IMG/VR virus record: IMGVR_UViG_3300026521_000471
Coordinates: 1 to 64,000 of that record
DNA length: 64,000 bases
Direction: 5' to 3' (one strand)
Below are positions 1-64,000 of the stretch, one piece after another. Positions within the stretch are counted from its first letter, which is position 1, and every line of letters begins with the position of its first letter. Below the pieces are notes generated by a model. It had not been told where the DNA came from. It ran no database searches and saw only the letters and a list, made by a program, of their open reading frames with translations. A program made the position numbers and the translations under genes.

Positions 1-208
1 TGCTATCACACAAGCAGAGGAAAAAGTTAAAAATGAACTTTCAACAAAAGCTGATTTAGAAGCTGAAAAAGAAAGTCTTGAAAAAGTGCTTATGGAAGTA
101 ATGCAAAAACAAGCTCAAGCACAACAAGCGGATCAACAACCAAATGAAGCATCTGGATACGCTGAAAAGGTTGATGATTCAGATGTAATTGACGCTGAAA
201 TCGAGTAA
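1..208 (+). CDS. dnaK: DnaK (Hsp70), C-terminal end only (gene starts before the window)
   Basis: Frame 2 is open to TAA at 206-208 and ends ...QQADQQPNEASGYAEKVDDSDVIDAEIE, a typical DnaK tail; grpE and a J-protein follow. Confidence 0.85.
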   Translation, partial: AITQAEEKVKNELSTKADLEAEKESLEKVLMEVMQKQAQAQQADQQPNEASGYAEKVDDSDVIDAEIE

Positions 209-210
209 AT

Positions 211-426
211 TTGAGCTATATCTATTTCAAAGATGGGAAACCTATTTCCCATCGTTCTGCTATAAAAATTCTATTTAATCCGTTGTTAAGAAGATTATTT
301 GGAATTGCTATAGCATCTGAAATAGATAATAATAGATTCAAAAGGTATAAGATTATAAAACAAAGTGAGCCAAAAGATTGGTCATTTAAAATACCTTTTG
401 AATATGATTACAGAATAAAACAATAA
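211..426 (+). CDS. hypothetical protein
   Basis: 71-aa ORF filling the gap between dnaK and grpE. Confidence 0.5.
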   Translation: MSYIYFKDGKPISHRSAIKILFNPLLRRLFGIAIASEIDNNRFKRYKIIKQSEPKDWSFKIPFEYDYRIKQ

Positions 427-436
427 GGAGTTAGAA

Positions 437-949
437 ATGGCTACAAAAGTTCACGAAGATTTAACTGAAAATGAAAAATTAGATACAGTTGAAGTGGAAG
501 AAAGAGAGCAACCAGATGCCCCTGATGAAATTACAAAACTTAAAGATAAAGTTAAAGAGTTAGAAGATGAAAATCTAAGAACTCATGCTGAATTTCAGAA
601 TGTGAAGAAAAGACTTGAAAAAGAAAAGTTACAAGCTATCAAACATTCACATGAAAAGTTTTCATTGGATTTACTTGAAGTGTTAGATACTCTTTACTTA
701 GCAGAAACGGCTATTAAAGATGAAAAAGAAAAAGAAGGTATTTCTAATACAATTAAAAAATTAGAAACGGTTTTTAAAAAATATAATATTACAGAAACAC
801 TTTATGATATTTTTGATCCAAATGACCACCAAGCAATTCAAACAGTTGAATCTGATAAAGAAAGTGGTGAAATTGTAGAAGTACACCGTAAAGGTTATAA
901 AATCCATGATAAAATTTTAAGACCTGCTATGGTTTCTGTTGCGAGTTAA
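437..949 (+). CDS. grpE: GrpE nucleotide exchange factor
   Basis: LRTHAEFQNVKKR, LLEVLD, FDPNDHQA, GYKIHDKILRPAMVSV motifs; AAGGAG RBS. Confidence 0.95.
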   Translation: MATKVHEDLTENEKLDTVEVEEREQPDAPDEITKLKDKVKELEDENLRTHAEFQNVKKRLEKEKLQAIKHSHEKFSLDLLEVLDTLYLAETAIKDEKEKEGISNTIKKLETVFKKYNITETLYDIFDPNDHQAIQTVESDKESGEIVEVHRKGYKIHDKILRPAMVSVAS

Positions 950-1154
950 GGAGATGATTATGGAATTTGCTAAAAAGTTTAAGGAAAAGCTTAAAAAATA
1001 TGACGATTTAACCATGAAAGATAAGAAAAGTATTCTCCAATCTAATCTTGAAAAAGTTAAAGGGATTATAACTAGGTTAAAAACTAAAGAAGATAAATTC
1101 CAAAAATCACACCCTCAACATGATCCAAAATATAGTGGTTCTTGGGATTGGTAG
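939..1154 (+). CDS. hypothetical protein (true start probably ATG after AAGGAG, ~954-960)
   Basis: ORF with RBS inside the chaperone cluster. Confidence 0.55.
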   Translation: MRVKEMIMEFAKKFKEKLKKYDDLTMKDKKSILQSNLEKVKGIITRLKTKEDKFQKSHPQHDPKYSGSWDW

Positions 1155-1161
1155 GTAAAAT

Positions 1162-1980
1162 ATGAAAGAATTATATAAAACATTAGGTGTTCAGGAGAAT
1201 GCTACTGAACAAGAGATTAAGAAAGCATATAGAAAGTTAGCCAAACAGTATCATCCTGATAAGTGTAAAACTCCTGAGTGCGAGGAAAAGTTTAAAGAAA
1301 TCAACGCAGCTCATGAGGTTCTTTCTGATAAAGAAAAGAGAGCACAATACGATCGAGTAGGTGATGCTGCATTTGGACAGGGTGGCTTTCATCAGTATTC
1401 TCAACAGCATGCTGATGTAGACATTAGTGATATTCTTAATCAGATGTTTGGACAAGGTGGTTTTGGGAGAGGATTTAAGTCTTCATTTGATCCATTTGGA
1501 CAGGCAGGATTTAGTAACCGACCTATAAATTTAGATAGAGTTATTAGGGTTAGGATACCATTAGAGAAAGCTATCACAGGTGGTAAAATGAACATCGAAG
1601 GTGATACAGTTACTATCCCAAAAGGTGTTGGTCAGGGAACTAAATTAAGAGTTAAGGGGAAAGGTCATTCTCACGAAGGGAAAACTGGTGATTTGTACAT
1701 TCAGCTTGTAATTTCACCAGATATGAACTTTGATTTAGAGGGGAATACAATACATACTTCTTTAACTCTTAATATCAAAGAAGCAATCTTTGGGAGTTCT
1801 AAAGAAATTGATTTGTATGGTGAAAAGATAAAAATCAAGACCCCTAAAGATATTAAGTATGGACAACAACTTAGAGTAGCTGGAAAAGGCTTAAAAGGTG
1901 GAAACCTAATAGTACATGTAATTTATGAGTTACCTAAATCAACAGAAATTAAAGAATCTGATTTAAATTTTATAAAATAG
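1162..1980 (+). CDS. cbpA: DnaJ-family co-chaperone, class B (CbpA-like, no Zn finger)
   Basis: J-domain with HPD ([14 protein letters not shown]), G/F-rich linker, C-terminal domain GDLYIQL; no CxxCxGxG repeats. Confidence 0.85.
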
Positions 1981-2241
1981 TTAGATGAATTCTTCAGGGA
2001 ATTCATCTTCTAATGCTTCAATCATTTTTATATAAGTTTTTATATATTCCTTTGATTTTATACCTTCATCAACTAAATATACTACCATTTTTTTAGCACT
2101 TTCTACTTCGGCTTTAATAGCTGATCGTCCAATACACTCATATCCCCATATGTTTTGAGCAGTACGAGATTCTGTATCACCGGTTACTGAATCAATGTCA
2201 AATGGATAATTAATATTCACATAATATTCTTTATATTTCAT
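1981..2241 (-). CDS. small protein with C-terminal PE-tail (FPEEFI)
   Basis: ORF track; AGAGGA RBS; shared terminal motif. Confidence 0.7.
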   Translation of the reverse strand: MKYKEYYVNINYPFDIDSVTGDTESRTAQNIWGYECIGRSAIKAEVESAKKMVVYLVDEGIKSKEYIKTYIKMIEALEDEFPEEFI

Positions 2242-2260
2242 TAATCCTCTTTAATTCAAA

Positions 2261-2282
2261 TTAAGTTTTTATATGATATAAT
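2261..2282 (+). promoter_or_regulatory. class I (host sigma70-type, early) promoter TTAAG-N11-TATAAT
   Basis: Identically spaced motif recurs upstream of 12 transcription units in the window. Confidence 0.7.
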
Positions 2283-2313
2283 ACCAAATATTAAATTAAA
2301 AAGGTCTTAAAAA

Positions 2314-3339
2314 ATGTACGAACTTAAACCATATTTTTATAAAAAATTAAATATTCCCTCTGAAGAAGATTATATTTCTAAACAGTTCTCAAAAATGCCA
2401 CCATCGAATGATTATAAAGTTATAAAAGAAAAGGAACAAGAACTAAGAAAATATTATTTTAAAATAATCAACTTTATTAGAAACAAGACTAATGCTACGG
2501 ATGAAATAAATAAAAAAATTGAAAAAATGAATTTGATTCATAATTTACCATATTTTAAGAAATTACTATTAGTTACCTTTGTAGAAGAATATGAATTCCA
2601 TTCATCTCATAACCCATTTGATTATGAAACAAAACCTAAATCTTTTAAAGATATAAATGATTATCTATTGATACCTCCATTAGATTATCTCAAAAATTAT
2701 CTTGAAAAAGTTGAATCGTATAATAAGCGGTTTGACAGTTTAATTGAAAAATTGATGGTATCAGTCAATAGTTTTAGTGATAAATTTACTAAGAATAGAA
2801 TTTTAGTAAAATATCTACAAGCGATTAAGCAAGATAATAGGTTGGAATCTATTTTTTATATGGGTGTAATAAAGCCTCATATTAAATTAAAAATTTTTCA
2901 TAAAGAGAATCTTTTATTACCGTTTAATAAAAAGAGATTTGATTTAATAGAAAAACTATTTACTAAATTTGGAAATGGTAATTATTATAAGTATGGTGAA
3001 TTATGGGATGTTTATTATCAAGATGATTTGAATAAGGTATTGCAATTTAATAAAGACGAAGTGTTATCATTATATGATTTAGTAATGTCCGATAAAATTT
3101 CTGCGAGATTGAACCAACGAGTTATTTTGCTTATTTTGATAGAATTATTGAATAAGCATAATGAAAGTGAGTTAGTAGAAAATTTATTTTTGAAATTTTA
3201 TTACGTCTTTAATAAAGTAGTTGTTGGTCGAATGGATTTTGATAGCTATGAAGATGATGATCTTTGGTTTATAAGACAAAATGTATCAACTGAAACTTAT
3301 AACAAGATTGTAGAAATTATAAAGTCGAGAAAAGATTAA
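2314..3339 (+). CDS. hypothetical protein
   Basis: 341-aa ORF with RBS behind a class I promoter. Confidence 0.7.
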   Translation: MYELKPYFYKKLNIPSEEDYISKQFSKMPPSNDYKVIKEKEQELRKYYFKIINFIRNKTNATDEINKKIEKMNLIHNLPYFKKLLLVTFVEEYEFHSSHNPFDYETKPKSFKDINDYLLIPPLDYLKNYLEKVESYNKRFDSLIEKLMVSVNSFSDKFTKNRILVKYLQAIKQDNRLESIFYMGVIKPHIKLKIFHKENLLLPFNKKRFDLIEKLFTKFGNGNYYKYGELWDVYYQDDLNKVLQFNKDEVLSLYDLVMSDKISARLNQRVILLILIELLNKHNESELVENLFLKFYYVFNKVVVGRMDFDSYEDDDLWFIRQNVSTETYNKIVEIIKSRKD

Positions 3340-3692
3340 TGAAATCTGAAAAAATATATACTCCCAACGGTCTTTATTTAACAAAATCTGGAAGATTACA
3401 TATTCCTTGTAAATTCAATGATATTAGAATACCGGATAGTTTAGAAAATAAATATGTTGTAATAGTTGCATATGGTGGAAGAATCAACCTTAAAAAAGTA
3501 GGGAAAGTTATTAAGGAGATAGAACATAATTATGGTTCACAAGCTTGTTTCTTACCTCCTAAATTTTCTACTATTAAATCGTATGAGATTGAATTACTTG
3601 ATGGTACTATCGTTTCGGATATTTATAACGATCAAGTTTATCCTTTAACGGGTGGAGAGTTAGAGGACATATTAAATTTTATACAAGATTAA
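3339..3692 (+). CDS. hypothetical protein
   Basis: TAATG coupling to the upstream ORF. Confidence 0.65.
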   Translation: MKSEKIYTPNGLYLTKSGRLHIPCKFNDIRIPDSLENKYVVIVAYGGRINLKKVGKVIKEIEHNYGSQACFLPPKFSTIKSYEIELLDGTIVSDIYNDQVYPLTGGELEDILNFIQD

Positions 3693-3710
3693 GTATAAAT
3701 TTAATATAAT
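3689..3710 (+). promoter_or_regulatory. class I promoter TTAAG-N11-TATAAT
   Basis: Motif match upstream of 3744. Confidence 0.65.
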
Positions 3711-3743
3711 TTAATATAATTTAAAAAAATAAGAAGGATTAAA

Positions 3744-4298
3744 ATGGATTTTGGTATTGTAACAGGTTTTTTCGCCGCAATGGTATGGTGGGAGATTATT
3801 ATTTTTGTCGGGTTATTTATGGTATTCTCTGCGTTCGTATTTGATGAACGAGGTAGTATCCCTTTTATTGCTGCAGCAATTATGCTTTTTGTTGATTGGA
3901 CTGGGAAAGGACCAATAATTTCATTCCATTCTACTTTAGATAGTTGGATATGGATTCTAGGATATTTACTAATTGGATTGATTTGGTCTTTCTTTAAATG
4001 GGGTAGATATGTTAAATATGCTATTGACAGATATGATGATGAAGAAGATGTTCGTCGGAAATTAAAGCAATTTTCAAATGACACAATCGCCTATTGGATT
4101 ATTTGGTGGCCATTTAGCTTAATCGGATTTATTTTTGAAGATGCAATTGATTGGGTTATTCATAGATTTAAAGGAGTTTATAATCTTATTGCAGATAAGA
4201 TGATTGTATCTGCTTTAAATTCAAAAAAATTGGATACTAATAGTTCTAATCTTGAAAAAAAAGTTAAAACAAATTTGGAAACTGATTGGAGGACTTAA
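3744..4298 (+). CDS. multi-pass membrane protein
   Basis: Several hydrophobic segments; AAGGA RBS. Confidence 0.75.
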   Translation: MDFGIVTGFFAAMVWWEIIIFVGLFMVFSAFVFDERGSIPFIAAAIMLFVDWTGKGPIISFHSTLDSWIWILGYLLIGLIWSFFKWGRYVKYAIDRYDDEEDVRRKLKQFSNDTIAYWIIWWPFSLIGFIFEDAIDWVIHRFKGVYNLIADKMIVSALNSKKLDTNSSNLEKKVKTNLETDWRT

Positions 4299-4321
4299 AT
4301 CCTCCAACTAAGGAAATATAA

Positions 4322-4663
4322 ATGTACTATGAAACACATATTACTTACAATAAACCTCTTTCACATATACGTAATCTACTACCAAATTTAAAATCGACAA
4401 AGCAACAAATTATTTCTGTAAAAATTATTAAAACTGAATCAATGACAGAAAATAATAAAGGTGTTTATTGTGTATTAAAAGATTATAATTTTGAAACTAT
4501 TGGTTTTATATCGACTACTCGCAAAGCTGCTTATGATATAGCACTTAAACATTGTGTACTTCCAGAAGAGAATAGTAGACTAATATATGATTTTAAAGCT
4601 ATGGATGATAGAAAAGAAATTTTAGAGACAGTTTCTAAAGATTTTCCAGAGTTATTAATATGA
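4322..4663 (+). CDS. small protein with PE-tail (FPELLI)
   Basis: Terminal motif; its C-terminal ~25 aa resemble the next ORF (F.A.DD.....L..(V/I)S..(F/Y)PEL). Confidence 0.7.
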   Translation: MYYETHITYNKPLSHIRNLLPNLKSTKQQIISVKIIKTESMTENNKGVYCVLKDYNFETIGFISTTRKAAYDIALKHCVLPEENSRLIYDFKAMDDRKEILETVSKDFPELLI

Positions 4664-4989
4664 TTACTGTGTTGGAACTATTATATCTTAATCGTACAGA
4701 CCAAACTATTCTACATACATTATATACTGATAATGTTTTGATAGGTATGGATTTATATGAAGTTGATGAAGAATTATCATCAAAAGCGATAACAGAATCA
4801 ACTTCTATTAATGTATCAGATCAGTTTGAAAAACTTATTATTAAAGGTGAACGTAAAGCTGTATTGATAGAAGCATTAAAAACATTTAGACCCCCAAAAG
4901 GGGAATGTGTAGAAAAATTTGATGCCGAAGATGATAAAGAAAAAATACTAAAAATAATTAGTGATGAATATCCAGAACTAATTATTTAA
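4660..4989 (+). CDS. small protein with PE-tail (YPELII)
   Basis: ATGA overlap; terminal motif. Confidence 0.7.
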   Translation: MITVLELLYLNRTDQTILHTLYTDNVLIGMDLYEVDEELSSKAITESTSINVSDQFEKLIIKGERKAVLIEALKTFRPPKGECVEKFDAEDDKEKILKIISDEYPELII

Positions 4990-5031
4990 AAAAATGTAAA
5001 ATATATTATATACCAATAAAAGAGGAAACAA

Positions 5032-5241
5032 TTGACAAAGCAAGAAAAAGAGTTAGTGAAAAAAATTGAGGCTGTAATGGCTAGAAAAAAGATTGATGGA
5101 AATCCACAAGATTTTTATTCAGTTGAAAAAAAATCAACTAACAATTATGAAGGCACAGTTGAAGTCGGAAATATATTTATAATCGCAAAGGGTAAAGATA
5201 TTAAATCGACGATTAAACAGTTATCAAAAGAATTAAATTAG
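5032..5241 (+). CDS. hypothetical protein
   Basis: TTG start with GAGGA RBS, TGTAAAAT motif at 4995. Confidence 0.6.
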   Translation: MTKQEKELVKKIEAVMARKKIDGNPQDFYSVEKKSTNNYEGTVEVGNIFIIAKGKDIKSTIKQLSKELN

Positions 5242-5250
5242 AAGGTAAGT

Positions 5251-6222
5251 ATGAATACTATCATAGAAACGATTTTAGAAGAAAGATACCCAGAATATAA
5301 AATGTTACCGATCATTGAAGATTTAGATATGGATAATCCACGAGAAGATTTCTGGGATAATCTATCTGAAAAAGAGGTTTATGATATTAATAAAGAATAC
5401 CTAGAAAAAATCGCTAATCCTAAATATGATTATCTTGTGTGTTGGGAACCTGGTAGATTAAATGAAGATGAAAAAATTACCGATTTTAACTCTCTTTATG
5501 AATTTGATTATAGCTGGTGGGATTATCAAAAGCAGGCTAGATATGATAGTGTTACAGAATATAAAGAATGGATGGAAAAGGGTAGCGAATATTGGACACC
5601 TGAAAGAGTAGCTACAACTATTAATGAATTAAATGCAGAATATGAAAATGGTTATTCAATTTATTGTACAGGAGATTGGATTCGTTTAATTGAATATGGT
5701 ATTTTTAGATACGCTCAAATTATCTCTGCTAAATGGTTTATATATTATCGTTTAGAATCTTTAATTTCAGATCTACAAGATAAATATTTGCCATATTCTC
5801 TTAATGAAGAAAAGATGGATTTTACCCAGCTTTTAAATGAACCAGATCCAACTAAGAAATATAAAGCGAACGGTAGAGAATTAGAATTAGAATCTTTACA
5901 AGAAAAAATTAGAGAATATGAGAGAAAACAATTAGGACGAATTATAGATAATGAGATGAAAAAATATAATTTTTCTGGTAAAGTATTTCGAGAAGATAAA
6001 GGTTACAATGAAGGAAAAGATTTTGATCCTTTTACAAGTTATATTTTTTGGGATGAAGAGTCATTAAAAAATATAAATCCTAAATCATTTGTTAAAGATA
6101 TTAATGCTAATTTGGAAGATATTGATAAATTAGAGTCTATTATAAAAGACTTAGAACATATAGTTGAAGATGATTTTATGAGATTTTATAATGCAAATAG
6201 AGATAGATACTTATCAAAATAA
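5251..6222 (+). CDS. hypothetical protein
   Basis: 323-aa ORF. Confidence 0.7.
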   Translation: MNTIIETILEERYPEYKMLPIIEDLDMDNPREDFWDNLSEKEVYDINKEYLEKIANPKYDYLVCWEPGRLNEDEKITDFNSLYEFDYSWWDYQKQARYDSVTEYKEWMEKGSEYWTPERVATTINELNAEYENGYSIYCTGDWIRLIEYGIFRYAQIISAKWFIYYRLESLISDLQDKYLPYSLNEEKMDFTQLLNEPDPTKKYKANGRELELESLQEKIREYERKQLGRIIDNEMKKYNFSGKVFREDKGYNEGKDFDPFTSYIFWDEESLKNINPKSFVKDINANLEDIDKLESIIKDLEHIVEDDFMRFYNANRDRYLSK

Positions 6223-6574
6223 TAAATTATATTATGGTATGAAAGGTTCTGATCAACGTACTAGATTATTGGCATTTAGGCGACAAAAATTCATGAATAC
6301 ATTTCTAGATGATTACCCTGATATTTATTTAAAATTACAAACTAATGAACTTATGTTTCTAAAAATTATATATCAAATGAGAAAATTAAAATTTAATGAT
6401 ATGTCGAAGTTAGTATATTCAATGAATAGTAGTTATTTAGAAGTAGTGAATACTAAAGAGTTTAAACTTTTAATTAAAAGGTTTAAACATTACTTAAAAT
6501 ATGGTGAAAATACAAAAGAAGAGCTAAAAGAAGTTATGAGTATAAATTTTAGAGCTCTTCCATCATATTGGTAA
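6191..6574 (+). CDS. hypothetical protein
   Basis: ORF track. Confidence 0.55.
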   Translation: MQIEIDTYQNNKLYYGMKGSDQRTRLLAFRRQKFMNTFLDDYPDIYLKLQTNELMFLKIIYQMRKLKFNDMSKLVYSMNSSYLEVVNTKEFKLLIKRFKHYLKYGENTKEELKEVMSINFRALPSYW

Positions 6575-6575
6575 T

Positions 6576-6893
6576 TTACTCGTTATTCTCTGAAGCTGTT
6601 GGAGCCTGAAATTTATCTATTTTCATATACTCGATATAATATTTTTTTATACCATTAACTTCATCTTTTTCATTTTCAAATCCTGCATCAGTAATAGAAA
6701 ATTTATTCATTGGGTTATTCTCTAACTCTCTTAGTGTAAAATTATCTAGTTTTATATACAATCCATCATCATCATCAAATTTTACTTCTGGTGCTTCTGA
6801 GTTAAAAATTCTTTCTAATTCATTTTTAACCATATCGATTTTAATGAAGTTATTTGGATAAATTTTTGTTTCTAGTAGATCTTTTAATTTCAT
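6576..6893 (-). CDS. putative late protein with MKLKDLLE leader
   Basis: AAGGA RBS; GATAAATA at 6912-6919 (minus); leader resembles those of 13283 and 13658. Confidence 0.65.
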   Translation of the reverse strand: MKLKDLLETKIYPNNFIKIDMVKNELERIFNSEAPEVKFDDDDGLYIKLDNFTLRELENNPMNKFSITDAGFENEKDEVNGIKKYYIEYMKIDKFQAPTASENNE

Positions 6894-6917
6894 ATTATTT
6901 CCTTTTTCTTTTATTTA

Positions 6918-7442
6918 TCAAAATACAAATATATCTTGGACATCTTTTGGTAAATATTGTGGATCATCTGTCAATTCATAAAGAATTAAATCTAATTCAT
7001 TTTTAGGTTTGTTCATTATAGATGAAAAATGTTCATAAAATTCACTACCATATTTTTCTAAAGTATCTACAAATAATAATAGTTTTCCTCCACCCATATA
7101 ATCCATTTCTAATTCATTATTTTTAAATCCTGAACTTACAATAATTGTTAAATCTGCATCTAATATATTAAAATTATTAAGATATTCTTCATCAAATTTA
7201 ATATCGTAAGGGTTATATAAATCTCTAATTAATACATTGATATTATCATATACATTATCTATATTTAAACCTATATACCAACTGATAGGTTCATTGACAT
7301 CTTCAAAATACATTTCACTATCATAGTTTGCTTCATATTTTTCAGCTATATTTTGAAAGATTTTATCTAGTTGTTTTTTTACAGGATTAGATGACTTTTC
7401 CAGCCAATTACTTAATTTTTCTATATCGTTCATACTTAACAC
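6918..7442 (-). CDS. protein with second tail family (YELTDDPQYLPKDVQDIFVF)
   Basis: C-terminus aligns with 10238..10996; AATAAATA upstream. Confidence 0.7.
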   Translation of the reverse strand: MLSMNDIEKLSNWLEKSSNPVKKQLDKIFQNIAEKYEANYDSEMYFEDVNEPISWYIGLNIDNVYDNINVLIRDLYNPYDIKFDEEYLNNFNILDADLTIIVSSGFKNNELEMDYMGGGKLLLFVDTLEKYGSEFYEHFSSIMNKPKNELDLILYELTDDPQYLPKDVQDIFVF

Positions 7443-7502
7443 CTTATCTATTTTTAAGTATTTATTATGTATAATTGATAAAATAAATAAAAAGGATAAA
7501 AT

Positions 7503-7829
7503 ATGTGGACATCGGAAAGAATTAAATTAACTGATAATTCTATGCATTTAGTTTCAAGGTTGATTATATGGTTTTTATTTTGGGAATTTATTTTTAGTAT
7601 TGTATTTTTAATTAATGGTAATGCTGACTTTATAGGATTTGGCCTGATTCTAATAACGATTGTTGGTGAATATATTTTAGCAAAGACTAGCCCCAGTAGA
7701 GTTCCAGTTGAGGTATCAAATTATATTGTTTCACTTATCAAAAATAAACCTGCTGTAGTTACCTACTATCTTCCTGATGGTGTTGAAAAAGATGAAGAAG
7801 ATATGAAAAAAAGAATTTATAAACTATGA
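7503..7829 (+). CDS. membrane protein
   Basis: Two hydrophobic helices; AAGGA RBS. Confidence 0.65.
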   Translation: MWTSERIKLTDNSMHLVSRLIIWFLFWEFIFSIVFLINGNADFIGFGLILITIVGEYILAKTSPSRVPVEVSNYIVSLIKNKPAVVTYYLPDGVEKDEEDMKKRIYKL

Positions 7830-8257
7830 GAGAATTTATACCATTTGTTAAAGATATTGAAAAAGGTGTAGATTATTTTTGGGTTAGTTTAAAAGATGGA
7901 TGTTTTTATAGAATTAGATTAAATTCACTTACTTCACAAGATAACTACGATATGAGAATAATCGAATTAATAGATATTGGATATTATACTGATAAACCTA
8001 TGGAAGAATTATTGAGTATAAAATCATTTCATAAAAATGAGTTACAAGTACATTATTCATATGATGATGCAAAATTAAATTATCTCCTTTATGCCATTAC
8101 TAATAATATACTATTTGAATTTGAAAAGATGATCGATATAAGTTTTGAGTTGTATGTTATACTAATAAAACGTCCGGAAGTCTATATAAAATATATCGAT
8201 AAACTGATGGTATCTAGTATTTTTAAAACTATGTTAGAAGGTAAGTTTAAGCGATAA
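7826..8257 (+). CDS. hypothetical protein (internal RPEVYI motif)
   Basis: ATGA overlap. Confidence 0.65.
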   Translation: MREFIPFVKDIEKGVDYFWVSLKDGCFYRIRLNSLTSQDNYDMRIIELIDIGYYTDKPMEELLSIKSFHKNELQVHYSYDDAKLNYLLYAITNNILFEFEKMIDISFELYVILIKRPEVYIKYIDKLMVSSIFKTMLEGKFKR

Positions 8258-8420
8258 GTGCTATATAAATAGCCAATAGTAATAAAGCTATACTGTTTAT
8301 ACTTAGAACCACAATTATTATTTTTATACTTTTTTCTAATTGTTCTGCTGTGCTAGTATCTATATTCATTTTTTCTAATTCATCCTTGATTCGTTGTTGT
8401 AATTGTGCCATTTTATACCC

Positions 8421-8678
8421 TTAAATAAAAAATTCGGGATATTTCTTTATCCCTGTATCTATCAAATATTTATCAGATTTTTTAATAAAATAAAACCCTT
8501 TTTTATAGCTCTTAGCAAGGTAACTATAAAATTCACTTTCTATATTAGTTTCAAATTCTTGAATATTATCAAAATTATGAGTAATATTGAAAACATTTAT
8601 ATATGGTTCTTTCTTATTATCAATATCTATACGTATTTCCATATCACTACCATACTTTAGTTTTATAAACCATTTCAT
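8421..8678 (-). CDS. small protein with PE-tail (YPEFFI)
   Basis: Terminal motif; coupled array. Confidence 0.7.
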   Translation of the reverse strand: MKWFIKLKYGSDMEIRIDIDNKKEPYINVFNITHNFDNIQEFETNIESEFYSYLAKSYKKGFYFIKKSDKYLIDTGIKKYPEFFI

Positions 8679-9037
8679 ATGAATAGCTCTGGAAATTTAT
8701 TAATTAGATAATATTTATTTTTATTTATGATTGAATATTTCCAATCCAAATAAATAGCTTCCATATAAATCAATGATAGAATATCATCTTCCCCTCGTTT
8801 TTTTAAAAGACCTGTTTCTAAGAATCTTTTTAGTCGAATTTGTTTTTCTAATGATGTAGTCTGTTCGATAATATTAAAGTGTTCATCGAGAGTAATAAGA
8901 GTTAGTTCATAGACACTTTTATCCATATCAAGTAATTCTTGCTTTATACTAGTATTTGATATATCTTGAATAAAAGCCTCTTTATCATCTTCCGTCATAG
9001 AATTATACAGTCGTCTAATACGTTTTAAAAGAATCAT
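8675..9037 (-). CDS. small protein with PE-tail (FPELFI)
   Basis: Terminal motif; coupled array. Confidence 0.7.
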   Translation of the reverse strand: MILLKRIRRLYNSMTEDDKEAFIQDISNTSIKQELLDMDKSVYELTLITLDEHFNIIEQTTSLEKQIRLKRFLETGLLKKRGEDDILSLIYMEAIYLDWKYSIINKNKYYLINKFPELFI

Positions 9038-9327
9038 ATAAAATCCTCAGGACACATATTTGCAGCAGTATTTATAAACGGTTTAAGAGTTCTAATAGCA
9101 TCTCTTGACATATTATTTTGTCGTTTATATAATGCTGCAATTATTTTATGAAATTCATTTTCTTCTTCAATTTTTAAAACTTGATATACTACTGTATCAA
9201 ATCCTCCACCAGGATTAAAATGATTTTCTTTTCTTTTATAATTTGTTTCGTATGGTATTTTTGTTATATAAAGATCTAAAATAAAATCAGATTTACCAAT
9301 AACTGCGATTTTCCATAATTTTTTCAT
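9034..9327 (-). CDS. small protein with PE-tail (CPEDFI)
   Basis: Terminal motif; coupled array. Confidence 0.7.
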   Translation of the reverse strand: MKKLWKIAVIGKSDFILDLYITKIPYETNYKRKENHFNPGGGFDTVVYQVLKIEEENEFHKIIAALYKRQNNMSRDAIRTLKPFINTAANMCPEDFI

Positions 9328-9626
9328 AAGTAATACTCCGGAAATTTATTTAGAGGATATGTTTTATCAAATTCATATTTTAGATTTTCAAGCGTATTGA
9401 CTAGCAAAGTATATTTTGTTGCTATTGAATTATTTAATGTTGGACAATCTAAAGACCCTTTAGCAATTTTTTGCTGAAACGTATATTCTTTAAGAAAACG
9501 ATTAGGTGACATAATTTGTAAGACATCACCCAAATCTTTTTTTTCATATAGAAAATATTTCATATCTATTAATTGTGCATACTTATCTAAAATTAAAAAT
9601 GGTAGATCTATTTTATTTTCTTTCAT
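9324..9626 (-). CDS. small protein with PE-tail (FPEYYL)
   Basis: Terminal motif; coupled array. Confidence 0.7.
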   Translation of the reverse strand: MKENKIDLPFLILDKYAQLIDMKYFLYEKKDLGDVLQIMSPNRFLKEYTFQQKIAKGSLDCPTLNNSIATKYTLLVNTLENLKYEFDKTYPLNKFPEYYL

Positions 9627-9641
9627 AATTCATTCCTATTT

Positions 9642-10022
9642 TTAAACATATAATTCTGGATACTTTTCAGAAAATATTTTATAATGTTTTGTGAAATTAG
9701 TTTGTTTATCAAAATCTTCTAATCGTTTTTTAAGTTCTATATATTTTTTACGTTGTAGTTTAGTAGCATAAGCTTGAGCTTTTTCAAATTCATCTTCAAA
9801 GAAAAAAAGACCAGCACTTGCATCACAACCAAAACCACCTTCAAAATCTAAGAATTTTTTCTTTTTTGTTTCACTAATTGCTATAGTAACAGATGATTTA
9901 TAAGGGAATTGATAATCATCAACATGATGACGATATTTAAGATCCTTTGGAACAATATAAAAAGTGTATGTGCCTAATTTGAGTTCTCTTTTGAGTCTAT
10001 ATTTAAATTCGTGAAAGTTCAT
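9642..10022 (-). CDS. small protein with PE-tail (YPELYV)
   Basis: Terminal motif. Confidence 0.7.
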   Translation of the reverse strand: MNFHEFKYRLKRELKLGTYTFYIVPKDLKYRHHVDDYQFPYKSSVTIAISETKKKKFLDFEGGFGCDASAGLFFFEDEFEKAQAYATKLQRKKYIELKKRLEDFDKQTNFTKHYKIFSEKYPELYV

Positions 10023-10023
10023 C

Positions 10024-10185
10024 CTAACCCCTTTTATAAATAATGAAGATAACTACAATAACCAATGTTGTTATTAAGATTGCAGGTACACCAGCGGCTT
10101 GTGAAGTAACCAATTCAGCTTCACTAACTTCAGCATTATAAAAAATATTAGCAGGGTGCCATGAAAAAGCTGGATTAGTTATCAT
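10024..10185 (-). CDS. 53-aa single-TM protein (not in ORF track)
   Basis: MITNPAFSWHPANIFY...PAILITTLVIVVIFIIYKRG; AAGGA RBS; first gene after the minus-strand class I promoter. Confidence 0.55.
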   Translation of the reverse strand: MITNPAFSWHPANIFYNAEVSEAELVTSQAAGVPAILITTLVIVVIFIIYKRG

Positions 10186-10208
10186 AATTATCCTTTTTAA
10201 TTTGGATA

Positions 10209-10230
10209 ATTATAACATAATGAGTCTTAA
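10209..10230 (-). promoter_or_regulatory. class I promoter TTAAG-N11-TATAAT (minus strand)
   Basis: Reverse complement reads TTAAG ACTCATTATGT TATAAT; heads the minus-strand PE-tail array. Confidence 0.7.
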
Positions 10231-10237
10231 GGGTAAA

Positions 10238-10996
10238 TTAAAAGATAAATAAATCTGTTACTATTTTTGGACGATATTTTTCATCATTTGTTTCTAAATA
10301 ATATTCACCTAGTAATATATGATTATCATTTAACGATTTAATTTCATCCAAAACCCATGTACGTTTTGAACTATTTGATGGGAGACTTTTATAAATTATC
10401 TCGAGCACTTCTAAATTTTTACTAAATTTCTTAATTAGGCTAATGATGATATTAGATTCATTTAAAGAAATTAATAATGGTATTATACTTTTAGAAATAT
10501 TTCCATTTTTAACAATAGTGCTTAAAATATATCCCTTATCATTAGAAAAGAATGCATCATCTATAGCTCTTTTTAAAAATATTTCCATTTTAGTTTCAGA
10601 TAATGAAGGGGCTATTTTTTGATAAAAATGTATAAGAAAATCAGATTTAGGATTTTGACTTGGATATGCTGAGTTATCATTTTCTATTTTAGATTTTCTT
10701 TCTTCGTCTGCTTTTGAAAATAAGTTATCTATAAATTTTTTAAATTCGTTATCATTTAATCTTTCTATAAAAGGAATTGCGTCATAATTGCTAATTAAAT
10801 CATAAGGGACTTCTTCTATAAACCAATCTTTTACTTTTTTAGAGAGTTCATTATTTTTTAGAATTTTTGAAAAACTATAAAAGTCATCAAATTCAATAGC
10901 CTTTTGTAAAAGTTGATTTTGTTCATCGTCTGAAATTTTACCAATATTGTCTAATTCATAAGAAAAATTCATATCATTTAGTTTGTCTATATTCAT
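10238..10996 (-). CDS. protein with second tail family (YLETNDEKYRPKIVTDLFIF)
   Basis: C-terminus aligns with 6918..7442; AATAAATA at 11018-11025. Confidence 0.7.
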   Translation of the reverse strand: MNIDKLNDMNFSYELDNIGKISDDEQNQLLQKAIEFDDFYSFSKILKNNELSKKVKDWFIEEVPYDLISNYDAIPFIERLNDNEFKKFIDNLFSKADEERKSKIENDNSAYPSQNPKSDFLIHFYQKIAPSLSETKMEIFLKRAIDDAFFSNDKGYILSTIVKNGNISKSIIPLLISLNESNIIISLIKKFSKNLEVLEIIYKSLPSNSSKRTWVLDEIKSLNDNHILLGEYYLETNDEKYRPKIVTDLFIF

Positions 10997-11081
10997 TTTT
11001 TAATCCATTTTTATTTTTATTTATTATTGTAAGAATTATAAAAAATGTAAAATAGAGAATATAACTAAAATAGGAGATTAT

Positions 11082-12120
11082 ATGACAAAAGAGGAATTAT
11101 TAAAAAGAAGAAAGGAAATTAAGTCCCAGATGTGGGATATTGAGAAAATATTAAAAGATAAGACATTCGTATCATCAGTTGACTTCGCTTCCATAAACTA
11201 ATGTGGCTTCTCTTGGTAACAAGGGAATGAAACAGAGTGTAAACTGCTGGAAACCCCTAAAGCTCGATTTCCTATTTTTAAAATAGGTGTGAGAACAGAA
11301 ACAATTATCGAGATGACTTAAAAGTGGAAACAGATTTGGGTTGGGTTAATTAAGTTTAACTAAAAATGGGCAATCAGCATCCAAGCTCTCTACCGGTTAG
11401 ATTAATACGTGAGTATTATTAAAGAGAGAAGGTTCAGAGACTATAATCACTCAGTCCTTAATTAAATTTGAAGGATTATTGTATAGTCCAGCGAAAAAAA
11501 TAATTACTAATTATTTCTGTGAAAGCAGATATTTTCGTAGGTACCCGAGCGTGATACGCCTCCTTAATGCCTCTATTGAAAATTTAGTTGGGTTTTTAGA
11601 TAATGACCCAATTGCATATAGAAAATTAGGGCTATCTAAAACTGTTAAGAAAGCAAAAGATATTTCAAAAGAACTAGTACGAACTGATTTACGGGAAAGT
11701 GATTATGTTAAATTTGTAGGTAAGAATGAAGATAAAATTTCATTACGTTTAGATTTATATAATGGAAAATATGCTGAGGCTGATATTACAGAAATTACAG
11801 AAACACCATTTGAACGATATTTTTTAGCAATATTATTTGGTGATGATGAGCAACTATTTAAGTTTCAAGATCAGACTTATACTGCTCAAGAATTTCAGGC
11901 TTTTCTTAAAGAGAATAATTTAAGTTTAAGTGGTAGTGGAGCAATCTATAAAGCCTATAAAATGGGTGATGATAAGAATAACCAAGGTATTATTCCTAGT
12001 TATTTAGAATACCTATTTTTGGAGCGAAAAAAAGTGAAGAAGGTGATGTTTACGCATTACCGACATAAAATTTTATTACAAAAATTTAAAAATGCTATGG
12101 AAGAAGATGGAAGATGGTAA
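11082..12120 (+). CDS. family B DNA polymerase middle fragment, two exons: join(11082..11194,11541..12120), 230 aa
   Basis: AGGAG RBS; splicing restores motif A FVSSVDFASMYPSVIRLLN; GIIPSYLEYLFLERKKVKK is the pre-motif-B fingers helix; no exonuclease, motif B or motif C in this ORF. Confidence 0.85.
11195..11540 (+). ncRNA. group I intron (346 nt, no ORF) in PolB motif A
   Basis: Exon-terminal U in P1 (CCAU/GUGG, U.G), terminal G, P3 GAGTG/CACTC, P4 TGCTG/CAGCA, GTTCAGAGACTA and ATAGTCC (P7); removal restores frame and motif. Confidence 0.92.
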
Positions 12121-12130
12121 GGGTTAAAAA

Positions 12131-12460
12131 TTGTTTCAAGAAGATGAAGAAGATTTATCTATATTAGAATTTTATAAACGTTTACCATATAATAAAATGA
12201 AAGAATGTGAAATTTTTATAACACCTGAGAAAATATATGGTATTCAATATGCTGATGATGCAGATACACGTATTTTGGCGGAATCATTAAATATTCTCAA
12301 AACATTAAAATCTAATGAGCTTAAAGACAAAATTGAACTCCATAGGACTGAGGGTGTATGGCGAGAGTTTTATACGTTCAAAAATGTAGTAAAAGCAATA
12401 AGAGAATATTTGCAGTTGCGACCAAATTTAATAGAAGAGTATCCAGAATGTATGATTTAA
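12131..12460 (+). CDS. small protein with PE-tail (YPECMI)
   Basis: Terminal motif. Confidence 0.7.
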   Translation: MFQEDEEDLSILEFYKRLPYNKMKECEIFITPEKIYGIQYADDADTRILAESLNILKTLKSNELKDKIELHRTEGVWREFYTFKNVVKAIREYLQLRPNLIEEYPECMI

Positions 12461-12690
12461 ACAATTTAAATAAAGGTGATATAATTGAATTTCAAATGTC
12501 CTTTGGAAAACTCCACGGTGTTATAGAAGTTAAAACAGAAGATTTAATACATGTTCGTAGTTTTTCTTTGGATAAAACTGCACATCGATGGTTTATGTTT
12601 TATCAAGAAACTTTTAAACATGTAAAAAATAATTATGGGGCTCAACTTGAAGACGACTTCATTACATCAAATCCTGAGAGGTTTATATGA
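12448..12690 (+). CDS. small protein with PE-tail (NPERFI); start moved from 12358 to ATG 12448
   Basis: GAAGAG upstream of 12448; avoids a long overlap. Confidence 0.65.
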   Translation: MYDLNNLNKGDIIEFQMSFGKLHGVIEVKTEDLIHVRSFSLDKTAHRWFMFYQETFKHVKNNYGAQLEDDFITSNPERFI

Positions 12691-12938
12691 AGAATATATA
12701 TGAAATAGCCAATGAATGTTATCCTATGTTATTAGTACACCCTGCAACAAACTGGGAACAGGAAATTCATAATTATAGAGCTCTAATTATCATAGAGATT
12801 TCAAAGCATTACCCTGATATTCTTGATAACTGTGAAGATTGCGTTAAAGTTATTCAAAATTCTGATGTACTAGAATATAAATTTAGTGATAAATTTATAA
12901 AACGGATTTTAGAAAAGTATCCTGAAGCATTAATATGA
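12687..12938 (+). CDS. small protein with PE-tail (YPEALI)
   Basis: Terminal motif; ATGA overlap. Confidence 0.7.
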   Translation: MKNIYEIANECYPMLLVHPATNWEQEIHNYRALIIIEISKHYPDILDNCEDCVKVIQNSDVLEYKFSDKFIKRILEKYPEALI

Positions 12939-13246
12939 AGTGTTCTGAAGAAGAAGCGATCGCTGTTAATTTTTTTAGAAAATTACCACCGGAAGTAAAG
13001 GTTGAAATTGATGAATATTTTTTACCTGAATTATCTGATGATACAAAAAATGCCCTTTTAAAAAATATTACTTTAATTGGTGAAGTTTTTAAAATGACAC
13101 CTAATTTAGCAGAATATTATACAAAATACGCTCAAGATTGTGATTACTTTCGATTGTTAGGATTTTGGGAAGAAATTAGTACTGTACTTGTAACTATATT
13201 TAATTCAACTGATTACTATGAAAGATACCCAGAATATTTGGTTTAA
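12935..13246 (+). CDS. small protein with PE-tail (YPEYLV)
   Basis: Terminal motif; ATGA overlap. Confidence 0.7.
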   Translation: MKCSEEEAIAVNFFRKLPPEVKVEIDEYFLPELSDDTKNALLKNITLIGEVFKMTPNLAEYYTKYAQDCDYFRLLGFWEEISTVLVTIFNSTDYYERYPEYLV

Positions 13247-13249
13247 ATG

Positions 13250-13257
13250 TATAAATA
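13250..13257 (+). promoter_or_regulatory. T4-like late promoter TATAAATA
   Basis: Exact T4 gp55 consensus 25 nt before 13283; chance matches are common in AT-rich DNA. Confidence 0.55.
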
Positions 13258-13282
13258 AATAAAAAATGAAAAGGTTAATAAT

Positions 13283-13657
13283 ATGAAATTAAATGATATT
13301 CTCTTTGAAAAAGAATTATCGGATTTAGCAAAAGAATTTGATCATGCCAAACAAGAATTAAAAAAAGATACAAATATAAGAATTACATTGGATGAAGTTA
13401 AACAATTTGTTAGAAAGTGGAAAAATTTTACTGATAAATTTGATATTACAAAAAAACGTATCTCTGTTATTAAAAAAACTGGGGATAAATTACTAAAATA
13501 TCTAAATTATAGAATTGATAAAATGGAAGAAGTAAAAACTATTGATAAAAGTGAGATTGAACCTCTTAGAAGTTATTTAGATGAATTAAAATTTGATATA
13601 GATTCACACATTGAAATACAACAAATAAAATATGATTCAACAGCTAGGAGAGTATAA
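13283..13657 (+). CDS. putative late helical protein, MKLNDILFE leader
   Basis: Late-type promoter, RBS, leader. Confidence 0.7.
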   Translation: MKLNDILFEKELSDLAKEFDHAKQELKKDTNIRITLDEVKQFVRKWKNFTDKFDITKKRISVIKKTGDKLLKYLNYRIDKMEEVKTIDKSEIEPLRSYLDELKFDIDSHIEIQQIKYDSTARRV

Positions 13658-14182
13658 ATGCAATTAGAAGATTTAAATAACGAATTACTATTAGAAAAAA
13701 CTTTTTATAAAATCAATAAAACCCTTAGTAAACATTTAGATAAACTGGAAGATGATGCGAGAGAAGTAAATTTGAATGTAGTTAATCTTTTAGTTAAAAA
13801 AGCAGAAAAGTTTTTGGATGATTTGGATGAAAAACTTAAAGATAAAAATGCTCCTATTCTTGAGTTAGACGACCTTATGGCAAAATATAAGAAACCTTTA
13901 CTTTTTTTCAAAAAACGTTTTGAAGATTTAGTTGATCAATATAGCGACAATGCATTTCAACGAGAAATAATGACTGAGGTTAGAATAATACTTACTAATT
14001 TAATAAATAGAATCGATTCAAGCCTAACTGGATTTGAAGGTGAAATTAAAAGAAAAATTAAAGCTACGGCACAAGAAGTATCTTCAGAAGTTACACAAAA
14101 AGGAAAAGGTATTAGAGTTCCACACGGTCTGGCACAGGATTTACATTCAAAAAAACATTATATTCATAAAGAGAAAAAATAA
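13658..14182 (+). CDS. putative late helical protein, MQLEDLNNELLLE leader
   Basis: AGGAG RBS; similar leader and composition to 13283. Confidence 0.7.
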   Translation: MQLEDLNNELLLEKTFYKINKTLSKHLDKLEDDAREVNLNVVNLLVKKAEKFLDDLDEKLKDKNAPILELDDLMAKYKKPLLFFKKRFEDLVDQYSDNAFQREIMTEVRIILTNLINRIDSSLTGFEGEIKRKIKATAQEVSSEVTQKGKGIRVPHGLAQDLHSKKHYIHKEKK

Positions 14183-14227
14183 TTTTTATTGTAAAATAAT
14201 TATAAAAGAATTAAGGGATTGAATTAA

Positions 14228-14611
14228 ATGACTCGTTATAATCTTGAGCTTGATAAAAAGCAATTAGAACTCATTATGAAATCGCTAGATTTTTATTCAA
14301 GAATACAAATGGGTCAAGTTTCAGAATTAGTTAATCCATTTGTACTACCTTTACCAGACGCTAATTATGATGATGTTGAAGAATTAATAATCGAATTAAA
14401 AAAAGCTATGTTTCCAAACTTAGATACCAATTCATACTATGCTATAAAATCAAATCATATACCTGATTCTACTCGTCAAATGATTGATATTATGGAAGTT
14501 ATACGATATAATTTAAATGATAAAAATGGTGATCGACCATATCAATGGTCAAATGAATTAGACGCCCCATCAATTACAAAAATAGGAGAAGATAATGAAA
14601 CTGCATCATAA
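14228..14611 (+). CDS. hypothetical phage protein
   Basis: ORF with RBS after TGTAAAAT at 14190. Confidence 0.65.
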   Translation: MTRYNLELDKKQLELIMKSLDFYSRIQMGQVSELVNPFVLPLPDANYDDVEELIIELKKAMFPNLDTNSYYAIKSNHIPDSTRQMIDIMEVIRYNLNDKNGDRPYQWSNELDAPSITKIGEDNETAS

Positions 14612-15035
14612 AACATTAGCAAAAATTGAGAAACTTTTTAGTATAAGTTTATCATATACCGAGACACAAGAAGAACAGTATAACACATACCCCGATATGA
14701 TGTTTATTATAGAATCTTATGTCGATTTTGTTTCATCATTAAAATTTAGATTGAAAAACAAAGAAGATTATACTCAGGAAAATTACCATGATGAAATCTA
14801 TGAATATGATTCAATGATTAGTGCATGGAGAGAACATTTAGTTTATCAATTGCCAGATGAAAATAATGAAAATCATAATGATTTATACTCTGTTTTATTC
14901 TCAACTTTACAAGCTGTTGACTCTTTAATTGATGATGATCATTTTTATTGGGAAGAAGATGAATCTAATGAAATAGATCTTCAAGATACTGACGAATCTT
15001 CTTCTGAAGAATTTGAGTTAGATAGAACATTCTAA
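14595..15035 (+). CDS. hypothetical acidic protein
   Basis: AGGAG RBS. Confidence 0.65.
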   Translation: MKLHHKTLAKIEKLFSISLSYTETQEEQYNTYPDMMFIIESYVDFVSSLKFRLKNKEDYTQENYHDEIYEYDSMISAWREHLVYQLPDENNENHNDLYSVLFSTLQAVDSLIDDDHFYWEEDESNEIDLQDTDESSSEEFELDRTF

Positions 15036-15041
15036 CTCAAA

Positions 15042-16229
15042 TTATTTCTTTCTCAGTTTATTTTTTAATTCTTCTATTTGCTTAATTTTTTTCTCAGTAA
15101 TATCTTGTTTGATTGAAATATAACCAATCTTTACCCCATCTTTATCATAATATGGTGAAATCACATTATTTGACCAATAAGCACCACCATTTTTCTTTTT
15201 AGATTTAATTTCTCCTACCCAGTTTTTATCCGCTTCAATAGTTTCCCATAATTTCTTAAAAACATTTGCATTCATATCCGGATGTCTTATAATATTATGT
15301 GGTTCGCCTAATAATTCTGTTTTTGAATAGCCTGTTGTTTTACAAAAAGCTGATGATACATCTACAATTACTCCAAATAAATTCGTCTTGGTAAATATGA
15401 CATGTTTTTCAAAATCAGAATGCATACTAGTTAGTTGTGTATTAAGAATATCATTTTGTGTCATTAAGTCCGAAAAATCTTTGCTGTATTCATCGGCGAT
15501 TTTTTCATTTTCAAAATCAGCCCTTTCTTTTATTTTAATCATTGAATATATATAAATTATTCCAGAAATAAGCATGATCATAGAGACAATGAATAAAACA
15601 AATAACTGTAAATGTTTAATATTATCATTAATATCATTTATTGGTATCGTAGCTTCAGTAACCCCTCTAGCATCCCCTATTTTCCATTTAAAATCCCAAG
15701 TCTTTAACGGGTGGTGATTATGGCATTGGACACAAGATTTATTAGTCATATATTCGGTTTTCGCATACGTTAGATAATCTGTCCCGTCCTTTTCCGTTCT
15801 TAAAAATAGTTCCTTATGACCCTTTATATTTTTTAAGACCTTCAGCTGTAATTTTGTCAGAACTCTATCAGATTGATTTTTAAATGGAAAATTACTATAA
15901 ACAGATATACGTAAATTTGGATCGTCTATCATTGAAGCTACATCATGCATAAATGTTGCAGGATACGGTATTGTATTATTATCTTTATGTTCTGTACTAA
16001 ATTTTATACCATTAATATTATATATATCATCAACTACGTATTTGGCATAGTATTCTTTCGTTTTTAAAAGTAGATTTACTACTGATTTAGTTTTATCTTC
16101 TGCTAAATCAACTGCATATTCATGCATTTTATATGGAATAAAGACGTAAAGTGATATTAATGTAACAATATAAGATATAGTCACTCCAATTAAAAATTTA
16201 TTAGAAAACATTTGTAAAATATTTTTCAT
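15042..16229 (-). CDS. membrane sensor: periplasmic c-type heme domain (DUF3365/Tll0287-like) plus cytoplasmic PAS, no output domain
   Basis: TM helix, IPYPATF, YSNFPFKN, CVQCH (CxxCH), WKIGDARG, TM helix, PAS (HNIIRHPDM...LWETI...WVGEIKS); start at ATG 16229 after GAGGGA. Confidence 0.85.
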   Translation of the reverse strand: MKNILQMFSNKFLIGVTISYIVTLISLYVFIPYKMHEYAVDLAEDKTKSVVNLLLKTKEYYAKYVVDDIYNINGIKFSTEHKDNNTIPYPATFMHDVASMIDDPNLRISVYSNFPFKNQSDRVLTKLQLKVLKNIKGHKELFLRTEKDGTDYLTYAKTEYMTNKSCVQCHNHHPLKTWDFKWKIGDARGVTEATIPINDINDNIKHLQLFVLFIVSMIMLISGIIYIYSMIKIKERADFENEKIADEYSKDFSDLMTQNDILNTQLTSMHSDFEKHVIFTKTNLFGVIVDVSSAFCKTTGYSKTELLGEPHNIIRHPDMNANVFKKLWETIEADKNWVGEIKSKKKNGGAYWSNNVISPYYDKDGVKIGYISIKQDITEKKIKQIEELKNKLRKK

Positions 16230-16293
16230 AAGTCCCTCAGTTTGTTGATTTATCAACTTATTTATTTTCGGATTTACTTTCTTTAATTTATGA

Positions 16294-16315
16294 TTAAGGT
16301 CTAATATAATATAAT
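16294..16315 (+). promoter_or_regulatory. class I promoter TTAAG-N11-TATAAT
   Basis: Motif match upstream of 16338. Confidence 0.65.
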
Positions 16316-16337
16316 ATAAAAAATTAAAAAAGGATAT

Positions 16338-16736
16338 ATGATGCATATACGTAGTTTAGATTATTTTGATAAAGTGGGTCTGGTAACAAGCGGACTCTCT
16401 ATTTTTATTTCAAGTATTTTTTTACTTATGAGTTTTAGTTATTTAACAGAGAATTATTTAGTTATTTTAGGGTTGGTAAGTATTTCTTTAGTCCTAAATA
16501 ATTACTACCTTACCATAACTACACCAGAAATATTTAAAAAGATTAATGATGATCCCTGGAAATTTATTTTAGAACAAAGACCTATACTCGGACCTATTGC
16601 CGTTTTATTAAGTTTTTTATTAATAGGGACATTAATTAGTGGTAATCTTTTTGCATGGCAAATATATATTATATATTTTATTATGCTTATGCTTATGAAT
16701 CATACCTATTCAAAAAAATATAAACTTAGAGATTAG
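16338..16736 (+). CDS. membrane protein (about 4 TM)
   Basis: Hydrophobic segments. Confidence 0.7.
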   Translation: MMHIRSLDYFDKVGLVTSGLSIFISSIFLLMSFSYLTENYLVILGLVSISLVLNNYYLTITTPEIFKKINDDPWKFILEQRPILGPIAVLLSFLLIGTLISGNLFAWQIYIIYFIMLMLMNHTYSKKYKLRD

Positions 16737-16737
16737 T

Positions 16738-17064
16738 ATGAAATTAAAGGATATTAATTATACTGGTATCTTTTTTAATGATGGTATGCATATGACTTGG
16801 AATTATGGATTACCTAGAAAATATCCTAGTAACATTCAATCTGGAGAGCTTGCAGAAGTTACTGTAATTGGGAAATATGAAGATGACCAAGTAGCGTGTT
16901 GGGTTGTTAAATATGGAAGATATACTCATCAACCGTCAGGAACTTTATTGCATGTTACTACTAAAGTTACTAATGGTGGTAAAGCTGTAATGAGTGGTCA
17001 AAGAGCAACAAAGAATGGTTATGAGAAAATTAAATCGTTTAAATTAAAAGGTGTATGGAGATGA
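16738..17064 (+). CDS. 2H phosphoesterase (cyclic phosphodiesterase-like)
   Basis: Two HxT motifs (HMT, HVT) followed by NGGKAVMSG; near the RNA ligase. Confidence 0.6.
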   Translation: MKLKDINYTGIFFNDGMHMTWNYGLPRKYPSNIQSGELAEVTVIGKYEDDQVACWVVKYGRYTHQPSGTLLHVTTKVTNGGKAVMSGQRATKNGYEKIKSFKLKGVWR

Positions 17065-17324
17065 ATTTAAAAAAGAGTGACATAGTCTTATTTAATTCTA
17101 ATATGTCTAATAATAAAATAGTTAAAACCACAGGTATTGTTATGGACAATGAAGATATTAATGGTATTATTAGTATTCAAGCTGTTGATGAAGTTGGAAG
17201 TATACGTTCTATTTTTGGAGCCTTTACATCGAATCCAACGGACATCCATAAGAGAAATATTATATCAGTCTTGGGTAATCTAAATGATTTAGTCATAGAA
17301 AAATTCCCTGAATATACAATTTGA
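17055..17324 (+). CDS. small protein with PE-tail (FPEYTI)
   Basis: Terminal motif. Confidence 0.7.
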   Translation: MEMNLKKSDIVLFNSNMSNNKIVKTTGIVMDNEDINGIISIQAVDEVGSIRSIFGAFTSNPTDIHKRNIISVLGNLNDLVIEKFPEYTI

Positions 17325-17337
17325 AAGGTAGGTACAA

Positions 17338-17721
17338 ATGGCACAACAAATAATTATGAGTGAAGATGGACAAGAAGATTTAAATAAAATAAGAGATGTT
17401 TATTTTGATTTAATGAATTATGGTATAATGCATGAAGATACAATTAATTCCATAGAAGAAGCATTCTTAACTTTGGTTACGAGAGATTTAGGAGCAGGTG
17501 GATTGACACTTGAAATGAACGAATCAGAGGATGAATATACTGATGCTTCAGAATTTCTTATAGATAACTACGGGTATTATGGTGTGTTTGAAGTTTTAAG
17601 TTTAGAAGATAATGAAACTCAACAAAAATATGCAAATTATCTTAGAGATATTTTTGCACTTGTTCTATATTCAGACAAATATTTGAATACAGAGGAAATT
17701 ATAGAAAAAATAGAGAGGTAG
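17338..17721 (+). CDS. hypothetical acidic protein
   Basis: ORF with RBS. Confidence 0.65.
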   Translation: MAQQIIMSEDGQEDLNKIRDVYFDLMNYGIMHEDTINSIEEAFLTLVTRDLGAGGLTLEMNESEDEYTDASEFLIDNYGYYGVFEVLSLEDNETQQKYANYLRDIFALVLYSDKYLNTEEIIEKIER

Positions 17722-17727
17722 AACGTT

Positions 17728-18390
17728 ATGAAAAAATATCCAAGAACATTTCATTTTCAGTTTTCTCCAGAAGTACATGATGATGATAAAGTTATATCTA
17801 TGAGATATCTTGGAAATTTTCTACAAGACGAAATAGTTATCCTAGAAAAATTAGATGGTGCTAATAGTTGTCTGAAAGGTCATCAAGGTGTATTTGGAAG
17901 AAGTCATACTTTACCAACTAAAGAACCTTGGTACGACCACCTAAAAGGTTTATACTATTCTAAATTGGATAACCTGAATCCGGACTATTGGTATTTTGGA
18001 GAAAATACCTATGCTATTCATAGCATTAAATATACTAATATGGATAGTTATTTTTATCTATTCGCTATCTATGATACAGTTAATAAAATATGGCTGTCTT
18101 GGGATGATTTAGTAGAAGAAGCAAAAAGAGTTGATATACCTACTGTACCTGTATTATTTAGAGGTACAGTTATCTCAATGGCTGAAGTAAATAAATGGAT
18201 GGATAAACACATTACCGATGAATCTCAATTAGGTGGTGAATTAGAAGGTTTTGTTATGAGAGTAACAAAAGCAATCCCAGGAGATAAATTCAATGAGTTT
18301 GTAGCAAAATACGTTAGAAAAGGTCATGTGCAGACTGATGACCATTGGACAAAAAATTGGAAACCTCAAACTTTAAAGGTAAATAAATGA
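17728..18390 (+). CDS. ATP-dependent RNA ligase family protein
   Basis: KYPRTFH, motif I EKLDGAN, FGEN, FYLFAI, motif IV EGFVMR, motif V AKYVR. Confidence 0.85.
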   Translation: MKKYPRTFHFQFSPEVHDDDKVISMRYLGNFLQDEIVILEKLDGANSCLKGHQGVFGRSHTLPTKEPWYDHLKGLYYSKLDNLNPDYWYFGENTYAIHSIKYTNMDSYFYLFAIYDTVNKIWLSWDDLVEEAKRVDIPTVPVLFRGTVISMAEVNKWMDKHITDESQLGGELEGFVMRVTKAIPGDKFNEFVAKYVRKGHVQTDDHWTKNWKPQTLKVNK

Positions 18391-18635
18391 GTGCATCGGA
18401 CTACTTAGATCCAGAAATTAAAGATTTTGTTAGAGGGTATTCTAGAATAAATGTTGAATTAAAAAGAATACCTCCTAAGCTTTTAAAAACTAAGTTGGTT
18501 TCTTCATATGAGTCTGTTTCTTCAGCATCATATTTAGGTGATATTGAAAAAAATAATATGTTATGGTGTATAACTCAAGCTATTGAGGAATTGCATAATG
18601 AGATTTCAGAAGTTTATCCAGAGATTTGTATATGA
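18387..18635 (+). CDS. small protein with PE-tail (YPEICI)
   Basis: Terminal motif. Confidence 0.7.
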   Translation: MSASDYLDPEIKDFVRGYSRINVELKRIPPKLLKTKLVSSYESVSSASYLGDIEKNNMLWCITQAIEELHNEISEVYPEICI

Positions 18636-18898
18636 ATAATTTATCAAAAATAAAAGAGAAAGTTGAAAATGAATTAGAGAAGGTATCTAGAGAGATCTTC
18701 GATATGAAGATAGTAAATGATATGACAATAAGATTCTTTCAGATGAATTATACTAAATGTGAAATTAAACCTGATTATATTAAATGTATGAAATGTCACA
18801 ATATGGAAGATCCTTTTAAATCAACCAATATAGAGATAATTCTTTCAGACGCTTTTATAAATGAGTTAAAAAAACATTACCCGGAAGATCTAATATGA
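18626..18898 (+). CDS. small protein with PE-tail (YPEDLI)
   Basis: Terminal motif; likely start ATG 18632. Confidence 0.7.
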   Translation: MYMNNLSKIKEKVENELEKVSREIFDMKIVNDMTIRFFQMNYTKCEIKPDYIKCMKCHNMEDPFKSTNIEIILSDAFINELKKHYPEDLI

Positions 18899-19161
18899 AC
18901 ACTTTAAAAGAATACGTGAATTATTGTGCACAACTTTTTAAAGCCTTTAGATTTAAAGAGACTGAAATTAGTACTATATTTTTATCAAAATTACAAAAGA
19001 AGTATCCATTAACTAAAAATCTATCAAAAGATGATTTTGAAATACATTTTGAATACTGTATTAGAGAATGGGATGACGTTAAAACTAGACATTGCTTTAT
19101 TGATATTAAACACTCTCTAGTAGATAAAATTTCTGAGGAGTACCCCGAATCATGCATATAA
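18895..19161 (+). CDS. small protein with PE-tail (YPESCI)
   Basis: Terminal motif. Confidence 0.7.
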   Translation: MNTLKEYVNYCAQLFKAFRFKETEISTIFLSKLQKKYPLTKNLSKDDFEIHFEYCIREWDDVKTRHCFIDIKHSLVDKISEEYPESCI

Positions 19162-19406
19162 AAGATTTTATAGATAGTATGGAACATGCACTACATCAAG
19201 ATAATATAATATCTAAGGAAGAAGTGGTTATAAAATACGTAGAAGCCGTATATCCAAAATTAAAAAATAAAATTCCTAAAAATGATATAATTATTACTGA
19301 AAATAAAATAACATTAAACTTTATCCCTCCAACAAAATATACTGTATCATTTAGAGAAAAGTTTTATGACGCATTTAAAATACATTATCCTGAATACATG
19401 ATTTAA
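19152..19406 (+). CDS. small protein with PE-tail (YPEYMI)
   Basis: Terminal motif. Confidence 0.7.
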   Translation: MHIKDFIDSMEHALHQDNIISKEEVVIKYVEAVYPKLKNKIPKNDIIITENKITLNFIPPTKYTVSFREKFYDAFKIHYPEYMI

Positions 19407-19413
19407 TTTTCAT

Positions 19414-19435
19414 TTAAGCCTTTTTATGTTATAAT
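19414..19435 (+). promoter_or_regulatory. class I promoter TTAAG-N11-TATAAT
   Basis: Motif match with extended TG. Confidence 0.7.
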
Positions 19436-19464
19436 CTTATTATAAGAAATAAAAGGAGATTGTT

Positions 19465-19848
19465 ATGGGTTGGTTTGGAACTGGAGCTTTAGATGGTGAT
19501 GATGGAATGGATTTACAAGATGAGTTGTTTAACTTTGTAGGTGTAAATTTTGATGATGATTATAATATTATTCAATCCGATGATGAGGTTAGAGTACTTT
19601 TAGAATCTAAACAAAATGAAATCTATGACTGGTTAAAAAATTATGACTGGGGGAATTATAATCCAGGTTTTAAACAAGCTGTTTACATTCAAGCTGTGGC
19701 TCAAATCTTCATTAATTATGGAGTAAAAATCAATGAAAGAGGGAGACAAGTTTTCCTAAGATTTATTAAAAATGATTTATGGGCTCAAGAAGATTCCAAT
19801 AGAAAAGAATCTATGGATAAACTCTACAATGAAGTAGAAGCAAATTAA
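19465..19848 (+). CDS. DUF4259-like protein
   Basis: N-terminus MGWFGTGALDGDDGMD resembles the MGxWGxGxFxxDxAxD pattern. Confidence 0.55.
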   Translation: MGWFGTGALDGDDGMDLQDELFNFVGVNFDDDYNIIQSDDEVRVLLESKQNEIYDWLKNYDWGNYNPGFKQAVYIQAVAQIFINYGVKINERGRQVFLRFIKNDLWAQEDSNRKESMDKLYNEVEAN

Positions 19849-19860
19849 AAAGGATTAAAA

Positions 19861-20127
19861 ATGAAATATGAAACACTCTACGCTATGGATATTGTTAATC
19901 CATTTACTAAAACGGTTAAAATGGATGGTTTAAAAGAACTTAATAGTCGTATTGTAAAAGAGGCTTGCTGGGATAAAGTTGGTGAAGATTATTACAAAAT
20001 TTCAGGGAGGGTTGTACTCAATGAAGTTCCAGATACGGATTTAGTTATTAAATTTTTAAATGAACTACACAATCGTCCTACTACAAGAGAAAGAGTAGGT
20101 TTTAAACTAGATGAATCAGGAGTATAA
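19861..20127 (+). CDS. hypothetical protein
   Basis: AAGGA RBS. Confidence 0.6.
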   Translation: MKYETLYAMDIVNPFTKTVKMDGLKELNSRIVKEACWDKVGEDYYKISGRVVLNEVPDTDLVIKFLNELHNRPTTRERVGFKLDESGV

Positions 20128-20470
20128 AATGGAGAATTTTAAAGTTATCATCGCAACAGAAATCGATACTGGAAAAACAGTTTATCTTGGAACAGATGAA
20201 AGAAGTGGAGGATACCCATATTGGTCTTCTACAATATTTGGAGCTAAGCGTTCTATTTCTAATAGAGATATTGAAGAAGTTTCAGCTGATTTTGGTAAGC
20301 AAGAAGGTTATACATATAGAAAAAATCTAGTAAATCCGAGAATTGCCACAATCGGTATAATTTCTGAAGAATCTATTGATCTTACTATGGAAACATCTGA
20401 AGAAAAACTAGCTAAAGTTCTAGCTAAACTTAGTTCAGATGAAATAGAAGTTCTTAAAGAAAATCTTTAA
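20111..20470 (+). CDS. hypothetical protein (likely start ATG 20129)
   Basis: AGGAG RBS before MENFK. Confidence 0.6.
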   Translation: MNQEYKMENFKVIIATEIDTGKTVYLGTDERSGGYPYWSSTIFGAKRSISNRDIEEVSADFGKQEGYTYRKNLVNPRIATIGIISEESIDLTMETSEEKLAKVLAKLSSDEIEVLKENL

Positions 20471-20480
20471 GGGTACTATA

Positions 20481-21176
20481 ATGGATTTAATTAGTACAGA
20501 TAACGAGTGGTTTTATACAGATAATATAGAGACTCTTTTTAAGTATATTGATTCGGAGAAAAATACAAATAGAGAGCAGTATCTTTATGAGTCTATTCTA
20601 TCGTATGAAAATCATCCATCACATGTAGAAATTAAGGATAAAGCTTCTTATACTTCTCATATCGTTTCGATAGCCTTAGATGCTGCTAAAAATATTGCTA
20701 TTGGAGATGAGAATAGAATCAAAAGTTTACAAAAACATGGATTTATTTATCTTAACCGTAATGGCGGATATAACTCTATTCTAGGATTTATTGATTTAGA
20801 TGATATGACAATTTCTAATAAATTCAATACTATTGATGACCCAAAAATAGATGGACCTATTTTATTTTTAGAAAACTCGAAAGAGATTGAAAATTTGGAC
20901 ACCTTTAGATCCATCTTAAAATTTGAAAACTATTCATCAATTACGATGCTTAAAGAAAATATGGAAAGAGGGATTATCATACCAACTATTAAAAAATTGA
21001 TAAGTCAGTATGGTAAAATAACTATTTGTTTTTCAACAACTCAAAAAGAATTGTCAGATGAACAATTAAAACTTTTTACATCATTTAAAGATTATATTGA
21101 AAGTATCTATTATATTGGTTCTGAAAAAATAGGTAATCAACTTAATGCACTTAGCATTGAAACTAAGGAAATTTGA
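20481..21176 (+). CDS. hypothetical protein
   Basis: 231-aa ORF. Confidence 0.65.
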   Translation: MDLISTDNEWFYTDNIETLFKYIDSEKNTNREQYLYESILSYENHPSHVEIKDKASYTSHIVSIALDAAKNIAIGDENRIKSLQKHGFIYLNRNGGYNSILGFIDLDDMTISNKFNTIDDPKIDGPILFLENSKEIENLDTFRSILKFENYSSITMLKENMERGIIIPTIKKLISQYGKITICFSTTQKELSDEQLKLFTSFKDYIESIYYIGSEKIGNQLNALSIETKEI

Positions 21177-21559
21177 TGGATGAGTTATATTTCGTTTATG
21201 GTACTCTTAAAAAAGGTATGAGAAACCATACAGTTCTCCAAAGGTGTAATGCTGAGTTAATCGCTGAGGTAGAAACAATAGAAAAGTATCCGATGTTTGA
21301 CCTTGGTAATGGATTCCCATTTTTACAAAATAAAGTTGGAGTCGGTTCCATAATTCAAGGAGAGTTATATAAAATCAACTCTAGGTATAGAAAACTTTTA
21401 GATGAGTTTGAAGGGGTTCCAACCCTTTATAAAAAAGGTGTTTTAACAGTAGAAATTGAGAATATTAAATACTCCAATGTAAACTGTTATTTTATAACTG
21501 ATGAATTGTCAGATGAAGAATTAAATCAAGTTGATTTATTCGATAATTGGGAGGAATAA
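21173..21559 (+). CDS. gamma-glutamylcyclotransferase (AIG2/GGCT-like)
   Basis: FVYGTLKKG, FPFL, GELY, LDEFEG...Y. Confidence 0.9.
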   Translation: MMDELYFVYGTLKKGMRNHTVLQRCNAELIAEVETIEKYPMFDLGNGFPFLQNKVGVGSIIQGELYKINSRYRKLLDEFEGVPTLYKKGVLTVEIENIKYSNVNCYFITDELSDEELNQVDLFDNWEE

Positions 21560-21812
21560 AATGCAACCAACATTACTAAAAAATAAAGAAACAAAAGAAG
21601 TTATTATCGCTTACAAATTTGACAATCTATGGTGTACCGCAAAAGCATTAGATGCTAATGGTAGAAAAGTAGTAGGAGAAACATCGGACTATTTGATTGA
21701 AGATTTTCATATCTACACAGGATCACTAACAGAAAGTCAAGAAGCAGTAGTTGCTCAAGTACAGAAATGGTTTATTGACGAACTTTTAACTCATTACAAC
21801 TCAAAGGATTAG
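21531..21812 (+). CDS. hypothetical protein (likely start ATG 21561)
   Basis: GGAGG RBS before MQPTLL. Confidence 0.6.
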   Translation: MIYSIIGRNKMQPTLLKNKETKEVIIAYKFDNLWCTAKALDANGRKVVGETSDYLIEDFHIYTGSLTESQEAVVAQVQKWFIDELLTHYNSKD

Positions 21813-21814
21813 TT

Positions 21815-22450
21815 ATGGAAATGATAGACGTTTTAATCTATGAAATTACTAAATGTCACAAACTAATAAATTTTGATGAAGTAATCACTATTACACCTTA
21901 TGGTTCTAAAGTTTATGGTACTACTACTGAGAAATCAGATTTAGATTTTGTAGTAATTCATTCAGGAACAAACGATGAGCTTTATACCTCTGATTTGATC
22001 GATGTTCATTTCATCTCATTAAACACTTTTAAAGAGTTATTAGACAAACATGATATTATGGCTTTAGAAGTTTATTATTGGAATAAACAACATGTTCCAA
22101 AATCTAAAATTTTAGATTTAGTGGAATTTAAATTAGATAAAGTGAAACTTAGAAAATCTATTTCTGCCATTGTTAATAATTCATGGGTTAAAGCTAAAAA
22201 GAAGATGACATTACCAGAGGAAAATTCTTATATTGGTTTGAAGTCGTTATTTCATTCTTTCAGAATTTTAGATTTTGGTATCCAATTAGCAAAAAGTAAT
22301 AAGATTAATTTCTCATCTAAAAATCAATTTTGGGAAGAATTAAAAGAGTTATGGAGTGCTACTCAAGAGTGGGATAATTTCTATAAGCAATATAAACAAG
22401 AGCACAACCATTTAATGACTGAGTTCAGAAAAGTAGCACCAAAGGAATAG
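21815..22450 (+). CDS. Pol-beta superfamily nucleotidyltransferase
   Basis: YGSKVYGT...SDLDFVV motif, helical C-terminal domain KSLFHSFRIL. Confidence 0.85.
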   Translation: MEMIDVLIYEITKCHKLINFDEVITITPYGSKVYGTTTEKSDLDFVVIHSGTNDELYTSDLIDVHFISLNTFKELLDKHDIMALEVYYWNKQHVPKSKILDLVEFKLDKVKLRKSISAIVNNSWVKAKKKMTLPEENSYIGLKSLFHSFRILDFGIQLAKSNKINFSSKNQFWEELKELWSATQEWDNFYKQYKQEHNHLMTEFRKVAPKE

Positions 22451-22452
22451 AT

Positions 22453-22806
22453 ATGATATATTCAAAAAAAGAGATAGATAATATGATAACCAATAGAAAA
22501 ATACGTGGGGCTAAATTTGATCTTGAACTAGTTCCAAAAGAATTAGCTAGTGAATGGTTGATTGATTTTGAAAATGGTTTTGTTCTTGCAGATACTGAAT
22601 TTGTTAAAGATACAAGACATAGAATATCAGAGTCCTATATTATTAAGAAAATAAGTGAAGAATATCCAGAAATTTTAGTTGCTGCAAATGAAACATTAAT
22701 TAACGGTATTTCTTTAAGTGATATGATTATGAATGAGTGTATAAGAAGTTCGCCTATTCCTAGACAGGAAGATGTAAACAATTATTGTGAAAATTGTACT
22801 GCTTAA
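22453..22806 (+). CDS. hypothetical protein (internal EEYPEILV plus extension)
   Basis: ORF with RBS. Confidence 0.6.
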   Translation: MIYSKKEIDNMITNRKIRGAKFDLELVPKELASEWLIDFENGFVLADTEFVKDTRHRISESYIIKKISEEYPEILVAANETLINGISLSDMIMNECIRSSPIPRQEDVNNYCENCTA

Positions 22807-22813
22807 TAATGAT

Positions 22814-22835
22814 TTAAGGTTTATTATTATATAAT
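22814..22835 (+). promoter_or_regulatory. class I promoter TTAAG-N11-TATAAT
   Basis: Motif match. Confidence 0.7.
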
Positions 22836-22865
22836 TACTTATCTAAACAACAAAAAGGAGATGAG

Positions 22866-23132
22866 ATGACTGATTTAAATTCACCTCAAACTTACGTTGA
22901 AGCTATTAGAAAGGCTTCGGATGAAATGAATATTAGTGCTTTAATTACTATTCATGATGAGTTGGTTAAAACAAATATAACAACAGTAAGTAAAGTTATG
23001 AAAGTGATTAAAAAAGACCCTGTTGATTATGAAGTATTTGCTAATGCTTCTGCAATGTCAAAAAATGCAAAAAATGGTGTTTTTAAATTGATTGTCGCTC
23101 AAGCTCTTCAAAGAGAAAATATAGGAGGCTAA
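22866..23132 (+). CDS. hypothetical protein
   Basis: AAGGAG RBS. Confidence 0.65.
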   Translation: MTDLNSPQTYVEAIRKASDEMNISALITIHDELVKTNITTVSKVMKVIKKDPVDYEVFANASAMSKNAKNGVFKLIVAQALQRENIGG

Positions 23133-23191
23133 CAATGGCTTTAACATTAGATGAAATGAATACTATTATCGCATACCTATCAAAGAAGTAA

Positions 23192-23569
23192 GTGATGACA
23201 GTACAATCAAATAAATCAAAGAAAAAGACTGAAAACCAAGGTGTTAAAAAAATTAAATCGTTCTATAATGAATATGGTGCTGGACCAATTCTATTGGTAT
23301 TATTGGTATTTGCAGTCTTATTTGGCGCAGTTATGGATGAACAAAATAAACTTGAGTTGGAGAAGTATAAAGTATCCGTAATTAAAAAATCGAAACCCCG
23401 TTTACTCCTTCCAAAAAGAGCGTTTATTAATGATGAAGAGGTAATCACAAATTATACTTTAGTAAAGATGGATGATGAATATAAAATTGATGTTTTAGAT
23501 AGTAAAAATAATCATGTAAAATTTGTACCTCTTTTTGAAGTTAAAGTTGTAGAAAAAATTAAGGATTAG
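23192..23569 (+). CDS. single-TM protein
   Basis: Hydrophobic helix ILLVLLVFAVLFG. Confidence 0.6.
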   Translation: MMTVQSNKSKKKTENQGVKKIKSFYNEYGAGPILLVLLVFAVLFGAVMDEQNKLELEKYKVSVIKKSKPRLLLPKRAFINDEEVITNYTLVKMDDEYKIDVLDSKNNHVKFVPLFEVKVVEKIKD

Positions 23570-23573
23570 AAAG

Positions 23574-24068
23574 ATGACTATAAAATCGCCAAAAATATTT
23601 AAAATGCCTTCATTCGATAATATAAATTTGAATAAAATGTTTTTATTTATGCTTGTATTTGCAACAATACTCTTAACAACATTAAGTATGATTTTACCAT
23701 TAGAAACAATTGCTAAATTAAATTTTTTTAGTTTTTTATTCTTATGTGCAACAGGTTATTTTTTCATTGTAGATTATGATAAACTAGGTCTAACACATAA
23801 GAACCATATTATAATTATTATATCCTTATTTTTCATGTTAATTATTACGAGTTTGAATATTCATTCTTCACATAAAACTATGTTTGTGGATATGATAAAA
23901 AAAGAGCATCCTCAACTTTCAACAGATTTTAGCAACTGTTCTGGAAAGAAAAATATTATTTTAGAGGATTATAAATTAATACGTGAAAATTCAAGATATT
24001 ATATTGTTAATGACGGTATAAAATATAATTTAGATGATGTAGCTAAATACGAATATGAGGAATTTTAG
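23574..24068 (+). CDS. membrane protein
   Basis: Three hydrophobic segments. Confidence 0.65.
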   Translation: MTIKSPKIFKMPSFDNINLNKMFLFMLVFATILLTTLSMILPLETIAKLNFFSFLFLCATGYFFIVDYDKLGLTHKNHIIIIISLFFMLIITSLNIHSSHKTMFVDMIKKEHPQLSTDFSNCSGKKNIILEDYKLIRENSRYYIVNDGIKYNLDDVAKYEYEEF

Positions 24069-24302
24069 ATGGAAATTATTTTAAAAGTTCGTGAAGGAAT
24101 TCATAAGAAGCCTAGTTTCTTTAATAAAAAAACATTCCAAAAAGTTATCCAATGTGAAGATTGTAAGTTTACAATTTCTGAGGATGAGGGGTATTTTTAT
24201 CAACCTTGTCCTAATTGTGGTGGAAGATTTTCTGGCTTTCTGTCATTTACAGGAATATGGAAAGATACAGCATGGGTAGAAAGAGTTGGAGTTAAGAATT
24301 AA
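24069..24302 (+). CDS. zinc-ribbon protein
   Basis: CEDC...CPNCG; GAGGA RBS. Confidence 0.65.
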   Translation: MEIILKVREGIHKKPSFFNKKTFQKVIQCEDCKFTISEDEGYFYQPCPNCGGRFSGFLSFTGIWKDTAWVERVGVKN

Positions 24303-24309
24303 TTTTTCT

Positions 24310-24331
24310 TTAAGCGAAATTGGTATATAAT
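24310..24331 (+). promoter_or_regulatory. class I promoter TTAAG-N11-TATAAT
   Basis: Motif match. Confidence 0.7.
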
Positions 24332-24353
24332 AAAAGAAATTAAAGGGTATATT

Positions 24354-24584
24354 ATGGATCTAATAGAAAAAATGATAGAAGCAGCAAAAGATTCAAATTC
24401 AATCGATGCAATTGCTATTGAAGATGATCTTCTTAGAATGGATGTTGAAAAAGCTAAGGGTATTCTTTTAGAATTTAAACAAAACCATAACATTAAGTTA
24501 TATTATGAATTCGCTAAATTATTACCTAAAAAAGATATTTTTAAAAAAATCTTGGCACACGAGAAAAAACAGGCTCACAAATGA
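24354..24584 (+). CDS. hypothetical protein
   Basis: ORF after promoter. Confidence 0.6.
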   Translation: MDLIEKMIEAAKDSNSIDAIAIEDDLLRMDVEKAKGILLEFKQNHNIKLYYEFAKLLPKKDIFKKILAHEKKQAHK

Positions 24585-24931
24585 AAGTAGCAATTATTAA
24601 ATCGACTAATGAAGCAATGCATAACTTAATAGTTGATACTCTTAATGATATAAATGATAATATTGAAATTATTGAAATAGATGAGACAAACCTAGATATT
24701 ATCGCTGATGGTGTTTTAGCTACATCAGTAAGAGATATTGAAATGTTAGATCAAATGATGACTCATAATGATTACGGTATGCTTATAACGGGGGGCAAAA
24801 TAGTCAACGGTGTAGTACCCAGTACACAGCAACACGTTTTAAAATATAGTAAAAAAATTTTATGGCGTGATAAAATACATTTTAAAAAAGTACTTAATGA
24901 AATGTATAAAGTTTTAAAAGGAAAGAGATGA
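24581..24931 (+). CDS. hypothetical protein
   Basis: ATGA overlap. Confidence 0.6.
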   Translation: MKVAIIKSTNEAMHNLIVDTLNDINDNIEIIEIDETNLDIIADGVLATSVRDIEMLDQMMTHNDYGMLITGGKIVNGVVPSTQQHVLKYSKKILWRDKIHFKKVLNEMYKVLKGKR

Positions 24932-26436
24932 AATTTACTTATCAGGGAAAACAATACACACTTATTTTATTTACTTTAGCAGGTTCAAGATTCTATGGAA
25001 CGCATTTCAATGGAAAAGGTACTGATAGAGAACATCCACTAAAACCTGATTATGTATCCGATAGTGACTATCGCGGAATCTTTGTCGCCGACGTAGATAC
25101 AAAAATCGGTTTAATGGGAACTATCGAACAAATCGAAGTTAAAAAAGGTAAAAATGGTATCGTTCCAAAAGAGCAACAAGAACTGATTAAAGAGTTAAAT
25201 GAAAAACTTGGTTTAGATATGCCGATGGATGAGGATATTACTCTTTATGAAACAAGAAAATTTGTAAGTATGGCTATTGAGAATAACCCAAACATCCTTG
25301 ATTTACTTTTTGCTGATGATGAAGCTATCATTTATTCTAATAAAAGAGGTAGAAAACTTCTTAAAAATAAAGATATTTTTCTAAGTAAAAAAACAAAACA
25401 TACTTTTTCAGGCTATGCAGCGAGCCAGTTAGGACGTATCCGTGGACATTACAAAATGCTTACAAAATACCCAAAAGTAAATACTGTAATTAGACAATTA
25501 AAACAAGCTTTTGAAGATAAAGTTATTGATTTTAATTGGATTACAGATCACTTCGGTGGTAACGTTTCACAATTCGTAACGGGCATGACACAAGAAGAAG
25601 CTTCAGAATTAGGTAAAATTCCATCAATTTCTTGGGAAGATTTTATCAAAGATAGAGAAGCAGATTTCTCAACTTTCTCTGATGGTGCAAAGTATATGGA
25701 TTATTCTGATGAAGAATATGAAGAAATGAAGAACTCTGTCATGTTTAAGGGTGAGTGGAATCTTTATAGAAAACCTCAAGCAATCGATTACTGTACTGCT
25801 AAAGATTTGAAAGCTCATAAACTTGATATGAATGATGGTGTATGGAGTTTAGATGGGGAAAGAGTAGTTACAAAGGAAGATGGTGAAATTATGACTATTA
25901 GAGAATTTCTTTTAACTGAAGCATCTTTTAGAACTATCTCTAAAACTCAATTTAATATCTTTACACCACCTGAAGGAAAATACAACGGTGGTATCTTTGC
26001 TAGAAATGGTAAACTTCGTTCAAATGATCCTAAAGAAGTTGGTGAATTTGTATTCCAACTTAGTTTCAATGAAAATGAATTTAAAAAACAAACGGATGCT
26101 ATAGCAAAACTTTGGGAGTGGCGTGTTAAAAGAAATGAAAAAAGAAGTATTTTAGAGGAAGCTTTCGGTTATGATACTAAACACGCAGCACATCTTGTAA
26201 GATTACTATTAGGTGCTAAAAATATCCTTGAAAAAGGTACTTATGAACCTCGGTTGAAAGGTAAAAACCTTAAATTAGTTAGAGATGTTTTAGCGGGAAA
26301 ATACACTTATAATGAAGTGGTAAAAATGGGAGAAGAATTAGAGAAAGAATTAGAACCTCTCTATGAAGCTTCTACTTTACCATTTAGTGCTGATAAAGTA
26401 AAAGCAAATGAGCTGCTACTAAAGCTTAGTAAGTGA
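24928..26436 (+). CDS. YcgL/RlaP-like nucleotidyltransferase with a large internal insertion
   Basis: AGSRFYG...SDSDYRGIF, NNPNILDLLF, TFSGYAASQL, GYDTKHAAHLVRLL. Confidence 0.85.
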   Translation: MKFTYQGKQYTLILFTLAGSRFYGTHFNGKGTDREHPLKPDYVSDSDYRGIFVADVDTKIGLMGTIEQIEVKKGKNGIVPKEQQELIKELNEKLGLDMPMDEDITLYETRKFVSMAIENNPNILDLLFADDEAIIYSNKRGRKLLKNKDIFLSKKTKHTFSGYAASQLGRIRGHYKMLTKYPKVNTVIRQLKQAFEDKVIDFNWITDHFGGNVSQFVTGMTQEEASELGKIPSISWEDFIKDREADFSTFSDGAKYMDYSDEEYEEMKNSVMFKGEWNLYRKPQAIDYCTAKDLKAHKLDMNDGVWSLDGERVVTKEDGEIMTIREFLLTEASFRTISKTQFNIFTPPEGKYNGGIFARNGKLRSNDPKEVGEFVFQLSFNENEFKKQTDAIAKLWEWRVKRNEKRSILEEAFGYDTKHAAHLVRLLLGAKNILEKGTYEPRLKGKNLKLVRDVLAGKYTYNEVVKMGEELEKELEPLYEASTLPFSADKVKANELLLKLSK

Positions 26437-26443
26437 CTGAAAC

Positions 26444-26806
26444 ATGAAATTTATTAATTTTTATAATAATTTAGATTTACAAACTGGGCACAAACTTTCA
26501 TTCTTTGTTGAAATGATTTTAGTGCCCTCTATACTTTCTTTGGTTATCACATTTGGTTTTGATAGTATTTTCTTTCTTACGTCTATAATTGATAATTCAT
26601 GGACTATTTATATTGTAGCGTTGATAGTGAATTATATAATTGTAGTTGGATTATTTTTACTTTGTGCTATTGTTTATATTATTATATCTTCAGAAATATT
26701 AGATTTCAAATTATCGAAAACTAGTTTTTTAAACTTTAAACGCATGATTAAGAAAGCATCACAAGAAGAATTAATAGAATCTAAAGTAAATTTAACTCCA
26801 GAATGA
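26444..26806 (+). CDS. membrane protein
   Basis: Hydrophobic segments. Confidence 0.6.
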   Translation: MKFINFYNNLDLQTGHKLSFFVEMILVPSILSLVITFGFDSIFFLTSIIDNSWTIYIVALIVNYIIVVGLFLLCAIVYIIISSEILDFKLSKTSFLNFKRMIKKASQEELIESKVNLTPE

Positions 26807-26841
26807 AAATTGTTTAATAAATAAAAGAAAAAGGGTTAATT

Positions 26842-28137
26842 GTGGAAAATATTGATATAGGTATTATTGATGTAGAATCTTTAAAAACCTTAAATAAAAT
26901 TTTAGAATCAAAAAAAGAATATATTATAAATTATTGGCTAGATGATGAAAAACTCAAGCCAATTTTTGAGATGTTGGAAATAGAAAAAGAAACATTTAAA
27001 AGCAAATACGCATATCATATTTTTCATCATTTTCAATCCATTGATTATGATAATATGTATTTTAAAACATATATCGATGAAATGGAAGACAAACAGCATT
27101 TAATAAAATATTTTTACCGATTAATCGCTCATCTAAAGAATAAGATTATATTATTTTTAATACAGTATAACATAGATAACAATGATAAAATATTTATGGA
27201 TGATTCACTGCTATATACGATTGATAATGCTATATCTGAATTATTAGATTCTATAACAAAACATCTTCAAAGAGATTATACTGCAAATACAAAAAAATTA
27301 AAGATATTAGAAAATGCTGCATTAGTTACTAGAACTGATAAAGACGGTAGCATATTATTTATGAGCCCACCATTATTAGAGTTACTAGGATATTCAGAAG
27401 AGGAAATGCTTGGAGCAGGTTTTAATAAAATCAGACATCCCAGAGTTTCTTCTAAATTTTATGAAAAACTATGGAGGACATTAAAATCTGGTAAACCTTT
27501 CAAAGGGACTATTAAAAATTTAACTAAGAATAGAAAAGAAGTAATATTTCATACACAAATTGTTCCTGATTTTAATTTTGATGGAGAAATAGTTGGTTAT
27601 ACAGCTATAAAAACAGATTTAACCGATAAAACAAGAGCAAGAACTGACACATTAACAGGTCTTTTAAATCGTTCAGCATTTAATGATCGATTATCTGAAC
27701 TTATAGATAGATATAACAATTTTCATATTCCAGTTTCTTTAATAATGATTGATATTGATTATTTTAGTGAAGTAAATAATAACTACGGTCATATTACTGG
27801 TGATAAAACTCTAAAACATTTTGTTAAACTAATTAAAGAGATAATTAGACCTACTGATACATTTGCAAGATGGGGAGGGGAAGAATTTATTATAATTCAA
27901 AATAATACATTAGATAATTCTATTAAAACTGCTGAAAGAATAAGAAAACATATAGCAGAAAGCACGTTCCCAGAAGTAGGACAAAAAACATGTAGTCTAG
28001 GTGTGGCAGAATTTAATAATAGTTATGCAGATATAGATTCATTTATAAATGAACTTGATAAAGCATTATATTATTCAAAAGAACATGGACGTAATAAGGT
28101 CTCATACGTAGTTAAAAATGGTATAGAATCTGTTTAA
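26842..28137 (+). CDS. PAS-GGDEF diguanylate cyclase
   Basis: PAS (FNKIRHP...LWRTL), DTLTGLLNR, DIDYFSEVNNNYGHITGD, I-site RPTD, active site RWGGEEF. Confidence 0.93.
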   Translation: MENIDIGIIDVESLKTLNKILESKKEYIINYWLDDEKLKPIFEMLEIEKETFKSKYAYHIFHHFQSIDYDNMYFKTYIDEMEDKQHLIKYFYRLIAHLKNKIILFLIQYNIDNNDKIFMDDSLLYTIDNAISELLDSITKHLQRDYTANTKKLKILENAALVTRTDKDGSILFMSPPLLELLGYSEEEMLGAGFNKIRHPRVSSKFYEKLWRTLKSGKPFKGTIKNLTKNRKEVIFHTQIVPDFNFDGEIVGYTAIKTDLTDKTRARTDTLTGLLNRSAFNDRLSELIDRYNNFHIPVSLIMIDIDYFSEVNNNYGHITGDKTLKHFVKLIKEIIRPTDTFARWGGEEFIIIQNNTLDNSIKTAERIRKHIAESTFPEVGQKTCSLGVAEFNNSYADIDSFINELDKALYYSKEHGRNKVSYVVKNGIESV

Positions 28138-28166
28138 AATGTATAATTCATATAAAGGATTAATAC

Positions 28167-28868
28167 ATGGTTAAACACAATTTAGAATTAAAATATTTTC
28201 ATGGATGTAATAATTGTAGAGATTGCTGCAATGGTAAATTGTTTTCAATGGGAGATGTCACATACTCAGATTTCACTAATATAATAAAATTGTTTCCTAC
28301 TGCTTTTAATATAAAAACAAAAAAGATGGTATTTTTTTACTCTTTGTTTCCATTTTTAGGATGTCATTATTTTAGGGATGGAAATTGTACCATTTATGAA
28401 ACCATTGATAGACCTAATACCTGTATAAACTATCCATTCGGTATAGATTCAAATCATACTATTCAATATGATCCCATACATTGTCCAGAATTAAATGATA
28501 ATATCTCTAAAACCCCTACAATTATAAACAATGAAATAAATCCAGACATAATGAATAATTTTTTTACGGAAAAACAGTATTTATCAAACATTAATAACCA
28601 TGATAAAATATTAGATGATTTTACTAAAATGGTATTTGAAACAGAATCGCTTTTGGATTTTCCAACATTTAAAACTTTAGACGGAGATATTATTAATATA
28701 AATGAATTAGAGGCTAATAGAGATATGAAAATATTGGATACTGATAATTTTTTAAAAATACTTAAACGACAAAAATTAGAGATGTATAGTCGATTTGTAT
28801 ATGGTCATTTATTTTCACTAGATAACTTACCACAATTTGGCACTAGATTATTAGAACAACTTAAATAA
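28167..28868 (+). CDS. YkgJ/FliB-like cysteine-cluster (CxxCxxCC) protein
   Basis: CNNCRDCC...CHYF...CTIY...RPNTCINYPF. Confidence 0.85.
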   Translation: MVKHNLELKYFHGCNNCRDCCNGKLFSMGDVTYSDFTNIIKLFPTAFNIKTKKMVFFYSLFPFLGCHYFRDGNCTIYETIDRPNTCINYPFGIDSNHTIQYDPIHCPELNDNISKTPTIINNEINPDIMNNFFTEKQYLSNINNHDKILDDFTKMVFETESLLDFPTFKTLDGDIININELEANRDMKILDTDNFLKILKRQKLEMYSRFVYGHLFSLDNLPQFGTRLLEQLK

Positions 28869-28895
28869 TTATTAAGGTAGATTTATGTATTATGT

Positions 28896-29219
28896 TTGAA
28901 AAAGGTTAAATGCATGAATCAAATAAAAGATAGAATTCCGTCAGAAGTTGCTATGAGCAATTTTGTAATTATATATCATAAAGGTAGAAAAGTTTTTAGA
29001 ATATTTGATCAAAGTCGTAGAAGTAAATGGAATAAGGTTTTAAAATATTGTCAAAAATCATTAGAATATGCTGCATCTGATGAAATGATTACTAGAACTT
29101 TAAACGAATATGAAAAAAATCAAGCTTTATACGCTATATTTTATACAGATAATACTGATGAATTAGAAATACGTTCAATGGATGATATGTATAAACAGCA
29201 TCCAGAAATTTTCATCTAA
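28896..29219 (+). CDS. small protein with PE-tail (HPEIFI)
   Basis: Terminal motif; likely start ATG 28914. Confidence 0.7.
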   Translation: MKKVKCMNQIKDRIPSEVAMSNFVIIYHKGRKVFRIFDQSRRSKWNKVLKYCQKSLEYAASDEMITRTLNEYEKNQALYAIFYTDNTDELEIRSMDDMYKQHPEIFI

Positions 29220-29287
29220 AAAATGTAAAATTCTAAAAAACAGTTGTACTCTGAATAGAGACACTATCAAAATTTAAGGTCATTATT

Positions 29288-30892
29288 ATGGCAAAATATG
29301 AAATAGATTTAAATGGTAATCCATTTAGTGAATTCGCTCAAGGTGAGGAAAAGATTAGAGTTACAAAATTACTTACAAATAATTGGCATACCGAACAGGA
29401 TGTCTTTAGAATATCTAAAGTCAAAAATTCAAAGCCTAAACATTCAGTTGATATTACAGAAGTAAATTTTAAAAAAATATATAAAGCATCAAAAGATCTA
29501 CCAAACTATACCTTTGAGATTGGTGGTGCTATAGAATCAGTTGAAGGCCCATTTATCATTGTTGACATTTATGATAATAGTTTACTTTATACTGTTGGAT
29601 TAGGTCGAACAGCTCCAATTAGATTAGGTTATAAACTTGATGAAGGTGAGAAATATATACATAAAGATAAGTTTGAGCTTGCTCTTCATAATAAGTTAAA
29701 GGGACGTGATTGGATTATTTGGGAAAATGGTGATTTCTTCCTATTATTTCACTTTGAAGACAAAGTATATAAGAAAATAAAATTTGATAGGAATTTTAAT
29801 CCTGCAAGTTTTTACCCTAGTTCACCTATTGTAGGAAATCCCGAGTACATTGTTAAACCGTATCAAATAGATAAAGCGATATTTATAGAGGATGTCACTT
29901 ATAATGATTCTCCTCAAGCATTAGATTCAGAAGAACGAGATTTGAATAATCCATATCAATCATATAATATTCCATTTAATAGTGAAGATCCTAGATTTGC
30001 AATACTAAATCAATATATTTTTAATAAATATCCAAATGATTTTGTTTCTAGTCAATGGTCAACATCATCATGGGCGGATAAATTTAATAAAGAAATGGAT
30101 AGAGAAATTGGATGGTTTAATTCTAAATATGACTTAATACAACCATTAAAAGAGTTTAACTACTCGCCTTTTAGAATTAGTATCATTTCATTCGATAATA
30201 TAGAAATGTACGTTAGTTTATTTGAAAAAAAAGCCGATGAAATATGGACTTGTTGTAATAAAACATTAGAGGAATTTATTTATCCTGGTAAATATAAACA
30301 TGAAAAGCAATTTTTACATATTTCTATAAAAGATAGAAAATCATCAGATGAATATAAAGAATATATCAATCCATCACCTTTAAAAGAAGGATACCTTAAA
30401 CTTAAAAATTCTCCATCTAGTAATTTTGAGTTGGTAAAAGATAGAATCAAGCCGATACATGAATTTGATGAGCCCATGATTTATTGCCTATACAGGGAAT
30501 TAAAAGACGATGAAGTTGAAGATAGATTGGCTTTAGATTTCAAACCACGATTTAAACAAAATGATAAGGTTGAGTTAAAAGAATCTCAATGGGAGGATAT
30601 AACTGATCATATAGAAACTATTGATAATTCTAAACTTACATTAGATGAGCAATATAAAATTATGGAAGATATTATCAAAGACGATTCATTGTTACAAAAT
30701 GCGGAATTGAAAATAGAAAACAATAAACTCATGCTAAATAAGAATTTATCATACCGAAATAGAATTTATTATATTACAAAAGTAGTATTTCGTGATGGGT
30801 ATTTCCTTTATTATGGTTATACACCTCAAAATATAAAAGATGATAAATATTTTTATGTTTCTGATATTGAAGTTAAATGTAAAATAGATTAA
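29288..30892 (+). CDS. hypothetical protein
   Basis: 534-aa ORF; TGTAAAAT at 29224. Confidence 0.75.
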   Translation: MAKYEIDLNGNPFSEFAQGEEKIRVTKLLTNNWHTEQDVFRISKVKNSKPKHSVDITEVNFKKIYKASKDLPNYTFEIGGAIESVEGPFIIVDIYDNSLLYTVGLGRTAPIRLGYKLDEGEKYIHKDKFELALHNKLKGRDWIIWENGDFFLLFHFEDKVYKKIKFDRNFNPASFYPSSPIVGNPEYIVKPYQIDKAIFIEDVTYNDSPQALDSEERDLNNPYQSYNIPFNSEDPRFAILNQYIFNKYPNDFVSSQWSTSSWADKFNKEMDREIGWFNSKYDLIQPLKEFNYSPFRISIISFDNIEMYVSLFEKKADEIWTCCNKTLEEFIYPGKYKHEKQFLHISIKDRKSSDEYKEYINPSPLKEGYLKLKNSPSSNFELVKDRIKPIHEFDEPMIYCLYRELKDDEVEDRLALDFKPRFKQNDKVELKESQWEDITDHIETIDNSKLTLDEQYKIMEDIIKDDSLLQNAELKIENNKLMLNKNLSYRNRIYYITKVVFRDGYFLYYGYTPQNIKDDKYFYVSDIEVKCKID

Positions 30893-30897
30893 AATAT

Positions 30898-30921
30898 AAA
30901 TACCCTTAAAAGAGGGTATTT
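30898..30921 (+). terminator. hairpin, possible terminator
   Basis: AAATACCCT-taaaag-AGGGTATTT directly after the 29288 ORF. Confidence 0.45.
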
Positions 30922-31207
30922 ATGGATTTTTTTATTTTCATTTTATATAGTCTAGCAGCTTATAATGTTTTTCTTATAGCTCCGCTTTTTTTTTAAAATC
31001 CTTTCTATTCTTGGATTTGTCTATATAAATTATTTGATATGGTGAGATAGATGTATGAAGTTATAGCAATATCAAAAGATAATCATAAGTACAGAGTAAT
31101 ACTAAATTGTAATATTAAAGATATTCCATCAGTATTCAAAGATTTTATTATTGATAAAGGGTGGGATCATTATGAATATAAAATACATTCTATTAATGAG
31201 ATAACCG

Positions 31208-31555
31208 ATGACTAGAATTGATAATAATTCATTCAAAGAAGCATTGGATAATATTTTAAATAAAAGTAGGATAGCTGTAATATTATCTGGTAGATTAAAC
31301 TGTATAAACTGCCAATTAACAAAAGCTAATATCCTAAATTATTTAAAAAAAAATCCAAAGACAAATATAGATTTTTTATATTTAAATGGTAGCATAGATG
31401 ATATTTTAGAGTCCTCTTATTATCAAATGGAAGAGCTTAATGAATACCCTAAAACTGCTATATTTTCAAGTTCAAATAATCCAACTTTTAAAGAAGGTAT
31501 TATTACAGAAGAAGATTTGTCTAAGATTGAACAATTAAAGAAAAACTGTTTATAA
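31208..31555 (+). CDS. thioredoxin-fold protein
   Basis: CINC near the N-terminus, EYPKT cis-Pro region. Confidence 0.6.
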   Translation: MTRIDNNSFKEALDNILNKSRIAVILSGRLNCINCQLTKANILNYLKKNPKTNIDFLYLNGSIDDILESSYYQMEELNEYPKTAIFSSSNNPTFKEGIITEEDLSKIEQLKKNCL

Positions 31556-31562
31556 CCGATAT
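31536..31562 (+). promoter_or_regulatory. sigma28 (FliA)-type promoter
   Basis: TAAA-N15-ACCGATAT versus consensus TAAA-N15-GCCGATAA, 28 nt before ATG 31591. Confidence 0.65.
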
Positions 31563-31590
31563 AGGAATTATAACGATTAAAGGAAAGAAA

Positions 31591-31818
31591 ATGAATGGGA
31601 TTAACTCGTATAATCAAATTTCTCATACGTATAAAGTAAATGATGTAGCTACGCATAAAAAAGAGAATAACATTGCAGATAATACAAAAGAACCTATGTC
31701 AAAAGAAGATATTATAAGTTCTAAGGATTTATCACCGGAACAAAAACTAGATATGTTAGGAATAAAGAAGATGTCGTCTGACGAATTAGCGAAAAAATTA
31801 GCTGATGAATTAATATAG
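31591..31818 (+). CDS. FlgM-like anti-sigma28 factor (putative)
   Basis: 75 aa, disordered N-half, C-terminal amphipathic DELAKKLADELI resembling short Campylobacterota FlgM ends; sigma28 promoter upstream. Confidence 0.55.
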   Translation: MNGINSYNQISHTYKVNDVATHKKENNIADNTKEPMSKEDIISSKDLSPEQKLDMLGIKKMSSDELAKKLADELI

Positions 31819-31820
31819 AT

Positions 31821-31842
31821 TTAAGAATAATTTTCATATAAT
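31821..31842 (+). promoter_or_regulatory. class I promoter TTAAG-N11-TATAAT
   Basis: Motif match; ATG 31849 lies 6 nt downstream, implying a leaderless mRNA. Confidence 0.65.
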
Positions 31843-31848
31843 TACAGT

Positions 31849-32268
31849 ATGAAAAAATTATTTAAAACTTCATTTTTTAGTATAAAAGTTAGTGATTCAA
31901 GACAGTCTATGTTTGGAAAAGGTGTTCAAGTTGCTGATATAACAATTCGTAGTAGCAATGAAATAGAGCTTAATCCATTAGAGAATCAATGGCATATACC
32001 AGTCAAAGTACCCTTCTGGTACGTAATACTTGAAACGATAAGTCAGTTAGAAGATGAATTTCATATCAATTTAGAGAAGCCAGTTTATGGTAATCTCACT
32101 ATGATTGAAAACAAAGAAACTGGATTATATAGTATTTCTGATCTAATATCAGAATATAATAATATACAGGAAAATCATCCTGATCTAATTTTAAAATACT
32201 ATCATGTAAATATTAATAACTTAAATATCTTTGATTCTAATGGTGCTTATACCAATATCAACATTTAA
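31849..32268 (+). CDS. hypothetical protein (internal HPDLIL)
   Basis: ORF track. Confidence 0.6.
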   Translation: MKKLFKTSFFSIKVSDSRQSMFGKGVQVADITIRSSNEIELNPLENQWHIPVKVPFWYVILETISQLEDEFHINLEKPVYGNLTMIENKETGLYSISDLISEYNNIQENHPDLILKYYHVNINNLNIFDSNGAYTNINI

Positions 32269-32305
32269 TTTGTATAATTAAATTATAAACCAACAAGGAA
32301 TAAAA

Positions 32306-33604
32306 ATGGCAAAAAAAACATACACAGTTATTGAACGTAATGGACATAAATATAATCTTTTAGCACTACCAGATACAAATTTTTTTAAGTTTGAAATAAT
32401 TAATTTGTGGGGTTCTAATATCGAACGTTTGTATGAAACAAAGTTTGGTAAAAATGTTTATGGTATCTCTCACTTTATAGAACACTTAGGTTTTAGAAAC
32501 CCCAAAGATTTCAGTACAGCAGAACTTTTAAACCATTTGAAAAACGACGGTACTTATAATGCTTCAACAGATTATGACCGCATCAATTATTGGTTTCAAA
32601 CTACAATGGATAGAGTTGATTTAGCTATAAAATTAGTTGCAAACTATGCTTTAAATACATTAGATAATATCCCATCAGATGAATTTGAAATCGAAAAGAA
32701 AGTAGTGTATAATGAAGCGAAACGTTATGCTGATGATGACCAAACGATGTTTTGGTTTAATAGTACTAGAGCACTAACAGGTTATAAAGAAGAAGATAAT
32801 ATTATAGGTATTCCTGAAACAATTGACACTTTTGAAATTGATGATTGTATAAGAATTAAAGATTTATTTTTAAGTAATGCACAAAATATTTTTAATGTTA
32901 CTTACGATCCAAGTATTCTAACTGCCAATGAAGTAATCGATAAGATAGAGCTTGAACTACATAGACATAAACCATTAGGTATTATGGATAAAATTTCTGA
33001 AGAAGAATATAAAGGAGTTGTAATTCAACCTAAACATATCAAAACTACGTTGAGTAATGAGAGTGAACAACATATAACTTATCTAAATTTTGATATTGTT
33101 GAAAATATAGAGGTTGCAAGAGCCGGAAATCAATATTTAGCAAGATATGCCGAAGGAACTTCTTTAGATGATGTAATTAGAGAGCAGAACGGTCTAACTT
33201 ATGGAATTACGTTAGGTGCAGCAAACATTTCGTATAAACCATATACTTATTTTGGGTGTGATGTTTCAAAAGGCGATGAGGAACTACTACTTAAATTATT
33301 TAAAGAAAGTATTAATGCTTCAGTTGATGCTTGGAATGAGAAAACACATAAAAAATTTATGGACGCTAAAAAATTGAAAAGAGTTATGAATTTATTAGAC
33401 CAAAAAAATTATGGTGGTTGGCATAATAATGGGACATGGTATCCAGAGATTATTGAAGAAATGAAAGAAGTATTAGCAACAGATTTAGATAATGCATATG
33501 AAGTCGCAGATGAAAAATATGCTACTGTTGAAAGAGTAAGAGATTATTTAGAAAAATTTAGAAAAGCAGTCAATGAAGATGATTTTGCATTAGTAACAAA
33601 TTGA
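32306..33604 (+). CDS. M16 (insulinase) family zinc peptidase
   Basis: GISHFIEHL (HxxEH), NASTDYD, EKKVVYNE, IREQNGLTY. Confidence 0.9.
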   Translation: MAKKTYTVIERNGHKYNLLALPDTNFFKFEIINLWGSNIERLYETKFGKNVYGISHFIEHLGFRNPKDFSTAELLNHLKNDGTYNASTDYDRINYWFQTTMDRVDLAIKLVANYALNTLDNIPSDEFEIEKKVVYNEAKRYADDDQTMFWFNSTRALTGYKEEDNIIGIPETIDTFEIDDCIRIKDLFLSNAQNIFNVTYDPSILTANEVIDKIELELHRHKPLGIMDKISEEEYKGVVIQPKHIKTTLSNESEQHITYLNFDIVENIEVARAGNQYLARYAEGTSLDDVIREQNGLTYGITLGAANISYKPYTYFGCDVSKGDEELLLKLFKESINASVDAWNEKTHKKFMDAKKLKRVMNLLDQKNYGGWHNNGTWYPEIIEEMKEVLATDLDNAYEVADEKYATVERVRDYLEKFRKAVNEDDFALVTN

Positions 33605-33619
33605 AGATAAAGGATTAAA

Positions 33620-33820
33620 ATGGAACCAAATTCTTGGAACGATTATTTAATGAGAAATACTCATTTAGTAGATGAATTATCGACGTATGTTTCAAATACA
33701 ATGGATAAAACTGAGTTAGAAGCTGAAAACATAAAGTTAAAATATACACTACGTGAAATTCTTTCTAAGGTGGGTACAACCCACCCAGATTTATTAATAA
33801 AATATAGTGAATTTGTTTAA
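33620..33820 (+). CDS. hypothetical protein (near-terminal HPDLLI)
   Basis: AAGGA RBS. Confidence 0.6.
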   Translation: MEPNSWNDYLMRNTHLVDELSTYVSNTMDKTELEAENIKLKYTLREILSKVGTTHPDLLIKYSEFV

Positions 33821-34037
33821 ATATGTGTAAATATGATATAAAATCTATAAATCCTAGATATAATATTACTAAAAAGACCGATGATAGAGACATTAATGAA
33901 ATCTATAACGATTAATATGGTATAAGAGATGATGACAACGACTTTATAAATATAATTGATATTTTCGCAACCACATTAACATGGTTTATATATTTGAGTT
34001 TACTTTTATCAATTTCCTTCTATTTTTTAAGTAAGAC

Positions 34038-34059
34038 TTAAGCACTTTTATTATATAAT
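34038..34059 (+). promoter_or_regulatory. class I promoter TTAAG-N11-TATAAT
   Basis: Motif match. Confidence 0.7.
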
Positions 34060-34084
34060 TTATAATTAAATTAAGGAGAATAGT

Positions 34085-34453
34085 ATGGATTACAATACTG
34101 TTACAGAAAAAGTGTTAGAAGGTTTATCAATAGGTGAAGAATTATTTTATTTTGAAGTTCCTACTTGCAAAATAGATTATATAGAAATCCCTCAAATTAT
34201 CAAAATCATTAAAAAAGATGACGACTCATTTTTTTGTCCCACATATGATTTAAATCGTAGTAAAGATACATTACTTAATCTTTTTTCAAAAGAAAATAAA
34301 TCGATTATGATTGCTAGAAGTGAATTGGAAGCTAAACAATTATTCTTATCGTATTATGAAAACTACTTAGAATCTCTTAGAGGAGAATTAGAATTTCTTG
34401 AAGAAGCAATACCAAATCTTAAAAAAACAGATTTTTTAAAAGATCTCCAGTAA
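34085..34453 (+). CDS. hypothetical protein
   Basis: AAGGAG RBS. Confidence 0.65.
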   Translation: MDYNTVTEKVLEGLSIGEELFYFEVPTCKIDYIEIPQIIKIIKKDDDSFFCPTYDLNRSKDTLLNLFSKENKSIMIARSELEAKQLFLSYYENYLESLRGELEFLEEAIPNLKKTDFLKDLQ

Positions 34454-34466
34454 TTTAGGATACCCT

Positions 34467-35093
34467 ATGAAGATCAAAAGTAACTTAAAATCTAAAGGTC
34501 GTAGATCCAATATCTTATTCGATAAAATGAGAGAATATATTTCATTACAACCAATACTAATCCGAAGTTTAGTAATTGGTGTGATTTTAATGATTTCATA
34601 CTTTATATGGTCATATTCTGGATTATTAGCAATAGGTTTTTTTGTATTGGCTAGTATTTTAACAGGACAGGCGGACCCAGGTGATAAACTGGGTATGGGT
34701 TTTCTCTCTATTTTAGCTATTTTTTCATTCGGTTTATTTGATGTTTATAAAGTATCCGAGGATAAAATTCCCATAGAGTTTAATAAAGTTGTTTATACAG
34801 ATAGTACAGAGAAAATTGTGCTATATGCCAATAAGCCCATTAACGAAGCTTTAGTAGTACATCCAGAATCAAAACTGTATTATGATTTTAAATTATATGA
34901 CCAAAATTTATCAGCATACATTAAAGAAGAATCTAGAAGATCACATTGGGCTAATCTTTTAAATCTCGAACCAACCACATATCAATACGATTTAATAATA
35001 AATGCTGGAAAGAAACAAATTAAAATTACTTCTTGGAAAAGTTCAAAAACAAAAATGTTATTTGGGAGAATAAATCATGAAAAAAATAATTAA
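34467..35093 (+). CDS. membrane protein
   Basis: N-terminal TM segments. Confidence 0.65.
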   Translation: MKIKSNLKSKGRRSNILFDKMREYISLQPILIRSLVIGVILMISYFIWSYSGLLAIGFFVLASILTGQADPGDKLGMGFLSILAIFSFGLFDVYKVSEDKIPIEFNKVVYTDSTEKIVLYANKPINEALVVHPESKLYYDFKLYDQNLSAYIKEESRRSHWANLLNLEPTTYQYDLIINAGKKQIKITSWKSSKTKMLFGRINHEKNN

Positions 35094-35415
35094 TTTAGGA
35101 TTAATATTTATTTTACTTGTATCGTTTACAGGTTGTGCTGATAGAAAAACCATCAATAATGTTACTTATGACACATACGGATTATTCAATGCCAATTCTA
35201 AGGAAAATCCGAATATTGAATATGAACTATCAGTAGGTAATGTTATTTGGGGAGTATTATTATTTGAAACACTTATAGCTCCAATTTATTTTTTCGGTTT
35301 TTCATTATGGGAGCCAGTCGGTCCAAAAATAACCAATCCAAACCTTAAAGGTGTAATTCGAGGCAATCCCGAAATGGTTAATGATACACCAAATGTTATA
35401 ATATATAAAAATTAG
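35077..35415 (+). CDS. lipoprotein
   Basis: Signal peptide with lipobox-like FTGC. Confidence 0.7.
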   Translation: MKKIINLGLIFILLVSFTGCADRKTINNVTYDTYGLFNANSKENPNIEYELSVGNVIWGVLLFETLIAPIYFFGFSLWEPVGPKITNPNLKGVIRGNPEMVNDTPNVIIYKN

Positions 35416-35424
35416 GACTTTGAT

Positions 35425-35607
35425 ATGAAAAAAGACTTTTTACTAATGAGTATAGAATCAGCTTGTAAGAATAGAACCCTTGTTTTACAAGATTTAGCAA
35501 AATATGGTGTGGATGAGAAACATCGTCCACAACTAGAAGAAAATCTGGAATACTTTTTGTTACGGTATAAAGAATTAACAGGAAATAATTTTGTCTTAAC
35601 TTCTTAA
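35425..35607 (+). CDS. hypothetical protein
   Basis: AGGA RBS. Confidence 0.55.
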   Translation: MKKDFLLMSIESACKNRTLVLQDLAKYGVDEKHRPQLEENLEYFLLRYKELTGNNFVLTS

Positions 35608-35614
35608 ATTTCCT

Positions 35615-35635
35615 TTAAGGTTATTATGGTATAAT
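35615..35635 (+). promoter_or_regulatory. class I promoter variant TTAAG-N10-TATAAT
   Basis: Spacer one base shorter, extended TG. Confidence 0.6.
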
Positions 35636-35665
35636 TATAGTAATCAAAGAAAAAAAGGTGAAATT

Positions 35666-35986
35666 ATGAAAATCGTTACAAAAGCATCAACACTAGGAAA
35701 AGGTATTGTACATAATACACAAGTTGAATTAAAATCAGAATGTGATAAAGTATTTTATTTCTATACACCACAATTAGAAAAAGCTGATGTAGAACCTACT
35801 TATTATTCTCCAATGGCGAAACATATTCCAGATTACATTGAATTTATTAAAAATAATTCAGATAAAAAAATAGGGATTATCTTAGAGTCTAGAAAAGATG
35901 ATTTTAGTACACGAGATTTGATTTTAGAGCAGATTAAATTGCTGGACAATACAAATGTGATTATCCACAATCTAATTCAGAAATAA
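35666..35986 (+). CDS. hypothetical protein
   Basis: AAGGTG RBS. Confidence 0.65.
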   Translation: MKIVTKASTLGKGIVHNTQVELKSECDKVFYFYTPQLEKADVEPTYYSPMAKHIPDYIEFIKNNSDKKIGIILESRKDDFSTRDLILEQIKLLDNTNVIIHNLIQK

Positions 35987-35995
35987 GGATTAAAA

Positions 35996-36766
35996 ATGAG
36001 ATATGGTATAGAGAAATTTGATGATGTGATCGCAGTTTATGTATCGCCAACTTTAGATGATAATGAATATTCAATAAGTGATGTTGAAAATACTTCAAAA
36101 CAATATACTTTAGAAAAAGATATAGAATCTATTCCAGGATATAGTACTGATTTTGAAATTGATGGAAGTGCAGAGAATACTATTTTTATTGTTTCTACAA
36201 AATCATTTTCAGAGATCGAGGAATTAATTGTTTCTAATCTCAAACACACTCTAGTATCAAATGATAAACATTTGAAAAAACTATCAAGAGAAGCTAAGAG
36301 TGAATCATCTTCAGATACACCAATAGATTTAGAAACTTATGAGGGTTTAAAAAAATATTTAGAAACACAAAAATACACTATCAAAAAAGCCAAAGAACTT
36401 TTAAATACCGAAACAGCTAAAAATCATTTAGATTTAATTGCGATTGTTCTTGATAAGATCTTTATGAAGTATAGTACAGAAGAAAAGTTTTTTAAATCTA
36501 TTGAATGGTTATCTGATTTTGATTTATCAAATGAAATTGAAAGTATTATTGAATACCGTTCAAAAGCAAAAGATGGTTATGCTGATGATAATAAAATGTC
36601 GACAATTCTTAGTAGATATGTTGGAGCTTCATCAAATGTTGAAGTATTAGAGAAAATAAAAGATAAGTTGGAGCCTGTTAAAAATGACCAATTCTTTTCA
36701 GGGGTTTATGAAGATGCAGATAACCAAATAAAAATACTTAAAGATTTATTTTTTAAGTTGGATTAA
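35996..36766 (+). CDS. hypothetical protein
   Basis: 256-aa ORF, AAGGA RBS. Confidence 0.7.
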   Translation: MRYGIEKFDDVIAVYVSPTLDDNEYSISDVENTSKQYTLEKDIESIPGYSTDFEIDGSAENTIFIVSTKSFSEIEELIVSNLKHTLVSNDKHLKKLSREAKSESSSDTPIDLETYEGLKKYLETQKYTIKKAKELLNTETAKNHLDLIAIVLDKIFMKYSTEEKFFKSIEWLSDFDLSNEIESIIEYRSKAKDGYADDNKMSTILSRYVGASSNVEVLEKIKDKLEPVKNDQFFSGVYEDADNQIKILKDLFFKLD

Positions 36767-36784
36767 GTTAGTATTCGATATAAT
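36763..36784 (+). promoter_or_regulatory. class I promoter TTAAG-N11-TATAAT
   Basis: Motif match. Confidence 0.7.
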
Positions 36785-36813
36785 AACAGAAGAAATCTAA
36801 AAGGATTAGTATA

Positions 36814-38268
36814 ATGAATGAAAATGATGTTAAAGAAGAAATTAAAGAAGCTTGGAAAGATTTAAAAAACGGTACAAAAGTTAAAGCTAAGCTTACTGAA
36901 AAAATGGATGAGAAGCTCGACGGTTTAGTAGCAGCAGCAAAAGCTGGAAATTGGAAAACTCAGCTGGAAGAAGCAATAGTACAGATGATTACTTATAATT
37001 ATTCAAGTAATGAAAGTTTAATGTGGTATGGACATTTAGTAACTCAATGTGAAATAAAAAGAGATTTAACTATGCCAAGTCCTGCTGGGGTAAGATTTAT
37101 GTTTAATAAATACGAGATGTTTATTAATCCTTTACTTTTTGGTTTATATTCAACCGATGAACAAATTGCTATATTGAAACATGAAATGTTACATATTATC
37201 AATTTGCACATTGTAAGACAAAAAGATAGAGACCATAAAAAATGGAATTATGGTACTGATTTATCTATCAACCAATTAATCCCAAACATTCCTGAAGATG
37301 GATTACAACCTGAAAAATTTGATTTTGCAAAAAACCTTAATGCAGAACAGTATTATGATATGATACCTACAAACTATGAGAGTGAAGAACCTCAAGAAGG
37401 TAATGAAGACGGTGAGGGTGGTGGAAGTTGTTCTGCACAAGGTTCCGGAGATGGAGAGCCACAAGATGGTGATGGTTCTGGAAACGGTGATGGTTCTGAT
37501 GTAATTGATGATGAGAAAAAACTTAAAGATCTAATCTCCCAAGCATTAAATGCAGCTCAAGAAGGAATGATTGGTGATCATGGTAAGTGGCAAAATTCTG
37601 AAGGTGATGAACAGGCCGCAAAAGAAATTACAAGACAGATGTGTGAAACAGCTACTAATAAATCCAGAGGTATGACACCAGGTGAAGTAGAAGGAGCAAT
37701 CCAATTACTTAAAATGCAGGAGCAAATTAACTGGAAGAAAGAGCTGAGAAGAATTGTTGGTAATAGAAAAGCATTTTCTAAACTTACAATTAAGAAAAAT
37801 GATAGAAGATTTCCAGGTCGTAAGGATTTAAGAGGTAAAACAAAAGATCATACAAAAGATATTGTAGTTATCTTAGATGTATCGGGTTCTATGAGTGATG
37901 AGGAAGTTCTCTATGGTTTAAATGAAATTAAGGCTATTGCAGAAAAAGCTAGAGCTGGGGTTACTATTATTCAAGTTGATACAGAGCCAAAAATTGTAGA
38001 AGATTTTGATCCAAAAGCAAAAACTTTTAATCGTAGAGGTTATGGTGGTACTTATATGACTCCTGGAATTGAAATGATTAAGGAACAGAAATTAAAATGT
38101 GACTGTATTTTGTGTATAACTGATGGTTACATTGAATCAACTTTTGATATTGATTTACCAAGAGTACCATTTATTTTCTTAGTTACACAAGATGCAGATA
38201 ATTTATCTATTGATGTAGGTTCATATCCGAGAATGAAAAAACATACATTGAAAATTGGTGATAAGTAG
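36814..38268 (+). CDS. DUF2201-type HExxH metallopeptidase plus VWA domain protein
   Basis: LKHEMLHI, WNYGTDLSIN, G/D-rich linker, MIDAS DVSGS, GYGGT, TDGY. Confidence 0.9.
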   Translation: MNENDVKEEIKEAWKDLKNGTKVKAKLTEKMDEKLDGLVAAAKAGNWKTQLEEAIVQMITYNYSSNESLMWYGHLVTQCEIKRDLTMPSPAGVRFMFNKYEMFINPLLFGLYSTDEQIAILKHEMLHIINLHIVRQKDRDHKKWNYGTDLSINQLIPNIPEDGLQPEKFDFAKNLNAEQYYDMIPTNYESEEPQEGNEDGEGGGSCSAQGSGDGEPQDGDGSGNGDGSDVIDDEKKLKDLISQALNAAQEGMIGDHGKWQNSEGDEQAAKEITRQMCETATNKSRGMTPGEVEGAIQLLKMQEQINWKKELRRIVGNRKAFSKLTIKKNDRRFPGRKDLRGKTKDHTKDIVVILDVSGSMSDEEVLYGLNEIKAIAEKARAGVTIIQVDTEPKIVEDFDPKAKTFNRRGYGGTYMTPGIEMIKEQKLKCDCILCITDGYIESTFDIDLPRVPFIFLVTQDADNLSIDVGSYPRMKKHTLKIGDK

Positions 38269-38524
38269 AGTTATTATGTGGGCTTATAAGTTTACAGATT
38301 CAAGAGGAAATGATTACTATGAGTTTCCTTTTGAAATATCTAGTTCAACATTTCTTAATTCAAATGAATATCAAATAGTAAATACTGAAAGAGAAGCTGT
38401 TAAAGAATTTAAAAAAGCAATTGATTTCAATATACCATATAAAGCTCATTATGAAGATATGCAAAAACTTAATAAAGAATTGGCTAAATTATATCTTAAA
38501 AAGTATCCGGAGATATTTATATAA
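38255..38524 (+). CDS. small protein with PE-tail (YPEIFI)
   Basis: Terminal motif. Confidence 0.7.
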   Translation: MVISRVIMWAYKFTDSRGNDYYEFPFEISSSTFLNSNEYQIVNTEREAVKEFKKAIDFNIPYKAHYEDMQKLNKELAKLYLKKYPEIFI

Positions 38525-38865
38525 TGTATCATTTTAAATTAAAACTTAGAGATATTCACAAAAATGCGTATAGATCATTTTTATTTCCAGAAAAAGCACC
38601 TAAAAATTCTACTAGTCATTGTGCGAAAATCAATTCGTTATATACAGAAGGTTGGTTTGCTGATAAATCATTGATAGAATCTGAAATCCACTTTATTAAA
38701 TCTGTTAAATTTTTTTTAAATGGTGCAATTAAAGATTTAAAGAAAAATAACACTTATACAGGGTGGGATGAATCATATCTTAAAGATGATGTTGCATTTT
38801 TAGAAAATGTATGGAAATTAACAATTCAAAAATATGCGGATAAATATCCGGAGCTAGTATTATGA
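38524..38865 (+). CDS. small protein with PE-tail (YPELVL)
   Basis: Terminal motif; TAATG overlap. Confidence 0.7.
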   Translation: MYHFKLKLRDIHKNAYRSFLFPEKAPKNSTSHCAKINSLYTEGWFADKSLIESEIHFIKSVKFFLNGAIKDLKKNNTYTGWDESYLKDDVAFLENVWKLTIQKYADKYPELVL

Positions 38866-39101
38866 GTTTTATCAAATTCACATTTAAAAATAACAGCTAT
38901 GCTATAGGACGTTTATTTTCAAAGATTGGAAAAGATAACTGGGCAAATATTGAAATAGTTAAGCCGTATAATGGTAGAAATGAGACTTTAAAAAAATATT
39001 ATACTAAGGGTAGAACATTTCAAGCTGATACATCTAGTACTTCAGATTATGTTAAAACTGCATTTATAGATCCAAAGTCTCACCCAGAATATTTTATTTA
39101 A
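38862..39101 (+). CDS. small protein with PE-tail (HPEYFI)
   Basis: Terminal motif; ATGA overlap. Confidence 0.7.
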   Translation: MSFIKFTFKNNSYAIGRLFSKIGKDNWANIEIVKPYNGRNETLKKYYTKGRTFQADTSSTSDYVKTAFIDPKSHPEYFI

Positions 39102-39106
39102 AAAGG

Positions 39107-39469
39107 TTGTTGATGTATTTCTCATATCAAGCACATACTTTAGATGGAAAATCTCTTAAAATTTATTTACCATTACCAACTAAAAAATCACAATATGAAG
39201 ATAGACTGAAATTTTATAAACAAATAGATGATAGAAAATTATATGTCGTGAAAGATACTAAAGATATTATTAGAGAATGTCATATACATAATACTTTAAA
39301 AGAATCAATAAATTATATAAGAAAAGATCTAATATATTCGATTGAATGGATAAGTGATGATAAAAATGCACCTCCTGGTAATCCTGATGTTTATGTGGCT
39401 AAATGTAGAGATGCTTTAACTGAATTAGAAAATAAATATATCAATAAATTCCCGGAGATATTCTTATGA
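39107..39469 (+). CDS. small protein with PE-tail (FPEIFL)
   Basis: Terminal motif. Confidence 0.7.
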   Translation: MLMYFSYQAHTLDGKSLKIYLPLPTKKSQYEDRLKFYKQIDDRKLYVVKDTKDIIRECHIHNTLKESINYIRKDLIYSIEWISDDKNAPPGNPDVYVAKCRDALTELENKYINKFPEIFL

Positions 39470-39654
39470 TTGTAGATGTAGATAAAAAGGCAATCCAACA
39501 ACAAATAAAGTTTTTAGTTAAAATAATAAACCAATATCAAAAAAGATTAGAAACTGAACCTCAATTTTTAACTAGAGAAGTTGAAGAAAATTTAGAAAGA
39601 GCTAAAGCAAAATATGATTATATTATTAAAGAATATCCAGACTTAATCATCTAG
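39466..39654 (+). CDS. small protein with PE-tail (YPDLII)
   Basis: Terminal motif; ATGA overlap. Confidence 0.7.
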   Translation: MIVDVDKKAIQQQIKFLVKIINQYQKRLETEPQFLTREVEENLERAKAKYDYIIKEYPDLII

Positions 39655-41301
39655 ACTATTTTTTAAATCTAATATATTACCGAATGATTTTTTATGAGTT
39701 ATTTGAGCAAAAATATTTTTCATATCATTACCTGAAAGATGACCTCGTTCTGCTTCTCTCATTAAATTTTTTGTTATTTTAAACTCGCCATTATATTTAA
39801 ATAATTCAAATGCTAAATTTATAATATGACCTTGTATTTGTAACGTATTAGAAGCACTAGCATATCCAAATTCTCTGGCTACTGCAATAATTTTTTTCAT
39901 GTTTTGTGGCATATTCCAAATACTAAAAAGCTTCTCAACAGCGTGTAAATTATTAAATCCTAATAGATTCATTTCTAAACTAGTTATAGATTTTGACGAT
40001 TTTTGTAAATTTTTAAAACGATCTACTCTCTCATTAATAATTAAAGCCTGATTTGTCAGGAGCATACCTAGTGGTAATATATGCATAACAGCAGTTAAAT
40101 CATCTTTATCATCTTGGGGTATATCTATAAATTTAATCCATTCTGAAACAAATTTAACTCGGTATTTTGAAACTTCAATTAACTCTTCTAATGAAATATC
40201 ATATGCGTCTAAATATAAACTGTCAAATGTTTCGTTAGCTACCTCTGTTATTGCTAATGCCCCTATTTGTTTTTTACCTAGTAATGATACAGCAATAGAG
40301 ATTTTTGATACTCGATTTGGTAGGCCTATATACGGGGAATTAATTTCCCGTAAAATAATTGCTGAGAACATTGGATCTTGTTCAACAACTTTTACTATTT
40401 GGTTGATATTTGAATTGCTATCAAAACACAATTCTTTTAACTTAGTTAATGTACTAGGTAAAGGTTCAATTGCTTCAGCTAGTTCAACTAATGTAATCTG
40501 CCCTTTATTAATAGGTATTTCAATCTCCGTATTACTACGTTCATATTTTTTAACAATCATAGTCTTAAAATCAGCCATTTTCATATTATGTGTATTATAA
40601 ACATTTTCGATTGCTAATTTTTCTTTAACTAAGTTTAAAGAACTTTCTTTACTGAATTTACTCAAAACATATAAATTTTCAAAATCGAATTCAATATCAT
40701 TTAAACAAACTATGAGATCTATGATATGCCCATCGGGGTATTTTAAATCAGTTATTAAAATTTTTTTACCGGGCATTTTTATAAGGTCAATTGCCTCGGA
40801 TTTAGTAGAAACACTATCCACAAATTTAAATTTTGTACTAAGAATTTCTGTTAATAATTTTGATACTTTTGGATCTCGATTAAGGATCACAATATCATAA
40901 TATTCATTAAGTTTTGGGGAAGTGTAATTTTTACATTGAACGATTGGCGCAGTATCAAATTCAATAGCATAAAATTCTGGATCTTCATGTTGTTGAATTT
41001 GAGTTACCCACCTTTCAATTTGAATAGAAAAGTTTTCAAACCAATTAATCACATCTTGATTAAAAGCACAAGTATAATTTTTTATAAAAAACAAAATATC
41101 TTCTGTTTTTTCAAGGAGAATAGAAATTTCTTCAAATTTATGATAGTAAGTAATAGCTTTTAATGAATGTATCGACCTAAATAATGTGTCGATCAATTTT
41201 GATGAATTAATTTCATCATTTCTAAAATCAATAATAGTGTTATTAATAATTATAGACAAATTATCTAATCTTATAATATAATCTTCAAGTTCTTCAGTCA
41301 T
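39643..41301 (-). CDS. Hpt + receiver-like + HDOD signalling protein
   Basis: CheA-P1-like LFRSIHSLKA; REC-like ILITDLKYPDG; HDOD PLPSTL...VEQDPMFSAIILREINSP...AVSLLG...WNMP. Confidence 0.85.
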   Translation of the reverse strand: MTEELEDYIIRLDNLSIIINNTIIDFRNDEINSSKLIDTLFRSIHSLKAITYYHKFEEISILLEKTEDILFFIKNYTCAFNQDVINWFENFSIQIERWVTQIQQHEDPEFYAIEFDTAPIVQCKNYTSPKLNEYYDIVILNRDPKVSKLLTEILSTKFKFVDSVSTKSEAIDLIKMPGKKILITDLKYPDGHIIDLIVCLNDIEFDFENLYVLSKFSKESSLNLVKEKLAIENVYNTHNMKMADFKTMIVKKYERSNTEIEIPINKGQITLVELAEAIEPLPSTLTKLKELCFDSNSNINQIVKVVEQDPMFSAIILREINSPYIGLPNRVSKISIAVSLLGKKQIGALAITEVANETFDSLYLDAYDISLEELIEVSKYRVKFVSEWIKFIDIPQDDKDDLTAVMHILPLGMLLTNQALIINERVDRFKNLQKSSKSITSLEMNLLGFNNLHAVEKLFSIWNMPQNMKKIIAVAREFGYASASNTLQIQGHIINLAFELFKYNGEFKITKNLMREAERGHLSGNDMKNIFAQITHKKSFGNILDLKNSLDD

Positions 41302-41469
41302 TACATTAAAAACCTATTTTAATTTTATTTATAATGAATATGCAATATTTTCCCAGTCAATGTCATTCCATGTCAAATACATTTTACCCTCCTATTTTTG
41401 GTATCTATAAAATATTTATATTAATTATAATATATTTTAAGCAAAAATCTGATTAAATTTTAAGCAAAA

Positions 41470-42027
41470 TTATTTACGTTTCATTATAATTTGCCCTTTA
41501 ACATTAACTAATGATTTTTTTCTAGTTAATTTATGCTCCCTTATAAAAATTTTAGAACGATATTCATAAGCATTATAAATTTCATCTCCAATTTTCAAAC
41601 TTATAAGTTGTTCTCTATAAAGTGATGCTAATCGTTCATCTGTTATATTCCATATTTCACCAAAATGAGCAAGTCGTACTCTTTCAGCAAGTACTTGAAA
41701 ATCATCAATACTAATATTTTTCTTTTTTAATTCTTCTTCTTTTTCTGGAGTAATTACAAATCTTTTATTTTTATCTTCATGAAAAACTAACTTAGTGTAT
41801 GCTGGATATTTTACAGCATCAACTTTTGTATGACCAAATCGTAATATCGGTTGTTTATTTTTAAAACGTTCAATATAGTCAATATCCATAAGATGCCAGG
41901 TATTTTGATGTTCAAAATTTGGATATGAAATAGCAATAAGTGACCACTCTTTTTTATCATGATATTTATAAAATTCATTCTTTAATTCGAGAAGTATTTC
42001 GTTTAAATTATGATAATATTCATTCAT
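41470..42027 (-). CDS. hypothetical protein
   Basis: AAGGGA RBS; TATAAATA at 42051-42058 (minus). Confidence 0.65.
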   Translation of the reverse strand: MNEYYHNLNEILLELKNEFYKYHDKKEWSLIAISYPNFEHQNTWHLMDIDYIERFKNKQPILRFGHTKVDAVKYPAYTKLVFHEDKNKRFVITPEKEEELKKKNISIDDFQVLAERVRLAHFGEIWNITDERLASLYREQLISLKIGDEIYNAYEYRSKIFIREHKLTRKKSLVNVKGQIIMKRK

Positions 42028-42065
42028 ATATTTCCCTTTTTATTTTAAATTATTTATATTTTTTT

Positions 42066-42073
42066 TGTAAAAT
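42066..42073 (+). promoter_or_regulatory. class II motif TGTAAAAT upstream of tuf
   Basis: Same 8-mer precedes the polB fragment, parM-like, PRTase, SSB and others. Confidence 0.5.
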
Positions 42074-42109
42074 ATAATATACCAAAAAAATTAAATTTAA
42101 GGATGAAAT

Positions 42110-43682
42110 ATGGCAAAAGAGAAATTTGTTAGGGGTGAAAAACCTCATGTTAATGTGGGAACAGTAGGGCATAGACTATGTGCCATCTCTTGGTAACAAG
42201 GGATTAAAAAGAGTTTAAATTGTCTGGAAACCCCTAAAGCTTCTTTTACTAAAACAGAGCCAGAAATGGCATATGGTATAGTTAATGAAAATTAGAAAGA
42301 AAAAAGAAGATGGAATATGTGGAAACGCTAAGTTCTTTATAATGGGCAATCAGCAGCCAAGTTACCTAACTCAAATATATTGAGATTTCTATGTGAATAG
42401 AATTTAAGGTAGAAGGTTCAGAGACTGTAATAACTCAGTCCGTTAATCTTAATTGAATTTCGGATTATGGTACAGTCCAGACTACAACAACTTTACTTAG
42501 TTAGTTGGCTTATGAAAGTAAGTGTAGTAATTGGTAGATCATGGCAAGACTACTTTAACTGCAGCAATTACAGCAGTAATGGCAGTTAAAAACGGTGCAG
42601 CATTTATGGATTACGATCAAATCGATAATGCACCAGAAGAAAGAGAAAGAGGTATCACTATTGCTACTTCTCATGTTGAATATGAAACTGATAAAAGACA
42701 TTATGCTCATGTTGATTGTCCAGGTCACGCAGATTATGTTAAAAATATGATTACTGGTGCTGCACAAATGGATGGTGCTATTCTTGTTATTGCTGCTACT
42801 GATGGACCTATGGCTCAAACGAGAGAACATATCCTTCTTTCAAAACAAGTTGGTGTACCAGCAATTGTTGTTTTTATGAACAAAGAGGACCAACTTGATG
42901 ATGAAGATAAAGATGAAATGGCTGAACTTGTAGAAATGGAGATTAGAGAACTTCTTGACCAATACGGTTTTGATGGTGATAACACTCCTGTTATTCTTGG
43001 TAGTGCATTTCAAGCTCTTGAAGAAGCAAAAACCGGTACTTTAGGTGAGTGGTCAGAAAAGATTGTACAACTTATGGATTCAGTAGATGAGTGGATTCCA
43101 GAACCAGTTAGAGATACTGATAAGGATTTCTTAATGCCTATTGAAGATGTATTCTCAATTGCAGGTAGAGGTACAGTTGTTACTGGTAAAATTGAGAGAG
43201 GTACAATCAAACTTGGTGAAACAGTAGAAATTGTAGGTATTAAAGACACTCAAACATCAACTGTTACAGGAATTGAGATGTTCCGTAAAGAGATGGAAGA
43301 AGGTTTAGCTGGGGATAATGCAGGTATTCTTCTAAGAGGAATTTCAAAAGATGATGTTGAAAGAGGTCAAGTTCTTTGTAAACCTGGTTCAATAACACCA
43401 CATACAAAGTTCAAAGCGGAAGTTTATGTTCTAAGTAAAGATGAGGGTGGTCGTCATACTCCATTCTTTAATAATTATAGACCTCAGTTCTATTTCTATA
43501 CATCTGATATTACTGGTGCAATTACACTAGAAGAAGGTGTTGAAATGGCTATGCCTGGTGATAATGTGACTATTACGGTAGAACTTATTGCTCCAATGGC
43601 TATCGAAAAAGGAACAACTTTTGCTATTAGAGAAGGTGGTAGAACTGTCGGCTCTGGTATGATTGGAGAAATTATCGAGTAA
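42110..43682 (+). CDS. tuf: elongation factor Tu, two exons: join(42110..42172,42534..43682), 403 aa
   Basis: Exon 1 [21 protein letters not shown] plus exon 2 VDHGKTT; [30 protein letters not shown]. Confidence 0.97.
42173..42533 (+). ncRNA. group I intron (361 nt, no ORF) in the tuf P-loop
   Basis: P1 GGCAU/GUGCC with U.G at the splice site; P10 CUAU/GUAG; GGGCAATCAGCAGCCAAG; GTTCAGAGACTG and ACAGTCC (P7); terminal G; removal restores GHVDHGKT. Confidence 0.95.
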
Positions 43683-43704
43683 ATCTCCTCTCGATAATTT
43701 TTTT
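43668..43704 (+). terminator. intrinsic terminator after tuf
   Basis: AAATTATCGAG...CTCGATAATTT followed by a T-run. Confidence 0.55.
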
Positions 43705-43738
43705 GTAAAATAAGTAATAAACTAAAGGAATTTAATAA

Positions 43739-44713
43739 ATGATAGATTATACAAGATGGAACACATTTCTACCAGTAGATTTGGGCTATGGAGATGTTAA
43801 AATCGCCCTTAAAAAAGAAGATGGTACTTTAATGATTGCTAAGTATCCGTCAGCAGTAGCTAAAGTCAATCCAAAGAGATTTGGTGCCGGCGAAGCAGTT
43901 GAATTTGAAGGCGATTATTACTTAATTGGCGAGAATGCTATAAACTACAAACCCGTAGAAATGAATGATTATGAAACATTAGAAAAGTACGCACCATTAC
44001 TTATTTTTCATGCATTTAGAAAATATGGAGAATTCAATACTATTGTAACAGGACTTTCAATTAGACAAGAGGATAATTCTCAATCATTTAAAGATAGGCT
44101 TTCTAGTTTTGAAATTGATGGTCAAGAATATAATATGGATGTAAAATTACTACCCCAAGGTATTGGAGCTAAAATTGTAGTACAAAAACAATTTAATGAA
44201 ATCCAAAACTATTTAGTTTGTGATGGTGGCTTTAATACTGTTGATTTAGTTCCTGTATTTGATGGAAAAGCAGATTTACACTCTGTTGATGCTTTAGAAA
44301 ATAGAGGCATTATTGAGGTTGTAAATGAATTAATTGAATATATTGCAGGTGAGTATAATATAGAACTATCACCAAAAGAAGCTAAGTATGCCTTAGATAA
44401 TCAACGCATTGATATTTATGGAAAAGAAATTGATTTAACAGATATTATTGCACATATTACAACAGATTATTCTAAAGACTTAGTAAGACAAATAGAAAGA
44501 AAGTTTAAAAAATCATGGCATAAATTCCAAAAAGTTATTATTGTTGGTGGGTTATCTCATTTTGTAGATGCTTCTGTTTATGAACATTTAGCAACTGTAC
44601 CTAAAGGTGAATACTTTAATGCTGTTGGGTTCCACCAATACGCTGATGAAAAATTAGGGGATACGACACCTCAAAAACCAAAGGTTACTAGAAGACGAGT
44701 GAGTAAACTCTAA
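43739..44713 (+). CDS. ParM/StbA-family actin-like ATPase
   Basis: VDLGYGDVK (phosphate 1), TGLS, LPQGIG, CDGGFNTVD (phosphate 2), IVGG, NAVGF. Confidence 0.88.
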   Translation: MIDYTRWNTFLPVDLGYGDVKIALKKEDGTLMIAKYPSAVAKVNPKRFGAGEAVEFEGDYYLIGENAINYKPVEMNDYETLEKYAPLLIFHAFRKYGEFNTIVTGLSIRQEDNSQSFKDRLSSFEIDGQEYNMDVKLLPQGIGAKIVVQKQFNEIQNYLVCDGGFNTVDLVPVFDGKADLHSVDALENRGIIEVVNELIEYIAGEYNIELSPKEAKYALDNQRIDIYGKEIDLTDIIAHITTDYSKDLVRQIERKFKKSWHKFQKVIIVGGLSHFVDASVYEHLATVPKGEYFNAVGFHQYADEKLGDTTPQKPKVTRRRVSKL

Positions 44714-44730
44714 TCTTCACTAATTTTTAT

Positions 44731-44752
44731 TTAAGGCTTTATACGATATAAT
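44731..44752 (+). promoter_or_regulatory. class I promoter TTAAG-N11-TATAAT
   Basis: Motif match. Confidence 0.7.
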
Positions 44753-44782
44753 ACATATACAAATCAATTAAAGGGACAGTTT

Positions 44783-45436
44783 ATGGCTTGTATTAAAGTT
44801 TTAAATAATTTAAGTGCTTTTTCAAAAAGCACTAAACTATATAAAAAAATAGATGGAGCGGATAAAACTCCATCTATAAACTACACACTACATTTTTCAA
44901 AACATCTTAACACTCCAAGAAAAATATCAAATTCAAAAGGTTATCAGTCAAGAATAGTTGATGGGTTAAGATTAAAAAGTTTTAAAATAATCATTGAAGA
45001 TATTTTACCTAAATTAATAGAAAAGGGAGAGGGAAAATATGTTATTTCATTACTTAAATCGGATAATGGTCCAATTCTAAATTTATTAATAGCATTTGAA
45101 AAAAATAAATTTATTGAAAACGAATGGTTTATATTATTAATAACTACCTTAGTTAAAAATGAATCAATGATGTCATTTAAAGATATTCCTGTTGATAATA
45201 GATTGTTTTCTAATATTATTTTTGATGATTTAATGGAAGTACCTATTATTGAACAGACTAAAAATAAACAAGCACAAGAACAATTTAAAAAAAATAAAAA
45301 GAATCAGTATGATCCTGAATACGTCAAGCGAAAATTATTACGACCTGGATTACGTATTAAAAAGAAAGTAAATCCAGGTATTAAACGTAGAGGTTTACGT
45401 ATTGTTAAAAAAAGAAGTGAAAAATATGATGTTTGA
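44783..45436 (+). CDS. hypothetical basic protein
   Basis: ORF after promoter. Confidence 0.65.
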   Translation: MACIKVLNNLSAFSKSTKLYKKIDGADKTPSINYTLHFSKHLNTPRKISNSKGYQSRIVDGLRLKSFKIIIEDILPKLIEKGEGKYVISLLKSDNGPILNLLIAFEKNKFIENEWFILLITTLVKNESMMSFKDIPVDNRLFSNIIFDDLMEVPIIEQTKNKQAQEQFKKNKKNQYDPEYVKRKLLRPGLRIKKKVNPGIKRRGLRIVKKRSEKYDV

Positions 45437-45712
45437 ATATAGTCCAGAATATAAAGTCGAACCAATCAGTACAAAATTCAATGACGATGAATTTTATTAT
45501 ATCGGGTATATAAACCAAAATGGAAAGGTTGATATTTTAGAAATTATGATAGGAGAATTATATTCTGAATCATCACCATATTCACATAGCAAAAGATATT
45601 ATGTAAAAGTGTTAATTCCCCAAGAATACTACAAAAGTTTCTTTCATAAATGGATGGATTTAACACATACAAAATATTATTTAAACGATACTAAAATTGA
45701 TATTGCGTTTAT

Positions 45713-47100
45713 ACACCTCGCTGAGAAAACCCAATGGCTAAAGACCATTGGGATGAATCAGCAATTATTTGACATTTTACATTAATTTATTGTAAAATAA
45801 GTATATAGATATAGAGTTTAAGGAGGATTGAGTTGAAATTTCATCGTAATTACAAATTCAGATTACAACCAAATACTGAACAATCCGATTTCCTTAATCA
45901 TTATTTCTTTACTGCAAATCAAGCCTGGAACTTTGCTTTGAATTTAAAAATCAAAGACCTTTCTGTCAATTCTTCTCTGCCGAAGGCAGATAGGAAATAC
46001 TTAAAGTTCAAAGATATTTATTCTCTTACAAAAGAACACCTTAAAGAACGAGGAATTAAATACAATTCAGGTGTAATTCAAGATGAACTAAGAAAATTAG
46101 ATGATACGTTTTCTCGATTCCATAAGAAAATTGGTGGATTTCCTAAATTCAAGTCCTCAAAGAAAATCGAACAATCAATCATCATCAGGAATCAAGCAAC
46201 TTATTGGGATGAAATGGAATTGGAGATCTTCAGAAAGAAAATCAGAACTAAATTCCATCGAGAAATTCCTTTGGAATCTAAATTTACTGGTGGTATTGTA
46301 AAAAGAGAGTCAGATGGAAACTATTATTTTATTGCTAATTTGATCATTAATGATAAAAATCAATATCCAAAAACAGGAACAGAATGTGCTCTTGATTTGA
46401 ATGTAGAAAATATAGCTATTTCAGATTCAAATGGAAATCGAAGATTGATTAAATTGGAGGATTTTTCAAAAAGTAAATATTCAAAGAACTTTTTAAAGTT
46501 ACAAAGAAAACTTTCAAAAAGATACAAAGAAAAGAACTTTTCTAAAAATACCAAACGATTACAAAAGAAATCAAATCGAATGTACAAGAAAATCAAAAAC
46601 AAAAAAGAGGATTTTTTTCACAAGCTCAGTAATGAGCTGACTAATCAATATGATAGAATCACAATAGAAGATCTGGAAATCAAAAAGATGAAAGAATCGA
46701 AATCAAATCGACTCAATCGTCTGATTTCAGATGTAAGTTGGGGTTCGTTGATACAAAAAATCAAATATAAACAAGAACAAAAGAACAAATTGATTAGAGA
46801 ATTAAATCCAGCTTTTAGCAGTCAGAGATGCTTCAAATGTGGTCATATCAGTAAGAACAATAGAAAAACGCAAAGCGTTTTTAATTGTGAAAACTGTGGA
46901 TACACTACTCATGCAGACCTGAATGCTTCAGATAATCTCTTAGATTATGATAATTGGTCTCTGGAACAGATGACCTTGATCCAGCAATGGAATCAGAATC
47001 TTTGTATCGAGAATGTCAGTTAATTCTGAAATTCGATGATTGGAGTGCCTCTCGGCACTCCCTTAGAAGCCCAATCGTCTTTAGCGGTTGGGTAGTTCAC
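45713..47100 (+). mobile_element. IS200/IS605-family non-autonomous (tnpB-only, IS1341-like) element, 1388 bp
   Basis: TTTAT target at 45708-45712; left hairpin CCCAATGG/CCATTGGG 45730-45752; right hairpin 47070-47092 then TTCAC; no target duplication; no tnpA. Confidence 0.9.
45833..47023 (+). CDS. tnpB: TnpB RNA-guided endonuclease
   Basis: YKFRLQP HTH, GFPKFKS, RuvC D (ALDLN), E (IEDL), Zn finger CFKC/CENC, D (ADLNAS). Confidence 0.95.
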   Translation: MKFHRNYKFRLQPNTEQSDFLNHYFFTANQAWNFALNLKIKDLSVNSSLPKADRKYLKFKDIYSLTKEHLKERGIKYNSGVIQDELRKLDDTFSRFHKKIGGFPKFKSSKKIEQSIIIRNQATYWDEMELEIFRKKIRTKFHREIPLESKFTGGIVKRESDGNYYFIANLIINDKNQYPKTGTECALDLNVENIAISDSNGNRRLIKLEDFSKSKYSKNFLKLQRKLSKRYKEKNFSKNTKRLQKKSNRMYKKIKNKKEDFFHKLSNELTNQYDRITIEDLEIKKMKESKSNRLNRLISDVSWGSLIQKIKYKQEQKNKLIRELNPAFSSQRCFKCGHISKNNRKTQSVFNCENCGYTTHADLNASDNLLDYDNWSLEQMTLIQQWNQNLCIENVS

Positions 47101-47120
47101 AAAAGACACACCATTAGAAG
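46950..47120 (+). ncRNA. TnpB omega/reRNA scaffold plus flanking guide (boundaries approximate)
   Basis: Hairpins 47042-47061 and 47070-47092 at the right end; by known TnpB biology the guide is the ~16-20 nt after TTCAC. Confidence 0.55.
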
Positions 47121-47377
47121 CCGAAATAGCCTTTTATTCAATATTGCAACGCCCTCATAAAGATTTCATGGAAATTATTAAAAGGTCAGAAGAAGGTTTC
47201 GCTATTAAATATCCGGATATTTATTTAAATAGGGTTCTTACTAAACAAAAAATGACCTGTTCACATCCTCCATTTTTAGAAGGAAAATCTATAAAGATAA
47301 TCAATAATTCTGCGAGTTTTATTTCATATAATTAAAAAAAATTGTAAAATTATTAATAAATATATTAAGGATTTACA

Positions 47378-47833
47378 ATGGCTGATAAAATCTATATGGA
47401 TTGGGCTACATTTGATAATGATGTGCAAATATTTATAGATTACTTGCACTCTTTTAATAGATTAGATAATGCAGTTATCTTATCTTTAAAACGAGGAGCA
47501 TTTCCTACTTCAACTACTCTTTCAAATAAATTAAATATACCTATTTCGGTAGTATCTTTCCAAACCAGGGATGGTAAAGATACCGAACCTACTTTTTTAG
47601 AACCGGATATTTTTAAAGATGCTAAAAACATTATCATCCCTGATGATATTTATGATACTGGTAAAACTATTGAAATAGTAATTGAAAAACTAATAAATGA
47701 CTATGGATTTAAATTAGAAAATTTAACAGGTTTATTTCATTATAGATCCGATAATATTTTTAAATCATCATTAAAATTTTATAGAAGTATTCGATACAAT
47801 GAAAACAAATGGGTTGTTATGCCATGGGAATAG
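47378..47833 (+). CDS. type I phosphoribosyltransferase (xanthine/guanine PRT-like)
   Basis: LKRGA, PRPP-binding IIIPDDIYDTGKT, WVVMPWE. Confidence 0.88.
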   Translation: MADKIYMDWATFDNDVQIFIDYLHSFNRLDNAVILSLKRGAFPTSTTLSNKLNIPISVVSFQTRDGKDTEPTFLEPDIFKDAKNIIIPDDIYDTGKTIEIVIEKLINDYGFKLENLTGLFHYRSDNIFKSSLKFYRSIRYNENKWVVMPWE

Positions 47834-48207
47834 ATAATATTGATGAATTTAAAAAGATAATATCAGACTGTGGTTCTATTTCTAAAAATTTTTCAGATAA
47901 AGATATTAATGGCGAATTATCCATAGAAGACCTTTTACAAAAAGGATTTGATAAACATATAGGTTCATTTGAAATTCCAGAAACTATTAAAAATATTATG
48001 GAAATAGATGAAATAAATGCAATAATAACATGGTATTTATCTTGGAAAATATCTTGCCCAATAGAAGAACAAAATACATGTACTATCAGAGATACTTTTG
48101 GTTATAAAGAAAGTATAAAAGTAATAATAGCAATAAATTTTTACAAATATCTAAGAAATAAGGGTTATGACCCCGATATTGTCGAAATTTTTTTAAAACA
48201 ACAATAA
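47809..48207 (+). CDS. hypothetical protein
   Basis: ORF track. Confidence 0.55.
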   Translation: MGCYAMGIDNIDEFKKIISDCGSISKNFSDKDINGELSIEDLLQKGFDKHIGSFEIPETIKNIMEIDEINAIITWYLSWKISCPIEEQNTCTIRDTFGYKESIKVIIAINFYKYLRNKGYDPDIVEIFLKQQ

Positions 48208-48232
48208 ATATAAATATAAGGAAATTAAGGCA

Positions 48233-48598
48233 ATGAATATGAATCAAAATAGAGTAGAGCACAAACAAAGTGTTGCAGAAGAATTTATTAGACAAGTTTT
48301 ATTCGTTAAGGATGATGATAAAGTACTTGCTGTATTCCCATTTTATCATGAAATAAGTGACTTAGAATATAATTCATTAGTCGAAAGTTTTTATGAAACA
48401 TCTGATGAAGAAGACCCTAAAATTCCAAAGAGACATGAATTTTGTTTAATGAATGAGGAAGAATTTGGATGGGGTTGGATACATAGTAAAATGATTCAAT
48501 ATTTGGATGTAGCTGAATTTGATGAATATGATACTTTTAGAAACGCTTTAGTCGATTCAAAAGTAATCAAAAGTACATTTATTCTAAATGAGGAATAA
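48233..48598 (+). CDS. hypothetical protein
   Basis: ORF with RBS. Confidence 0.65.
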   Translation: MNMNQNRVEHKQSVAEEFIRQVLFVKDDDKVLAVFPFYHEISDLEYNSLVESFYETSDEEDPKIPKRHEFCLMNEEEFGWGWIHSKMIQYLDVAEFDEYDTFRNALVDSKVIKSTFILNEE

Positions 48599-48600
48599 CT

Positions 48601-49119
48601 ATGGCTGTATTAGGAAGCCCAAATTATAGAGTAGGACTTATTATCGCTAATGCTCAACCATTTCATAATGGGCATTTAAAAATTATAGGTGATGCGTTAA
48701 TGATGTGTGATGAAGTCATAATTTCATTTAAAGATTATGATACATCATATTTTAATTATGATATTAATCAACAAATTGCAAGAAAAGTTTTTGACCTCAA
48801 TCCAAGAATAGCATTTTTTGGAACTGAATATGATCCTTTATTAGGCACACCTAAACATTTTATTTCTAGAACTCTTGATAAGTTGGAAGAAGCTAATTAT
48901 AATATGCCAACACATTTTTTTACAAATTATGATTTATGGGTTGAACCTGCAAAAGAATTACAACTAGAAACCATAAGAGTATCAACTTTAGCAGATACAA
49001 ATTCATTAGATATAATCAATTCTATCGAATCAAAAACAGATCTATGGAAAGAGAAAGTCCCTTACTCGGCTATTGATATTATCGAAACGTATATAGCTAC
49101 TAAAAATAGAAATTTTTAA
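48601..49119 (+). CDS. HxGH nucleotidyltransferase, NMN adenylyltransferase (NadM)-like
   Basis: AQPFHNGHLKII and WKEKVP; the GRFQP and SxT motifs are divergent. Confidence 0.7.
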   Translation: MAVLGSPNYRVGLIIANAQPFHNGHLKIIGDALMMCDEVIISFKDYDTSYFNYDINQQIARKVFDLNPRIAFFGTEYDPLLGTPKHFISRTLDKLEEANYNMPTHFFTNYDLWVEPAKELQLETIRVSTLADTNSLDIINSIESKTDLWKEKVPYSAIDIIETYIATKNRNF

Positions 49120-49160
49120 ATTAATTGTAAAATATTCCATATAAAACTGAAGGGATTTTA

Positions 49161-49961
49161 ATGGATTTAACTTATAAAAACAAAGAGGGTATTTCACTTA
49201 ATGATATTGTGAATGCCTTAAATTCAAAAAAACTAGCAAAGAAAGAAATCATTACAAGCGTCTCTGCTAAAAAATCAATCGATACGCTTCTTAAAAAATT
49301 ACTAGAAAATAATATTATTATTAAGGAACAAAGTGGTCGGTCAGTTTTTTATAAATTAAATGAAAGTAAAATCGATTATAAAACTAATCAACTTAATGAG
49401 ATGAAATCGGTTGTTTCAAAAGATAATCAGATAACAAAAATTATTGAAGTAGAACCCATAAAAGAAGATAAAAAAATTTCGGATGAAGTAGATGAAGAAA
49501 ATTTAAATTACCTTAAAAAAGAAATGGAAAGTAAATTAGGAAAAGAAGTTACTGCTATTTTACATCATAGAAATGAGCCTAAAGAAAAAGTAGAAGTTTC
49601 TAATCCTAAAAAAATTTATGATGATTTGGAAGAAGAAATATTAAAAGAGAATCCATATCGATTCGTTTTAAATTTTTTTAATACTACATTGAACAACGAA
49701 AAAGCTACAGGTTATTTTAGAAGACGAGATAGCTATGTTGTAAAATCAATATATAATAAATTTAAGACAAAAGCCGATAAGATTAAAGAATATGATGTTG
49801 ATCAACAACACCAACCATTTTATAGAGCATTTACTATTGTTAATGGTATTGTAAAGATTTATCATATAGATATGAATCGTATGATAAGAGCAAGCTATGA
49901 AATATTTAAAATAAAAGATGAAGATATGAAATTTTTTAAGGGTGAAAATAATGAAAATTAA
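49161..49961 (+). CDS. protein with N-terminal winged-helix-like domain
   Basis: SIDTLLKKLLENNIIIKEQSGRSVFYKL. Confidence 0.55.
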   Translation: MDLTYKNKEGISLNDIVNALNSKKLAKKEIITSVSAKKSIDTLLKKLLENNIIIKEQSGRSVFYKLNESKIDYKTNQLNEMKSVVSKDNQITKIIEVEPIKEDKKISDEVDEENLNYLKKEMESKLGKEVTAILHHRNEPKEKVEVSNPKKIYDDLEEEILKENPYRFVLNFFNTTLNNEKATGYFRRRDSYVVKSIYNKFKTKADKIKEYDVDQQHQPFYRAFTIVNGIVKIYHIDMNRMIRASYEIFKIKDEDMKFFKGENNEN

Positions 49962-50220
49962 AAGTGATGCACCATCTAATCCAAAAGATTTAACTCTTCA
50001 TGAAGAGTTAAGTGAACGAGGTATATCTATAACTCTTTTTTGGATTTTTATAATGTCATTTGGCATGATATTAATGTGGGTGGCTCTTATGAGTCCACAA
50101 ATAACAGGTTTAGTAGCATTTATAGTCTTCTTCATAGGTTTAAATAGAGTAGATGCTTCTATTGATTGGTTTAGAGGAATAGATGATAAAGTTTCAATTA
50201 GTGAAAAGGATATAATATAA
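49942..50220 (+). CDS. membrane protein (2 TM)
   Basis: Hydrophobic segments. Confidence 0.6.
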   Translation: MKIMKIKSDAPSNPKDLTLHEELSERGISITLFWIFIMSFGMILMWVALMSPQITGLVAFIVFFIGLNRVDASIDWFRGIDDKVSISEKDII

Positions 50221-50426
50221 TGGCTAAAAAAATATGTATGGAACACTTAAATGGTGAATGTAGAAATCCTGCAAAAGGAATAGTACCAGGTTTAACACCT
50301 ATTGAGGGATTAGAGTGTCCTCATTGCTTGAGAGAAGATGGGAAAGATGGAAACGGCAACCAATTAATACCCGAAGAAAAAGCTAAAAAAGTTTTTGAAA
50401 TATTAAAAGATAAAATTGAAGAATAA
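50220..50426 (+). CDS. small Cys-containing protein
   Basis: TAATG overlap; CPHC. Confidence 0.55.
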   Translation: MAKKICMEHLNGECRNPAKGIVPGLTPIEGLECPHCLREDGKDGNGNQLIPEEKAKKVFEILKDKIEE

Positions 50427-50428
50427 CT

Positions 50429-50713
50429 ATGAATACTAGTAGAGAAAGTTTTCAATTAGATTTAGAACGTACTACATCAACAGAATTAGAAGAAGTCGTA
50501 ATATGTTCAAAATGTAATGGTTATGGTTCTTCACAATTAAAAGGTGATTTTATTGTTTACGGGAATGATACAGATCTTAAACAAAATAATATTTGTTCAT
50601 CTTGCAATGGTACTGGAAAATTAATCAAACAAACCGTAGTATCATTTGTATCATTTGACCCAAATTTAGCAATAAAAACACATATCGTTTCAAATCCAGA
50701 AAATTTTATTTAA
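50429..50713 (+). CDS. DnaJ-type CxxCxGxG zinc-finger protein with PE-tail (NPENFI)
   Basis: CSKCNGYG, CSSCNGTG. Confidence 0.75.
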   Translation: MNTSRESFQLDLERTTSTELEEVVICSKCNGYGSSQLKGDFIVYGNDTDLKQNNICSSCNGTGKLIKQTVVSFVSFDPNLAIKTHIVSNPENFI

Positions 50714-50757
50714 TTTTAAAGTATAACATAGTATAATTAAAGAAAATAGGATTATGC

Positions 50758-51024
50758 ATGTTTATCAAAATGGAATTTGAAGATGATTATTATTTGATCG
50801 TGCCACCAGACTCAATAAATAATAATTTTTTAATTAAAGTAATATCTGAAAAAGATAAAATTGATTTTCCACATCTACATAATCATATTTATAATAATAA
50901 AATTAAGGCTGAAATTGAATGTCTTAAATTGGAAATAATGCGTACTAATAACGAAGAAACTAAATCTAGATTTAGAGAAATGTTATCTGTCTATACAAAA
51001 TTATATCCTGAATATATTATATAA
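50758..51024 (+). CDS. small protein with PE-tail (YPEYII)
   Basis: Terminal motif. Confidence 0.7.
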   Translation: MFIKMEFEDDYYLIVPPDSINNNFLIKVISEKDKIDFPHLHNHIYNNKIKAEIECLKLEIMRTNNEETKSRFREMLSVYTKLYPEYII

Positions 51025-51035
51025 GAAGGTGATTT

Positions 51036-51410
51036 ATGAAACGAACATTAACAAGTACATTTGATAATATGGTTGCATTGATTAAAAGAAAAGAACCTCA
51101 TATCGATGCCATTAAAAAAGCAGAAGAAGAATTCAAGAATCAAAATATCAAATTAAAATACTATGTTACTACAATAGGTATGCCAAAATTATCAGATATA
51201 GCAGAAGGTACATTAGTCAAAACACCTGCTAAGTATTTTGATAATTTGATACAAGCAAAATTATTTCAAGATAAAATAATTTTAGATGAAAGTAAGAAAA
51301 ATATTGATGAGCGACATATTTGGTTTGATAGTATTACAAATGATGAACTAAATTTTGTCAAAAATGAATTTAATAATCTAATAAAGAATTATCCAGAATA
51401 TGCAATTTAA
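51036..51410 (+). CDS. small protein with PE-tail (YPEYAI)
   Basis: Terminal motif. Confidence 0.7.
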   Translation: MKRTLTSTFDNMVALIKRKEPHIDAIKKAEEEFKNQNIKLKYYVTTIGMPKLSDIAEGTLVKTPAKYFDNLIQAKLFQDKIILDESKKNIDERHIWFDSITNDELNFVKNEFNNLIKNYPEYAI

Positions 51411-51651
51411 TAATATAGAAATAGGTTCTATAATTATTACAAAGTATGGTGCATTTAAAGTATTTGCTTCCCCAAGTATGAAACAAATCAATGGAAATAA
51501 TATATTATCCATACCATCAATAAACTTATTACATAAGGCATCAAAACCATTTGATATTGGTATTAAATATATACCTATTAGTCATATAATAGAGAAATTT
51601 AATATCTCTATCAATGAATTTATAAAAGAATACCCGGAGAAAATTATATGA
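51400..51651 (+). CDS. small protein with PE-tail (YPEKII)
   Basis: Terminal motif. Confidence 0.7.
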   Translation: MQFNNIEIGSIIITKYGAFKVFASPSMKQINGNNILSIPSINLLHKASKPFDIGIKYIPISHIIEKFNISINEFIKEYPEKII

Positions 51652-52262
51652 AATTAGATGATATTACTATGAGTGAATTTGACTGGTGTATCCACGCTAT
51701 TTTAGTTGCTGGAAAATCAGCAAAATTTGGAACTTCAAAAATTACTATATTAAAAAAATTTGCAAGTAATATGGATTTAACCATGGAAGATTATTTATTT
51801 AAGTTGTGGAATGAAGATAAATTGATTGATAAATTGAAAGAAATTAAAACTGGTAAATATCAGTTACTTGGTAAAACTTTCGATTACTTGTTTAAGAATA
51901 AATTAAATATTTTTTCAAATTTAGATACTACTGAATTAGAAAAAATCCCTGGTATTGGAATGAAGTCATCAAGATTTTTAAAGTCATTAGTTGAATCAAA
52001 TCATAATGATTTCGCAATATTGGATGTTCATATTTTGAAATGGATGAAAACATTAGACTTAAACTTAGAAATTAAAATACCTAGTTCAACACCTAATAAA
52101 AAGGAATATTTAATATTAGAAAAAGTCTTTATAGCTGAGGCAAATAAAAGAGGCAAAACTTCATTTGAATTAGATAGAGAAATATGGTATAATTATACTA
52201 AAGATTCAGGTTTGCAAAAGTTGGAAAAAAATAAAGTTGAGGGTATAAACTATGAAAATTAA
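51648..52262 (+). CDS. HhH-GPD DNA glycosylase (Ogg-like)
   Basis: LEKIPGIGMKSSRF, AILDVHILK, YLILEK, ELDREIW. Confidence 0.85.
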   Translation: MKLDDITMSEFDWCIHAILVAGKSAKFGTSKITILKKFASNMDLTMEDYLFKLWNEDKLIDKLKEIKTGKYQLLGKTFDYLFKNKLNIFSNLDTTELEKIPGIGMKSSRFLKSLVESNHNDFAILDVHILKWMKTLDLNLEIKIPSSTPNKKEYLILEKVFIAEANKRGKTSFELDREIWYNYTKDSGLQKLEKNKVEGINYEN

Positions 52263-53031
52263 AGCTGTTTTTAATAGAGATGATAAAAGACAACAAACAT
52301 ATATAAAATATTTAGAAAGAACTTTTCCAGAAATAATCAATGAGCCTAACCCAGATTTATTTTTGGTTGTTGGTGGTGACGGTGCTATGCTACATGCTCA
52401 TAAAGAGTATGGTCATTTAGGAAAACCATTTCTAGGAAAAGGTTTTGGGACTCTTAATTTCATTATGAATCATTTTGAAAATGATTTTGAAATTATTGAT
52501 GGATTACTAGAAGGAACTATGGTTCCAACCATAATAAAGACTGAAAAAATTAAGGTTATAGTCAAGAAAACCAACGGTAAAAAAATTATAAAAGAGGCAA
52601 TAAATGATATTGTGATTGGTAATGATATAATGGATTATCATCATTTTCAAATTGATTCGGAAAGAGGATCTTTTGAAAGATTTAACTTTTCTGGATTAGG
52701 TATTTGTATTTCAACTCCATTAGGTTCAACAGCATTTAACCTTAATAATGGTGGTAAAGTTTTGCCACCAGATGCTGAAATGTGGAGCATTACATCCGTA
52801 GTATCTGACCATAATGTGAATGAAGTTATGATGGCTCAAACAGTTGATATAAAAATAAAAAGTTCTAGACATTCACCAACATTGTACGTTGATGGAACAG
52901 CAACAGCAATACCATTAGAATACGGTGATAAAATTAAGTTAAAAAAATTTAAGCATAAGTTTAAACTCGCTTTTATCGAACCAAAGGTATTCTTTAAAAA
53001 AAGAATGAAACTTATTCAAAAAAAGAGATAA
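52252..53031 (+). CDS. nadK: NAD kinase
   Basis: VGGDGAML, GTLNF, AINDIV, ISTPLGSTAFNLNNGG, VDG. Confidence 0.9.
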   Translation: MKIKAVFNRDDKRQQTYIKYLERTFPEIINEPNPDLFLVVGGDGAMLHAHKEYGHLGKPFLGKGFGTLNFIMNHFENDFEIIDGLLEGTMVPTIIKTEKIKVIVKKTNGKKIIKEAINDIVIGNDIMDYHHFQIDSERGSFERFNFSGLGICISTPLGSTAFNLNNGGKVLPPDAEMWSITSVVSDHNVNEVMMAQTVDIKIKSSRHSPTLYVDGTATAIPLEYGDKIKLKKFKHKFKLAFIEPKVFFKKRMKLIQKKR

Positions 53032-53038
53032 CTTTTTG

Positions 53039-53046
53039 TATAAATA
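53039..53046 (+). promoter_or_regulatory. T4-like late promoter TATAAATA
   Basis: Consensus 27 nt before 53074. Confidence 0.55.
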
Positions 53047-53073
53047 AAGTAAAATATACAAAGAGGTAAATTT

Positions 53074-53505
53074 ATGTCATGGATTTCAGACCATCATATC
53101 GATGTTGAGTGGTGTATCGTTGGACCAATTACAATCTTATATCATGCAAATCTATCGGTGAATACATCAGTAACTTATGATGAACGATCTGTTTTTGGTT
53201 CACATGGTGCTTATGCTGTATGGACTGGAACAGCTCCTAGGAGTTACTCATTATCGACTAATTTAGTTGGAGCGAATTCTGGAGAAGTAGCATTTAATAT
53301 GGGGTTAATTTATCTTGCGTACGATTGGACTCAACAGAGTCCCCCGAAATGCGAAGAATTAAAGGCTCCAGCGCCAGAGATATTTAATACTAAAGTTAGA
53401 ATAGAAAGTTATGATGCAAGTATTGAAGAGGGTACACATTTGGATATGAATATACCAATCCAAATATCATTAAGTTTATCACTTAAAGAATGTAAACCAA
53501 TTTAA
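53074..53505 (+). CDS. putative tail-tube/baseplate-fold structural protein
   Basis: WTGTAPRSYSLS...IESYD...PIQISLSLSLKE resembles tube-initiator patterns; late promoter. Confidence 0.5.
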   Translation: MSWISDHHIDVEWCIVGPITILYHANLSVNTSVTYDERSVFGSHGAYAVWTGTAPRSYSLSTNLVGANSGEVAFNMGLIYLAYDWTQQSPPKCEELKAPAPEIFNTKVRIESYDASIEEGTHLDMNIPIQISLSLSLKECKPI

Positions 53506-53524
53506 ATAAAATAAAGGATAGTTA

Positions 53525-53917
53525 ATGGGATTATATACAAGTTTTAGTACATCAGATTATTATGATGAACCAATTACAAAAAAGCAACCAGTACAAAAAA
53601 CTGAAGCACCAAAAAAAGTAGAACAGAAAGTTGAACCGATTAAAGAGGAAGTAAAAAAATCTCTTTATGCTCAAGCAACAGAAATAGCAACATCTTCAAT
53701 AGAATATAAAGGACCAGATTTTAGAGATATTTATAGAGTTGGTCAGTTAGTTGCAATACAAGGTCCTAATGGTAATTACCGAACAACTAAAGGTAGAATA
53801 GCTGAAATAGTAGCAGAGAATCTAATGTATGTATATATGGAAGATACATATAAAGATGCAACAGATCAATGGCTTGTTGATTTTGTAACAGATAAAGACA
53901 CGATTACACTTCTATAA
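53525..53917 (+). CDS. hypothetical protein
   Basis: AAGGA RBS. Confidence 0.65.
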   Translation: MGLYTSFSTSDYYDEPITKKQPVQKTEAPKKVEQKVEPIKEEVKKSLYAQATEIATSSIEYKGPDFRDIYRVGQLVAIQGPNGNYRTTKGRIAEIVAENLMYVYMEDTYKDATDQWLVDFVTDKDTITLL

Positions 53918-54152
53918 TTCTTTCTTCAAAAAACCAACTTATTTTTATTTTTTTTGTAAAATATATTATGAAATTTGTATAAATAAAAATAAGGTTGGAA
54001 ATTTCAACCGATTTTTAAACAGTCTATAAGACTTTAAACAAATTGACACAAAGTTATCAAAAATCAATTTTTTTATTGTAAAATGATAACAAGTCCAAGC
54101 GACTTTAAGCAATAAAATATTAGTGCATTGCACTTTAAACAAGGAGACCATT

Positions 54153-55091
54153 ATGGCAATTAATTTAAGAAAAACAGTAAACAAATCAAAGCTAAAAGCT
54201 AAATTTGAAGCAGAAGCTCAAGGTGGAAATCAAGGGTCATCAGACTTTTTACCATACTTTAAACTGAAAAATAAAGATTCAGTTACTCTACGATTCCTTT
54301 CGGATGCAAATCCAGATAATCAAGACTTTTTTACATATACAGAAGAAGTATTCAATTTCAATGGCAAAAATATGAAATTTGATGGACCATCAAAAGATTG
54401 TCCAGCTTCTAAAATTTCAGCAGATTTATTTGCAGAAGCTAAATCATTGGGTGAAGAAACTCCCGAAGGTAAAGAAGTTAGAGAAAGAGCACTTAAATTC
54501 TATAAAAAGAGAAAATATCTTGCAAATGCATATATCGTTGATGCACCTGAGTATTTTTGGATTGAAACTGGATTAGATCCAGATAATATTCAAGATAGAG
54601 TTAAAGTAGTTTCACTACCTAAAAAAGTTTATGATACTATTAAAGATACTGTTATGGATGAAGATTTTGATGATGTAGAATTCTATAACTTTGGTGATGA
54701 TGTTGTAAACTTCAAACTAACAGTTAAGAAAAATGCAGGTGGTTACAATGATTATTCTGCTTCTAAGTTTGAAATCAAACCTAAAGAATTAGATGTTGAT
54801 GATGATGAACTTGAAATTATTGCTGAAAGCTTAAAAGATTTATCAACTCTTTTCAAAACACATTCATTAGATGAATTCAATGAAGCAATTGAAATTGAAA
54901 TGTCGGATGATGAAGACGAGGATGAAGAAGAAGCTCCAGCTCCTAAAAAAAGAGCTACTAAGAAAAAAGCTCCTGTTGTAGAAGATGACGAAGATGATGA
55001 AGACGAGGATGAAGAAGAAGCTCCTAAGAAAGATATTAAATCATTAAGAAGTGGAATCTTAAACAAACTTAAAATTCAAGAAGAGTCGTAA
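54153..55091 (+). CDS. phage single-stranded DNA-binding protein (T4 gp32-like)
   Basis: AAGGAG RBS before MAINLRK; TLRFL, CP, RKYLANAYIV, NFKLTVKKNAGGYNDYSASKF, acidic tail. Confidence 0.8.
   Translation: MAINLRKTVNKSKLKAKFEAEAQGGNQGSSDFLPYFKLKNKDSVTLRFLSDANPDNQDFFTYTEEVFNFNGKNMKFDGPSKDCPASKISADLFAEAKSLGEETPEGKEVRERALKFYKKRKYLANAYIVDAPEYFWIETGLDPDNIQDRVKVVSLPKKVYDTIKDTVMDEDFDDVEFYNFGDDVVNFKLTVKKNAGGYNDYSASKFEIKPKELDVDDDELEIIAESLKDLSTLFKTHSLDEFNEAIEIEMSDDEDEDEEEAPAPKKRATKKKAPVVEDDEDDEDEDEEEAPKKDIKSLRSGILNKLKIQEES
54906..55024 (+). repeat. 32-bp perfect direct repeat in the SSB acidic tail
   Basis: GATGATGAAGACGAGGATGAAGAAGAAGCTCC at 54906-54937 and 54993-55024. Confidence 0.85.
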
Positions 55092-55096
55092 AAATC

Positions 55097-55336
55097 ATGG
55101 AAGAAGAATTTAAGGACAAACGAACAAAAAATGGGTGGGTTCTTAATTTGGTGAAAGTGAATGATATTCACATCACCTCTTCTTTATATGATGATGGTGG
55201 TTCTTTTGTTGAAAGTAAAACTTTTAATCTGAATTATGAAAATGATATGGATATTCTAAGAAAATATATTGAATTATTTGAAGAAAATCCAGAAAAAAAT
55301 AAAAAAACAATGCTAAGATTAATTCTTAGATCATAA
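55097..55336 (+). CDS. hypothetical protein
   Basis: ORF track. Confidence 0.6.
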   Translation: MEEEFKDKRTKNGWVLNLVKVNDIHITSSLYDDGGSFVESKTFNLNYENDMDILRKYIELFEENPEKNKKTMLRLILRS

Positions 55337-55346
55337 GGACTTTTTT

Positions 55347-55679
55347 ATGGAAAAAAATGAAAACCAACCTATTATTCTTAAAGGAGTTTATACTTTTACA
55401 TTTGGTAGAAATATATACACAATAAGATTGTCAGATATTAAAAAAATTACCTTATTAGAGCATAACTTTATGGAAAAAAGAGATGATACTGAAGATGTAA
55501 AAAAAAGTTTATATATTTTTTCTGTTATGGGTGATCAAATTCAAGGTGTAGTTGATGATAATGGTAAGCCTATGTATGAAACTATAATGGAAGTTAAAGC
55601 TGAAGAACCAGATTATGCATCCCTTTATAACATTTATGAAGATTTAGTTAAATGTTGGGATGCTTATTTAGATAGATAA
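55347..55679 (+). CDS. hypothetical protein
   Basis: AAGGA RBS. Confidence 0.65.
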   Translation: MEKNENQPIILKGVYTFTFGRNIYTIRLSDIKKITLLEHNFMEKRDDTEDVKKSLYIFSVMGDQIQGVVDDNGKPMYETIMEVKAEEPDYASLYNIYEDLVKCWDAYLDR

Positions 55680-55681
55680 TA

Positions 55682-56368
55682 TTAATTAGAATTTAAAAAT
55701 TTATTAATTTTTAATTTTGGAATAGTAAAATGTTCTGTATCTAATATATTTTCTTCGGAAAAAATATTAAATTTTACGGTTGAATTATCCGTCGTAACAT
55801 AAGTAAATACCAATGGATATGTTTGAATATCTACTCCAGCTACTGAATTTGGAAGTGTAAAATTTAATTGCTCTTTAAAATTTTTTTGAGTAATATCTTT
55901 ACCTTCCAATTCATCTGTACTAACAATTACATTCCCATATTCAGTTTCAAACTCCATACTATCAAATTTTCCACTCAATACTTTTTTCATATTTTTAAAA
56001 TTCATTTCAGAATATGGTATATTATAAGATTCTAAAATAGATTCAACTAGATGTTTATTTTTTAAAGTATAATTCAATGTAATTGAATAATCTATATAAT
56101 TGGCAGATGAAATAAAATTTGGAATGATGTTATTTGAAGACTCCTCATCATTATAAAATGTTTTCATATCAATTTCATATTGATAACTATTGTAATATTT
56201 CGGTAATTCTGCAAAAAGTTTTGTAAAATGTTTAATGTAAGTTGATTTAAGAATCTTGGAAACCTTTTTATTGTTTATCAAATACGCTAATATTTGAGCT
56301 TGTAACAATTTATTATCAAGTTTTTCAATTTTCTTAATCATTGCCGTGCCTTTATTTTCTTTTTTCAT
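55682..56368 (-). CDS. hypothetical protein (likely start ATG 56341)
   Basis: AAAGG before MIKK; CATAAATA at 56374-56381 (minus). Confidence 0.65.
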   Translation of the reverse strand: MKKENKGTAMIKKIEKLDNKLLQAQILAYLINNKKVSKILKSTYIKHFTKLFAELPKYYNSYQYEIDMKTFYNDEESSNNIIPNFISSANYIDYSITLNYTLKNKHLVESILESYNIPYSEMNFKNMKKVLSGKFDSMEFETEYGNVIVSTDELEGKDITQKNFKEQLNFTLPNSVAGVDIQTYPLVFTYVTTDNSTVKFNIFSEENILDTEHFTIPKLKINKFLNSN

Positions 56369-56427
56369 AAAATTATTTATGTTTAAAAAATAGAGATTAG
56401 TAAAACTTTCTATAAATTAGGAAAAAA

Positions 56428-56841
56428 ATGAATAAACCAATAATATATTTAGCAGGAAATATGACTCCATCACCAGAATCTTATAATAAATGGACAAAAA
56501 ATATAGAAGATAGCTTAAAATATAAATTTAGATGTACAGCATCACATTTTAAAAGTGGTAATAATTTTATAGTTCAACAAGATTTAGGACGTTTAAAAAA
56601 TGCTCATATTCTTATTGTTAATTTAGGAGTTAGTGATATTTCAAACCATTTAACGGGATTAGTAGTTGAATGTTATGAAGCATTTAAGCAGAACAAACCT
56701 GTTTATGCATTTGTATCTAATGATTTAATTAGAAGTAATCAAGCTGATTCACCGTGGATACAATCTTTTATCACTCACGAATTTAATAGTCAAAGCGAAA
56801 TGATAAATTATTTAATTAACGATGATAATTTAATAGTTTAA
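56428..56841 (+). CDS. nucleoside 2-deoxyribosyltransferase-like protein
   Basis: IYLAG, QQDL...AHILIVN, TGLVVECYEA...KPV. Confidence 0.75.
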   Translation: MNKPIIYLAGNMTPSPESYNKWTKNIEDSLKYKFRCTASHFKSGNNFIVQQDLGRLKNAHILIVNLGVSDISNHLTGLVVECYEAFKQNKPVYAFVSNDLIRSNQADSPWIQSFITHEFNSQSEMINYLINDDNLIV

Positions 56842-57494
56842 TGTATAATGAATATAAAAAAGGAGTAGTTATGGATGATAAAGCCAAGGATTTTGGAAGC
56901 ATCTGGGGAATTTCAGATGAAGTGATTAAAAAACAAAAAGAAGTAAAAGAAGAAATTTTATCAGAAGAAACAAATGAGGCAAAAGTTGCAGATAATATCA
57001 AAGGATATGTAATAAATGATGTTGGTAATATTGTAGCACAATTTGGTTTCTTTATTGATAGTCAGGATGAAGAAACTATTGATGTATTTGTTAGTAAAGA
57101 CGGTTTCTTATCAAAAATTTACAATGAAGATACTAATATTATTTTGGGATATGGACATCCATTAGGATTTACAGGTATGGTTGATCCAGAAAAATCTCAA
57201 ATTTTACACTTAGGACCAAAGGCTGCAAATGGGGGTGATATTATTATTAGTGTTTCAAATGATGAACTTCTCCAAGCTCAAGGAATGGTTATTATAATTA
57301 GAGATAATGATATAGATATAAATTTATTATCAGAAGATATTAAAGATAGTTATATTGAAAATGTAGAAGATGCAAAAGAACCAATGGGTGAATTGAATGA
57401 AATTGAACAAGCGTACAATAATTACATGATTCATATTTATAGTATTTTAGGTGAATCAGGTCCAGAAGTAGAAGAGGAAGAAGTTTATGAGTAG
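56841..57494 (+). CDS. hypothetical acidic protein (likely start ATG 56871)
   Basis: AAGGAG before MDDK. Confidence 0.65.
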   Translation: MYNEYKKGVVMDDKAKDFGSIWGISDEVIKKQKEVKEEILSEETNEAKVADNIKGYVINDVGNIVAQFGFFIDSQDEETIDVFVSKDGFLSKIYNEDTNIILGYGHPLGFTGMVDPEKSQILHLGPKAANGGDIIISVSNDELLQAQGMVIIIRDNDIDINLLSEDIKDSYIENVEDAKEPMGELNEIEQAYNNYMIHIYSILGESGPEVEEEEVYE

Positions 57495-58218
57495 TTTTTT
57501 ATCAGATACAGAAGTAATTAACAGTAATTTAAATTTAGAACCTAGCAATATTGAAATGACTGTTTTAAAAGCCGCTTTTCTACCTTATTATGTGGATCCA
57601 GTCAGTATGCGATTGACTGTTGTTTTGAAACGTAGTATTTTAAAAGGTATGGCTGCAAGAACAGATATAAAAATGGGATTGACAGCTTTAAAAATTGAAT
57701 TGCCAGAAGAAACACCTTTAACCATTGAGGAAGCTTATGATACATTACATATAAATGCAACTTTACAAGATCCTATACCATTCGGGAGTGTAATGCCTAA
57801 TCCAGAAAATTCTACCGAAACAATAGAAATGGTTTTAGCCCACATTGATCCACCACAACTGTTAGATGAATCAAGAGGCATTTTATTTCAAAAGGAAGGG
57901 GAATACGAAATCGGTATTGTTGCCTTTGATGAATTATTAGAAGCTATACAAAAAGGATTTATCCAAGATGTTATTACTAGAATGATGCTGAGCGAATTAT
58001 ATATTTTAGCAATTGATGAGGCTCAAAATCAAGAGCAAAATCCTCAGCAAATGTATGAATCTAAAAGTAGTGAAGGAGTTATTGGTGCAGGAAATAATTA
58101 CCCTAATACAACAACACCTATTTCAGAAAATGATTTACCATCAACTACTGATATTCCAGAAGAAATATTAGAACAAAATCAACAAATGGATTTTGGAGCA
58201 ATATACGCAAAAAAATAA
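57487..58218 (+). CDS. degenerate Nudix-fold-like protein (tentative)
   Basis: AAFLPY, FGSVMPNPENSTE, EGEYEIGIVAFDELLEAIQKGFIQD resemble ADP-ribose pyrophosphatase flanks; no intact Nudix box. Confidence 0.45.
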   Translation: MSSFLSDTEVINSNLNLEPSNIEMTVLKAAFLPYYVDPVSMRLTVVLKRSILKGMAARTDIKMGLTALKIELPEETPLTIEEAYDTLHINATLQDPIPFGSVMPNPENSTETIEMVLAHIDPPQLLDESRGILFQKEGEYEIGIVAFDELLEAIQKGFIQDVITRMMLSELYILAIDEAQNQEQNPQQMYESKSSEGVIGAGNNYPNTTTPISENDLPSTTDIPEEILEQNQQMDFGAIYAKK

Positions 58219-58347
58219 ATATTTACAACTTTTATATAAATAAAAGTAACATTAAAAAGAAAGCATTTATATGATTTTAAAATGAATAATATTTTTATTG
58301 TTCATATAAATAATTTTGAAATTTAATTATAATTAAGGAGAGTCAAA

Positions 58348-59172
58348 ATGACACAAGGTACAGATTTAGAAGTAATTGCATTCGTAGACGCTGGTATAGC
58401 TAGCGGTAATATAGATATGATGAGAGGGATCGCTGAAACAGTAACGGATTTAAGCGATGAGCAAATTAAAGGGTTATTATTTTCAGGTTCATTAGAAGTA
58501 GCTACTTCTATGATTGGTAAATTATCTGCAGGTTCAACAATTTTTGCTGAAATCGCACAAACAGCTTTAAGTGAAACTGAAATTGCAGGCGGAGCATTTG
58601 TAAAATATTTTGATGAGAATAATGCGGTTTTAGATACATTTATCGTAGTTAAACCTTCTTGTGACATTGATTTAGAAACAGCTCAAGATGCAGCATTAAG
58701 ATATGCAAAAGATAATATCGCACAAATTATTTTAGGACTTAACTTAGATAATTTAGATACTACTTCTACAACAGTTGCTGGTTTGGTTATGGAAATTGAA
58801 AAAGCATTACTTTCTAATCAAAATGCACCAACTGATGTTGTAACTCCATATTTAACTAACCCATCAGATACTTTAAGAGCTAAAGCATTTGTACATGCTA
58901 ATACTGATAATGCTGAAATCATTAATGTTATGACTGCTGAAGATACTGCTGGAAATAATATCGATGGATTTAAATTAGCAATGATTGAAGATTTAAATAC
59001 TGATGCTATGATTCAATCAAATGCAGCAATCGTTACATATTTATTAGGTGAAAATCAATCAACACCAGTAAGATATGCAATGTTTAAAAGTTATATTACT
59101 GTGGTTCTTAATGGTGGAACTGCTATTCCAGGTCTTGATACAGAAGCATTAATCGCTGCTTACGTAGGTTAA
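58348..59172 (+). CDS. Ala-rich putative late/virion protein
   Basis: TATAAATA at 58235 and 58305, AAGGAG RBS, own terminator. Confidence 0.7.
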   Translation: MTQGTDLEVIAFVDAGIASGNIDMMRGIAETVTDLSDEQIKGLLFSGSLEVATSMIGKLSAGSTIFAEIAQTALSETEIAGGAFVKYFDENNAVLDTFIVVKPSCDIDLETAQDAALRYAKDNIAQIILGLNLDNLDTTSTTVAGLVMEIEKALLSNQNAPTDVVTPYLTNPSDTLRAKAFVHANTDNAEIINVMTAEDTAGNNIDGFKLAMIEDLNTDAMIQSNAAIVTYLLGENQSTPVRYAMFKSYITVVLNGGTAIPGLDTEALIAAYVG

Positions 59173-59199
59173 TCTTTATTTGTAAAATTTAATTTACTT

Positions 59200-59227
59200 T
59201 AAAGGGGAGTTAAACTCCCCTTTTTTT
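59200..59227 (+). terminator. intrinsic terminator
   Basis: AAAGGGGAGT-taa-ACTCCCC followed by T7. Confidence 0.85.
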
Positions 59228-59256
59228 ATGTTCGCATTTTCATCATTTATTTTTTT

Positions 59257-59278
59257 TTAAGGTAGATTATATTATAAT
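59257..59278 (+). promoter_or_regulatory. class I promoter TTAAG-N11-TATAAT
   Basis: Motif match. Confidence 0.7.
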
Positions 59279-59308
59279 AAACTATTCAAAAAAATAAAGG
59301 ATTACAAA

Positions 59309-60442
59309 ATGGCAGAACATTTAATAGATGGTGAAGAATTTGTCGATGTACAATCAGTTGAAGAAAGTAAACCAAAGAAAGCAAAAAGAAAATCAAAAAA
59401 GAAAAAAGTAGAAACTGTTGCTCCCGCAGAGATAATGGATGAAACGGAAGATAAAATTGCTGAAATTCAACTCAAAATCGTTACTTTAAATGATGAGGCT
59501 GATTCAATTACAACCCAGGCATTATCAAATGCCAAAACTTCTGATCTAACACAATATCAAGAAACTCTTGTGACTGCTATTCTAGCTATTCAAGAAGCAA
59601 CGGGAGAGAAAATTGATGATGAAGAAGGCTTAATTGGGGGTCTTTGGAGCAAATTTACTTCAAGTTTTGGTTTGGCAAAAAAAATTCAACGTTCAGTAGA
59701 AGAAACTTTTATTGAAAATGCTTCTTTGCAAGAGAATATTGATAGAATTTTTGATAGTTTAGAGGGGTCTATTCAAGCTACTGAATCCGACTTCGTTACT
59801 CTTTCACATTTACAAGATTCTTTGACGAGAAGTGTTGATTATGGAGCTGAGCTTGTAAGTGAGATTACGAATCTTATTTCTGAATTGTCAGACAGTAATG
59901 ATGATCTAATGGAGCGTGCTAAACTAGACGGTCTTCTGAGAGAGCTAAAATCTATTAACTTAGTAAACTCTAATACTGCAGATCAAATTAGAGCACAAAT
60001 TACAACTACGGGTGGATTAGCACAAAACCTTAGAGAGGTTAGACCTATTCTTAAAAATCTTATTAAATCTCAAACCTTAGTTGCCCTTCAAAATGCAAGA
60101 ATGGGACAAGCAAAAGAAGTAAGAGATTTAGTTTCGGGTGTTGTTAATGATTTCATTACTAGAAATAATGCAAATACTAATGCTACTATCCTTGACGCTA
60201 TTGAATATAGTGGTAAAACTGTTATTGAAAAAGAAACAGTAGAAGAACTAGGTACACAACATGAACAATTTGTTAAAGAGTTACAACATATTGTGACAGA
60301 TCTTAATAGACAAAAAATCGAATACAATAAAACAGTAGATAGAGTTACTACACAGTTAGGTAAAGGGCTTACAGAATTACCTAGATTAATGGCCGGTGAA
60401 ACTTCTAGACCTGCTATTTCATCTGGAAAAACTGAGGCTTAA
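59309..60442 (+). CDS. TelA/KlaA-like coiled-coil protein (tentative)
   Basis: GLIGGLWSKF...SLQENIDRIFDSLE...ALQNARMGQAKE pattern, all-helical. Confidence 0.55.
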   Translation: MAEHLIDGEEFVDVQSVEESKPKKAKRKSKKKKVETVAPAEIMDETEDKIAEIQLKIVTLNDEADSITTQALSNAKTSDLTQYQETLVTAILAIQEATGEKIDDEEGLIGGLWSKFTSSFGLAKKIQRSVEETFIENASLQENIDRIFDSLEGSIQATESDFVTLSHLQDSLTRSVDYGAELVSEITNLISELSDSNDDLMERAKLDGLLRELKSINLVNSNTADQIRAQITTTGGLAQNLREVRPILKNLIKSQTLVALQNARMGQAKEVRDLVSGVVNDFITRNNANTNATILDAIEYSGKTVIEKETVEELGTQHEQFVKELQHIVTDLNRQKIEYNKTVDRVTTQLGKGLTELPRLMAGETSRPAISSGKTEA

Positions 60443-60447
60443 AGGTT

Positions 60448-61047
60448 ATGGGATATAGAGTCCCTCGACCCAAGAAACCGAATTTTGATAAATTTTCAAA
60501 TAACTTAAATACAAAAATAGAGACCGGTTTAAAAGAACGAATTTCTGAGCATATTAATAACTCGGTTAATTTTAAAGATGATTTACTTAAATACGTAAAA
60601 CCACAAGATAACATAAAAGGACACTCAATGAATCAATTCTTAACATTAGATATTGGTAGTAATAAAGCTACAATAGATCTTTCAAAAGTTCGTAAGCAAG
60701 GACTAATATTTGAAAAATCAATGTTTGGTAAAAAGCCTAAAATCGTTATTTATTATAATGACCGTCCAGATACACCAGAAGTAAATTTTGAACTTAATTC
60801 TGAAGAAGAAGCTGAAAAAGTGTACAACGATATTCAAAAAAAATTAAATCGTTGGGCTGAAGACTCAAATTCTGCAAGATTACAATTACTTGAAAAAGAA
60901 CTAGATATTATGAAAGAGCAAAAAGAAGCTCTCCTTGAAGAAAAACAGGTTCTAATGGATGTATTTAATCAATTTAAAGAAATGATGCAAATTATGGAAG
61001 ATGATACAAAAACTTCATCATTAGTTGATGTTATTAAAGAAATGTAG
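60448..61047 (+). CDS. hypothetical coiled-coil protein (alternative start ATG 60628)
   Basis: AAAGGA precedes MNQFLTL. Confidence 0.6.
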   Translation: MGYRVPRPKKPNFDKFSNNLNTKIETGLKERISEHINNSVNFKDDLLKYVKPQDNIKGHSMNQFLTLDIGSNKATIDLSKVRKQGLIFEKSMFGKKPKIVIYYNDRPDTPEVNFELNSEEEAEKVYNDIQKKLNRWAEDSNSARLQLLEKELDIMKEQKEALLEEKQVLMDVFNQFKEMMQIMEDDTKTSSLVDVIKEM

Positions 61048-62554
61048 AATGGAAAATATTGAGTATAGACCTAGATTTAAATCATATCATATCAATATAC
61101 CAACTATTATAGGTGGAGTTATAGACTATTCGCCTATAATGGATAAAATCGCTTCACCAAATATAAAATTTACTGATAATTTTAATAATAATTTCGATAA
61201 GCAAATAGTAATATCTAATCTTAATAATTTAAGTACCGATTTACTTATCGAAATTAGTATTTATTATAGAGGTGAGGTTTTAAACGTTAGATCTATAATC
61301 AATAGATACGATTTAATAGATATTAGTGAGCCGATAATTCTATTAAATGACCATTTAGAAAGAATGCTTTATAGTTTAAAAGAAGCTATGTATAATTTAT
61401 CACCCTTTAAGGATGAATTAGATAGAATATATAGAGAATTATATATGAATAGAACATTAATAAGCAATGATTATCTTGTTAATCGAGAATTTGAATTAAA
61501 GAAACGCATTGATAACTTAGAAGATATAATGAATAAAGAATTTGAAAGGATGATTATGAGTGAAACATATTTTGAATCTAGTCAATCTATCGACAAACCT
61601 CAAATTTCAAAAGAAGAAGAAACATTTGAAGAAATTGAGTCTAGACTTTTATCTAGTTCAGACACATTTAAATTAACTATCAAAACTATTAAAAGATTAG
61701 ATAAAGAGCGAACTGATAAATTTGTATTACCCTTAGAAAGAGGTAAAGATGGTGATGTTGATAAATTTGAACATTTAACAAAACAGCCATTTAGCTTCTT
61801 AAATTATAATGGTGCAACTTTCTGTGTGAATTTAAATACAGGTATTCATAGTGATTGGGATGAAGATAAAGATGAGAGTGTTTGGATAAGTAGCGTGAAA
61901 CGGTATTATGATTTATATAGTGAGAATACTAAAAAAATCAATACTAAAAAAACAGAAATTTATGAACGTATCTCAAAAGTTTCTGACTCATTCAAAGTGT
62001 TATCTGAACAAATAGATTATCTTAAAAAACAGTTTGAAGATAGAAGTAAGAAGTTTAAGAATTCAACATATGTAAAATTTTTAGGTGAACGAACTATTAA
62101 AAATATTGAAACTATACGCACTGCAGAATCTATTGCCAAAAGAAAATTAGAGGTACTAAAAAATAAAAATTTAATCAAGCGACCTATAGCTTTTTTTGAA
62201 AGAGCCGCAACATTATATCTTGGTAAAACAGGCGAAGATATTATGACCGATATGTATAAATTGGGTTATACAAGTAAAGATATTCATATATTAGCTATCG
62301 AATATTTATTCTTTTTACTAAAGGTAGTTAAATTAAATGAGGAAGGTGGACATTATACATCACCAATTTTACCTATTCTAAATGGTGAAGACACTAATAG
62401 TCTATCTTATATTGAACCAGATCTTCTTAGACTTATGGCAAATCATATGTTTATTCATACTATAAACATTACAACTGATTATAAATTTGATGACCCAGTT
62501 AAAAAAGAAGAAGATCCTATTGAAATTCCTAGTATAGTTTACGTTATGGAATAA
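61025..62554 (+). CDS. hypothetical coiled-coil protein (likely start ATG 61049)
   Basis: ~500-aa ORF. Confidence 0.7.
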   Translation: MMLLKKCRMENIEYRPRFKSYHINIPTIIGGVIDYSPIMDKIASPNIKFTDNFNNNFDKQIVISNLNNLSTDLLIEISIYYRGEVLNVRSIINRYDLIDISEPIILLNDHLERMLYSLKEAMYNLSPFKDELDRIYRELYMNRTLISNDYLVNREFELKKRIDNLEDIMNKEFERMIMSETYFESSQSIDKPQISKEEETFEEIESRLLSSSDTFKLTIKTIKRLDKERTDKFVLPLERGKDGDVDKFEHLTKQPFSFLNYNGATFCVNLNTGIHSDWDEDKDESVWISSVKRYYDLYSENTKKINTKKTEIYERISKVSDSFKVLSEQIDYLKKQFEDRSKKFKNSTYVKFLGERTIKNIETIRTAESIAKRKLEVLKNKNLIKRPIAFFERAATLYLGKTGEDIMTDMYKLGYTSKDIHILAIEYLFFLLKVVKLNEEGGHYTSPILPILNGEDTNSLSYIEPDLLRLMANHMFIHTINITTDYKFDDPVKKEEDPIEIPSIVYVME

Positions 62555-62566
62555 AAAAGGGTTATA

Positions 62567-62899
62567 ATGATTAATTCAATAGATTTTACAAAAGTACGAC
62601 CCAACCAAACATTATACTTGGTTCGATATAGTCAAAAAGAACATCCTGATGTAATTGATATAAAGTTTAAAGGATATGATAAGACAAAGCAAATTATAGA
62701 ATATGAGTATGAAACCCCAAAAGGATTAAAACTTAAACGTATTCCAATACGCAAGGCTAATTTCCGTATTTTTATAGATTCTGATGAGATGGCTAGAACA
62801 TTATATGATTGCTTTGAAAAACGAGAGATTAAACCGTCTGAAAAATATACTGAAATATTTAATCAAAGTCAAAATAATAGACCAGAAATATGGATATAA
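62567..62899 (+). CDS. small protein with PE-tail (RPEIWI)
   Basis: Terminal motif. Confidence 0.7.
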   Translation: MINSIDFTKVRPNQTLYLVRYSQKEHPDVIDIKFKGYDKTKQIIEYEYETPKGLKLKRIPIRKANFRIFIDSDEMARTLYDCFEKREIKPSEKYTEIFNQSQNNRPEIWI

Positions 62900-63198
62900 T
62901 ACCTGTAAGTTATGATAATGGTATAGGACGATTGTTAGTTTCTATTGAATCTATAACTGGGACATTTGCATATCAAAAAGTTATTAATAGACATATAATA
63001 GAAACGCTTAATTGGTTTTATGATGATATAGCATACACACCCCATAAAATAATTAAGGGATTGATTATAGAAAAAGCAGCACTTGAAAAGAATATTATAT
63101 TATGTCATTCATCAAAATATTATGCAGCTATTCTATTTACTATAAATCATTTAGAAAATAAATTCCCAGTTGAAACATATCCAGAATTATATATTTAA
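62890..63198 (+). CDS. small protein with PE-tail (YPELYI)
   Basis: Terminal motif. Confidence 0.7.
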   Translation: MDIIPVSYDNGIGRLLVSIESITGTFAYQKVINRHIIETLNWFYDDIAYTPHKIIKGLIIEKAALEKNIILCHSSKYYAAILFTINHLENKFPVETYPELYI

Positions 63199-63250
63199 TC
63201 TTTTTATAAGGTTTGATTATTTATAATTAATTATAAAGAAGGAGATAGAA

Positions 63251-63427
63251 ATGGACAGAACTAAATATACTGAAGAAATATTTAATGAGATAAAAAAATT
63301 ATCTGAAAGAGATTTACGAGTCGGACAAACCTTTGAAATTATAAGAGGACAGGCTGGAGATTTATTTTCTATGGAAAATTATAAATTGCTTGAACTCTTA
63401 AAAAATCTAAATGCATCCTTTAAATGA
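63251..63427 (+). CDS. 58-aa hypothetical protein (not in ORF track)
   Basis: AAGGAG RBS; MDRTKYTEEIF...DLRVGQ...; ATGA overlap with the next gene. Confidence 0.6.
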   Translation: MDRTKYTEEIFNEIKKLSERDLRVGQTFEIIRGQAGDLFSMENYKLLELLKNLNASFK

Positions 63428-64000
63428 TGAAATTAACACTTTCAGAACTTATTAATTTAATTGATGAAAATAACAGTCCATTTTATATTCTTGTAGCCGG
63501 TTCAGTAGGTAGTGGAAAATCTTATTTAGTTAATCAATATTTATCTCATTTAAAATTAATTGATCCGGATATGTTTACAATGCAATTGGGGGATGGGATA
63601 TATGATAGTAAAAATGTTGCTAAATCTATGAGTTTAGTTAAGAAAACAGTAAAAACATATTTAGATGATAAAATATCATTTATTCAACAAGGAACTTCAG
63701 CTAACTTACAATCAACAATTAATAAATTAATATTAGCAAAAGAAAAAGGGTATAATACTGTATTATTTTACGTCGATACCATTCCTGATAAAGCAGAAGA
63801 ATATATTAAAATGAGAGTATCAAATAATGGTCATGGTTCAACAATTACTAAAGATAAAATAAATCGTACTTATGAAGGATCGAATTTTACTTATCGATTT
63901 TTAACTTCTGAAGTTAAAAATGTCTTTTCAATAGAAGAAAAAGAAAGAATTGATGAAATATTGAATAAATTTAAGTTATCCAGAGATAAATTGAGAAGTA
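63424..64000 (+). CDS. zeta-toxin/AAA_33-like P-loop kinase, truncated by the window end
   Basis: ILVAGSVGSGKS Walker A, IDPD, QQGT, GYNTVLFYV, RVSNNGH. Confidence 0.75.
   Translation, partial: MMKLTLSELINLIDENNSPFYILVAGSVGSGKSYLVNQYLSHLKLIDPDMFTMQLGDGIYDSKNVAKSMSLVKKTVKTYLDDKISFIQQGTSANLQSTINKLILAKEKGYNTVLFYVDTIPDKAEEYIKMRVSNNGHGSTITKDKINRTYEGSNFTYRFLTSEVKNVFSIEEKERIDEILNKFKLSRDKLRS

What the first reader, a model, noticed from the sequence alone, without database searches (positions are those of the whole stretch)
11082..12120. Group I intron hides the catalytic motif A of a PolB gene
Seen: ORF 11479 looks like an orphan, but joining 11194 to 11541 creates ATG and the motif SVDFASMYPS, putting the catalytic Asp in exon 1. 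Unspliced exon 1 stops two codons into the intron (TAA 11199-11201). Automated annotation would miss both the intron and the polymerase.
Basis: seen in the sequence. Interest (0 to 1): 0.7.

Follow-up and report, generated by a model that had tools for sequence, protein, structure and literature searches.

The report
Self-splicing intron in phage polymerase piece
A 346-base self-splicing (group I) intron really does interrupt the catalytic motif of a small DNA-polymerase gene in an uncultured giant phage from hydrothermal vents; the intron is of an ordinary kind, but the gene encodes only a 230-residue piece of a polymerase whose other catalytic motifs lie in a second gene 53 kb away.

Summary
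Bases 11195-11540 are a group I intron. Rfam scores it 37.9 bits (below the cut-off of 50), but the same-site intron in a relative scores 65.6. It has a U·G pair at the 5' splice site, a terminal G, and 36 of 88 pairs with compensatory changes.

A near-identical phage (99.8-99.97% in the flanks) lacks exactly these 346 bases. It encodes a 230-aa protein identical to the predicted spliced product. That product passes Pfam DNA_pol_B (27.1 bits, cut-off 23), whereas the unspliced ORF hits nothing in Pfam. Homologous introns sit at the same codon in at least six diverged relatives. A sister intron (79% identical) splits the phage's own EF-Tu gene at 42173-42533.

The gene is not a whole PolB. It belongs to a conserved stand-alone family of about 230 aa (68 relatives) covering T4 gp43 residues ~394-500, with an invariant motif A Asp and invariant finger Arg/Lys. 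Motifs B and C lie in a separate 283-aa palm-plus-fingers protein (genome 64573-65424), which lacks the motif A Asp. No exonuclease or thumb domain was found.

The intron is a new member of a known kind. A polymerase assembled in trans is plausible but unproven.

The parts
11043..11053 (+). AAATGTAAAAT, a possible promoter element (extended -10 type) 29 nt before the start codon. This is a weak lead only.
   Evidence: Four copies on the + strand of the window against 0.81 expected. The generic sigma-70 scan was no better than shuffles.
11072..11076 (+). Shine-Dalgarno AGGAG, 5 nt before ATG 11082.
   Evidence: Read directly from the sequence.
11082..11194 (+). Exon 1: 37 codons plus 2 bases (MTKEELL...FVSSVDFAS + AT). 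It carries the motif A Asp (D34).
   Evidence: It aligns with the N-termini of uninterrupted homologues. D34 is invariant in 47 homologues.
11191..11206 (+). P1: exon CCAU (11191-11194) pairs with the intron guide GUGG (11203-11206). U11194·G11203 is the wobble pair at the 5' splice site.
   Evidence: The U·G pair is kept in all 5 aligned introns. The tuf intron has compensating GGCAU/GUGCC.
11195..11540 (+). Group I intron, 346 nt, with no ORF of 40 aa or more inside and terminal G at 11540. Helices: P2 11208-11227 (GUAA loop); P3 11235-11239/11448-11452; P4 11245-11250/11374-11379; P5 11254-11256/11368-11370 with extension 11263-11343; P6/P6a 11381-11432; P7 11439-11445/11482-11488; P8 11453-11477; P9 11499-11512; P9.1 11514-11531 (GAAA loop).
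   Evidence: Rfam hit. Absent from the intron-less allele. Consensus fold with 36 of 88 compensated pairs. Helix coordinates; P3 and P7 covariation.
11541..12120 (+). Exon 2: G + 192 codons + TAA (MYPSVIRLLNAS...EEDGRW). It holds the rest of motif A, an insertion of about 110 aa, and finger helix N (ERKKVKK).
   Evidence: PHROG DNA-polymerase hits for exon 2 alone.
11479..11540 (+). Spurious 5' extension of the 'orphan' ORF (TTG start). It is intron P7-P9 sequence read in frame (MYSPAKK...).
   Evidence: The same artefactual MYSPA... N-terminus appears in database proteins P0020 and P0036 from intron-bearing relatives.
42110..42172 (+). Exon 1 of the phage EF-Tu gene ([21 protein letters not shown]).
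42173..42533 (+). Sister group I intron, 361 nt and 79% identical to the polymerase intron. It splits the P-loop GH|VDHGKT of EF-Tu.
   Evidence: Rfam 27.1 bits. End-to-end alignment with coinciding splice sites. nhmmer finds only these two copies in the genome. An RNA-library contig starts at 42173.
42534..43682 (+). Exon 2 of the phage EF-Tu gene.
   Evidence: Pfam GTP_EFTU, D2 and D3, E 8e-56.

Best explanation
Bases 11195-11540 are an ORF-less, self-splicing group I intron. It sits between the second and third base of the Met codon in motif A (D-F-A-S-M-Y-P-S) of a small phage gene.

Splicing mechanism: the guide sequence GUGG pairs with exon CCAU, giving a U·G pair at the splice site. Guanosine-initiated splicing then joins 11194 to 11541 and restores a 230-codon frame.

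The product is a stand-alone protein conserved in a clade of AT-rich giant phages from hydrothermal-vent and related samples. It corresponds to the first palm strand (motif A, catalytic Asp, steric-gate Tyr) and the first finger helix (dNTP-binding Arg/Lys) of T4/RB69-type family B DNA polymerases, with an inserted domain of about 110 residues.

Shown here: the intron, its exact borders, its presence/absence polymorphism, and the PolB identity of the product.

Inferred: (i) the intron splices in vivo. (ii) The 230-aa protein works as a subunit that supplies the motif A carboxylate to a polymerase whose motifs B and C lie in the separately encoded 283-aa palm-and-fingers protein (genome 64573-65424). 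PhiKZ and some T4-like phages build PolB from two polypeptides in this way. (iii) The intron moves between phage genomes at the DNA level, by recombination or a trans-acting nuclease, and reached the EF-Tu gene (or came from it) by an ectopic event that only needed the shared CAU|GUA context.
For: INTRON
- Rfam RF00028 gives a full-length match of 37.9 bits, E 9.8e-8.
- The orthologous intron at the same site in L013 scores 65.6 bits, above the cut-off.
- The consensus fold of 5 introns has 88 pairs, 36 with both-sided changes. P1 U·G is invariant.
- P3, P7 and P1 show compensatory changes between copies.

BORDERS
- A DNA contig in run X4 skips exactly 346 nt, with no ambiguity in the joint.
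- ENA contig L008 has the same gene order, is 99.8-99.97% identical, and lacks exactly these bases.
- Its product P0019 equals the predicted spliced protein.

SPREAD
- Homologous introns sit at the same codon in L009-L012, L013/14, L015, L016 and L017.

MOBILITY SIGNATURE
- Three of the five substitutions in 6.6 kb lie within 90 nt of the insertion site.

RNA
- A metatranscriptome holds perfect-match contigs for intron interiors only. One starts at the first base of the EF-Tu intron, and the flanks have zero depth.

PROTEIN
- Pfam DNA_pol_B 27.1 bits, above the cut-off of 23.
- phrog_262 DNA polymerase, down to E 1.6e-17 for homologues.
- The family profile hits T4 gp43 400-438 and 460-500.
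- D34, S37, Y39, R200, K201 and K204 are invariant in 47 sequences.

PARTNER
- Only one ORF in the genome has motifs B and C.
- Its model is confident (pLDDT 89.6), and the best fold matches are the palm and fingers of PolB enzymes.
- No acidic residue is conserved at the motif A Asp position.
- Both genes co-occur in a 306-kb relative and on a 52.5-kb contig.

PRECEDENTS
- PhiKZ DNAP-N carries the motif A Asp and DNAP-C the motif C Asp, in a stable 1:1 complex (PMC13648687).
- gp43A and gp43B of Aeromonas phage 25 co-purify and are active (PMC2988022).
Against: - The window's intron is below Rfam's gathering score, so the default scan misses it.
- No RNA read across the spliced junction was available. 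Because intron-less DNA exists, a junction read alone would not prove splicing.
- The two PolB-derived proteins overlap in fold rather than being clean halves. Both contain a finger helix N, and the 283-aa model has its own motif-A-like strand and Tyr.
- No exonuclease, N-terminal or thumb domain of PolB was found in the 224-kb contig, which is 85% complete.
Confidence: 0.85

Rival explanations
1. The 230-aa protein is not a catalytic subunit. It would be a conserved relic or accessory or regulatory protein derived from a T4-like polymerase. The 283-aa protein would work alone or with other partners, or also be non-catalytic. The intron is still real in this case.
For: - The 283-aa model is a self-contained palm and fingers with its own motif-A-like strand, Tyr and finger helix.
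- hhalign shows that the two proteins duplicate helix N.
- The 230-aa model alone has no PDB fold match, and its motif A strand is disordered.
Against: - The catalytic Asp, the steric-gate Tyr and the triphosphate-binding Arg/Lys are invariant across 47 sequences at 37-73% identity. That is hard to explain for a non-catalytic relic.
- The genome has exactly one canonical motif A and one motif B/C set, on different genes.
- The 283-aa family has no conserved carboxylate at the motif A position.
- Split active sites are documented in PhiKZ.
Confidence: 0.3
2. The intron in this genome is a decayed, non-splicing insertion, so the gene is a pseudogene in this phage.
For: - The Rfam score is below the cut-off.
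- There is no direct RNA junction evidence.
Against: - All core helices are intact and carry compensatory changes.
- The guide sequence matches its own exon, and the EF-Tu copy has a differently matched guide.
- The exons encode a protein identical to that of the intron-less allele.
- Intron-bearing alleles persist in relatives whose proteins are 54-75% identical to this one, with intact exons.
- A sister copy sits in EF-Tu with the P-loop split exactly.
- Intron RNA is present in a metatranscriptome.
Confidence: 0.05
3. The 346-nt difference between alleles is an assembly artefact or a deletion unrelated to RNA splicing.
For: The evidence comes from metagenome contigs of low depth, about 6x.
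Against: - The intron-less form was assembled independently in two data sets, Logan run X4 and ENA ERZ27262685.
- The gap borders coincide to the base with the P1 U·G and the terminal G of a covariation-supported ribozyme.
- About 47 homologues have the uninterrupted motif.
Confidence: 0.02

Closest known systems
Group I introns in phage DNA polymerase genes (Bacillus phages SPO1 and Bastille with I-HmuI and I-BasI; Bacillus phage G)
   Same: A self-splicing group I intron placed in a highly conserved, functionally critical stretch of a phage replicative polymerase gene. It is polymorphic among related phages (PMC2988022; PMC7824862).
   Different: - From my own knowledge, the SPO1 and Bastille introns lie in family A polymerase genes. 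They encode nicking HNH endonucleases (the I-BasI paper title says as much).
- This intron has no ORF.
- It lies in a family B fragment gene, exactly inside motif A.
Phage T4 td / nrdB / nrdD introns
   Same: Small phage group I introns in nucleotide-metabolism genes. The nrdB intron is a non-mobile example (abstract of PMC1865063). Presence or absence varies among close relatives.
   Different: - Different host genes.
- From the Rfam alignment and the consensus fold, this intron shows no helices between P7 and P3' or P8. The subgroup was not determined.
- Two paralogous copies sit in one genome, one of them in EF-Tu.
PhiKZ split family B DNA polymerase (DNAP-N gp82 plus DNAP-C gp50)
   Same: The motif A Asp is on one polypeptide and the motif C Asp on another. 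They are encoded by distant genes in a giant phage. There is an insertion right after motif A (PMC13648687).
   Different: - PhiKZ DNAP-N (638 aa) also carries the N-terminal and exonuclease domains, and DNAP-C (731 aa) has a thumb.
- Here the motif A protein has only 33 residues before the Asp.
- The core protein is 283 aa without a thumb, and both carry a finger helix N.
- Association is not shown here.
gp43A/gp43B of T4-related Aeromonas phages 25 and 44RR
   Same: A T4-type PolB in two cistrons that co-purify and are active (PMC2988022). The PHROG family of about 500-aa polymerase proteins (phrog_2062) ends where this 230-aa protein ends, at profile 494-498 of 502.
   Different: - Those halves are adjacent genes that together cover the whole enzyme.
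- Here the pieces are 53 kb apart, much smaller, and of different apparent ancestry. One is T4-like by sequence; the other is closer to archaeal and eukaryotic PolB.

Membership tests
Group I intron (Rfam RF00028) | P1 helix with a U·G wobble pair at the 5' splice site, formed by an internal guide sequence | tested here: met
   CCAU(11191-94)/GUGG(11203-06). The U·G pair is present in all 5 aligned introns. The guide co-varies with the exon in the EF-Tu copy.
Group I intron (Rfam RF00028) | Terminal guanosine (omega G) at the 3' splice site | tested here: met
   G at 11540. The intron-less allele fixes the border. All relatives end in G before GUAYCC.
Group I intron (Rfam RF00028) | Conserved catalytic core P3-P4-P6-P7-P8, including the P3/P7 pseudoknot | tested here: met
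   Full-length alignment to the model, positions 1-253. Covariation in P2, P3, P5 extension, P6, P7, P8 and P9.
Group I intron (Rfam RF00028) | Score at or above the curated gathering threshold (50 bits) | tested here: not met
   37.9 bits for the window copy and 27.1 for the EF-Tu copy. The homologous same-site intron in L013 reaches 65.6 bits. The long P5 and P6 extensions cost score.
Group I intron (Rfam RF00028) | Guanosine-dependent self-splicing | not testable with these tools
   Indirect evidence only: intron-interior RNA contigs with zero-depth flanks in one metatranscriptome, one beginning at the first intron base. No RNA run covering the exons was listed.
Mobile (homing-endonuclease-encoding) group I intron | An endonuclease ORF inside the intron | tested here: not met
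   No ORF of 40 aa or more lies inside 11195-11540 on the intron strand. The only listed ORF that begins there, at 11479, reads on into exon 2 and is an artefact. The intron is 346 nt. An HNH-like ORF exists elsewhere (36814-38268), but no link to it was shown.
Family B DNA polymerase (Pfam PF00136) | Motif A, DxxS(L/M)YPS, with the catalytic Asp | tested here: met
   DFASMYPS is formed only after splicing. Pfam 27.1 bits, above the cut-off of 23, aligned at 28-59. D34, S37 and Y39 are invariant.
Family B DNA polymerase (Pfam PF00136) | Motif B (KxxxNSxYG) and motif C (YxDTDS) in the same protein | tested here: not met
   Both are absent from the 230-aa product. They occur only in the separate 283-aa ORF at genome 64573-65424.
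Family B DNA polymerase (Pfam PF00136) | N-terminal and 3'-5' exonuclease domain (PF03104) and a thumb | tested here: not met
   No PF03104 match in the genome at E up to 10. Searches with phrog_262, phrog_2062 and phrog_2927 found nothing beyond the 230-aa gene. A separate DEDDh exonuclease ORF exists at 190979-191743.
Split PolB holoenzyme (PhiKZ DNAP-N+C type) | The two polypeptides form a stable complex with a shared active site | tested here: inconclusive
   The motif A Asp and the motif C Asps are on different proteins, which co-occur in relatives. The structure-prediction test returned 'no answer'.

The most novel reading that the evidence does not exclude
This phage clade may replicate with a minimal, modular family B polymerase. 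Its active site would be assembled in trans from three parts: a 230-aa subunit giving the motif A Asp, Tyr and finger Arg/Lys; a 283-aa thumb-less palm-and-fingers core giving motifs B and C but lacking the motif A carboxylate; and proofreading from a separate DnaQ-type exonuclease. Splicing of the intron would gate the supply of the catalytic Asp subunit. The core's conserved C-terminal ...FPEYxI peptide, shared with about 37 small phage proteins, would be a docking motif for a common hub such as a clamp-like factor.
Probability: 0.25. Interest if true: 0.75.

Novelty: new member of a known kind. Interest (0 to 1): 0.5.

Why it matters
Practical point: the default Rfam scan and ordinary gene callers both miss this intron, so the phage's only canonical polymerase motif A goes unannotated. 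The same mis-call (exon 2 alone, with an intron-derived MYSPA... start) is already present in public protein sets for several relatives.

Biological points:
- The pair of near-isogenic intron-plus and intron-minus genomes, with substitutions clustered at the site, is a clean natural example of recent movement of an ORF-less intron.
- The sister copy inside a phage EF-Tu gene shows spread to an unrelated site that shares only CAU|GUA.

The gene itself points to a family B polymerase broken into unusually small, separately encoded pieces. If confirmed, this would extend the recently solved PhiKZ two-subunit polymerase to a more extreme architecture.

Tried and rejected
- Default Rfam scan of the whole window at gathering thresholds: nothing. 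The intron shows up only with E-value thresholds on a short stretch.
- tblastn of both PolB pieces against 50,697 GenBank phage records: no match.
- Pattern-based search of IMG/VR with the single exon-2 protein: nothing. The family alignment found one 306-kb relative. The 283-aa family alignment found none by pattern, although a direct search of that relative did find it.
- Foldseek of the 230-aa model against the PDB: no meaningful match, best E 0.29. The isolated model is only moderately confident, and its motif A strand is disordered.
- Complex prediction of the 283-aa core with the 230-aa protein: verdict 'no answer', score 0.00, controls not run. This is not evidence either way.
- Search for the rest of a PolB in the genome: PF03104, phrog_262, phrog_2062 and phrog_2927 found nothing more. 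Motif regular expressions in six frames found only the 283-aa ORF.
- Among ORFs of 250 aa or more, no family A or C polymerase appeared in the listed Pfam families. Those lists were truncated at 25 of 33-38 families.
- The Pfam alignment suggested 'DTLSNYG' (residues 29-35 of the 283-aa protein) as its motif A. I rejected this because it is not conserved in the family.
- RNA evidence for the junction: no RNA run holding exon 2 was listed. The one metatranscriptome holds intron interiors only.
- Sigma-70 promoter and terminator scan around the gene: no better than shuffles.
- I first placed the EF-Tu intron start at 42175, from the nhmmer envelope. Re-reading the sequence puts it at 42173.
- One Pfam call failed on a mis-set frame and was repeated.

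Full report
CONTEXT

The window is the first 64 kb of a 224,467-bp IMG/VR viral contig (27.9% G+C, CheckV completeness 85%). Its best DNA holders are hydrothermal-vent and epibiont metagenomes. The contig carries rIIA/rIIB, topoisomerase II, a DnaB-like helicase, an SSB, sigma factors and the RNR small subunit. It also carries GroEL, DnaJ, an aspartyl-tRNA-synthetase-like gene, EF-Tu, Pnkp/Hen1, Thg1 and TnpB. This is a giant phage with many translation and RNA-repair genes.

THE OBSERVATION

- ATG at 11082, behind AGGAG at 11072-11076.
- Exon 1 reads ...FVSSVDFAS and, if unspliced, stops at TAA 11199-11201.
- ORF 11479-12120 is an apparent orphan with a TTG start.
- Joining 11194 to 11541 makes AT|G and a 230-codon frame with SVDFASMYPS.

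IS IT A GROUP I INTRON?

The default Rfam scan of the window finds nothing. With E-value thresholds on 1.5 kb, RF00028 matches 11185-11510 over the whole model: 37.9 bits, E 9.8e-8, against a cut-off of 50.

The anatomy is canonical.
- P1 pairs exon CCAU with the guide GUGG, putting U11194·G11203 at the splice site.
- P2 has a GUAA loop.
- P3, P4, P5 (with a long extension), P6/P6a, P7, P8, P9 and P9.1 (GAAA loop) are all present.
- The last base, 11540, is G.
- There is no ORF inside.

A second copy, 79% identical, lies at 42173-42533 in the phage's EF-Tu gene. There the junction is fixed independently by the universal P-loop sequence GH|VDHGKT. In the end-to-end alignment both splice sites of the two introns coincide. 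These are the only two copies in the genome.

COMPARATIVE PROOF OF THE BORDERS

A 1,123-nt DNA contig in run X4 lies on 10900-11194 and continues at 11541. It skips exactly 346 nt with no ambiguity in the joint.

An ENA contig (L008, 7.9 kb) has the same gene order. It is 99.97% identical upstream and 99.83% downstream, and it lacks exactly these bases. Its 230-aa product, P0019, is identical to my spliced translation.

Three of the five substitutions in 6.6 kb lie within 90 nt of the site: 11186, 11613 and 11631. All must be synonymous, because the proteins are identical. This is the pattern expected from co-conversion during DNA-level gain or loss of an intron.

THE INTRON IN RELATIVES

Of 68 homologous protein clusters, about 47 are full length with an uninterrupted motif A. 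Several are N-terminally cut at motif A. Their contigs show homologous introns at the same codon:
- L009/L010/L011 (P0020, 75% identical protein)
- L012 (P0036)
- L013/L014 (P0044)
- L015, L016 and L017, where the contig starts inside the intron.

All have ...UCCAU|A... at the 5' side and G|GUAYCC at the 3' side. The L013 intron, which lacks the long P6a arm, scores 65.6 bits, above Rfam's cut-off.

A five-sequence alignment gives a consensus fold of 88 pairs, 36 with both-sided compensatory changes. Read directly:
- P3 is GAGUG/CACUC, GAGCG/CGCUC and GAGUU/AACUC in three copies.
- P7 is GACUAUA/UAUAGUC against GACUGUA/UACAGUC.
- The guide sequence follows its own exon: CCAU/GUGG against GGCAU/GUGCC.

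RNA

No RNA run holding exon 2 was listed. One metatranscriptome (X8) holds perfect-match contigs for intron interiors only.
- 11240-11382, depth 16.
- 42173-42389, depth 44, beginning at the first base of the EF-Tu intron, with zero depth on the phage-specific flanks.

This fits a stable excised intron RNA and argues against DNA carry-over. It is not a splice-junction read.

THE GENE PRODUCT

The exon-2 ORF alone has no Pfam hit and only PHROG DNA-polymerase hits (phrog_262, E 1.4e-6, profile 408-488 of 856).

The spliced protein (P0019) passes Pfam DNA_pol_B at 27.1 bits against a cut-off of 23, aligned over motif A. Homologues reach E 1.6e-17 against phrog_262.

A family profile hits T4 gp43 at 400-438 (motif A) and 460-500 (first finger helix). 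About 110 extra residues lie between the two stretches.

In 47 sequences at 37-73% identity to the window protein, the following are invariant:
- D34, S37 and Y39 (motif A Asp, Ser and steric-gate Tyr)
- R200, K201 and K204 (finger helix).

In every relative examined it is a stand-alone gene of about 230 codons with a divergently transcribed neighbour upstream.

WHERE IS THE REST OF THE POLYMERASE?

Only one other PolB match exists in the genome: a 283-aa ORF at 64573-65424, just outside the window. Six-frame motif scans find motifs B (KLYLNMVYG) and C (YIDTDE) only there. They find no uninterrupted canonical motif A anywhere.

The 283-aa family (10 sequences) keeps K138, N142, Y145, G146, D192 and D194 invariant. 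It has no conserved acidic residue where the motif A Asp should be. A Tyr (Y90) and a nearly invariant D/E82 lie nearby. Its AlphaFold model is confident (pLDDT 89.6), and its best PDB matches are the palm and fingers of Pol alpha and archaeal PolB. There is no thumb.

No exonuclease or N-terminal domain of PolB was detected. A separate DEDDh exonuclease is encoded at 190979-191743. No other replicative polymerase family appeared among the large ORFs, although those lists were truncated.

Both PolB-derived genes co-occur in a 306-kb relative, 22 kb apart. By matching contig length, they also co-occur on a 52.5-kb contig.

HOW IT LIKELY WORKS

The intron is transcribed with the gene and removes itself. 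Only then is the Met codon of motif A rebuilt and a protein with the catalytic Asp made.

I infer that this protein is one subunit of a polymerase built from separately encoded pieces, for three reasons.
- Its catalytic residues are under strict conservation.
- The genome's single set of motifs B and C sits on a protein that lacks the motif A carboxylate.
- Split family B polymerases with motif A and motif C on different chains are established. PhiKZ DNAP-N D562 and DNAP-C D426 form a stable 1:1 complex (PMC13648687). Aeromonas phage 25 gp43A/B is another case (PMC2988022).

Against a simple 'two halves' picture, both proteins contain a finger helix N (hhalign), and the 283-aa model has its own motif-A-like strand. 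The complex prediction gave no answer. The architecture therefore remains open.

MOBILITY

With no endonuclease ORF, spread between phages is probably by recombination in co-infection or by a trans-acting nuclease. The clustered substitutions support a DNA-level event.

The two insertion sites share only CAU|GUA, and each copy's guide sequence matches its own exon. This is what an ectopic move (for example reverse splicing, or illegitimate homing followed by adaptation) would leave. It is inference only.

COMPARISON AND NOVELTY

Group I introns in essential phage genes, including DNA polymerase genes, are well known. This one is a new member of that kind. Three things are notable about it.
- It cuts motif A itself.
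- It is missed by default tools.
- It has a paralogue in a phage EF-Tu gene.

The more unusual feature is the host gene: a conserved 230-aa PolB fragment family, paired with a thumb-less 283-aa core.

Noticed in passing
window 42110-43682: The phage encodes its own EF-Tu. The gene is split by a 361-nt group I intron (42173-42533) exactly inside the P-loop (GH|VDHGKT). This intron is 79% identical to the polymerase intron. An RNA-library contig (0 mismatches, depth 44) starts at the first intron base.
   Followed up: partly
Genome 64573-65424 (just beyond the window; L002:1417-2268): A 283-aa thumb-less PolB palm-and-fingers protein with motifs B and C but no conserved motif A Asp. Its model is confident, and PolB enzymes are the top fold matches.
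   Followed up: yes
Window clusters 8421-9642 (-), 12131-13246 (+), 17324-19406 (+), 38524-39469 (+), 50713-51651 (+), and elsewhere in the genome: 38 ORFs of 50 aa or more end exactly in [Y/F]-P-E-x-x-[I/L/V]-stop. Most are 80-140 aa. They include the 283-aa PolB core (...FPEYRI), where the motif is conserved across its family. The Pro and Glu codons vary synonymously, so the motif is at the protein level. It may be a shared C-terminal docking peptide; its function is unknown.
   Followed up: partly
window 11186, 11613, 11631 compared with L008: The intron-less and intron-bearing genomes differ by 5 substitutions and one 2-nt indel in 6.6 kb. Three of the substitutions lie within 90 nt of the insertion site, which looks like a co-conversion tract.
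   Followed up: yes
window 11240-11382: Metatranscriptome run X8 holds a 167-nt perfect-match contig from the intron interior (depth 16) but nothing from the exons. The contig folds back on itself at 11359-11382.
   Followed up: no
window 36814-38268: A 484-aa ORF matches the PHROG 'HNH endonuclease' family phrog_1314 (E 2.4e-65). It could be a free-standing nuclease. No link to the ORF-less introns was shown.
   Followed up: no
window 15042-16346 (-): A 434-aa membrane protein with a CxxCH haem-binding motif and PAS domains. A PAS protein sits at a similar place in the related contig L004.
   Followed up: no
window 4992, 11043, 29221, 30875: AAATGTAAAAT occurs four times on the + strand (0.81 expected). 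In at least two cases (4992, 29221) it directly follows the stop codon of the preceding ORF, and at 11043 it lies 29 nt before the ATG at 11082. It is a possible phage promoter element.
   Followed up: no
Whole genome (G000): The contig encodes GroEL, DnaJ, a class II aaRS with a GAD domain, Pnkp/Hen1, Thg1, a TROVE (Ro-like) protein, Sir2, NAD synthase, two Rep3-type initiators, TnpB transposases, rIIA/rIIB and a DEDDh exonuclease at 190979-191743.
   Followed up: partly
Protein P0008 (3093 aa, another metagenome); L005:2955-7107: A 3,093-aa protein shares a short stretch (E 2.4e-5) with residues 101-150 of the exon-2 protein, which lie in the inserted domain of the 230-aa protein. In one relative a 3,008-aa ORF lies 2 kb downstream of the polymerase-piece gene.
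   Followed up: no

What the first reader, a model, noticed from the sequence alone, without database searches (positions are those of the whole stretch)
11195..42533. Two sister ORF-less introns in unrelated genes share the insertion site CAT^GTA
Seen: both introns share TCTCTTGGTAACAAGGGA, TGGAAACCCCTAAAGCT, AATGGGCAATCAGCA.CCAAG, AGAAGGTTCAGAGACT and GGATTAT.GTA.AGTCCAG, with divergent peripheral loops. Flanks are TCCAT|GTAC (polB) and GGCAT|GTAG (tuf), and each guide sequence compensates (GTGG versus GTGCC). Neither encodes a homing endonuclease. Inference: ectopic spread within one genome by guide-directed reverse splicing or a trans-acting nuclease.
Basis: partly seen in the sequence, partly recalled or inferred. 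Interest (0 to 1): 0.7.

Follow-up and report, generated by a model that had tools for sequence, protein, structure and literature searches.

The report
Two related, non-sister phage introns
A large phage from hydrothermal-vent samples carries two small self-splicing group I introns, one in a DNA-polymerase fragment and one in its own EF-Tu gene; they belong to one intron family that has colonised many gene sites in related phages, but they are not copies of each other.

Summary
Window 11195-11540 (346 nt) and 42173-42533 (361 nt) are ORF-less group I introns. Removing them restores PolB motif A (DFAS-M-YPS) and the EF-Tu P-loop (GH|VDHGKT). Natural alleles that lack exactly these bases exist in related phage contigs (L253, L251). 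The flanks are CAT|GTA in both, and the guides GTGG and GTGCC pair with their own exons.

The interpretation does not hold as stated. The two introns are 66% identical. Each is 81-84% identical to an intron from another genome: the polB intron to polB-site introns of other phages (L254), the tuf intron to a tuf-site intron in a 496-kb relative (L273) and to L265_150 at a different site. An AU test rejects a polB+tuf clade (p 0.0002 and 0.005).

Both introns belong to a family found at 12 or more sites, often several per gene. All sites end in T and have 4-5 bp covarying guides. CAT matches a GUG guide core carried by several members; GTA is not a family feature. The genome has only these two copies, no RT and no adjacent homing endonuclease. 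L273 has a free-standing HNH endonuclease gene beside its intron-bearing tuf. This is a new member of a known kind, since intron-rich huge phages are already described.

The parts
11082..11194 (+). Exon 1 of a stand-alone PolB-fragment gene; it ends inside the Met codon of motif A (DFAS-AT|G)
   Evidence: The spliced product equals the uninterrupted P0129.
11195..11540 (+). Group I intron 1, 346 nt, no ORF. Guide GTGG at 11203-11206, P2 hairpin at 11209-11226, 3'-terminal G at 11540.
   Evidence: RF00028 37.9 bits, E 6.5e-8. Exactly these bases are absent from the 99.9%-identical contig L253. Covariation is seen across the family. An RNA-library contig covers 11240-11382.
11541..12120 (+). Exon 2 of the PolB-fragment gene (YPSVIRLLNAS... 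to the stop codon)
   Evidence: phrog_262 DNA polymerase, E 1.3e-11 for the spliced protein.
42110..42172 (+). tuf exon 1 ([21 protein letters not shown])
42173..42533 (+). Group I intron 2, 361 nt, no ORF. Guide GTGCC at 42180-42184, P2 hairpin at 42186-42203, 3'-terminal G at 42533.
   Evidence: RF00028 27.1 bits, E 5.8e-6. Exactly these bases are absent from the related phage contig L251. The same site is occupied in L273. An RNA-library contig covers 42173-42389 and departs from the genome exactly at the 5' splice site.
42534..43682 (+). tuf exon 2 (VDHGKTT... to the stop codon); all three EF-Tu domains
   Evidence: PF00009, PF03144, PF03143. It is 81-82% identical to Campylobacterota EF-Tu.

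Best explanation
Both elements are self-splicing group I ribozymes.

How each would splice (inferred from the sequence):
- The last 4-5 exon bases, ending in U, pair with an internal guide to form P1: CCAU with GUGG in the polB fragment, GGCAU with GUGCC in tuf.
- A guanosine would attack after that U, and the terminal G of the intron would mark the 3' site.
- Exon ligation restores the Met codon of PolB motif A and the His-Val junction of the EF-Tu P-loop.

What they belong to (shown): a family of 270-360-nt ORF-less introns occupying at least a dozen different sites in essential genes of a clade of large, AT-rich phages. Samples are from hydrothermal-vent, epibiont and biofilm communities. 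The host is probably Campylobacterota, judged from EF-Tu similarity.

How the two relate (shown): they are family members but not copies of each other. Each belongs to a lineage tied to its own site, a polB-site lineage (this genome and L254) and a tuf-site lineage (this genome and L273).

How they spread (inferred):
- At an occupied site the intron is passed between co-infecting relatives at the DNA level. Both sites have alleles with and without the intron in closely related genomes.
- In L273 a free-standing HNH-NUMOD3 homing endonuclease gene lies 210 bp upstream of the intron-bearing tuf. This is the layout known as collaborative homing.
- New sites are seeded rarely, most likely by reverse splicing. 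That needs only 4-5 nt of guide complementarity, which would explain why every site ends in U and every guide matches its own exon.

The shared site: the shared CAU reflects a GUG guide core carried by at least six family members. The shared GUA is probably coincidence.
For: Real introns:
- RF00028 matches.
- Exact intron-less alleles L253 and L251.
- 42 of 68 consensus base pairs carry compensatory changes across 12 family members.
- P1 of 4-5 bp in 17 of 18 members, 3 bp in L272_7841.
- In RNA run X7 a contig matches 42173-42389 with 0 differences. It leaves the genome exactly at the 5' splice site, with G instead of the genomic T. Depth over exon 1 is zero. A polB-intron fragment is also present in that run.

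Not sisters:
- Identities of 66% against 81-84%.
- Trees group by insertion site, and AU p is 0.0002 and 0.005.
- The 18-nt P2 string is also in L266 and L273.

Family with many sites and several copies per gene. L263 has four introns within 1.5 kb. L265, L258 and L259 have exons of 14 and 21 nt between two introns.

Only two copies in this genome.

The tuf intron is old in its site: ours and L273 are 82.7% identical in the intron and 83.3% in exon 2.

Nuclease context:
- HNH-NUMOD3 gene beside tuf in L273.
- This genome has a truncated copy of the same HNH family at 90.3 kb and a GIY-YIG gene at 142.3 kb. It has no LAGLIDADG and no RT match.

Published background:
- Reverse splicing needs 4-6 complementary bases and has no direct proof (PMC3984707).
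- Intron-rich huge phages with stand-alone endonucleases are described (PMC12880540).
Against: - No splicing assay was done. The RNA support is single assembled contigs from one library, and the non-genomic bases before the intron could come from library construction.
- Relatives were fetched with exact 15-21-nt patterns taken from these two introns. The sample is therefore biased and small (about 20 introns), and the deep nodes of the tree are unresolved.
- For several family members I set the 5' boundary by P1 logic, so their P1 lengths are partly circular. The boundaries for polB, tuf, L254, L265, L258 and L260 are checked at the protein level.
- The endonuclease link rests on adjacency in one relative.
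- Nothing here separates reverse splicing from a DNA-level route for reaching new sites.
- The record is linear and 85% complete, so further copies could lie in the missing part.
Confidence: 0.8

Rival explanations
1. One intron is a recent copy of the other, made inside this genome by guide-directed reverse splicing or a trans-acting nuclease. That is why the two share the site CAT|GTA.
For: They share the core and the P2 18-mer. They share 6 nt at the site, and the guides compensate. No other copies are in the genome.
Against: - 66% identity to each other against 81-84% to introns from other genomes.
- The AU test rejects the pair as a clade.
- The P5abc, P6 and P9 regions of the tuf intron match a different subgroup from those of the polB intron.
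- The P2 18-mer also occurs in L266 and L273.
- The tuf intron has diverged in step with tuf between this genome and L273, so it did not arrive recently from the resident polB intron.
- No RT gene was found.
Confidence: 0.04
2. New sites are reached at the DNA level rather than by reverse splicing. A free-standing homing endonuclease with relaxed specificity, or illegitimate recombination, places an intron at a break. Only insertions whose flank happens to pair with the guide splice and survive, and the guide is then tuned by mutation.
For: - Free-standing HNH and GIY-YIG homing endonuclease genes exist in this phage clade, one of them beside the intron-bearing tuf in L273.
- Three of the 8 differences between the intron-plus and intron-minus polB alleles lie within 100 nt of the site, as a DNA conversion tract would give.
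- No RT was found.
- The 2014 review lists this as an alternative route (PMC3984707).
Against: - No endonuclease gene is adjacent to either intron in this genome.
- The two exon-2 variants also occur on an intron-plus allele in runs X1 and X4, so the tract signal is weak.
- Tandem introns separated by exons of only 14 and 21 nt are hard to reach with endonucleases that have long recognition sites.
Confidence: 0.3
3. The two segments are not functional introns. They would be decayed insertions that split both genes, leaving pseudogenes or separately translated pieces.
For: Both score below the Rfam gathering threshold. The PolB of this clade is in any case encoded in separate pieces.
Against: - Intact P1, terminal G and core in both.
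- Strong covariation across the family.
- Exons stay in frame at invariant catalytic motifs, and the exon sequences are conserved.
- The same sites are occupied in diverged relatives whose exons remain intact.
- An RNA contig ends at the 5' splice site.
Confidence: 0.03

Closest known systems
ORF-less group I introns of phages with multiple introns per genome or per gene (Staphylococcus phage Twort, T4-type td/nrdB/nrdD, SPO1-type polymerase introns; recalled from memory except for the blastn hits)
   Same: Small self-splicing introns sit in conserved catalytic motifs of replication and nucleotide-metabolism genes, several per genome. They are patchily present among close relatives. The P7-P3-P8 core of intron 1 gives weak blastn hits to Twort-like Staphylococcus phages.
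   Different: Sequence similarity is limited to 66 nt of the core (78.8% identity). Here one host gene is a phage-borne EF-Tu and the other a stand-alone PolB fragment. I did not find an intron in a tuf P-loop in the papers I searched, but the search was not exhaustive.
Group I introns of huge gut 'Jug' phages (PMC12880540)
   Same: Huge phages with many short ORF-less group I introns that split terL, nrdD and DNA polymerase genes. Stand-alone HNH and GIY-YIG endonucleases and inteins accompany them. Splicing was confirmed there from metatranscriptome reads.
   Different: Different phage clade, host and habitat (Bacteroides gut phages against vent phages of probable Campylobacterota). Their introns average 206 nt and 18.5 per genome; this genome has two introns of about 350 nt. 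Relatedness of the intron sequences was not tested.
Collaborative homing: an ORF-less intron plus a free-standing endonuclease that targets the intron insertion site (cyanophage S-PM2 psbA with F-CphI; Aeromonas phage Aeh1 nrdA with MobE; reviewed in PMC3984707)
   Same: In relative L273 a free-standing HNH-NUMOD3 endonuclease gene lies 210 bp from a tuf gene that carries the ORF-less intron. Intron-less tuf alleles exist in sister phages.
   Different: In the window's genome no endonuclease gene lies next to either intron. The only copy of that HNH family here is truncated and 48 kb away. Cleavage specificity is unknown.
Related rDNA group I introns at different sites, taken as evidence for spread by reverse splicing (Bhattacharya et al. 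2005, cited in PMC3984707)
   Same: Homologous introns at different sites whose only common requirement is a short guide-complementary stretch ending in U.
   Different: Here the targets are protein-coding genes of phages, and there are many sites (12 or more) within one closely related intron family. Neighbouring introns can be separated by exons of only 14 and 21 nt.
IStrons (group I intron fused to an IS200/605 element; PMC4227781)
   Same: A TnpB-only IS element lies 3 kb downstream of tuf (45714-47100).
   Different: That element contains no group I intron, and the introns contain no IS part. The IS moves independently: it is absent at this place in the otherwise 100%-identical contig L252.

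Membership tests
Group I intron (Rfam RF00028) | Sequence and structure match to the catalytic core (P3-P9, with the P7 guanosine site) | tested here: inconclusive
   37.9 bits, E 6.5e-8 and 27.1 bits, E 5.8e-6. Both are full-length matches but below the gathering score of 50. They are missed altogether when 64 kb is scanned at once.
Group I intron (Rfam RF00028) | P1 helix between the 5' exon end and an internal guide, with U.G at the splice site; G as the last intron base | tested here: met
   CCAU with GUGG, and GGCAU with GUGCC. Both introns end in G. Seventeen of the 18 family members examined have a 4-5-bp cognate P1; L272_7841 has 3 bp.
Group I intron (Rfam RF00028) | Helices supported by compensatory changes among homologues | tested here: met
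   RNAalifold on 12 family members: 68 pairs, 42 with changes on both sides. P2, P5a-c, P6, P6a, P8 and P9 covary; P4, P5 and P7 are invariant. P3 is a pseudoknot and was not scored.
Group I intron (Rfam RF00028) | Precise removal restores the host gene | tested here: met
   Spliced products equal the uninterrupted natural proteins P0129 and P0011. Natural DNA alleles lack exactly 11195-11540 and 42173-42533.
Group I intron (Rfam RF00028) | Guanosine-dependent self-splicing | not testable with these tools
   Only indirect evidence: an RNA-library contig starts at intron base 1, preceded by a non-genomic G.
Mobile group I intron with its own homing endonuclease | Endonuclease ORF inside the intron | tested here: not met
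   The longest stop-free stretch is 50 aa and 44 aa. The introns are 346 and 361 nt.
Collaborative homing pair (ORF-less intron plus free-standing endonuclease) | Free-standing endonuclease gene next to the intron-bearing gene | tested here: not met
   Neighbours of both genes give no Pfam or PHROG endonuclease hit. The feature is met only in relative L273.
Collaborative homing pair (ORF-less intron plus free-standing endonuclease) | The endonuclease cuts the intron-less allele at or near the insertion site | not testable with these tools
   Needs an enzyme assay.
IStron | Group I intron fused to IS200/605 ends and tnpB | tested here: not met
   The single tnpB (45833-47023) lies in a separate 1387-bp insertion with no intron match.

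The most novel reading that the evidence does not exclude
This intron family may be a natural case of guide-directed reverse-splicing spread into protein-coding genes. It comprises closely related ORF-less ribozymes at a dozen or more sites that share only a 4-5-nt guide match, with tandem copies separated by exons of 14 and 21 nt. Site-specific lineages would then be fixed and passed between phages with the help of free-standing HNH endonucleases. If so, it offers many recent site changes on which the unproven reverse-splicing pathway could be tested directly. It also includes the first intron I know of in an EF-Tu P-loop.
Probability: 0.3. Interest if true: 0.6.

Novelty: new member of a known kind. 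Interest (0 to 1): 0.4.

Why it matters
The finding corrects an attractive but wrong reading: sharing a site and a core does not make two introns sisters. Comparison with other genomes shows site-specific lineages instead.

What remains is useful for three reasons.
- It is a compact ORF-less intron family occupying many different sites in essential phage genes.
- Alleles with and without the intron occur in near-identical genomes.
- In one relative a free-standing endonuclease gene sits beside the target gene.

The family could serve as a test bed for how endonuclease-less group I introns reach new sites, for which there is still no direct evidence (PMC3984707). It also shows that a phage-borne translation factor gene can be an intron host. 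For annotation, both genes are split in automated calls (213 aa and 383 aa ORFs) and should be joined.

Tried and rejected
- **Rfam scans.** At the gathering threshold nothing was found in the window. E-value scans of 45-64-kb chunks found no introns, not even the two known ones. Those negatives therefore carry no weight for other intron types.
- **The genome search with RF00028.** It reported only the tuf intron.
- **Third-intron candidate.** A core-like motif at genome 151039 (-) gave no Rfam match.
- **Exact 18-mer in IMG/VR.** The only hits were two chance matches inside coding sequence.
- **The 21-nt subfamily pattern.** It found nothing in IMG/VR but 16 loci in metagenome contigs.
- **GenBank phages.** tblastn of polB exon 2 found nothing.
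- **EF-Tu relatives in IMG/VR.** These were 69%-identical bacterial-type loci with uninterrupted tuf.
- **Reaching the polB locus of the L251 contig.** The record was not held.
- **PolB pieces.** The exonuclease piece was not found in this record by Pfam or by tblastn with the L243 protein. Canonical motifs B and C were not found by regular expression.
- **EF-Tu proteins with long N-termini (414-443 aa).** I checked them for hidden introns; only P0018 (L273) has one.
- **Covariance model.** I did not build one, because a model of about 300 positions would probably exceed the calibration limit. nhmmer profiles were used instead.
- **Co-conversion reading of the SNP cluster near the polB intron.** This was weakened by an intron-plus allele that carries the same exon variants.


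Full report
**Setting.** The window is the first 64 kb of a single 224,467-bp virus record from IMG/VR. The record is linear, estimated 85% complete, and about 27% G+C. It has many small genes on one strand. Outside the window it carries a tRNA array, a tmRNA and a GOLLD-like RNA. Its EF-Tu is 81-82% identical to that of Arcobacteraceae and other Campylobacterota. Sequencing runs that hold this DNA are hydrothermal-vent, epibiont and biofilm metagenomes.

**The observation.**
- Intron 1 is 11195-11540, with flanks TCCAT|GTACCC. Intron 2 is 42173-42533, with flanks GGGCAT|GTAGAT.
- The generic group I model matches both over its full length, at 37.9 and 27.1 bits. Both scores are below Rfam's threshold of 50.
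- Removing intron 2 gives a complete EF-Tu with an intact GHVDHGKT. Removing intron 1 gives VDFASMYPS, which is PolB motif A.
- Neither intron holds an open stretch longer than 50 codons.
- The guides GTGG and GTGCC pair with CCAU and GGCAU, with U.G at the splice site.

**Independent proof of the boundaries.**
- A 7.9-kb contig (L253) is 99.9% identical to window 6772-15060. It lacks exactly 11195-11540 and encodes the spliced 230-aa protein uninterrupted.
- A 221.5-kb syntenic phage contig (L251, 85-92% nucleotide identity) lacks exactly 42173-42533 and encodes a 403-aa EF-Tu.
- An 83-kb contig (L252) is 100% identical to the window and has the tuf intron.

Both introns are thus present in some closely related genomes and absent in others.

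**The host gene called polB.** It is a stand-alone 230-aa gene covering motif A and the first half of the fingers (phrog_262 positions 398-488 of 856). About 70 protein clusters of roughly 230 aa are homologous to it. In a relative, the exonuclease part is a separate 570-aa gene. In this record that part was not found. A 283-aa PolB-like protein with motif B- and C-like strings lies just outside the window, at genome 64573-65424.

**Are the two introns sisters?** No.
- *Finding relatives.* About 18 of the roughly 70 homologues of the PolB fragment are N-terminally short. Two of them (P0130, P0146) begin with a translation of the intron's 3' end. Contigs L254-L256 and L264 carry an intron at the same site, TCCAT|GTATCC. 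A metagenome scan with a 21-nt core pattern returned 14 further loci.
- *Identity over P1-P7'.* polB against tuf is 66%. polB against L254 is 81%, against L260_169 80%, against L265_546 78%. tuf against L265_150 is 81%, and tuf is 71-78% identical to twelve others.
- *A second tuf-site intron.* A 496-kb contig (L273) carries an intron at the same tuf site. It is 83-84% identical to ours, the same divergence as tuf exon 2 at 83.3%.
- *Trees.* ML trees pair polB with L254 (support 95/93) inside a four-member clade (100/99). They pair tuf with L273 (95/90), with L265_150 next (87/90).
- *Formal test.* The AU test rejects a polB+tuf clade. The log-likelihood difference is 74, with p 0.0002 on 19 rows and 0.005 on 20 rows.
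- *Peripheral domains.* The P5abc, P6 and P9 regions of the tuf intron are those of the large subgroup. The polB intron has a different P5abc, shared with L254, L260_169, L265_546 and L016.
- *The 18-nt P2 string.* It looked diagnostic of the pair, but it is also present in L266 and L273.

**The family.**
- Its members sit at many sites. The 5' flanks are CCAT, GCAT, ACAT, GGGT, GGCT, CGCT, CCTT, CACT, ATGT and GGAT. The guides that match them are GTGG, GTGCC, GTGTC, GCCC(T), GGCC, GGCG, GAGGC, GGTG, GCATC and GTCC.
- Where read, the 3' flanks are GTA, AAC, GGT, GAA, GCA, TTA and CTT.
- Several members lie in one gene. L263 has four within 1.5 kb of a terminase-like gene. L265, L258 and L259 have two, separated by exons of 14 and 21 nt. 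Some abut intein ends.
- Twelve members support a common fold, with compensatory changes at 42 of 68 pairs.

**The shared CAT|GTA.** CAT goes with a GUG guide core carried by at least six members from both subgroups: polB, L254, L260_169, tuf, L273 and L265_150. GTA at the 3' side is found only at the polB and tuf sites. It forms a 4-bp P10 with CUAU in the tuf intron but only 2 bp in the polB intron (my reading). With the 5' half explained by descent of the guide, the remaining three-base match has a chance probability of a few percent at this base composition. It was also noticed after the fact.

**Other copies and nucleases in this genome.**
- blastn, a two-sequence profile and a 19-sequence family profile find only the two copies.
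- No LAGLIDADG and no reverse transcriptase match was found.
- There is one Seg-like GIY-YIG/NUMOD3 gene at 142280-143017 and one truncated HNH gene at 90266-90613. Both are more than 48 kb from either intron.
- The truncated HNH is 72% identical to the first 72 residues of a full HNH-NUMOD3 endonuclease (phrog_655, E 1.7e-53). In L273 that gene lies 210 bp upstream of the intron-bearing tuf, on the opposite strand.
- A TnpB-only IS element sits at 45714-47100, 3 kb from tuf. It is an independent insertion, absent from the identical contig L252.

**RNA evidence.**
- In a biofilm metatranscriptome (X7) one contig matches 42173-42389 without a mismatch. It leaves the genome exactly at the 5' splice site, with ...GG in place of ...AT. 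Exon 1 has zero depth.
- A second contig covers 11240-11382 of the polB intron, again with no exon signal.
- This fits stable excised introns, and perhaps the added guanosine. It rests on single assembled contigs, and the extra bases could come from library construction.
- DNA runs X2 and X3 hold the tuf intron-plus allele.
- DNA runs X1 and X4 hold an intron-plus polB allele. It carries the same two exon-2 variants as intron-less L253.

**Mechanism.**
- *Shown:* the ribozyme architecture, exact intron-less alleles, lineages tied to insertion sites, and guide-exon covariation across sites.
- *Inferred:* self-splicing; transfer at a given site by DNA recombination between co-infecting phages, possibly triggered by a free-standing endonuclease as laid out in L273; and rare seeding of new sites by reverse splicing limited by the 4-5-nt guide.
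- *Alternative:* a DNA-level route to new sites cannot be excluded.
- *SNP cluster:* three of the eight differences between L253 and the window lie within 100 nt of the polB site. This hints at a conversion tract, but the X1/X4 haplotype weakens it.

**Comparison with what is known.** Multiple ORF-less group I introns in conserved motifs of phage replication genes, and their patchy distribution, are long known. Huge gut phages with on average 18.5 short group I introns per genome, stand-alone endonucleases and inteins have been described (PMC12880540). Collaborative homing and the unproven reverse-splicing route are reviewed in PMC3984707. This case is therefore a new member of a known kind. 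The new points are the host genes (a phage EF-Tu P-loop and a stand-alone PolB fragment) and the breadth of sites used by one closely related ORF-less family.

**Verdict.** The claim that the two introns are sisters produced within this genome is rejected. Family-level ectopic spread is plausible but unproven. Interest is moderate.

Noticed in passing
window 45714-47100: A 1387-bp TnpB-only IS200/605-type insertion (tnpB 45833-47023; PF07282, PF01385, PF12323). It lies directly after TTTATA with no target duplication. The otherwise 100%-identical contig L252 has the empty site. The relative L251 carries a 505-aa tnpB at a different place. This looks like a currently mobile element in this phage population.
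   Followed up: partly
L234:5784-6285 (genome about 69284-69785): A GOLLD RNA match at 110.7 bits, E 2.8e-28 (below the gathering score of 150), with an embedded tRNA at L234:5847-5916.
   Followed up: no
L234:6832-19985 and L235:1-759 (genome about 70.3-83.8 kb); L240:937-1318 (-) (genome about 181.4-181.8 kb): An array of about 25 tRNA genes and a full-length tmRNA (115.5 bits). With EF-Tu they make a sizeable translation-related gene set in a 224-kb phage.
   Followed up: no
window 26842-28137 (+), 39643-41301 (-), 15042-16346 (-): Phage-borne signalling genes: a PAS-GGDEF diguanylate cyclase, an HDOD-domain protein, and a Tll0287-like/PAS protein. They suggest interference with host c-di-GMP signalling.
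   Followed up: no
window 43739-44713: An Alp7A/ParM-like actin gene directly downstream of tuf. The tuf-alp pairing is conserved in L251, L252 and the 496-kb relative L273.
   Followed up: no
L001:1417-2268 (genome 64573-65424, just outside the window): A 283-aa PolB-like protein (PF00136, E 3.5e-8). It has motif B- and C-like strings and a motif A-like string that lacks the aspartate. Together with the 230-aa fragment, and a separate exonuclease gene in relatives, it suggests that the polymerase of this clade is encoded in pieces. The exonuclease piece was not found in this record.
   Followed up: partly
L245:1495-2232 (genome 142280-143017, +) and L244:1354-1701 (genome 90266-90613, -): A free-standing Seg-like GIY-YIG/NUMOD3 homing endonuclease (phrog_314, E 2e-45), and a truncated HNH endonuclease (phrog_655, E 4e-33) that lacks its DNA-binding part.
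   Followed up: partly
L263:2-1498 (-), L265:138-832 (-), L258:3405-3924, L259:8903-9632 (-): In other phage contigs, family members stand in tandem inside one gene: four in L263 and two each in L265, L258 and L259. Exons of only 14 and 21 nt lie between two introns, and some introns sit directly after intein ends (...SHN|T, ...THN|S).
   Followed up: partly
L016:10671-11002 (-) and L111: A more distant relative of the polB-type intron, sharing its P2 and P5abc. It sits in a primase-helicase gene after ...ILVGLD (site TGGAT|), in a 132-kb IMG/VR contig of higher G+C.
   Followed up: partly

What the first reader, a model, noticed from the sequence alone, without database searches (positions are those of the whole stretch)
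26816..28868. Intact PAS-GGDEF diguanylate cyclase in a phage, next to a YkgJ/FliB-like protein
Seen: GGEEF, the upstream metal-binding Asp and the RxxD I-site are all present; AATAAATA lies upstream; the next gene is a CxxCxxCC cluster protein. Established: c-di-GMP generally lowers motility and promotes attachment. Inference: with the FlgM-like, Hpt-HDOD and heme-PAS genes, the phage may carry a dispersed toolkit that reprograms host motility and sessility.
Basis: partly seen in the sequence, partly recalled or inferred. Interest (0 to 1): 0.68.

Follow-up and report, generated by a model that had tools for sequence, protein, structure and literature searches.

The report
Sensor diguanylate cyclase in jumbo phage
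A 224-kb uncultured phage, probably of Arcobacter-like bacteria, carries a real and conserved but fast-evolving sensor enzyme gene for the bacterial "settle down" signal c-di-GMP, one of several host-type signalling genes in its genome; phage genes of this kind have been seen before and none has been tested.

Summary
The ORF is real. Window 26842-28137 (+, GTG start) encodes 431 aa with three domains, not two: a sensor-globin-like helical domain, a PAS domain and a GGDEF domain (Pfam E 5.5e-40). GGEEF, the metal-binding Asp, both guanine-binding residues, the C-terminal Lys/Arg and an RxxD I-site are present. One catalytic-centre residue is not: the Lys matching PleD K332 is Ser, here and in the closest phage relative only.

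It is not misassembled host DNA. The gene sits in the same place in a second ~221-kb contig and in a similar neighbourhood on a more distant 25-kb contig. The four phage proteins form one clade, weakly placed beside Arcobacteraceae proteins.

It evolves about ten times faster at the protein level than its neighbours (dN/dS 0.36 against 0.02-0.05).

The CxxCxxCC neighbour is a conserved backbone gene. In related contigs an HDOD gene or other ORFs fill the slot before it, so the adjacency carries no functional meaning. No FliB or FlgM signal was found.

The genome also encodes three more GGDEF proteins (one with an intact-looking EAL domain), an HDOD protein, a Tll0287-PAS sensor and a chemoreceptor.

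Best reading: a signal-gated, product-inhibited c-di-GMP synthase used during infection. Activity and expression are untested. Viral GGDEF genes are already reported.

The parts
26842..28137 (+). Gene for the 431-aa sensor diguanylate cyclase (GTG start, stop included)
   Evidence: ORF. Pfam PAS + GGDEF. 63% identical syntenic homologue in L005.
26830..26835 (+). AAAGGG, a Shine-Dalgarno-like word 6 nt before the GTG start
   Evidence: Read from the sequence. Inference only.
26842..27321 (+). Residues 1-160: helical sensor-globin-like input domain, probably without haem
   Evidence: AF2 model with pLDDT ~70. VIA-align hits: RsbR N-domain 2bnl Z 12.9, rmsd 2.6 over 122 aa; DosC globin 4zva Z 12.9. 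No conserved His in alignment A7. Fastest-evolving part, dN/dS 0.53.
27322..27627 (+). Residues 161-262: PAS domain (PAS_3/PAS_9 type)
   Evidence: Pfam E 2.3e-12. pLDDT ~90. The whole model matches PAS-GGDEF structures 5xgb and 8c05.
27628..28134 (+). Residues 263-431: GGDEF catalytic domain
   Evidence: Pfam E 5.5e-40. PDB 3ign E 2e-28. Model against 3ign: rmsd 1.4 A over 163 aa.
27751..27753 (+). D304, the metal-binding Asp (PleD D327)
   Evidence: Invariant in 135 of 135 homologues.
27766..27768 (+). S309, at the position of PleD K332: the one catalytic-centre deviation
   Evidence: Lys in 129 of 135 homologues; Ser only in this phage and P0002. Role of K332 from PMC12943098.
27847..27858 (+). 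RPTD (res 336-339), the RxxD allosteric I-site
   Evidence: Five residues before GGEEF. The nearest Arcobacteraceae-type relatives have K in place of the R.
27874..27888 (+). GGEEF (res 345-349), the active-site signature
   Evidence: Invariant in alignments A4 and A5.
28167..28868 (+). 233-aa CxxCxxCC (YkgJ-type) Cys-cluster protein. A backbone gene of this phage group, not a partner of the cyclase
   Evidence: PF03692 at 24.4 bits. 25 homologue clusters at 52-64% identity. Eight invariant Cys. Found without the cyclase in L147, L149 and a 149.8-kb contig. 95% identical in L005.
26444..26806 (+). 120-aa predicted membrane ORF between RlaP and the cyclase. Absent from the close relative, so it marks the slot as variable
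   Evidence: ORF. No Pfam hit. L005 has only 55 bp between RlaP and the cyclase. No tblastn match in L005.
24928..26436 (+). RlaP-family nucleotidyltransferase, the conserved left border of the variable slot
   Evidence: Pfam E 5.6e-11. 94.8% identical in L005. The same border is seen in L147 and L149.
30895..30924 (+). First terminator-like hairpin downstream. The cyclase probably lies in a long co-directional transcription unit
   Evidence: Only terminator-like site in 24500-31500. Consensus match only.

Best explanation
The gene encodes a three-domain sensor diguanylate cyclase: a sensor-globin-like domain, a PAS domain and a GGDEF domain. A lineage of large phages captured it long ago from a Campylobacterota host, most likely of the family Arcobacteraceae, and has kept it since.

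Proposed mechanism, in steps:
1. The protein is made in the infected cell as part of a long co-directional transcription unit.
2. It dimerises through its helical and PAS input domains.
3. When those domains sense a still unknown intracellular cue, the two GGDEF domains are brought together and condense two GTP into c-di-GMP.
4. The product binds the RxxD I-site and caps output.
5. The phage-made c-di-GMP feeds into the host's very large c-di-GMP network.

Together with the phage's own EAL phosphodiesterase, HDOD protein and chemoreceptor, this would let the phage, rather than the cell, set the behaviour of the infected cell (motility against attachment, surface structures).

Shown: domain architecture; catalytic and I-site residues; conservation and synteny among phage contigs; rapid protein evolution. 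Inferred: enzymatic activity, dimerisation, the signal, expression, and every downstream effect.
For: Domains and fold: Pfam PAS + GGDEF; PDB cyclases at E 1e-28; model against 3ign at rmsd 1.4 A; globin-like N-domain.

Catalytic set: D304, N312, D321, GGEEF and K413/R417 are invariant in A4/A5 or in 135/135 homologues. D321 (PleD D344) argues for GTP rather than ATP as substrate. RPTD is correctly spaced.

Phage-borne and retained:
- Near-identical protein on four contigs from different sources.
- Syntenic 63% homologue in a 221.5-kb contig.
- 38% homologue in a similar neighbourhood on a 25-kb contig.
- The four phage proteins form one clade (SH-aLRT 99), with a weak (81) sister relation to Arcobacteraceae-type proteins that share the N-domain.
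- Synonymous divergence equals that of the neighbours (dS 0.63 against 0.49-0.86), so the gene was inherited with the genome. dN/dS is 0.24 in the GGDEF domain, which is still purifying selection.

Host link: phage EF-Tu is 76-82% identical to EF-Tu of 59 Arcobacteraceae genomes, against 69-71% in five other genomes tested. Those genomes hold up to 50 GGDEF matches.

Companion genes.
Against: - Ser replaces the Lys matching PleD K332, and Asn replaces D336. Both changes are unique to this phage and its closest relative among 135 homologues. Activity may be reduced or lost.
- The protein is under far weaker constraint than its neighbours (dN/dS 0.36 against 0.02-0.05).
- A Cys conserved in the relatives' N-domain lies in a stretch that is deleted here.
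- The PAS-GGDEF linker is about 30 aa shorter than in the Arcobacteraceae relatives.
- No PilZ or other phage-borne receptor was found.
- The homodimer prediction gave no verdict.
- No capsid or terminase gene was found in the record.
Confidence: 0.55

Rival explanations
1. The GGDEF domain is catalytically weakened or dead. It would then act as a c-di-GMP-binding module through its RxxD I-site (a receptor or sponge) or as a protein-binding scaffold, so the phage senses or soaks up host c-di-GMP rather than making it.
For: K332-equivalent is Ser and D336-equivalent is Asn, unique to this lineage. Constraint is relaxed. The I-site RxxD is complete in the phage clade, while the nearest bacterial relatives have KxxD. 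The phage carries three other GGDEF proteins that could do the synthesis.
Against: Every other catalytic residue, including GGEEF and both guanine-binding residues, is kept in both phages across dS ~0.6. Reviews describe the K332 contact with phosphate as a main-chain contact (PMC7288161), so loss of the side chain need not abolish activity.
Confidence: 0.22
2. It is a decaying passenger gene in a variable cargo slot, with no role in infection.
For: It is the most divergent sizeable gene in the 24-kb comparison with L005 (63% against 75-98%). The slot between RlaP and CxxCxxCC holds different genes in related contigs. A sensor-domain segment is deleted.
Against: The frame is open and full-length in four phage lineages down to 38% identity. 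dN/dS is below 1 in every domain. The active-site motifs are retained.
Confidence: 0.12
3. The region is host DNA: a misassembly, or a chromosomal or plasmid element wrongly called viral.
For: No capsid, terminase, portal or sheath gene was recognised in 224 kb. Two Rep3-type initiator genes are present. Many host-like genes are present (EF-Tu, GroEL, DnaJ, GrpE, AspRS).
Against: A local misassembly is excluded: the gene order is the same in independent assemblies and GC is uniform at ~27%. Phage genes are spread through the record: rIIA, rIIB, endolysin, homing endonuclease, Acb1, PhoH, an array of ~22 tRNA genes. IMG/VR and CheckV call it viral, 85% complete. The best cellular homologues of the cyclase are only ~30-37% identical.
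Confidence: 0.05
4. It makes a different cyclic dinucleotide (for example 3'3'-cGAMP, as Hypr GGDEF enzymes do) to interfere with defence signalling.
For: The phage also carries an Acb1-like anti-CBASS nuclease, so cyclic-nucleotide warfare is in its repertoire.
Against: As I recall the published Hypr work (not re-read here; PMC6456294 appeared in the list), the residue that sets specificity in Hypr enzymes is Ser in place of PleD D344. That position is Asp (D321) here and in all 135 homologues.
Confidence: 0.03

Closest known systems
Canonical I-site diguanylate cyclases (PleD, WspR, DgcZ; Pfam PF00990)
   Same: GGDEF fold, GGEEF signature, metal Asp, guanine-binding Asn and Asp, C-terminal Lys/Arg, and RxxD five residues upstream.
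   Different: Ser at the PleD K332 position and Asn at D336. Input is globin-like + PAS rather than receiver or CZB domains. Encoded by a phage.
Globin-coupled diguanylate cyclases (E. coli DosC, Bordetella BpeGReg) and RsbR-type non-haem sensor globins
   Same: N-terminal sensor-globin fold ahead of a GGDEF output: DosC globin 4zva Z 12.9, BpeGReg 4uiq Z 11.9, RsbR 2bnl Z 12.9.
   Different: No conserved His to hold haem. A PAS domain stands between the globin-like domain and GGDEF, not a helical middle domain. The model has only moderate confidence (pLDDT ~70), and Z ~13 is near the tool's stated background for helical proteins.
Uncharacterised 455-461-aa Arcobacteraceae-type proteins (P0008, annotated 'diguanylate cyclase [Arcobacteraceae bacterium]'; P0010, P0017, P0021)
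   Same: Same three-domain order over 95% of the length at 29-32% identity. Nearest group in the tree.
   Different: They have a ~30-aa longer PAS-GGDEF linker, KxxD in place of RxxD, the canonical Lys, and a conserved Cys in the N-domain that this phage lacks.
Previously reported virus-borne GGDEF genes (Mu-like phage of the Cariaco Basin, PMC7785012; phage G 'probable DgcQ', PMC12484599; at least 51 IMG/VR contigs)
   Same: A GGDEF gene on a viral genome, read as signalling cargo. One of the IMG/VR contigs is a terminal-repeat-complete 300.9-kb phage with a PAS-GGDEF gene.
   Different: These are only 29-41% identical and not the same lineage. None was assayed in the papers I read. Here the gene is one of four GGDEF genes, alongside EAL, HDOD and chemoreceptor genes.
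Phage peptide YIP, which acts on the host cyclase YfiN in Pseudomonas aeruginosa (PMC8085984, PMC11461919)
   Same: A phage acting on host c-di-GMP. It is the only experimentally shown case I found.
   Different: YIP is a small peptide that binds a host enzyme. Here the phage carries the enzyme itself.
YkgJ / CxxCxxCC Cys-cluster proteins (PF03692), for the neighbouring gene
   Same: CxxCxxCC plus a second Cys group, eight invariant Cys.
   Different: Extra conserved ~120-aa C-terminal part with no family match. No match to any NCBIfam model, so none to a FliB flagellin methylase model.

Membership tests
GGDEF diguanylate cyclase (PF00990) | Domain profile match over the full domain | tested here: met
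   137 bits against a cut-off of 23.8, profile positions 2-161 of 161. TIGR00254 at 139.8 bits.
GGDEF diguanylate cyclase (PF00990) | GG(D/E)EF signature and metal-binding Asp (PleD D327, E370) | tested here: met
   GGEEF 345-349 and D304.
GGDEF diguanylate cyclase (PF00990) | Guanine-binding Asn and Asp (PleD N335, D344) and phosphate-binding Lys/Arg (K442, R446) | tested here: met
   N312, D321, K413 and R417 are invariant in A4/A5. N312 and D321 are also conserved in 135/135 homologues.
GGDEF diguanylate cyclase (PF00990) | Lys at the PleD K332 position (proposed transition-state stabiliser) | tested here: not met
   Ser309. Lys in 129 of 135 homologues. Role as given in PMC12943098. Reviews describe a main-chain contact, so the effect on activity is unknown.
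GGDEF diguanylate cyclase (PF00990) | Makes c-di-GMP from GTP | not testable with these tools
   Needs an enzyme assay or a reporter.
I-site (product-inhibited) cyclases | RxxD exactly five residues before GG(D/E)EF | tested here: met
   R336-P-T-D339, then TFARW, then G345. The second-site Arg (PleD R390) is probably R366 in AERIR. That mapping rests on my recollection of the PleD sequence and was not tested.
PAS domain | Profile match and PAS fold | tested here: met
   PAS_3 at 47.5 bits against 25.6. Five-strand sheet with pLDDT ~90. Cofactor or ligand unknown.
Sensor globin (globin-coupled sensor / RsbR N-domain) | Globin fold | tested here: inconclusive
   The top 14 structural matches are almost all sensor or other globins, Z 10.6-12.9 over 122-144 aa. 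But pLDDT is ~70, there is no sequence-family hit, and Z ~13 is near the helical background.
Sensor globin (haem-binding type) | Conserved proximal His | tested here: not met
   No His column is conserved in A7. If it is a globin, it is probably a non-haem one.
Hypr GGDEF (cGAMP synthase) | Ser in place of PleD D344 (feature as I recall it from the Hypr literature; not re-read here) | tested here: not met
   Asp321.
CxxCxxCC / YkgJ (PF03692), neighbour gene | Profile match and conserved Cys pattern | tested here: met
   24.4 bits against 23. C14, C17, C20, C21, C66, C74, C86 and C106 are invariant.
FliB flagellin lysine methylase, neighbour gene | Match to an NCBIfam model for the family | tested here: not met
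   No NCBIfam family at E <= 0.01.
Tailed phage | Capsid, terminase, portal or tail genes | tested here: not met
   No Gp23, HK97 capsid, Terminase_6N/6C or sheath match. No structural PHROG among the 30 ORFs scanned one by one. The record is linear and rated 85% complete, so the module may lie off the contig.
Tailed phage | Other phage hallmark genes and viral classification | tested here: met
   rIIA (E 1.5e-124), rIIB, endolysin, homing endonuclease, PhoH, Acb1, tRNA array. IMG/VR virus record.

The most novel reading that the evidence does not exclude
This phage lineage runs its own sensory c-di-GMP and chemotaxis layer inside the infected cell. The parts would be sensor-coupled synthesis (globin-like-PAS-GGDEF and other GGDEFs), breakdown (dCache-GGDEF-EAL), an HDOD module and a nitrate-type chemoreceptor. 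With these the infected cell would be steered by phage-chosen cues, for example towards or onto surfaces rich in new hosts. The sensor domains would evolve fast and be swapped in a cargo slot as hosts and niches change.
Probability: 0.2. Interest if true: 0.8.

Novelty: new member of a known kind. Interest (0 to 1): 0.5.

Why it matters
Phages are known to act on c-di-GMP indirectly, through a peptide that binds a host cyclase. Virus-borne GGDEF genes have been listed in metagenome studies, but in the papers I could search none has been assayed.

This locus is a well-defined candidate for such a test:
- The gene is full-length and phage-inherited.
- Its sensor architecture is interpretable.
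- It has an I-site.
- It carries a natural change at a catalytic-centre residue.
- Close and distant phage homologues are available for comparison.
- The host family is identifiable and rich in c-di-GMP genes.

If the enzyme is active, this would show that large phages can write a bacterial second messenger themselves and gate it by their own sensors. The ten-fold faster protein evolution and the slot that alternates between cyclase and HDOD genes also make it a useful case of how signalling cargo turns over in phage genomes.

Tried and rejected
- AATAAATA as a promoter-like signal: 27 matches against 34.7 expected. Rejected.
- Sigma-70-like sites in 24.5-31.5 kb: 63 against 51.5 ± 7 expected. 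Uninformative in 27% GC DNA.
- Functional pairing of the cyclase with the CxxCxxCC gene: rejected, because the latter occurs without the cyclase in related contigs.
- FliB, FlgM, Hpt and PilZ: no family matches.
- Word search with the N-domain alone found only the protein itself. The protein-atlas feature search gave no usable hit.
- Homodimer prediction: no verdict, score 0.23 against a mark of 0.32. It counts neither for nor against dimerisation.
No read or expression evidence was obtained, and read laying was not used.
- Search for capsid, terminase and sheath genes and PHROG scans of 30 ORFs: no structural gene found.
- GenBank phages: no close relative of the cyclase, of rIIA (28%) or of the DUF2201 backbone gene (35%). 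Many 'phage' records that match GGDEF look like short unannotated or host-contaminated entries and were not used as evidence.
- The genome search could not reach the related metagenome contigs L005, L147, L149 and L006. The number of GGDEF genes in those relatives is therefore unknown.
- The large HMMER search was not run: the family assignment was already clear.
- No alternative genetic code was needed or used.
Full report
**The observation**

The window is AT-rich (about 27% GC throughout). It forms the first 64 kb of a 224,467-bp linear IMG/VR virus record that CheckV rates 85% complete.

Between 26842 and 28137 on the + strand lies one ORF of 431 codons with a GTG start.
- AAAGGG stands six bases before the start.
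- The start aligns with the N-terminus of the closest homologue.
- Pfam finds a PAS domain (res 161-262) and a full GGDEF domain (res 267-419, E 5.5e-40).

The finding's start coordinate, 26816, is only the word AATAAATA. That word is slightly rarer in the window than chance predicts (27 against 34.7), so it carries no information.

The next ORF, 28167-28868, matches the CxxCxxCC family just above its cut-off. All eight cysteines are invariant in ten homologues, so that assignment holds.

**Is the cyclase 'intact'?**

I aligned it with solved cyclases and with 134 homologues. The following are present:
- the metal Asp (D304);
- the guanine-binding Asn and Asp (N312, D321);
- GGEEF (345-349);
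- the C-terminal Lys/Arg (K413, R417);
- an RxxD I-site (R336-D339) exactly five residues before GGEEF.

The AlphaFold model of the domain superposes on the Marinobacter cyclase 3ign at 1.4 A over 163 residues.

One catalytic-centre position departs. The Lys matching PleD K332 is Ser309, and the neighbouring D336 is Asn313.
- One paper lists K332 as the transition-state stabiliser (PMC12943098).
- A review describes its contact with phosphate as a main-chain contact (PMC7288161).
- Among 135 sequences, only this phage and its closest relative show these two changes.

So the enzyme is nearly canonical but not fully. Whether the side chain matters for activity cannot be decided here. D321 is Asp; as I recall it, Hypr cGAMP-making GGDEFs have Ser there, so the expected product is c-di-GMP.

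**A third domain**

Residues 1-160 match no sequence family, but they are shared with 455-461-aa Arcobacteraceae-type proteins.

Modelled alone (pLDDT ~70), this part gives a list of structural matches made up almost wholly of globins, with sensor globins at the top:
- RsbR N-domain, Z 12.9, rmsd 2.6 A over 122 residues;
- DosC globin, Z 12.9;
- pXO2-61, the Moorella stressosome sensor, and BpeGReg.

The tool warns that helical models reach such Z values by fold commonness alone. I therefore call the domain sensor-globin-like, not a proven globin.

No His is conserved, so a haem-free, RsbR-like sensor is more likely. A Cys conserved in the bacterial and the more distant phage homologues lies in a segment that is deleted in this phage and its close relative.

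**Phage gene or host DNA?**

- Proteins at least 90% identical to this one occur on four contigs from JGI, ENA and Logan assemblies.
- A 63% identical homologue lies on a 221.5-kb JGI contig with the same order of neighbours: RlaP, cyclase, 233-aa Cys protein, 101-aa and 534-aa ORFs, M16 peptidase, DUF2201.
- A 38% homologue lies on a 25-kb contig in a recognisably related neighbourhood: nucleotidyltransferase, cyclase, thioredoxin-like, M16, DUF2201, actin-like protein.
- In a maximum-likelihood tree of the PAS-GGDEF part, the four phage proteins form one clade (SH-aLRT 99). That clade sits, with weak support (81), beside the Arcobacteraceae-type group that shares the N-domain.
- The best cellular matches are only 30-37% identical.

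Local misassembly of host DNA is therefore excluded, and the capture is old.

The record as a whole carries rIIA, rIIB, endolysin, homing endonuclease, PhoH, an Acb1-like nuclease, RNA-repair genes, about 22 tRNA genes and a tmRNA.

I found no capsid, terminase or sheath gene. Both large contigs start at nearly the same point relative to the cyclase. The structural module therefore probably lies beyond a shared assembly break. That is inference.

**Host**

The phage's EF-Tu gene (window 42531-43682) is 76-82% identical to EF-Tu of 59 sampled Arcobacteraceae genomes. It is 69-71% identical to EF-Tu of a Helicobacteraceae MAG, Thiomicrorhabdus, Flavobacterium and Bacillus.

Together with the GC content and the cyclase's nearest relatives, this points to Arcobacteraceae as source and probable host. 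Sampled genomes of that family hold up to 50 GGDEF matches each (24 of 26 have at least one). A phage-made signal would thus enter a very crowded network.

**Evolutionary behaviour**

I compared 38 ORFs between the window and the 221.5-kb relative. Neighbours are 75-98% identical at the protein level (RlaP 94.8, Cys protein 95.3, M16 94.9, DUF2201 98.1). The cyclase is only 63.4% identical.

| Gene or domain | dN | dN/dS |
|---|---|---|
| Cyclase, whole | 0.23 | 0.36 |
| Cyclase, globin-like domain | 0.35 | 0.53 |
| Cyclase, PAS | 0.23 | 0.30 |
| Cyclase, GGDEF | 0.13 | 0.24 |
| RlaP, Cys protein, M16, DUF2201 | 0.009-0.024 | 0.02-0.05 |

(Nei-Gojobori estimates.) Synonymous divergence is alike for all these genes: dS is 0.63 for the cyclase and 0.49-0.86 for the others. 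So the gene was not replaced from elsewhere. It has simply changed about ten times faster at the protein level, most of all in its sensor part. Purifying selection still acts on the catalytic domain.

**The neighbour and the slot**

The 233-aa Cys protein has 25 homologue clusters at 52-64% identity. The slot between RlaP and this gene varies among related contigs:
- In a 151-kb and a 68-kb contig it holds a 552-aa HDOD gene on the opposite strand.
- In a 149.8-kb contig it holds four other ORFs.
- In this phage the HDOD gene sits elsewhere (39646-41301), and an extra 120-aa membrane ORF precedes the cyclase.

The Cys protein is therefore a backbone gene, and the cyclase occupies a variable cargo slot beside it. 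The adjacency is no evidence of joint function. No NCBIfam model, FliB included, matches it.

**The 'toolkit'**

The genome has four GGDEF proteins:
- this one;
- a dCache-SGDEF-EAL protein of 725 aa, with all EAL motifs readable in the sequence;
- a 249-aa GGDEF without an I-site;
- a truncated 192-aa GGDEF.

It also has the HDOD protein, a membrane Tll0287-like + PAS protein (window 15042-16346, - strand) and a NIT-MCPsignal-CZB chemoreceptor at 75.0-77.2 kb.

FlgM, Hpt and PilZ were not found. The only 'Hpt' trace is a weak match of the HDOD protein's N-terminus to the CheA P1 region.

Because an EAL enzyme is present, the net direction of c-di-GMP change cannot be assumed.

**Comparison with what is known**

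- The IMG/VR scan, with only two peptide patterns, found 51 viral contigs with GGDEF relatives. One is a 300.9-kb genome complete with terminal repeats that carries one PAS-GGDEF gene.
- A Mu-like phage with a cyclase gene was described from the Cariaco Basin (PMC7785012).
- Phage G has a 'probable DgcQ' (PMC12484599).
- The one experimentally shown case of phage action on c-di-GMP that I found is the YIP peptide, which acts on the host cyclase YfiN (PMC8085984, PMC11461919).
- I found no paper that assays a phage-encoded cyclase. The library does not hold all journals.

**Verdict**

This is a real, phage-inherited, nearly canonical sensor diguanylate cyclase. It is a new member of a kind already noticed in viral metagenomes. 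Four features are worth testing:
- the Ser at the K332 position;
- the globin-like-PAS input;
- the fast evolution of the protein;
- the cargo slot it shares with HDOD genes in relatives.

Activity, signal, expression and effect on the host are all untested.

Noticed in passing
G000 75026-77212 (+), outside the window; L007:13026-15209: A 728-aa phage-borne chemoreceptor: NIT (nitrate/nitrite-type) sensor, MCP signalling domain and C-terminal CZB zinc-binding domain. It also matches phrog_8572.
   Followed up: partly
G000 151851-154028 (+) (L002:559-2736); 116056-116805 (+) (L003:1210-1959); L004:1369-1947 (-): Three further GGDEF proteins: a dCache-SGDEF-EAL protein with intact-looking EAL motifs, a 249-aa GGDEF without an I-site, and a truncated 192-aa GGDEF.
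   Followed up: partly
window 39646-41301 (-): A 552-aa protein with a C-terminal HDOD domain (E 2e-20). Residues 19-107 weakly match the CheA P1/Hpt region. In related contigs this gene fills the slot that the cyclase occupies here.
   Followed up: partly
window 15042-16346 (-): A 434-aa Tll0287-like + PAS protein with no recognisable output domain. It is 90% identical in the related contig.
   Followed up: no
window 42531-43682 (+): A phage-borne EF-Tu gene in a local GC peak (0.34). It is 76-82% identical to Arcobacteraceae EF-Tu. EF-Tu is also present in the related contig L149.
   Followed up: partly
window 437-949 (GrpE); DnaJ elsewhere in the window; GroEL at L010:5726-7348; Cpn10 in 142-224 kb: A full chaperone set (GrpE, DnaJ, GroEL, GroES) is encoded by the phage.
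   Followed up: no
G000 ~67.7-83.8 kb (tRNAs); tmRNA at L013:11437-11818 (-); SmpB in 142-224 kb; AspRS at L008:14364-16211: Translation-related cargo: about 22 tRNA genes, a tmRNA with tag ANTKLYIPQTARVAA, SmpB and an aspartyl-tRNA synthetase.
   Followed up: no
G000 58-142 kb (ORF not localised): An Acb1-like anti-CBASS nuclease (Pfam E 1e-33). The phage may therefore both degrade defence cyclic nucleotides and make c-di-GMP.
   Followed up: no
L008:17868-19418, L009:2580-3926, 3930-5516, 14040-15347, L010:10668-11996, 12012-13319: Six paralogues (436-529 aa) of the uncharacterised family phrog_10773 lie scattered over ~35 kb.
   Followed up: no
window (ORF not localised; family tally): A TnpB/IS605 OrfB-type gene (OrfB_IS605, Cas12f1-like TNB, HTH_OrfB_IS605) sits inside the phage genome.
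   Followed up: no
G000 142-224 kb (ORFs not localised): Two Rep3-type plasmid-like initiator genes and a sigma-factor-like gene at L015:7675-8532. No capsid or terminase gene was recognised anywhere in the 224-kb record.
   Followed up: partly
window 26444-26806 (+): A 120-aa predicted membrane ORF just before the cyclase is absent from the 221.5-kb relative.
   Followed up: partly
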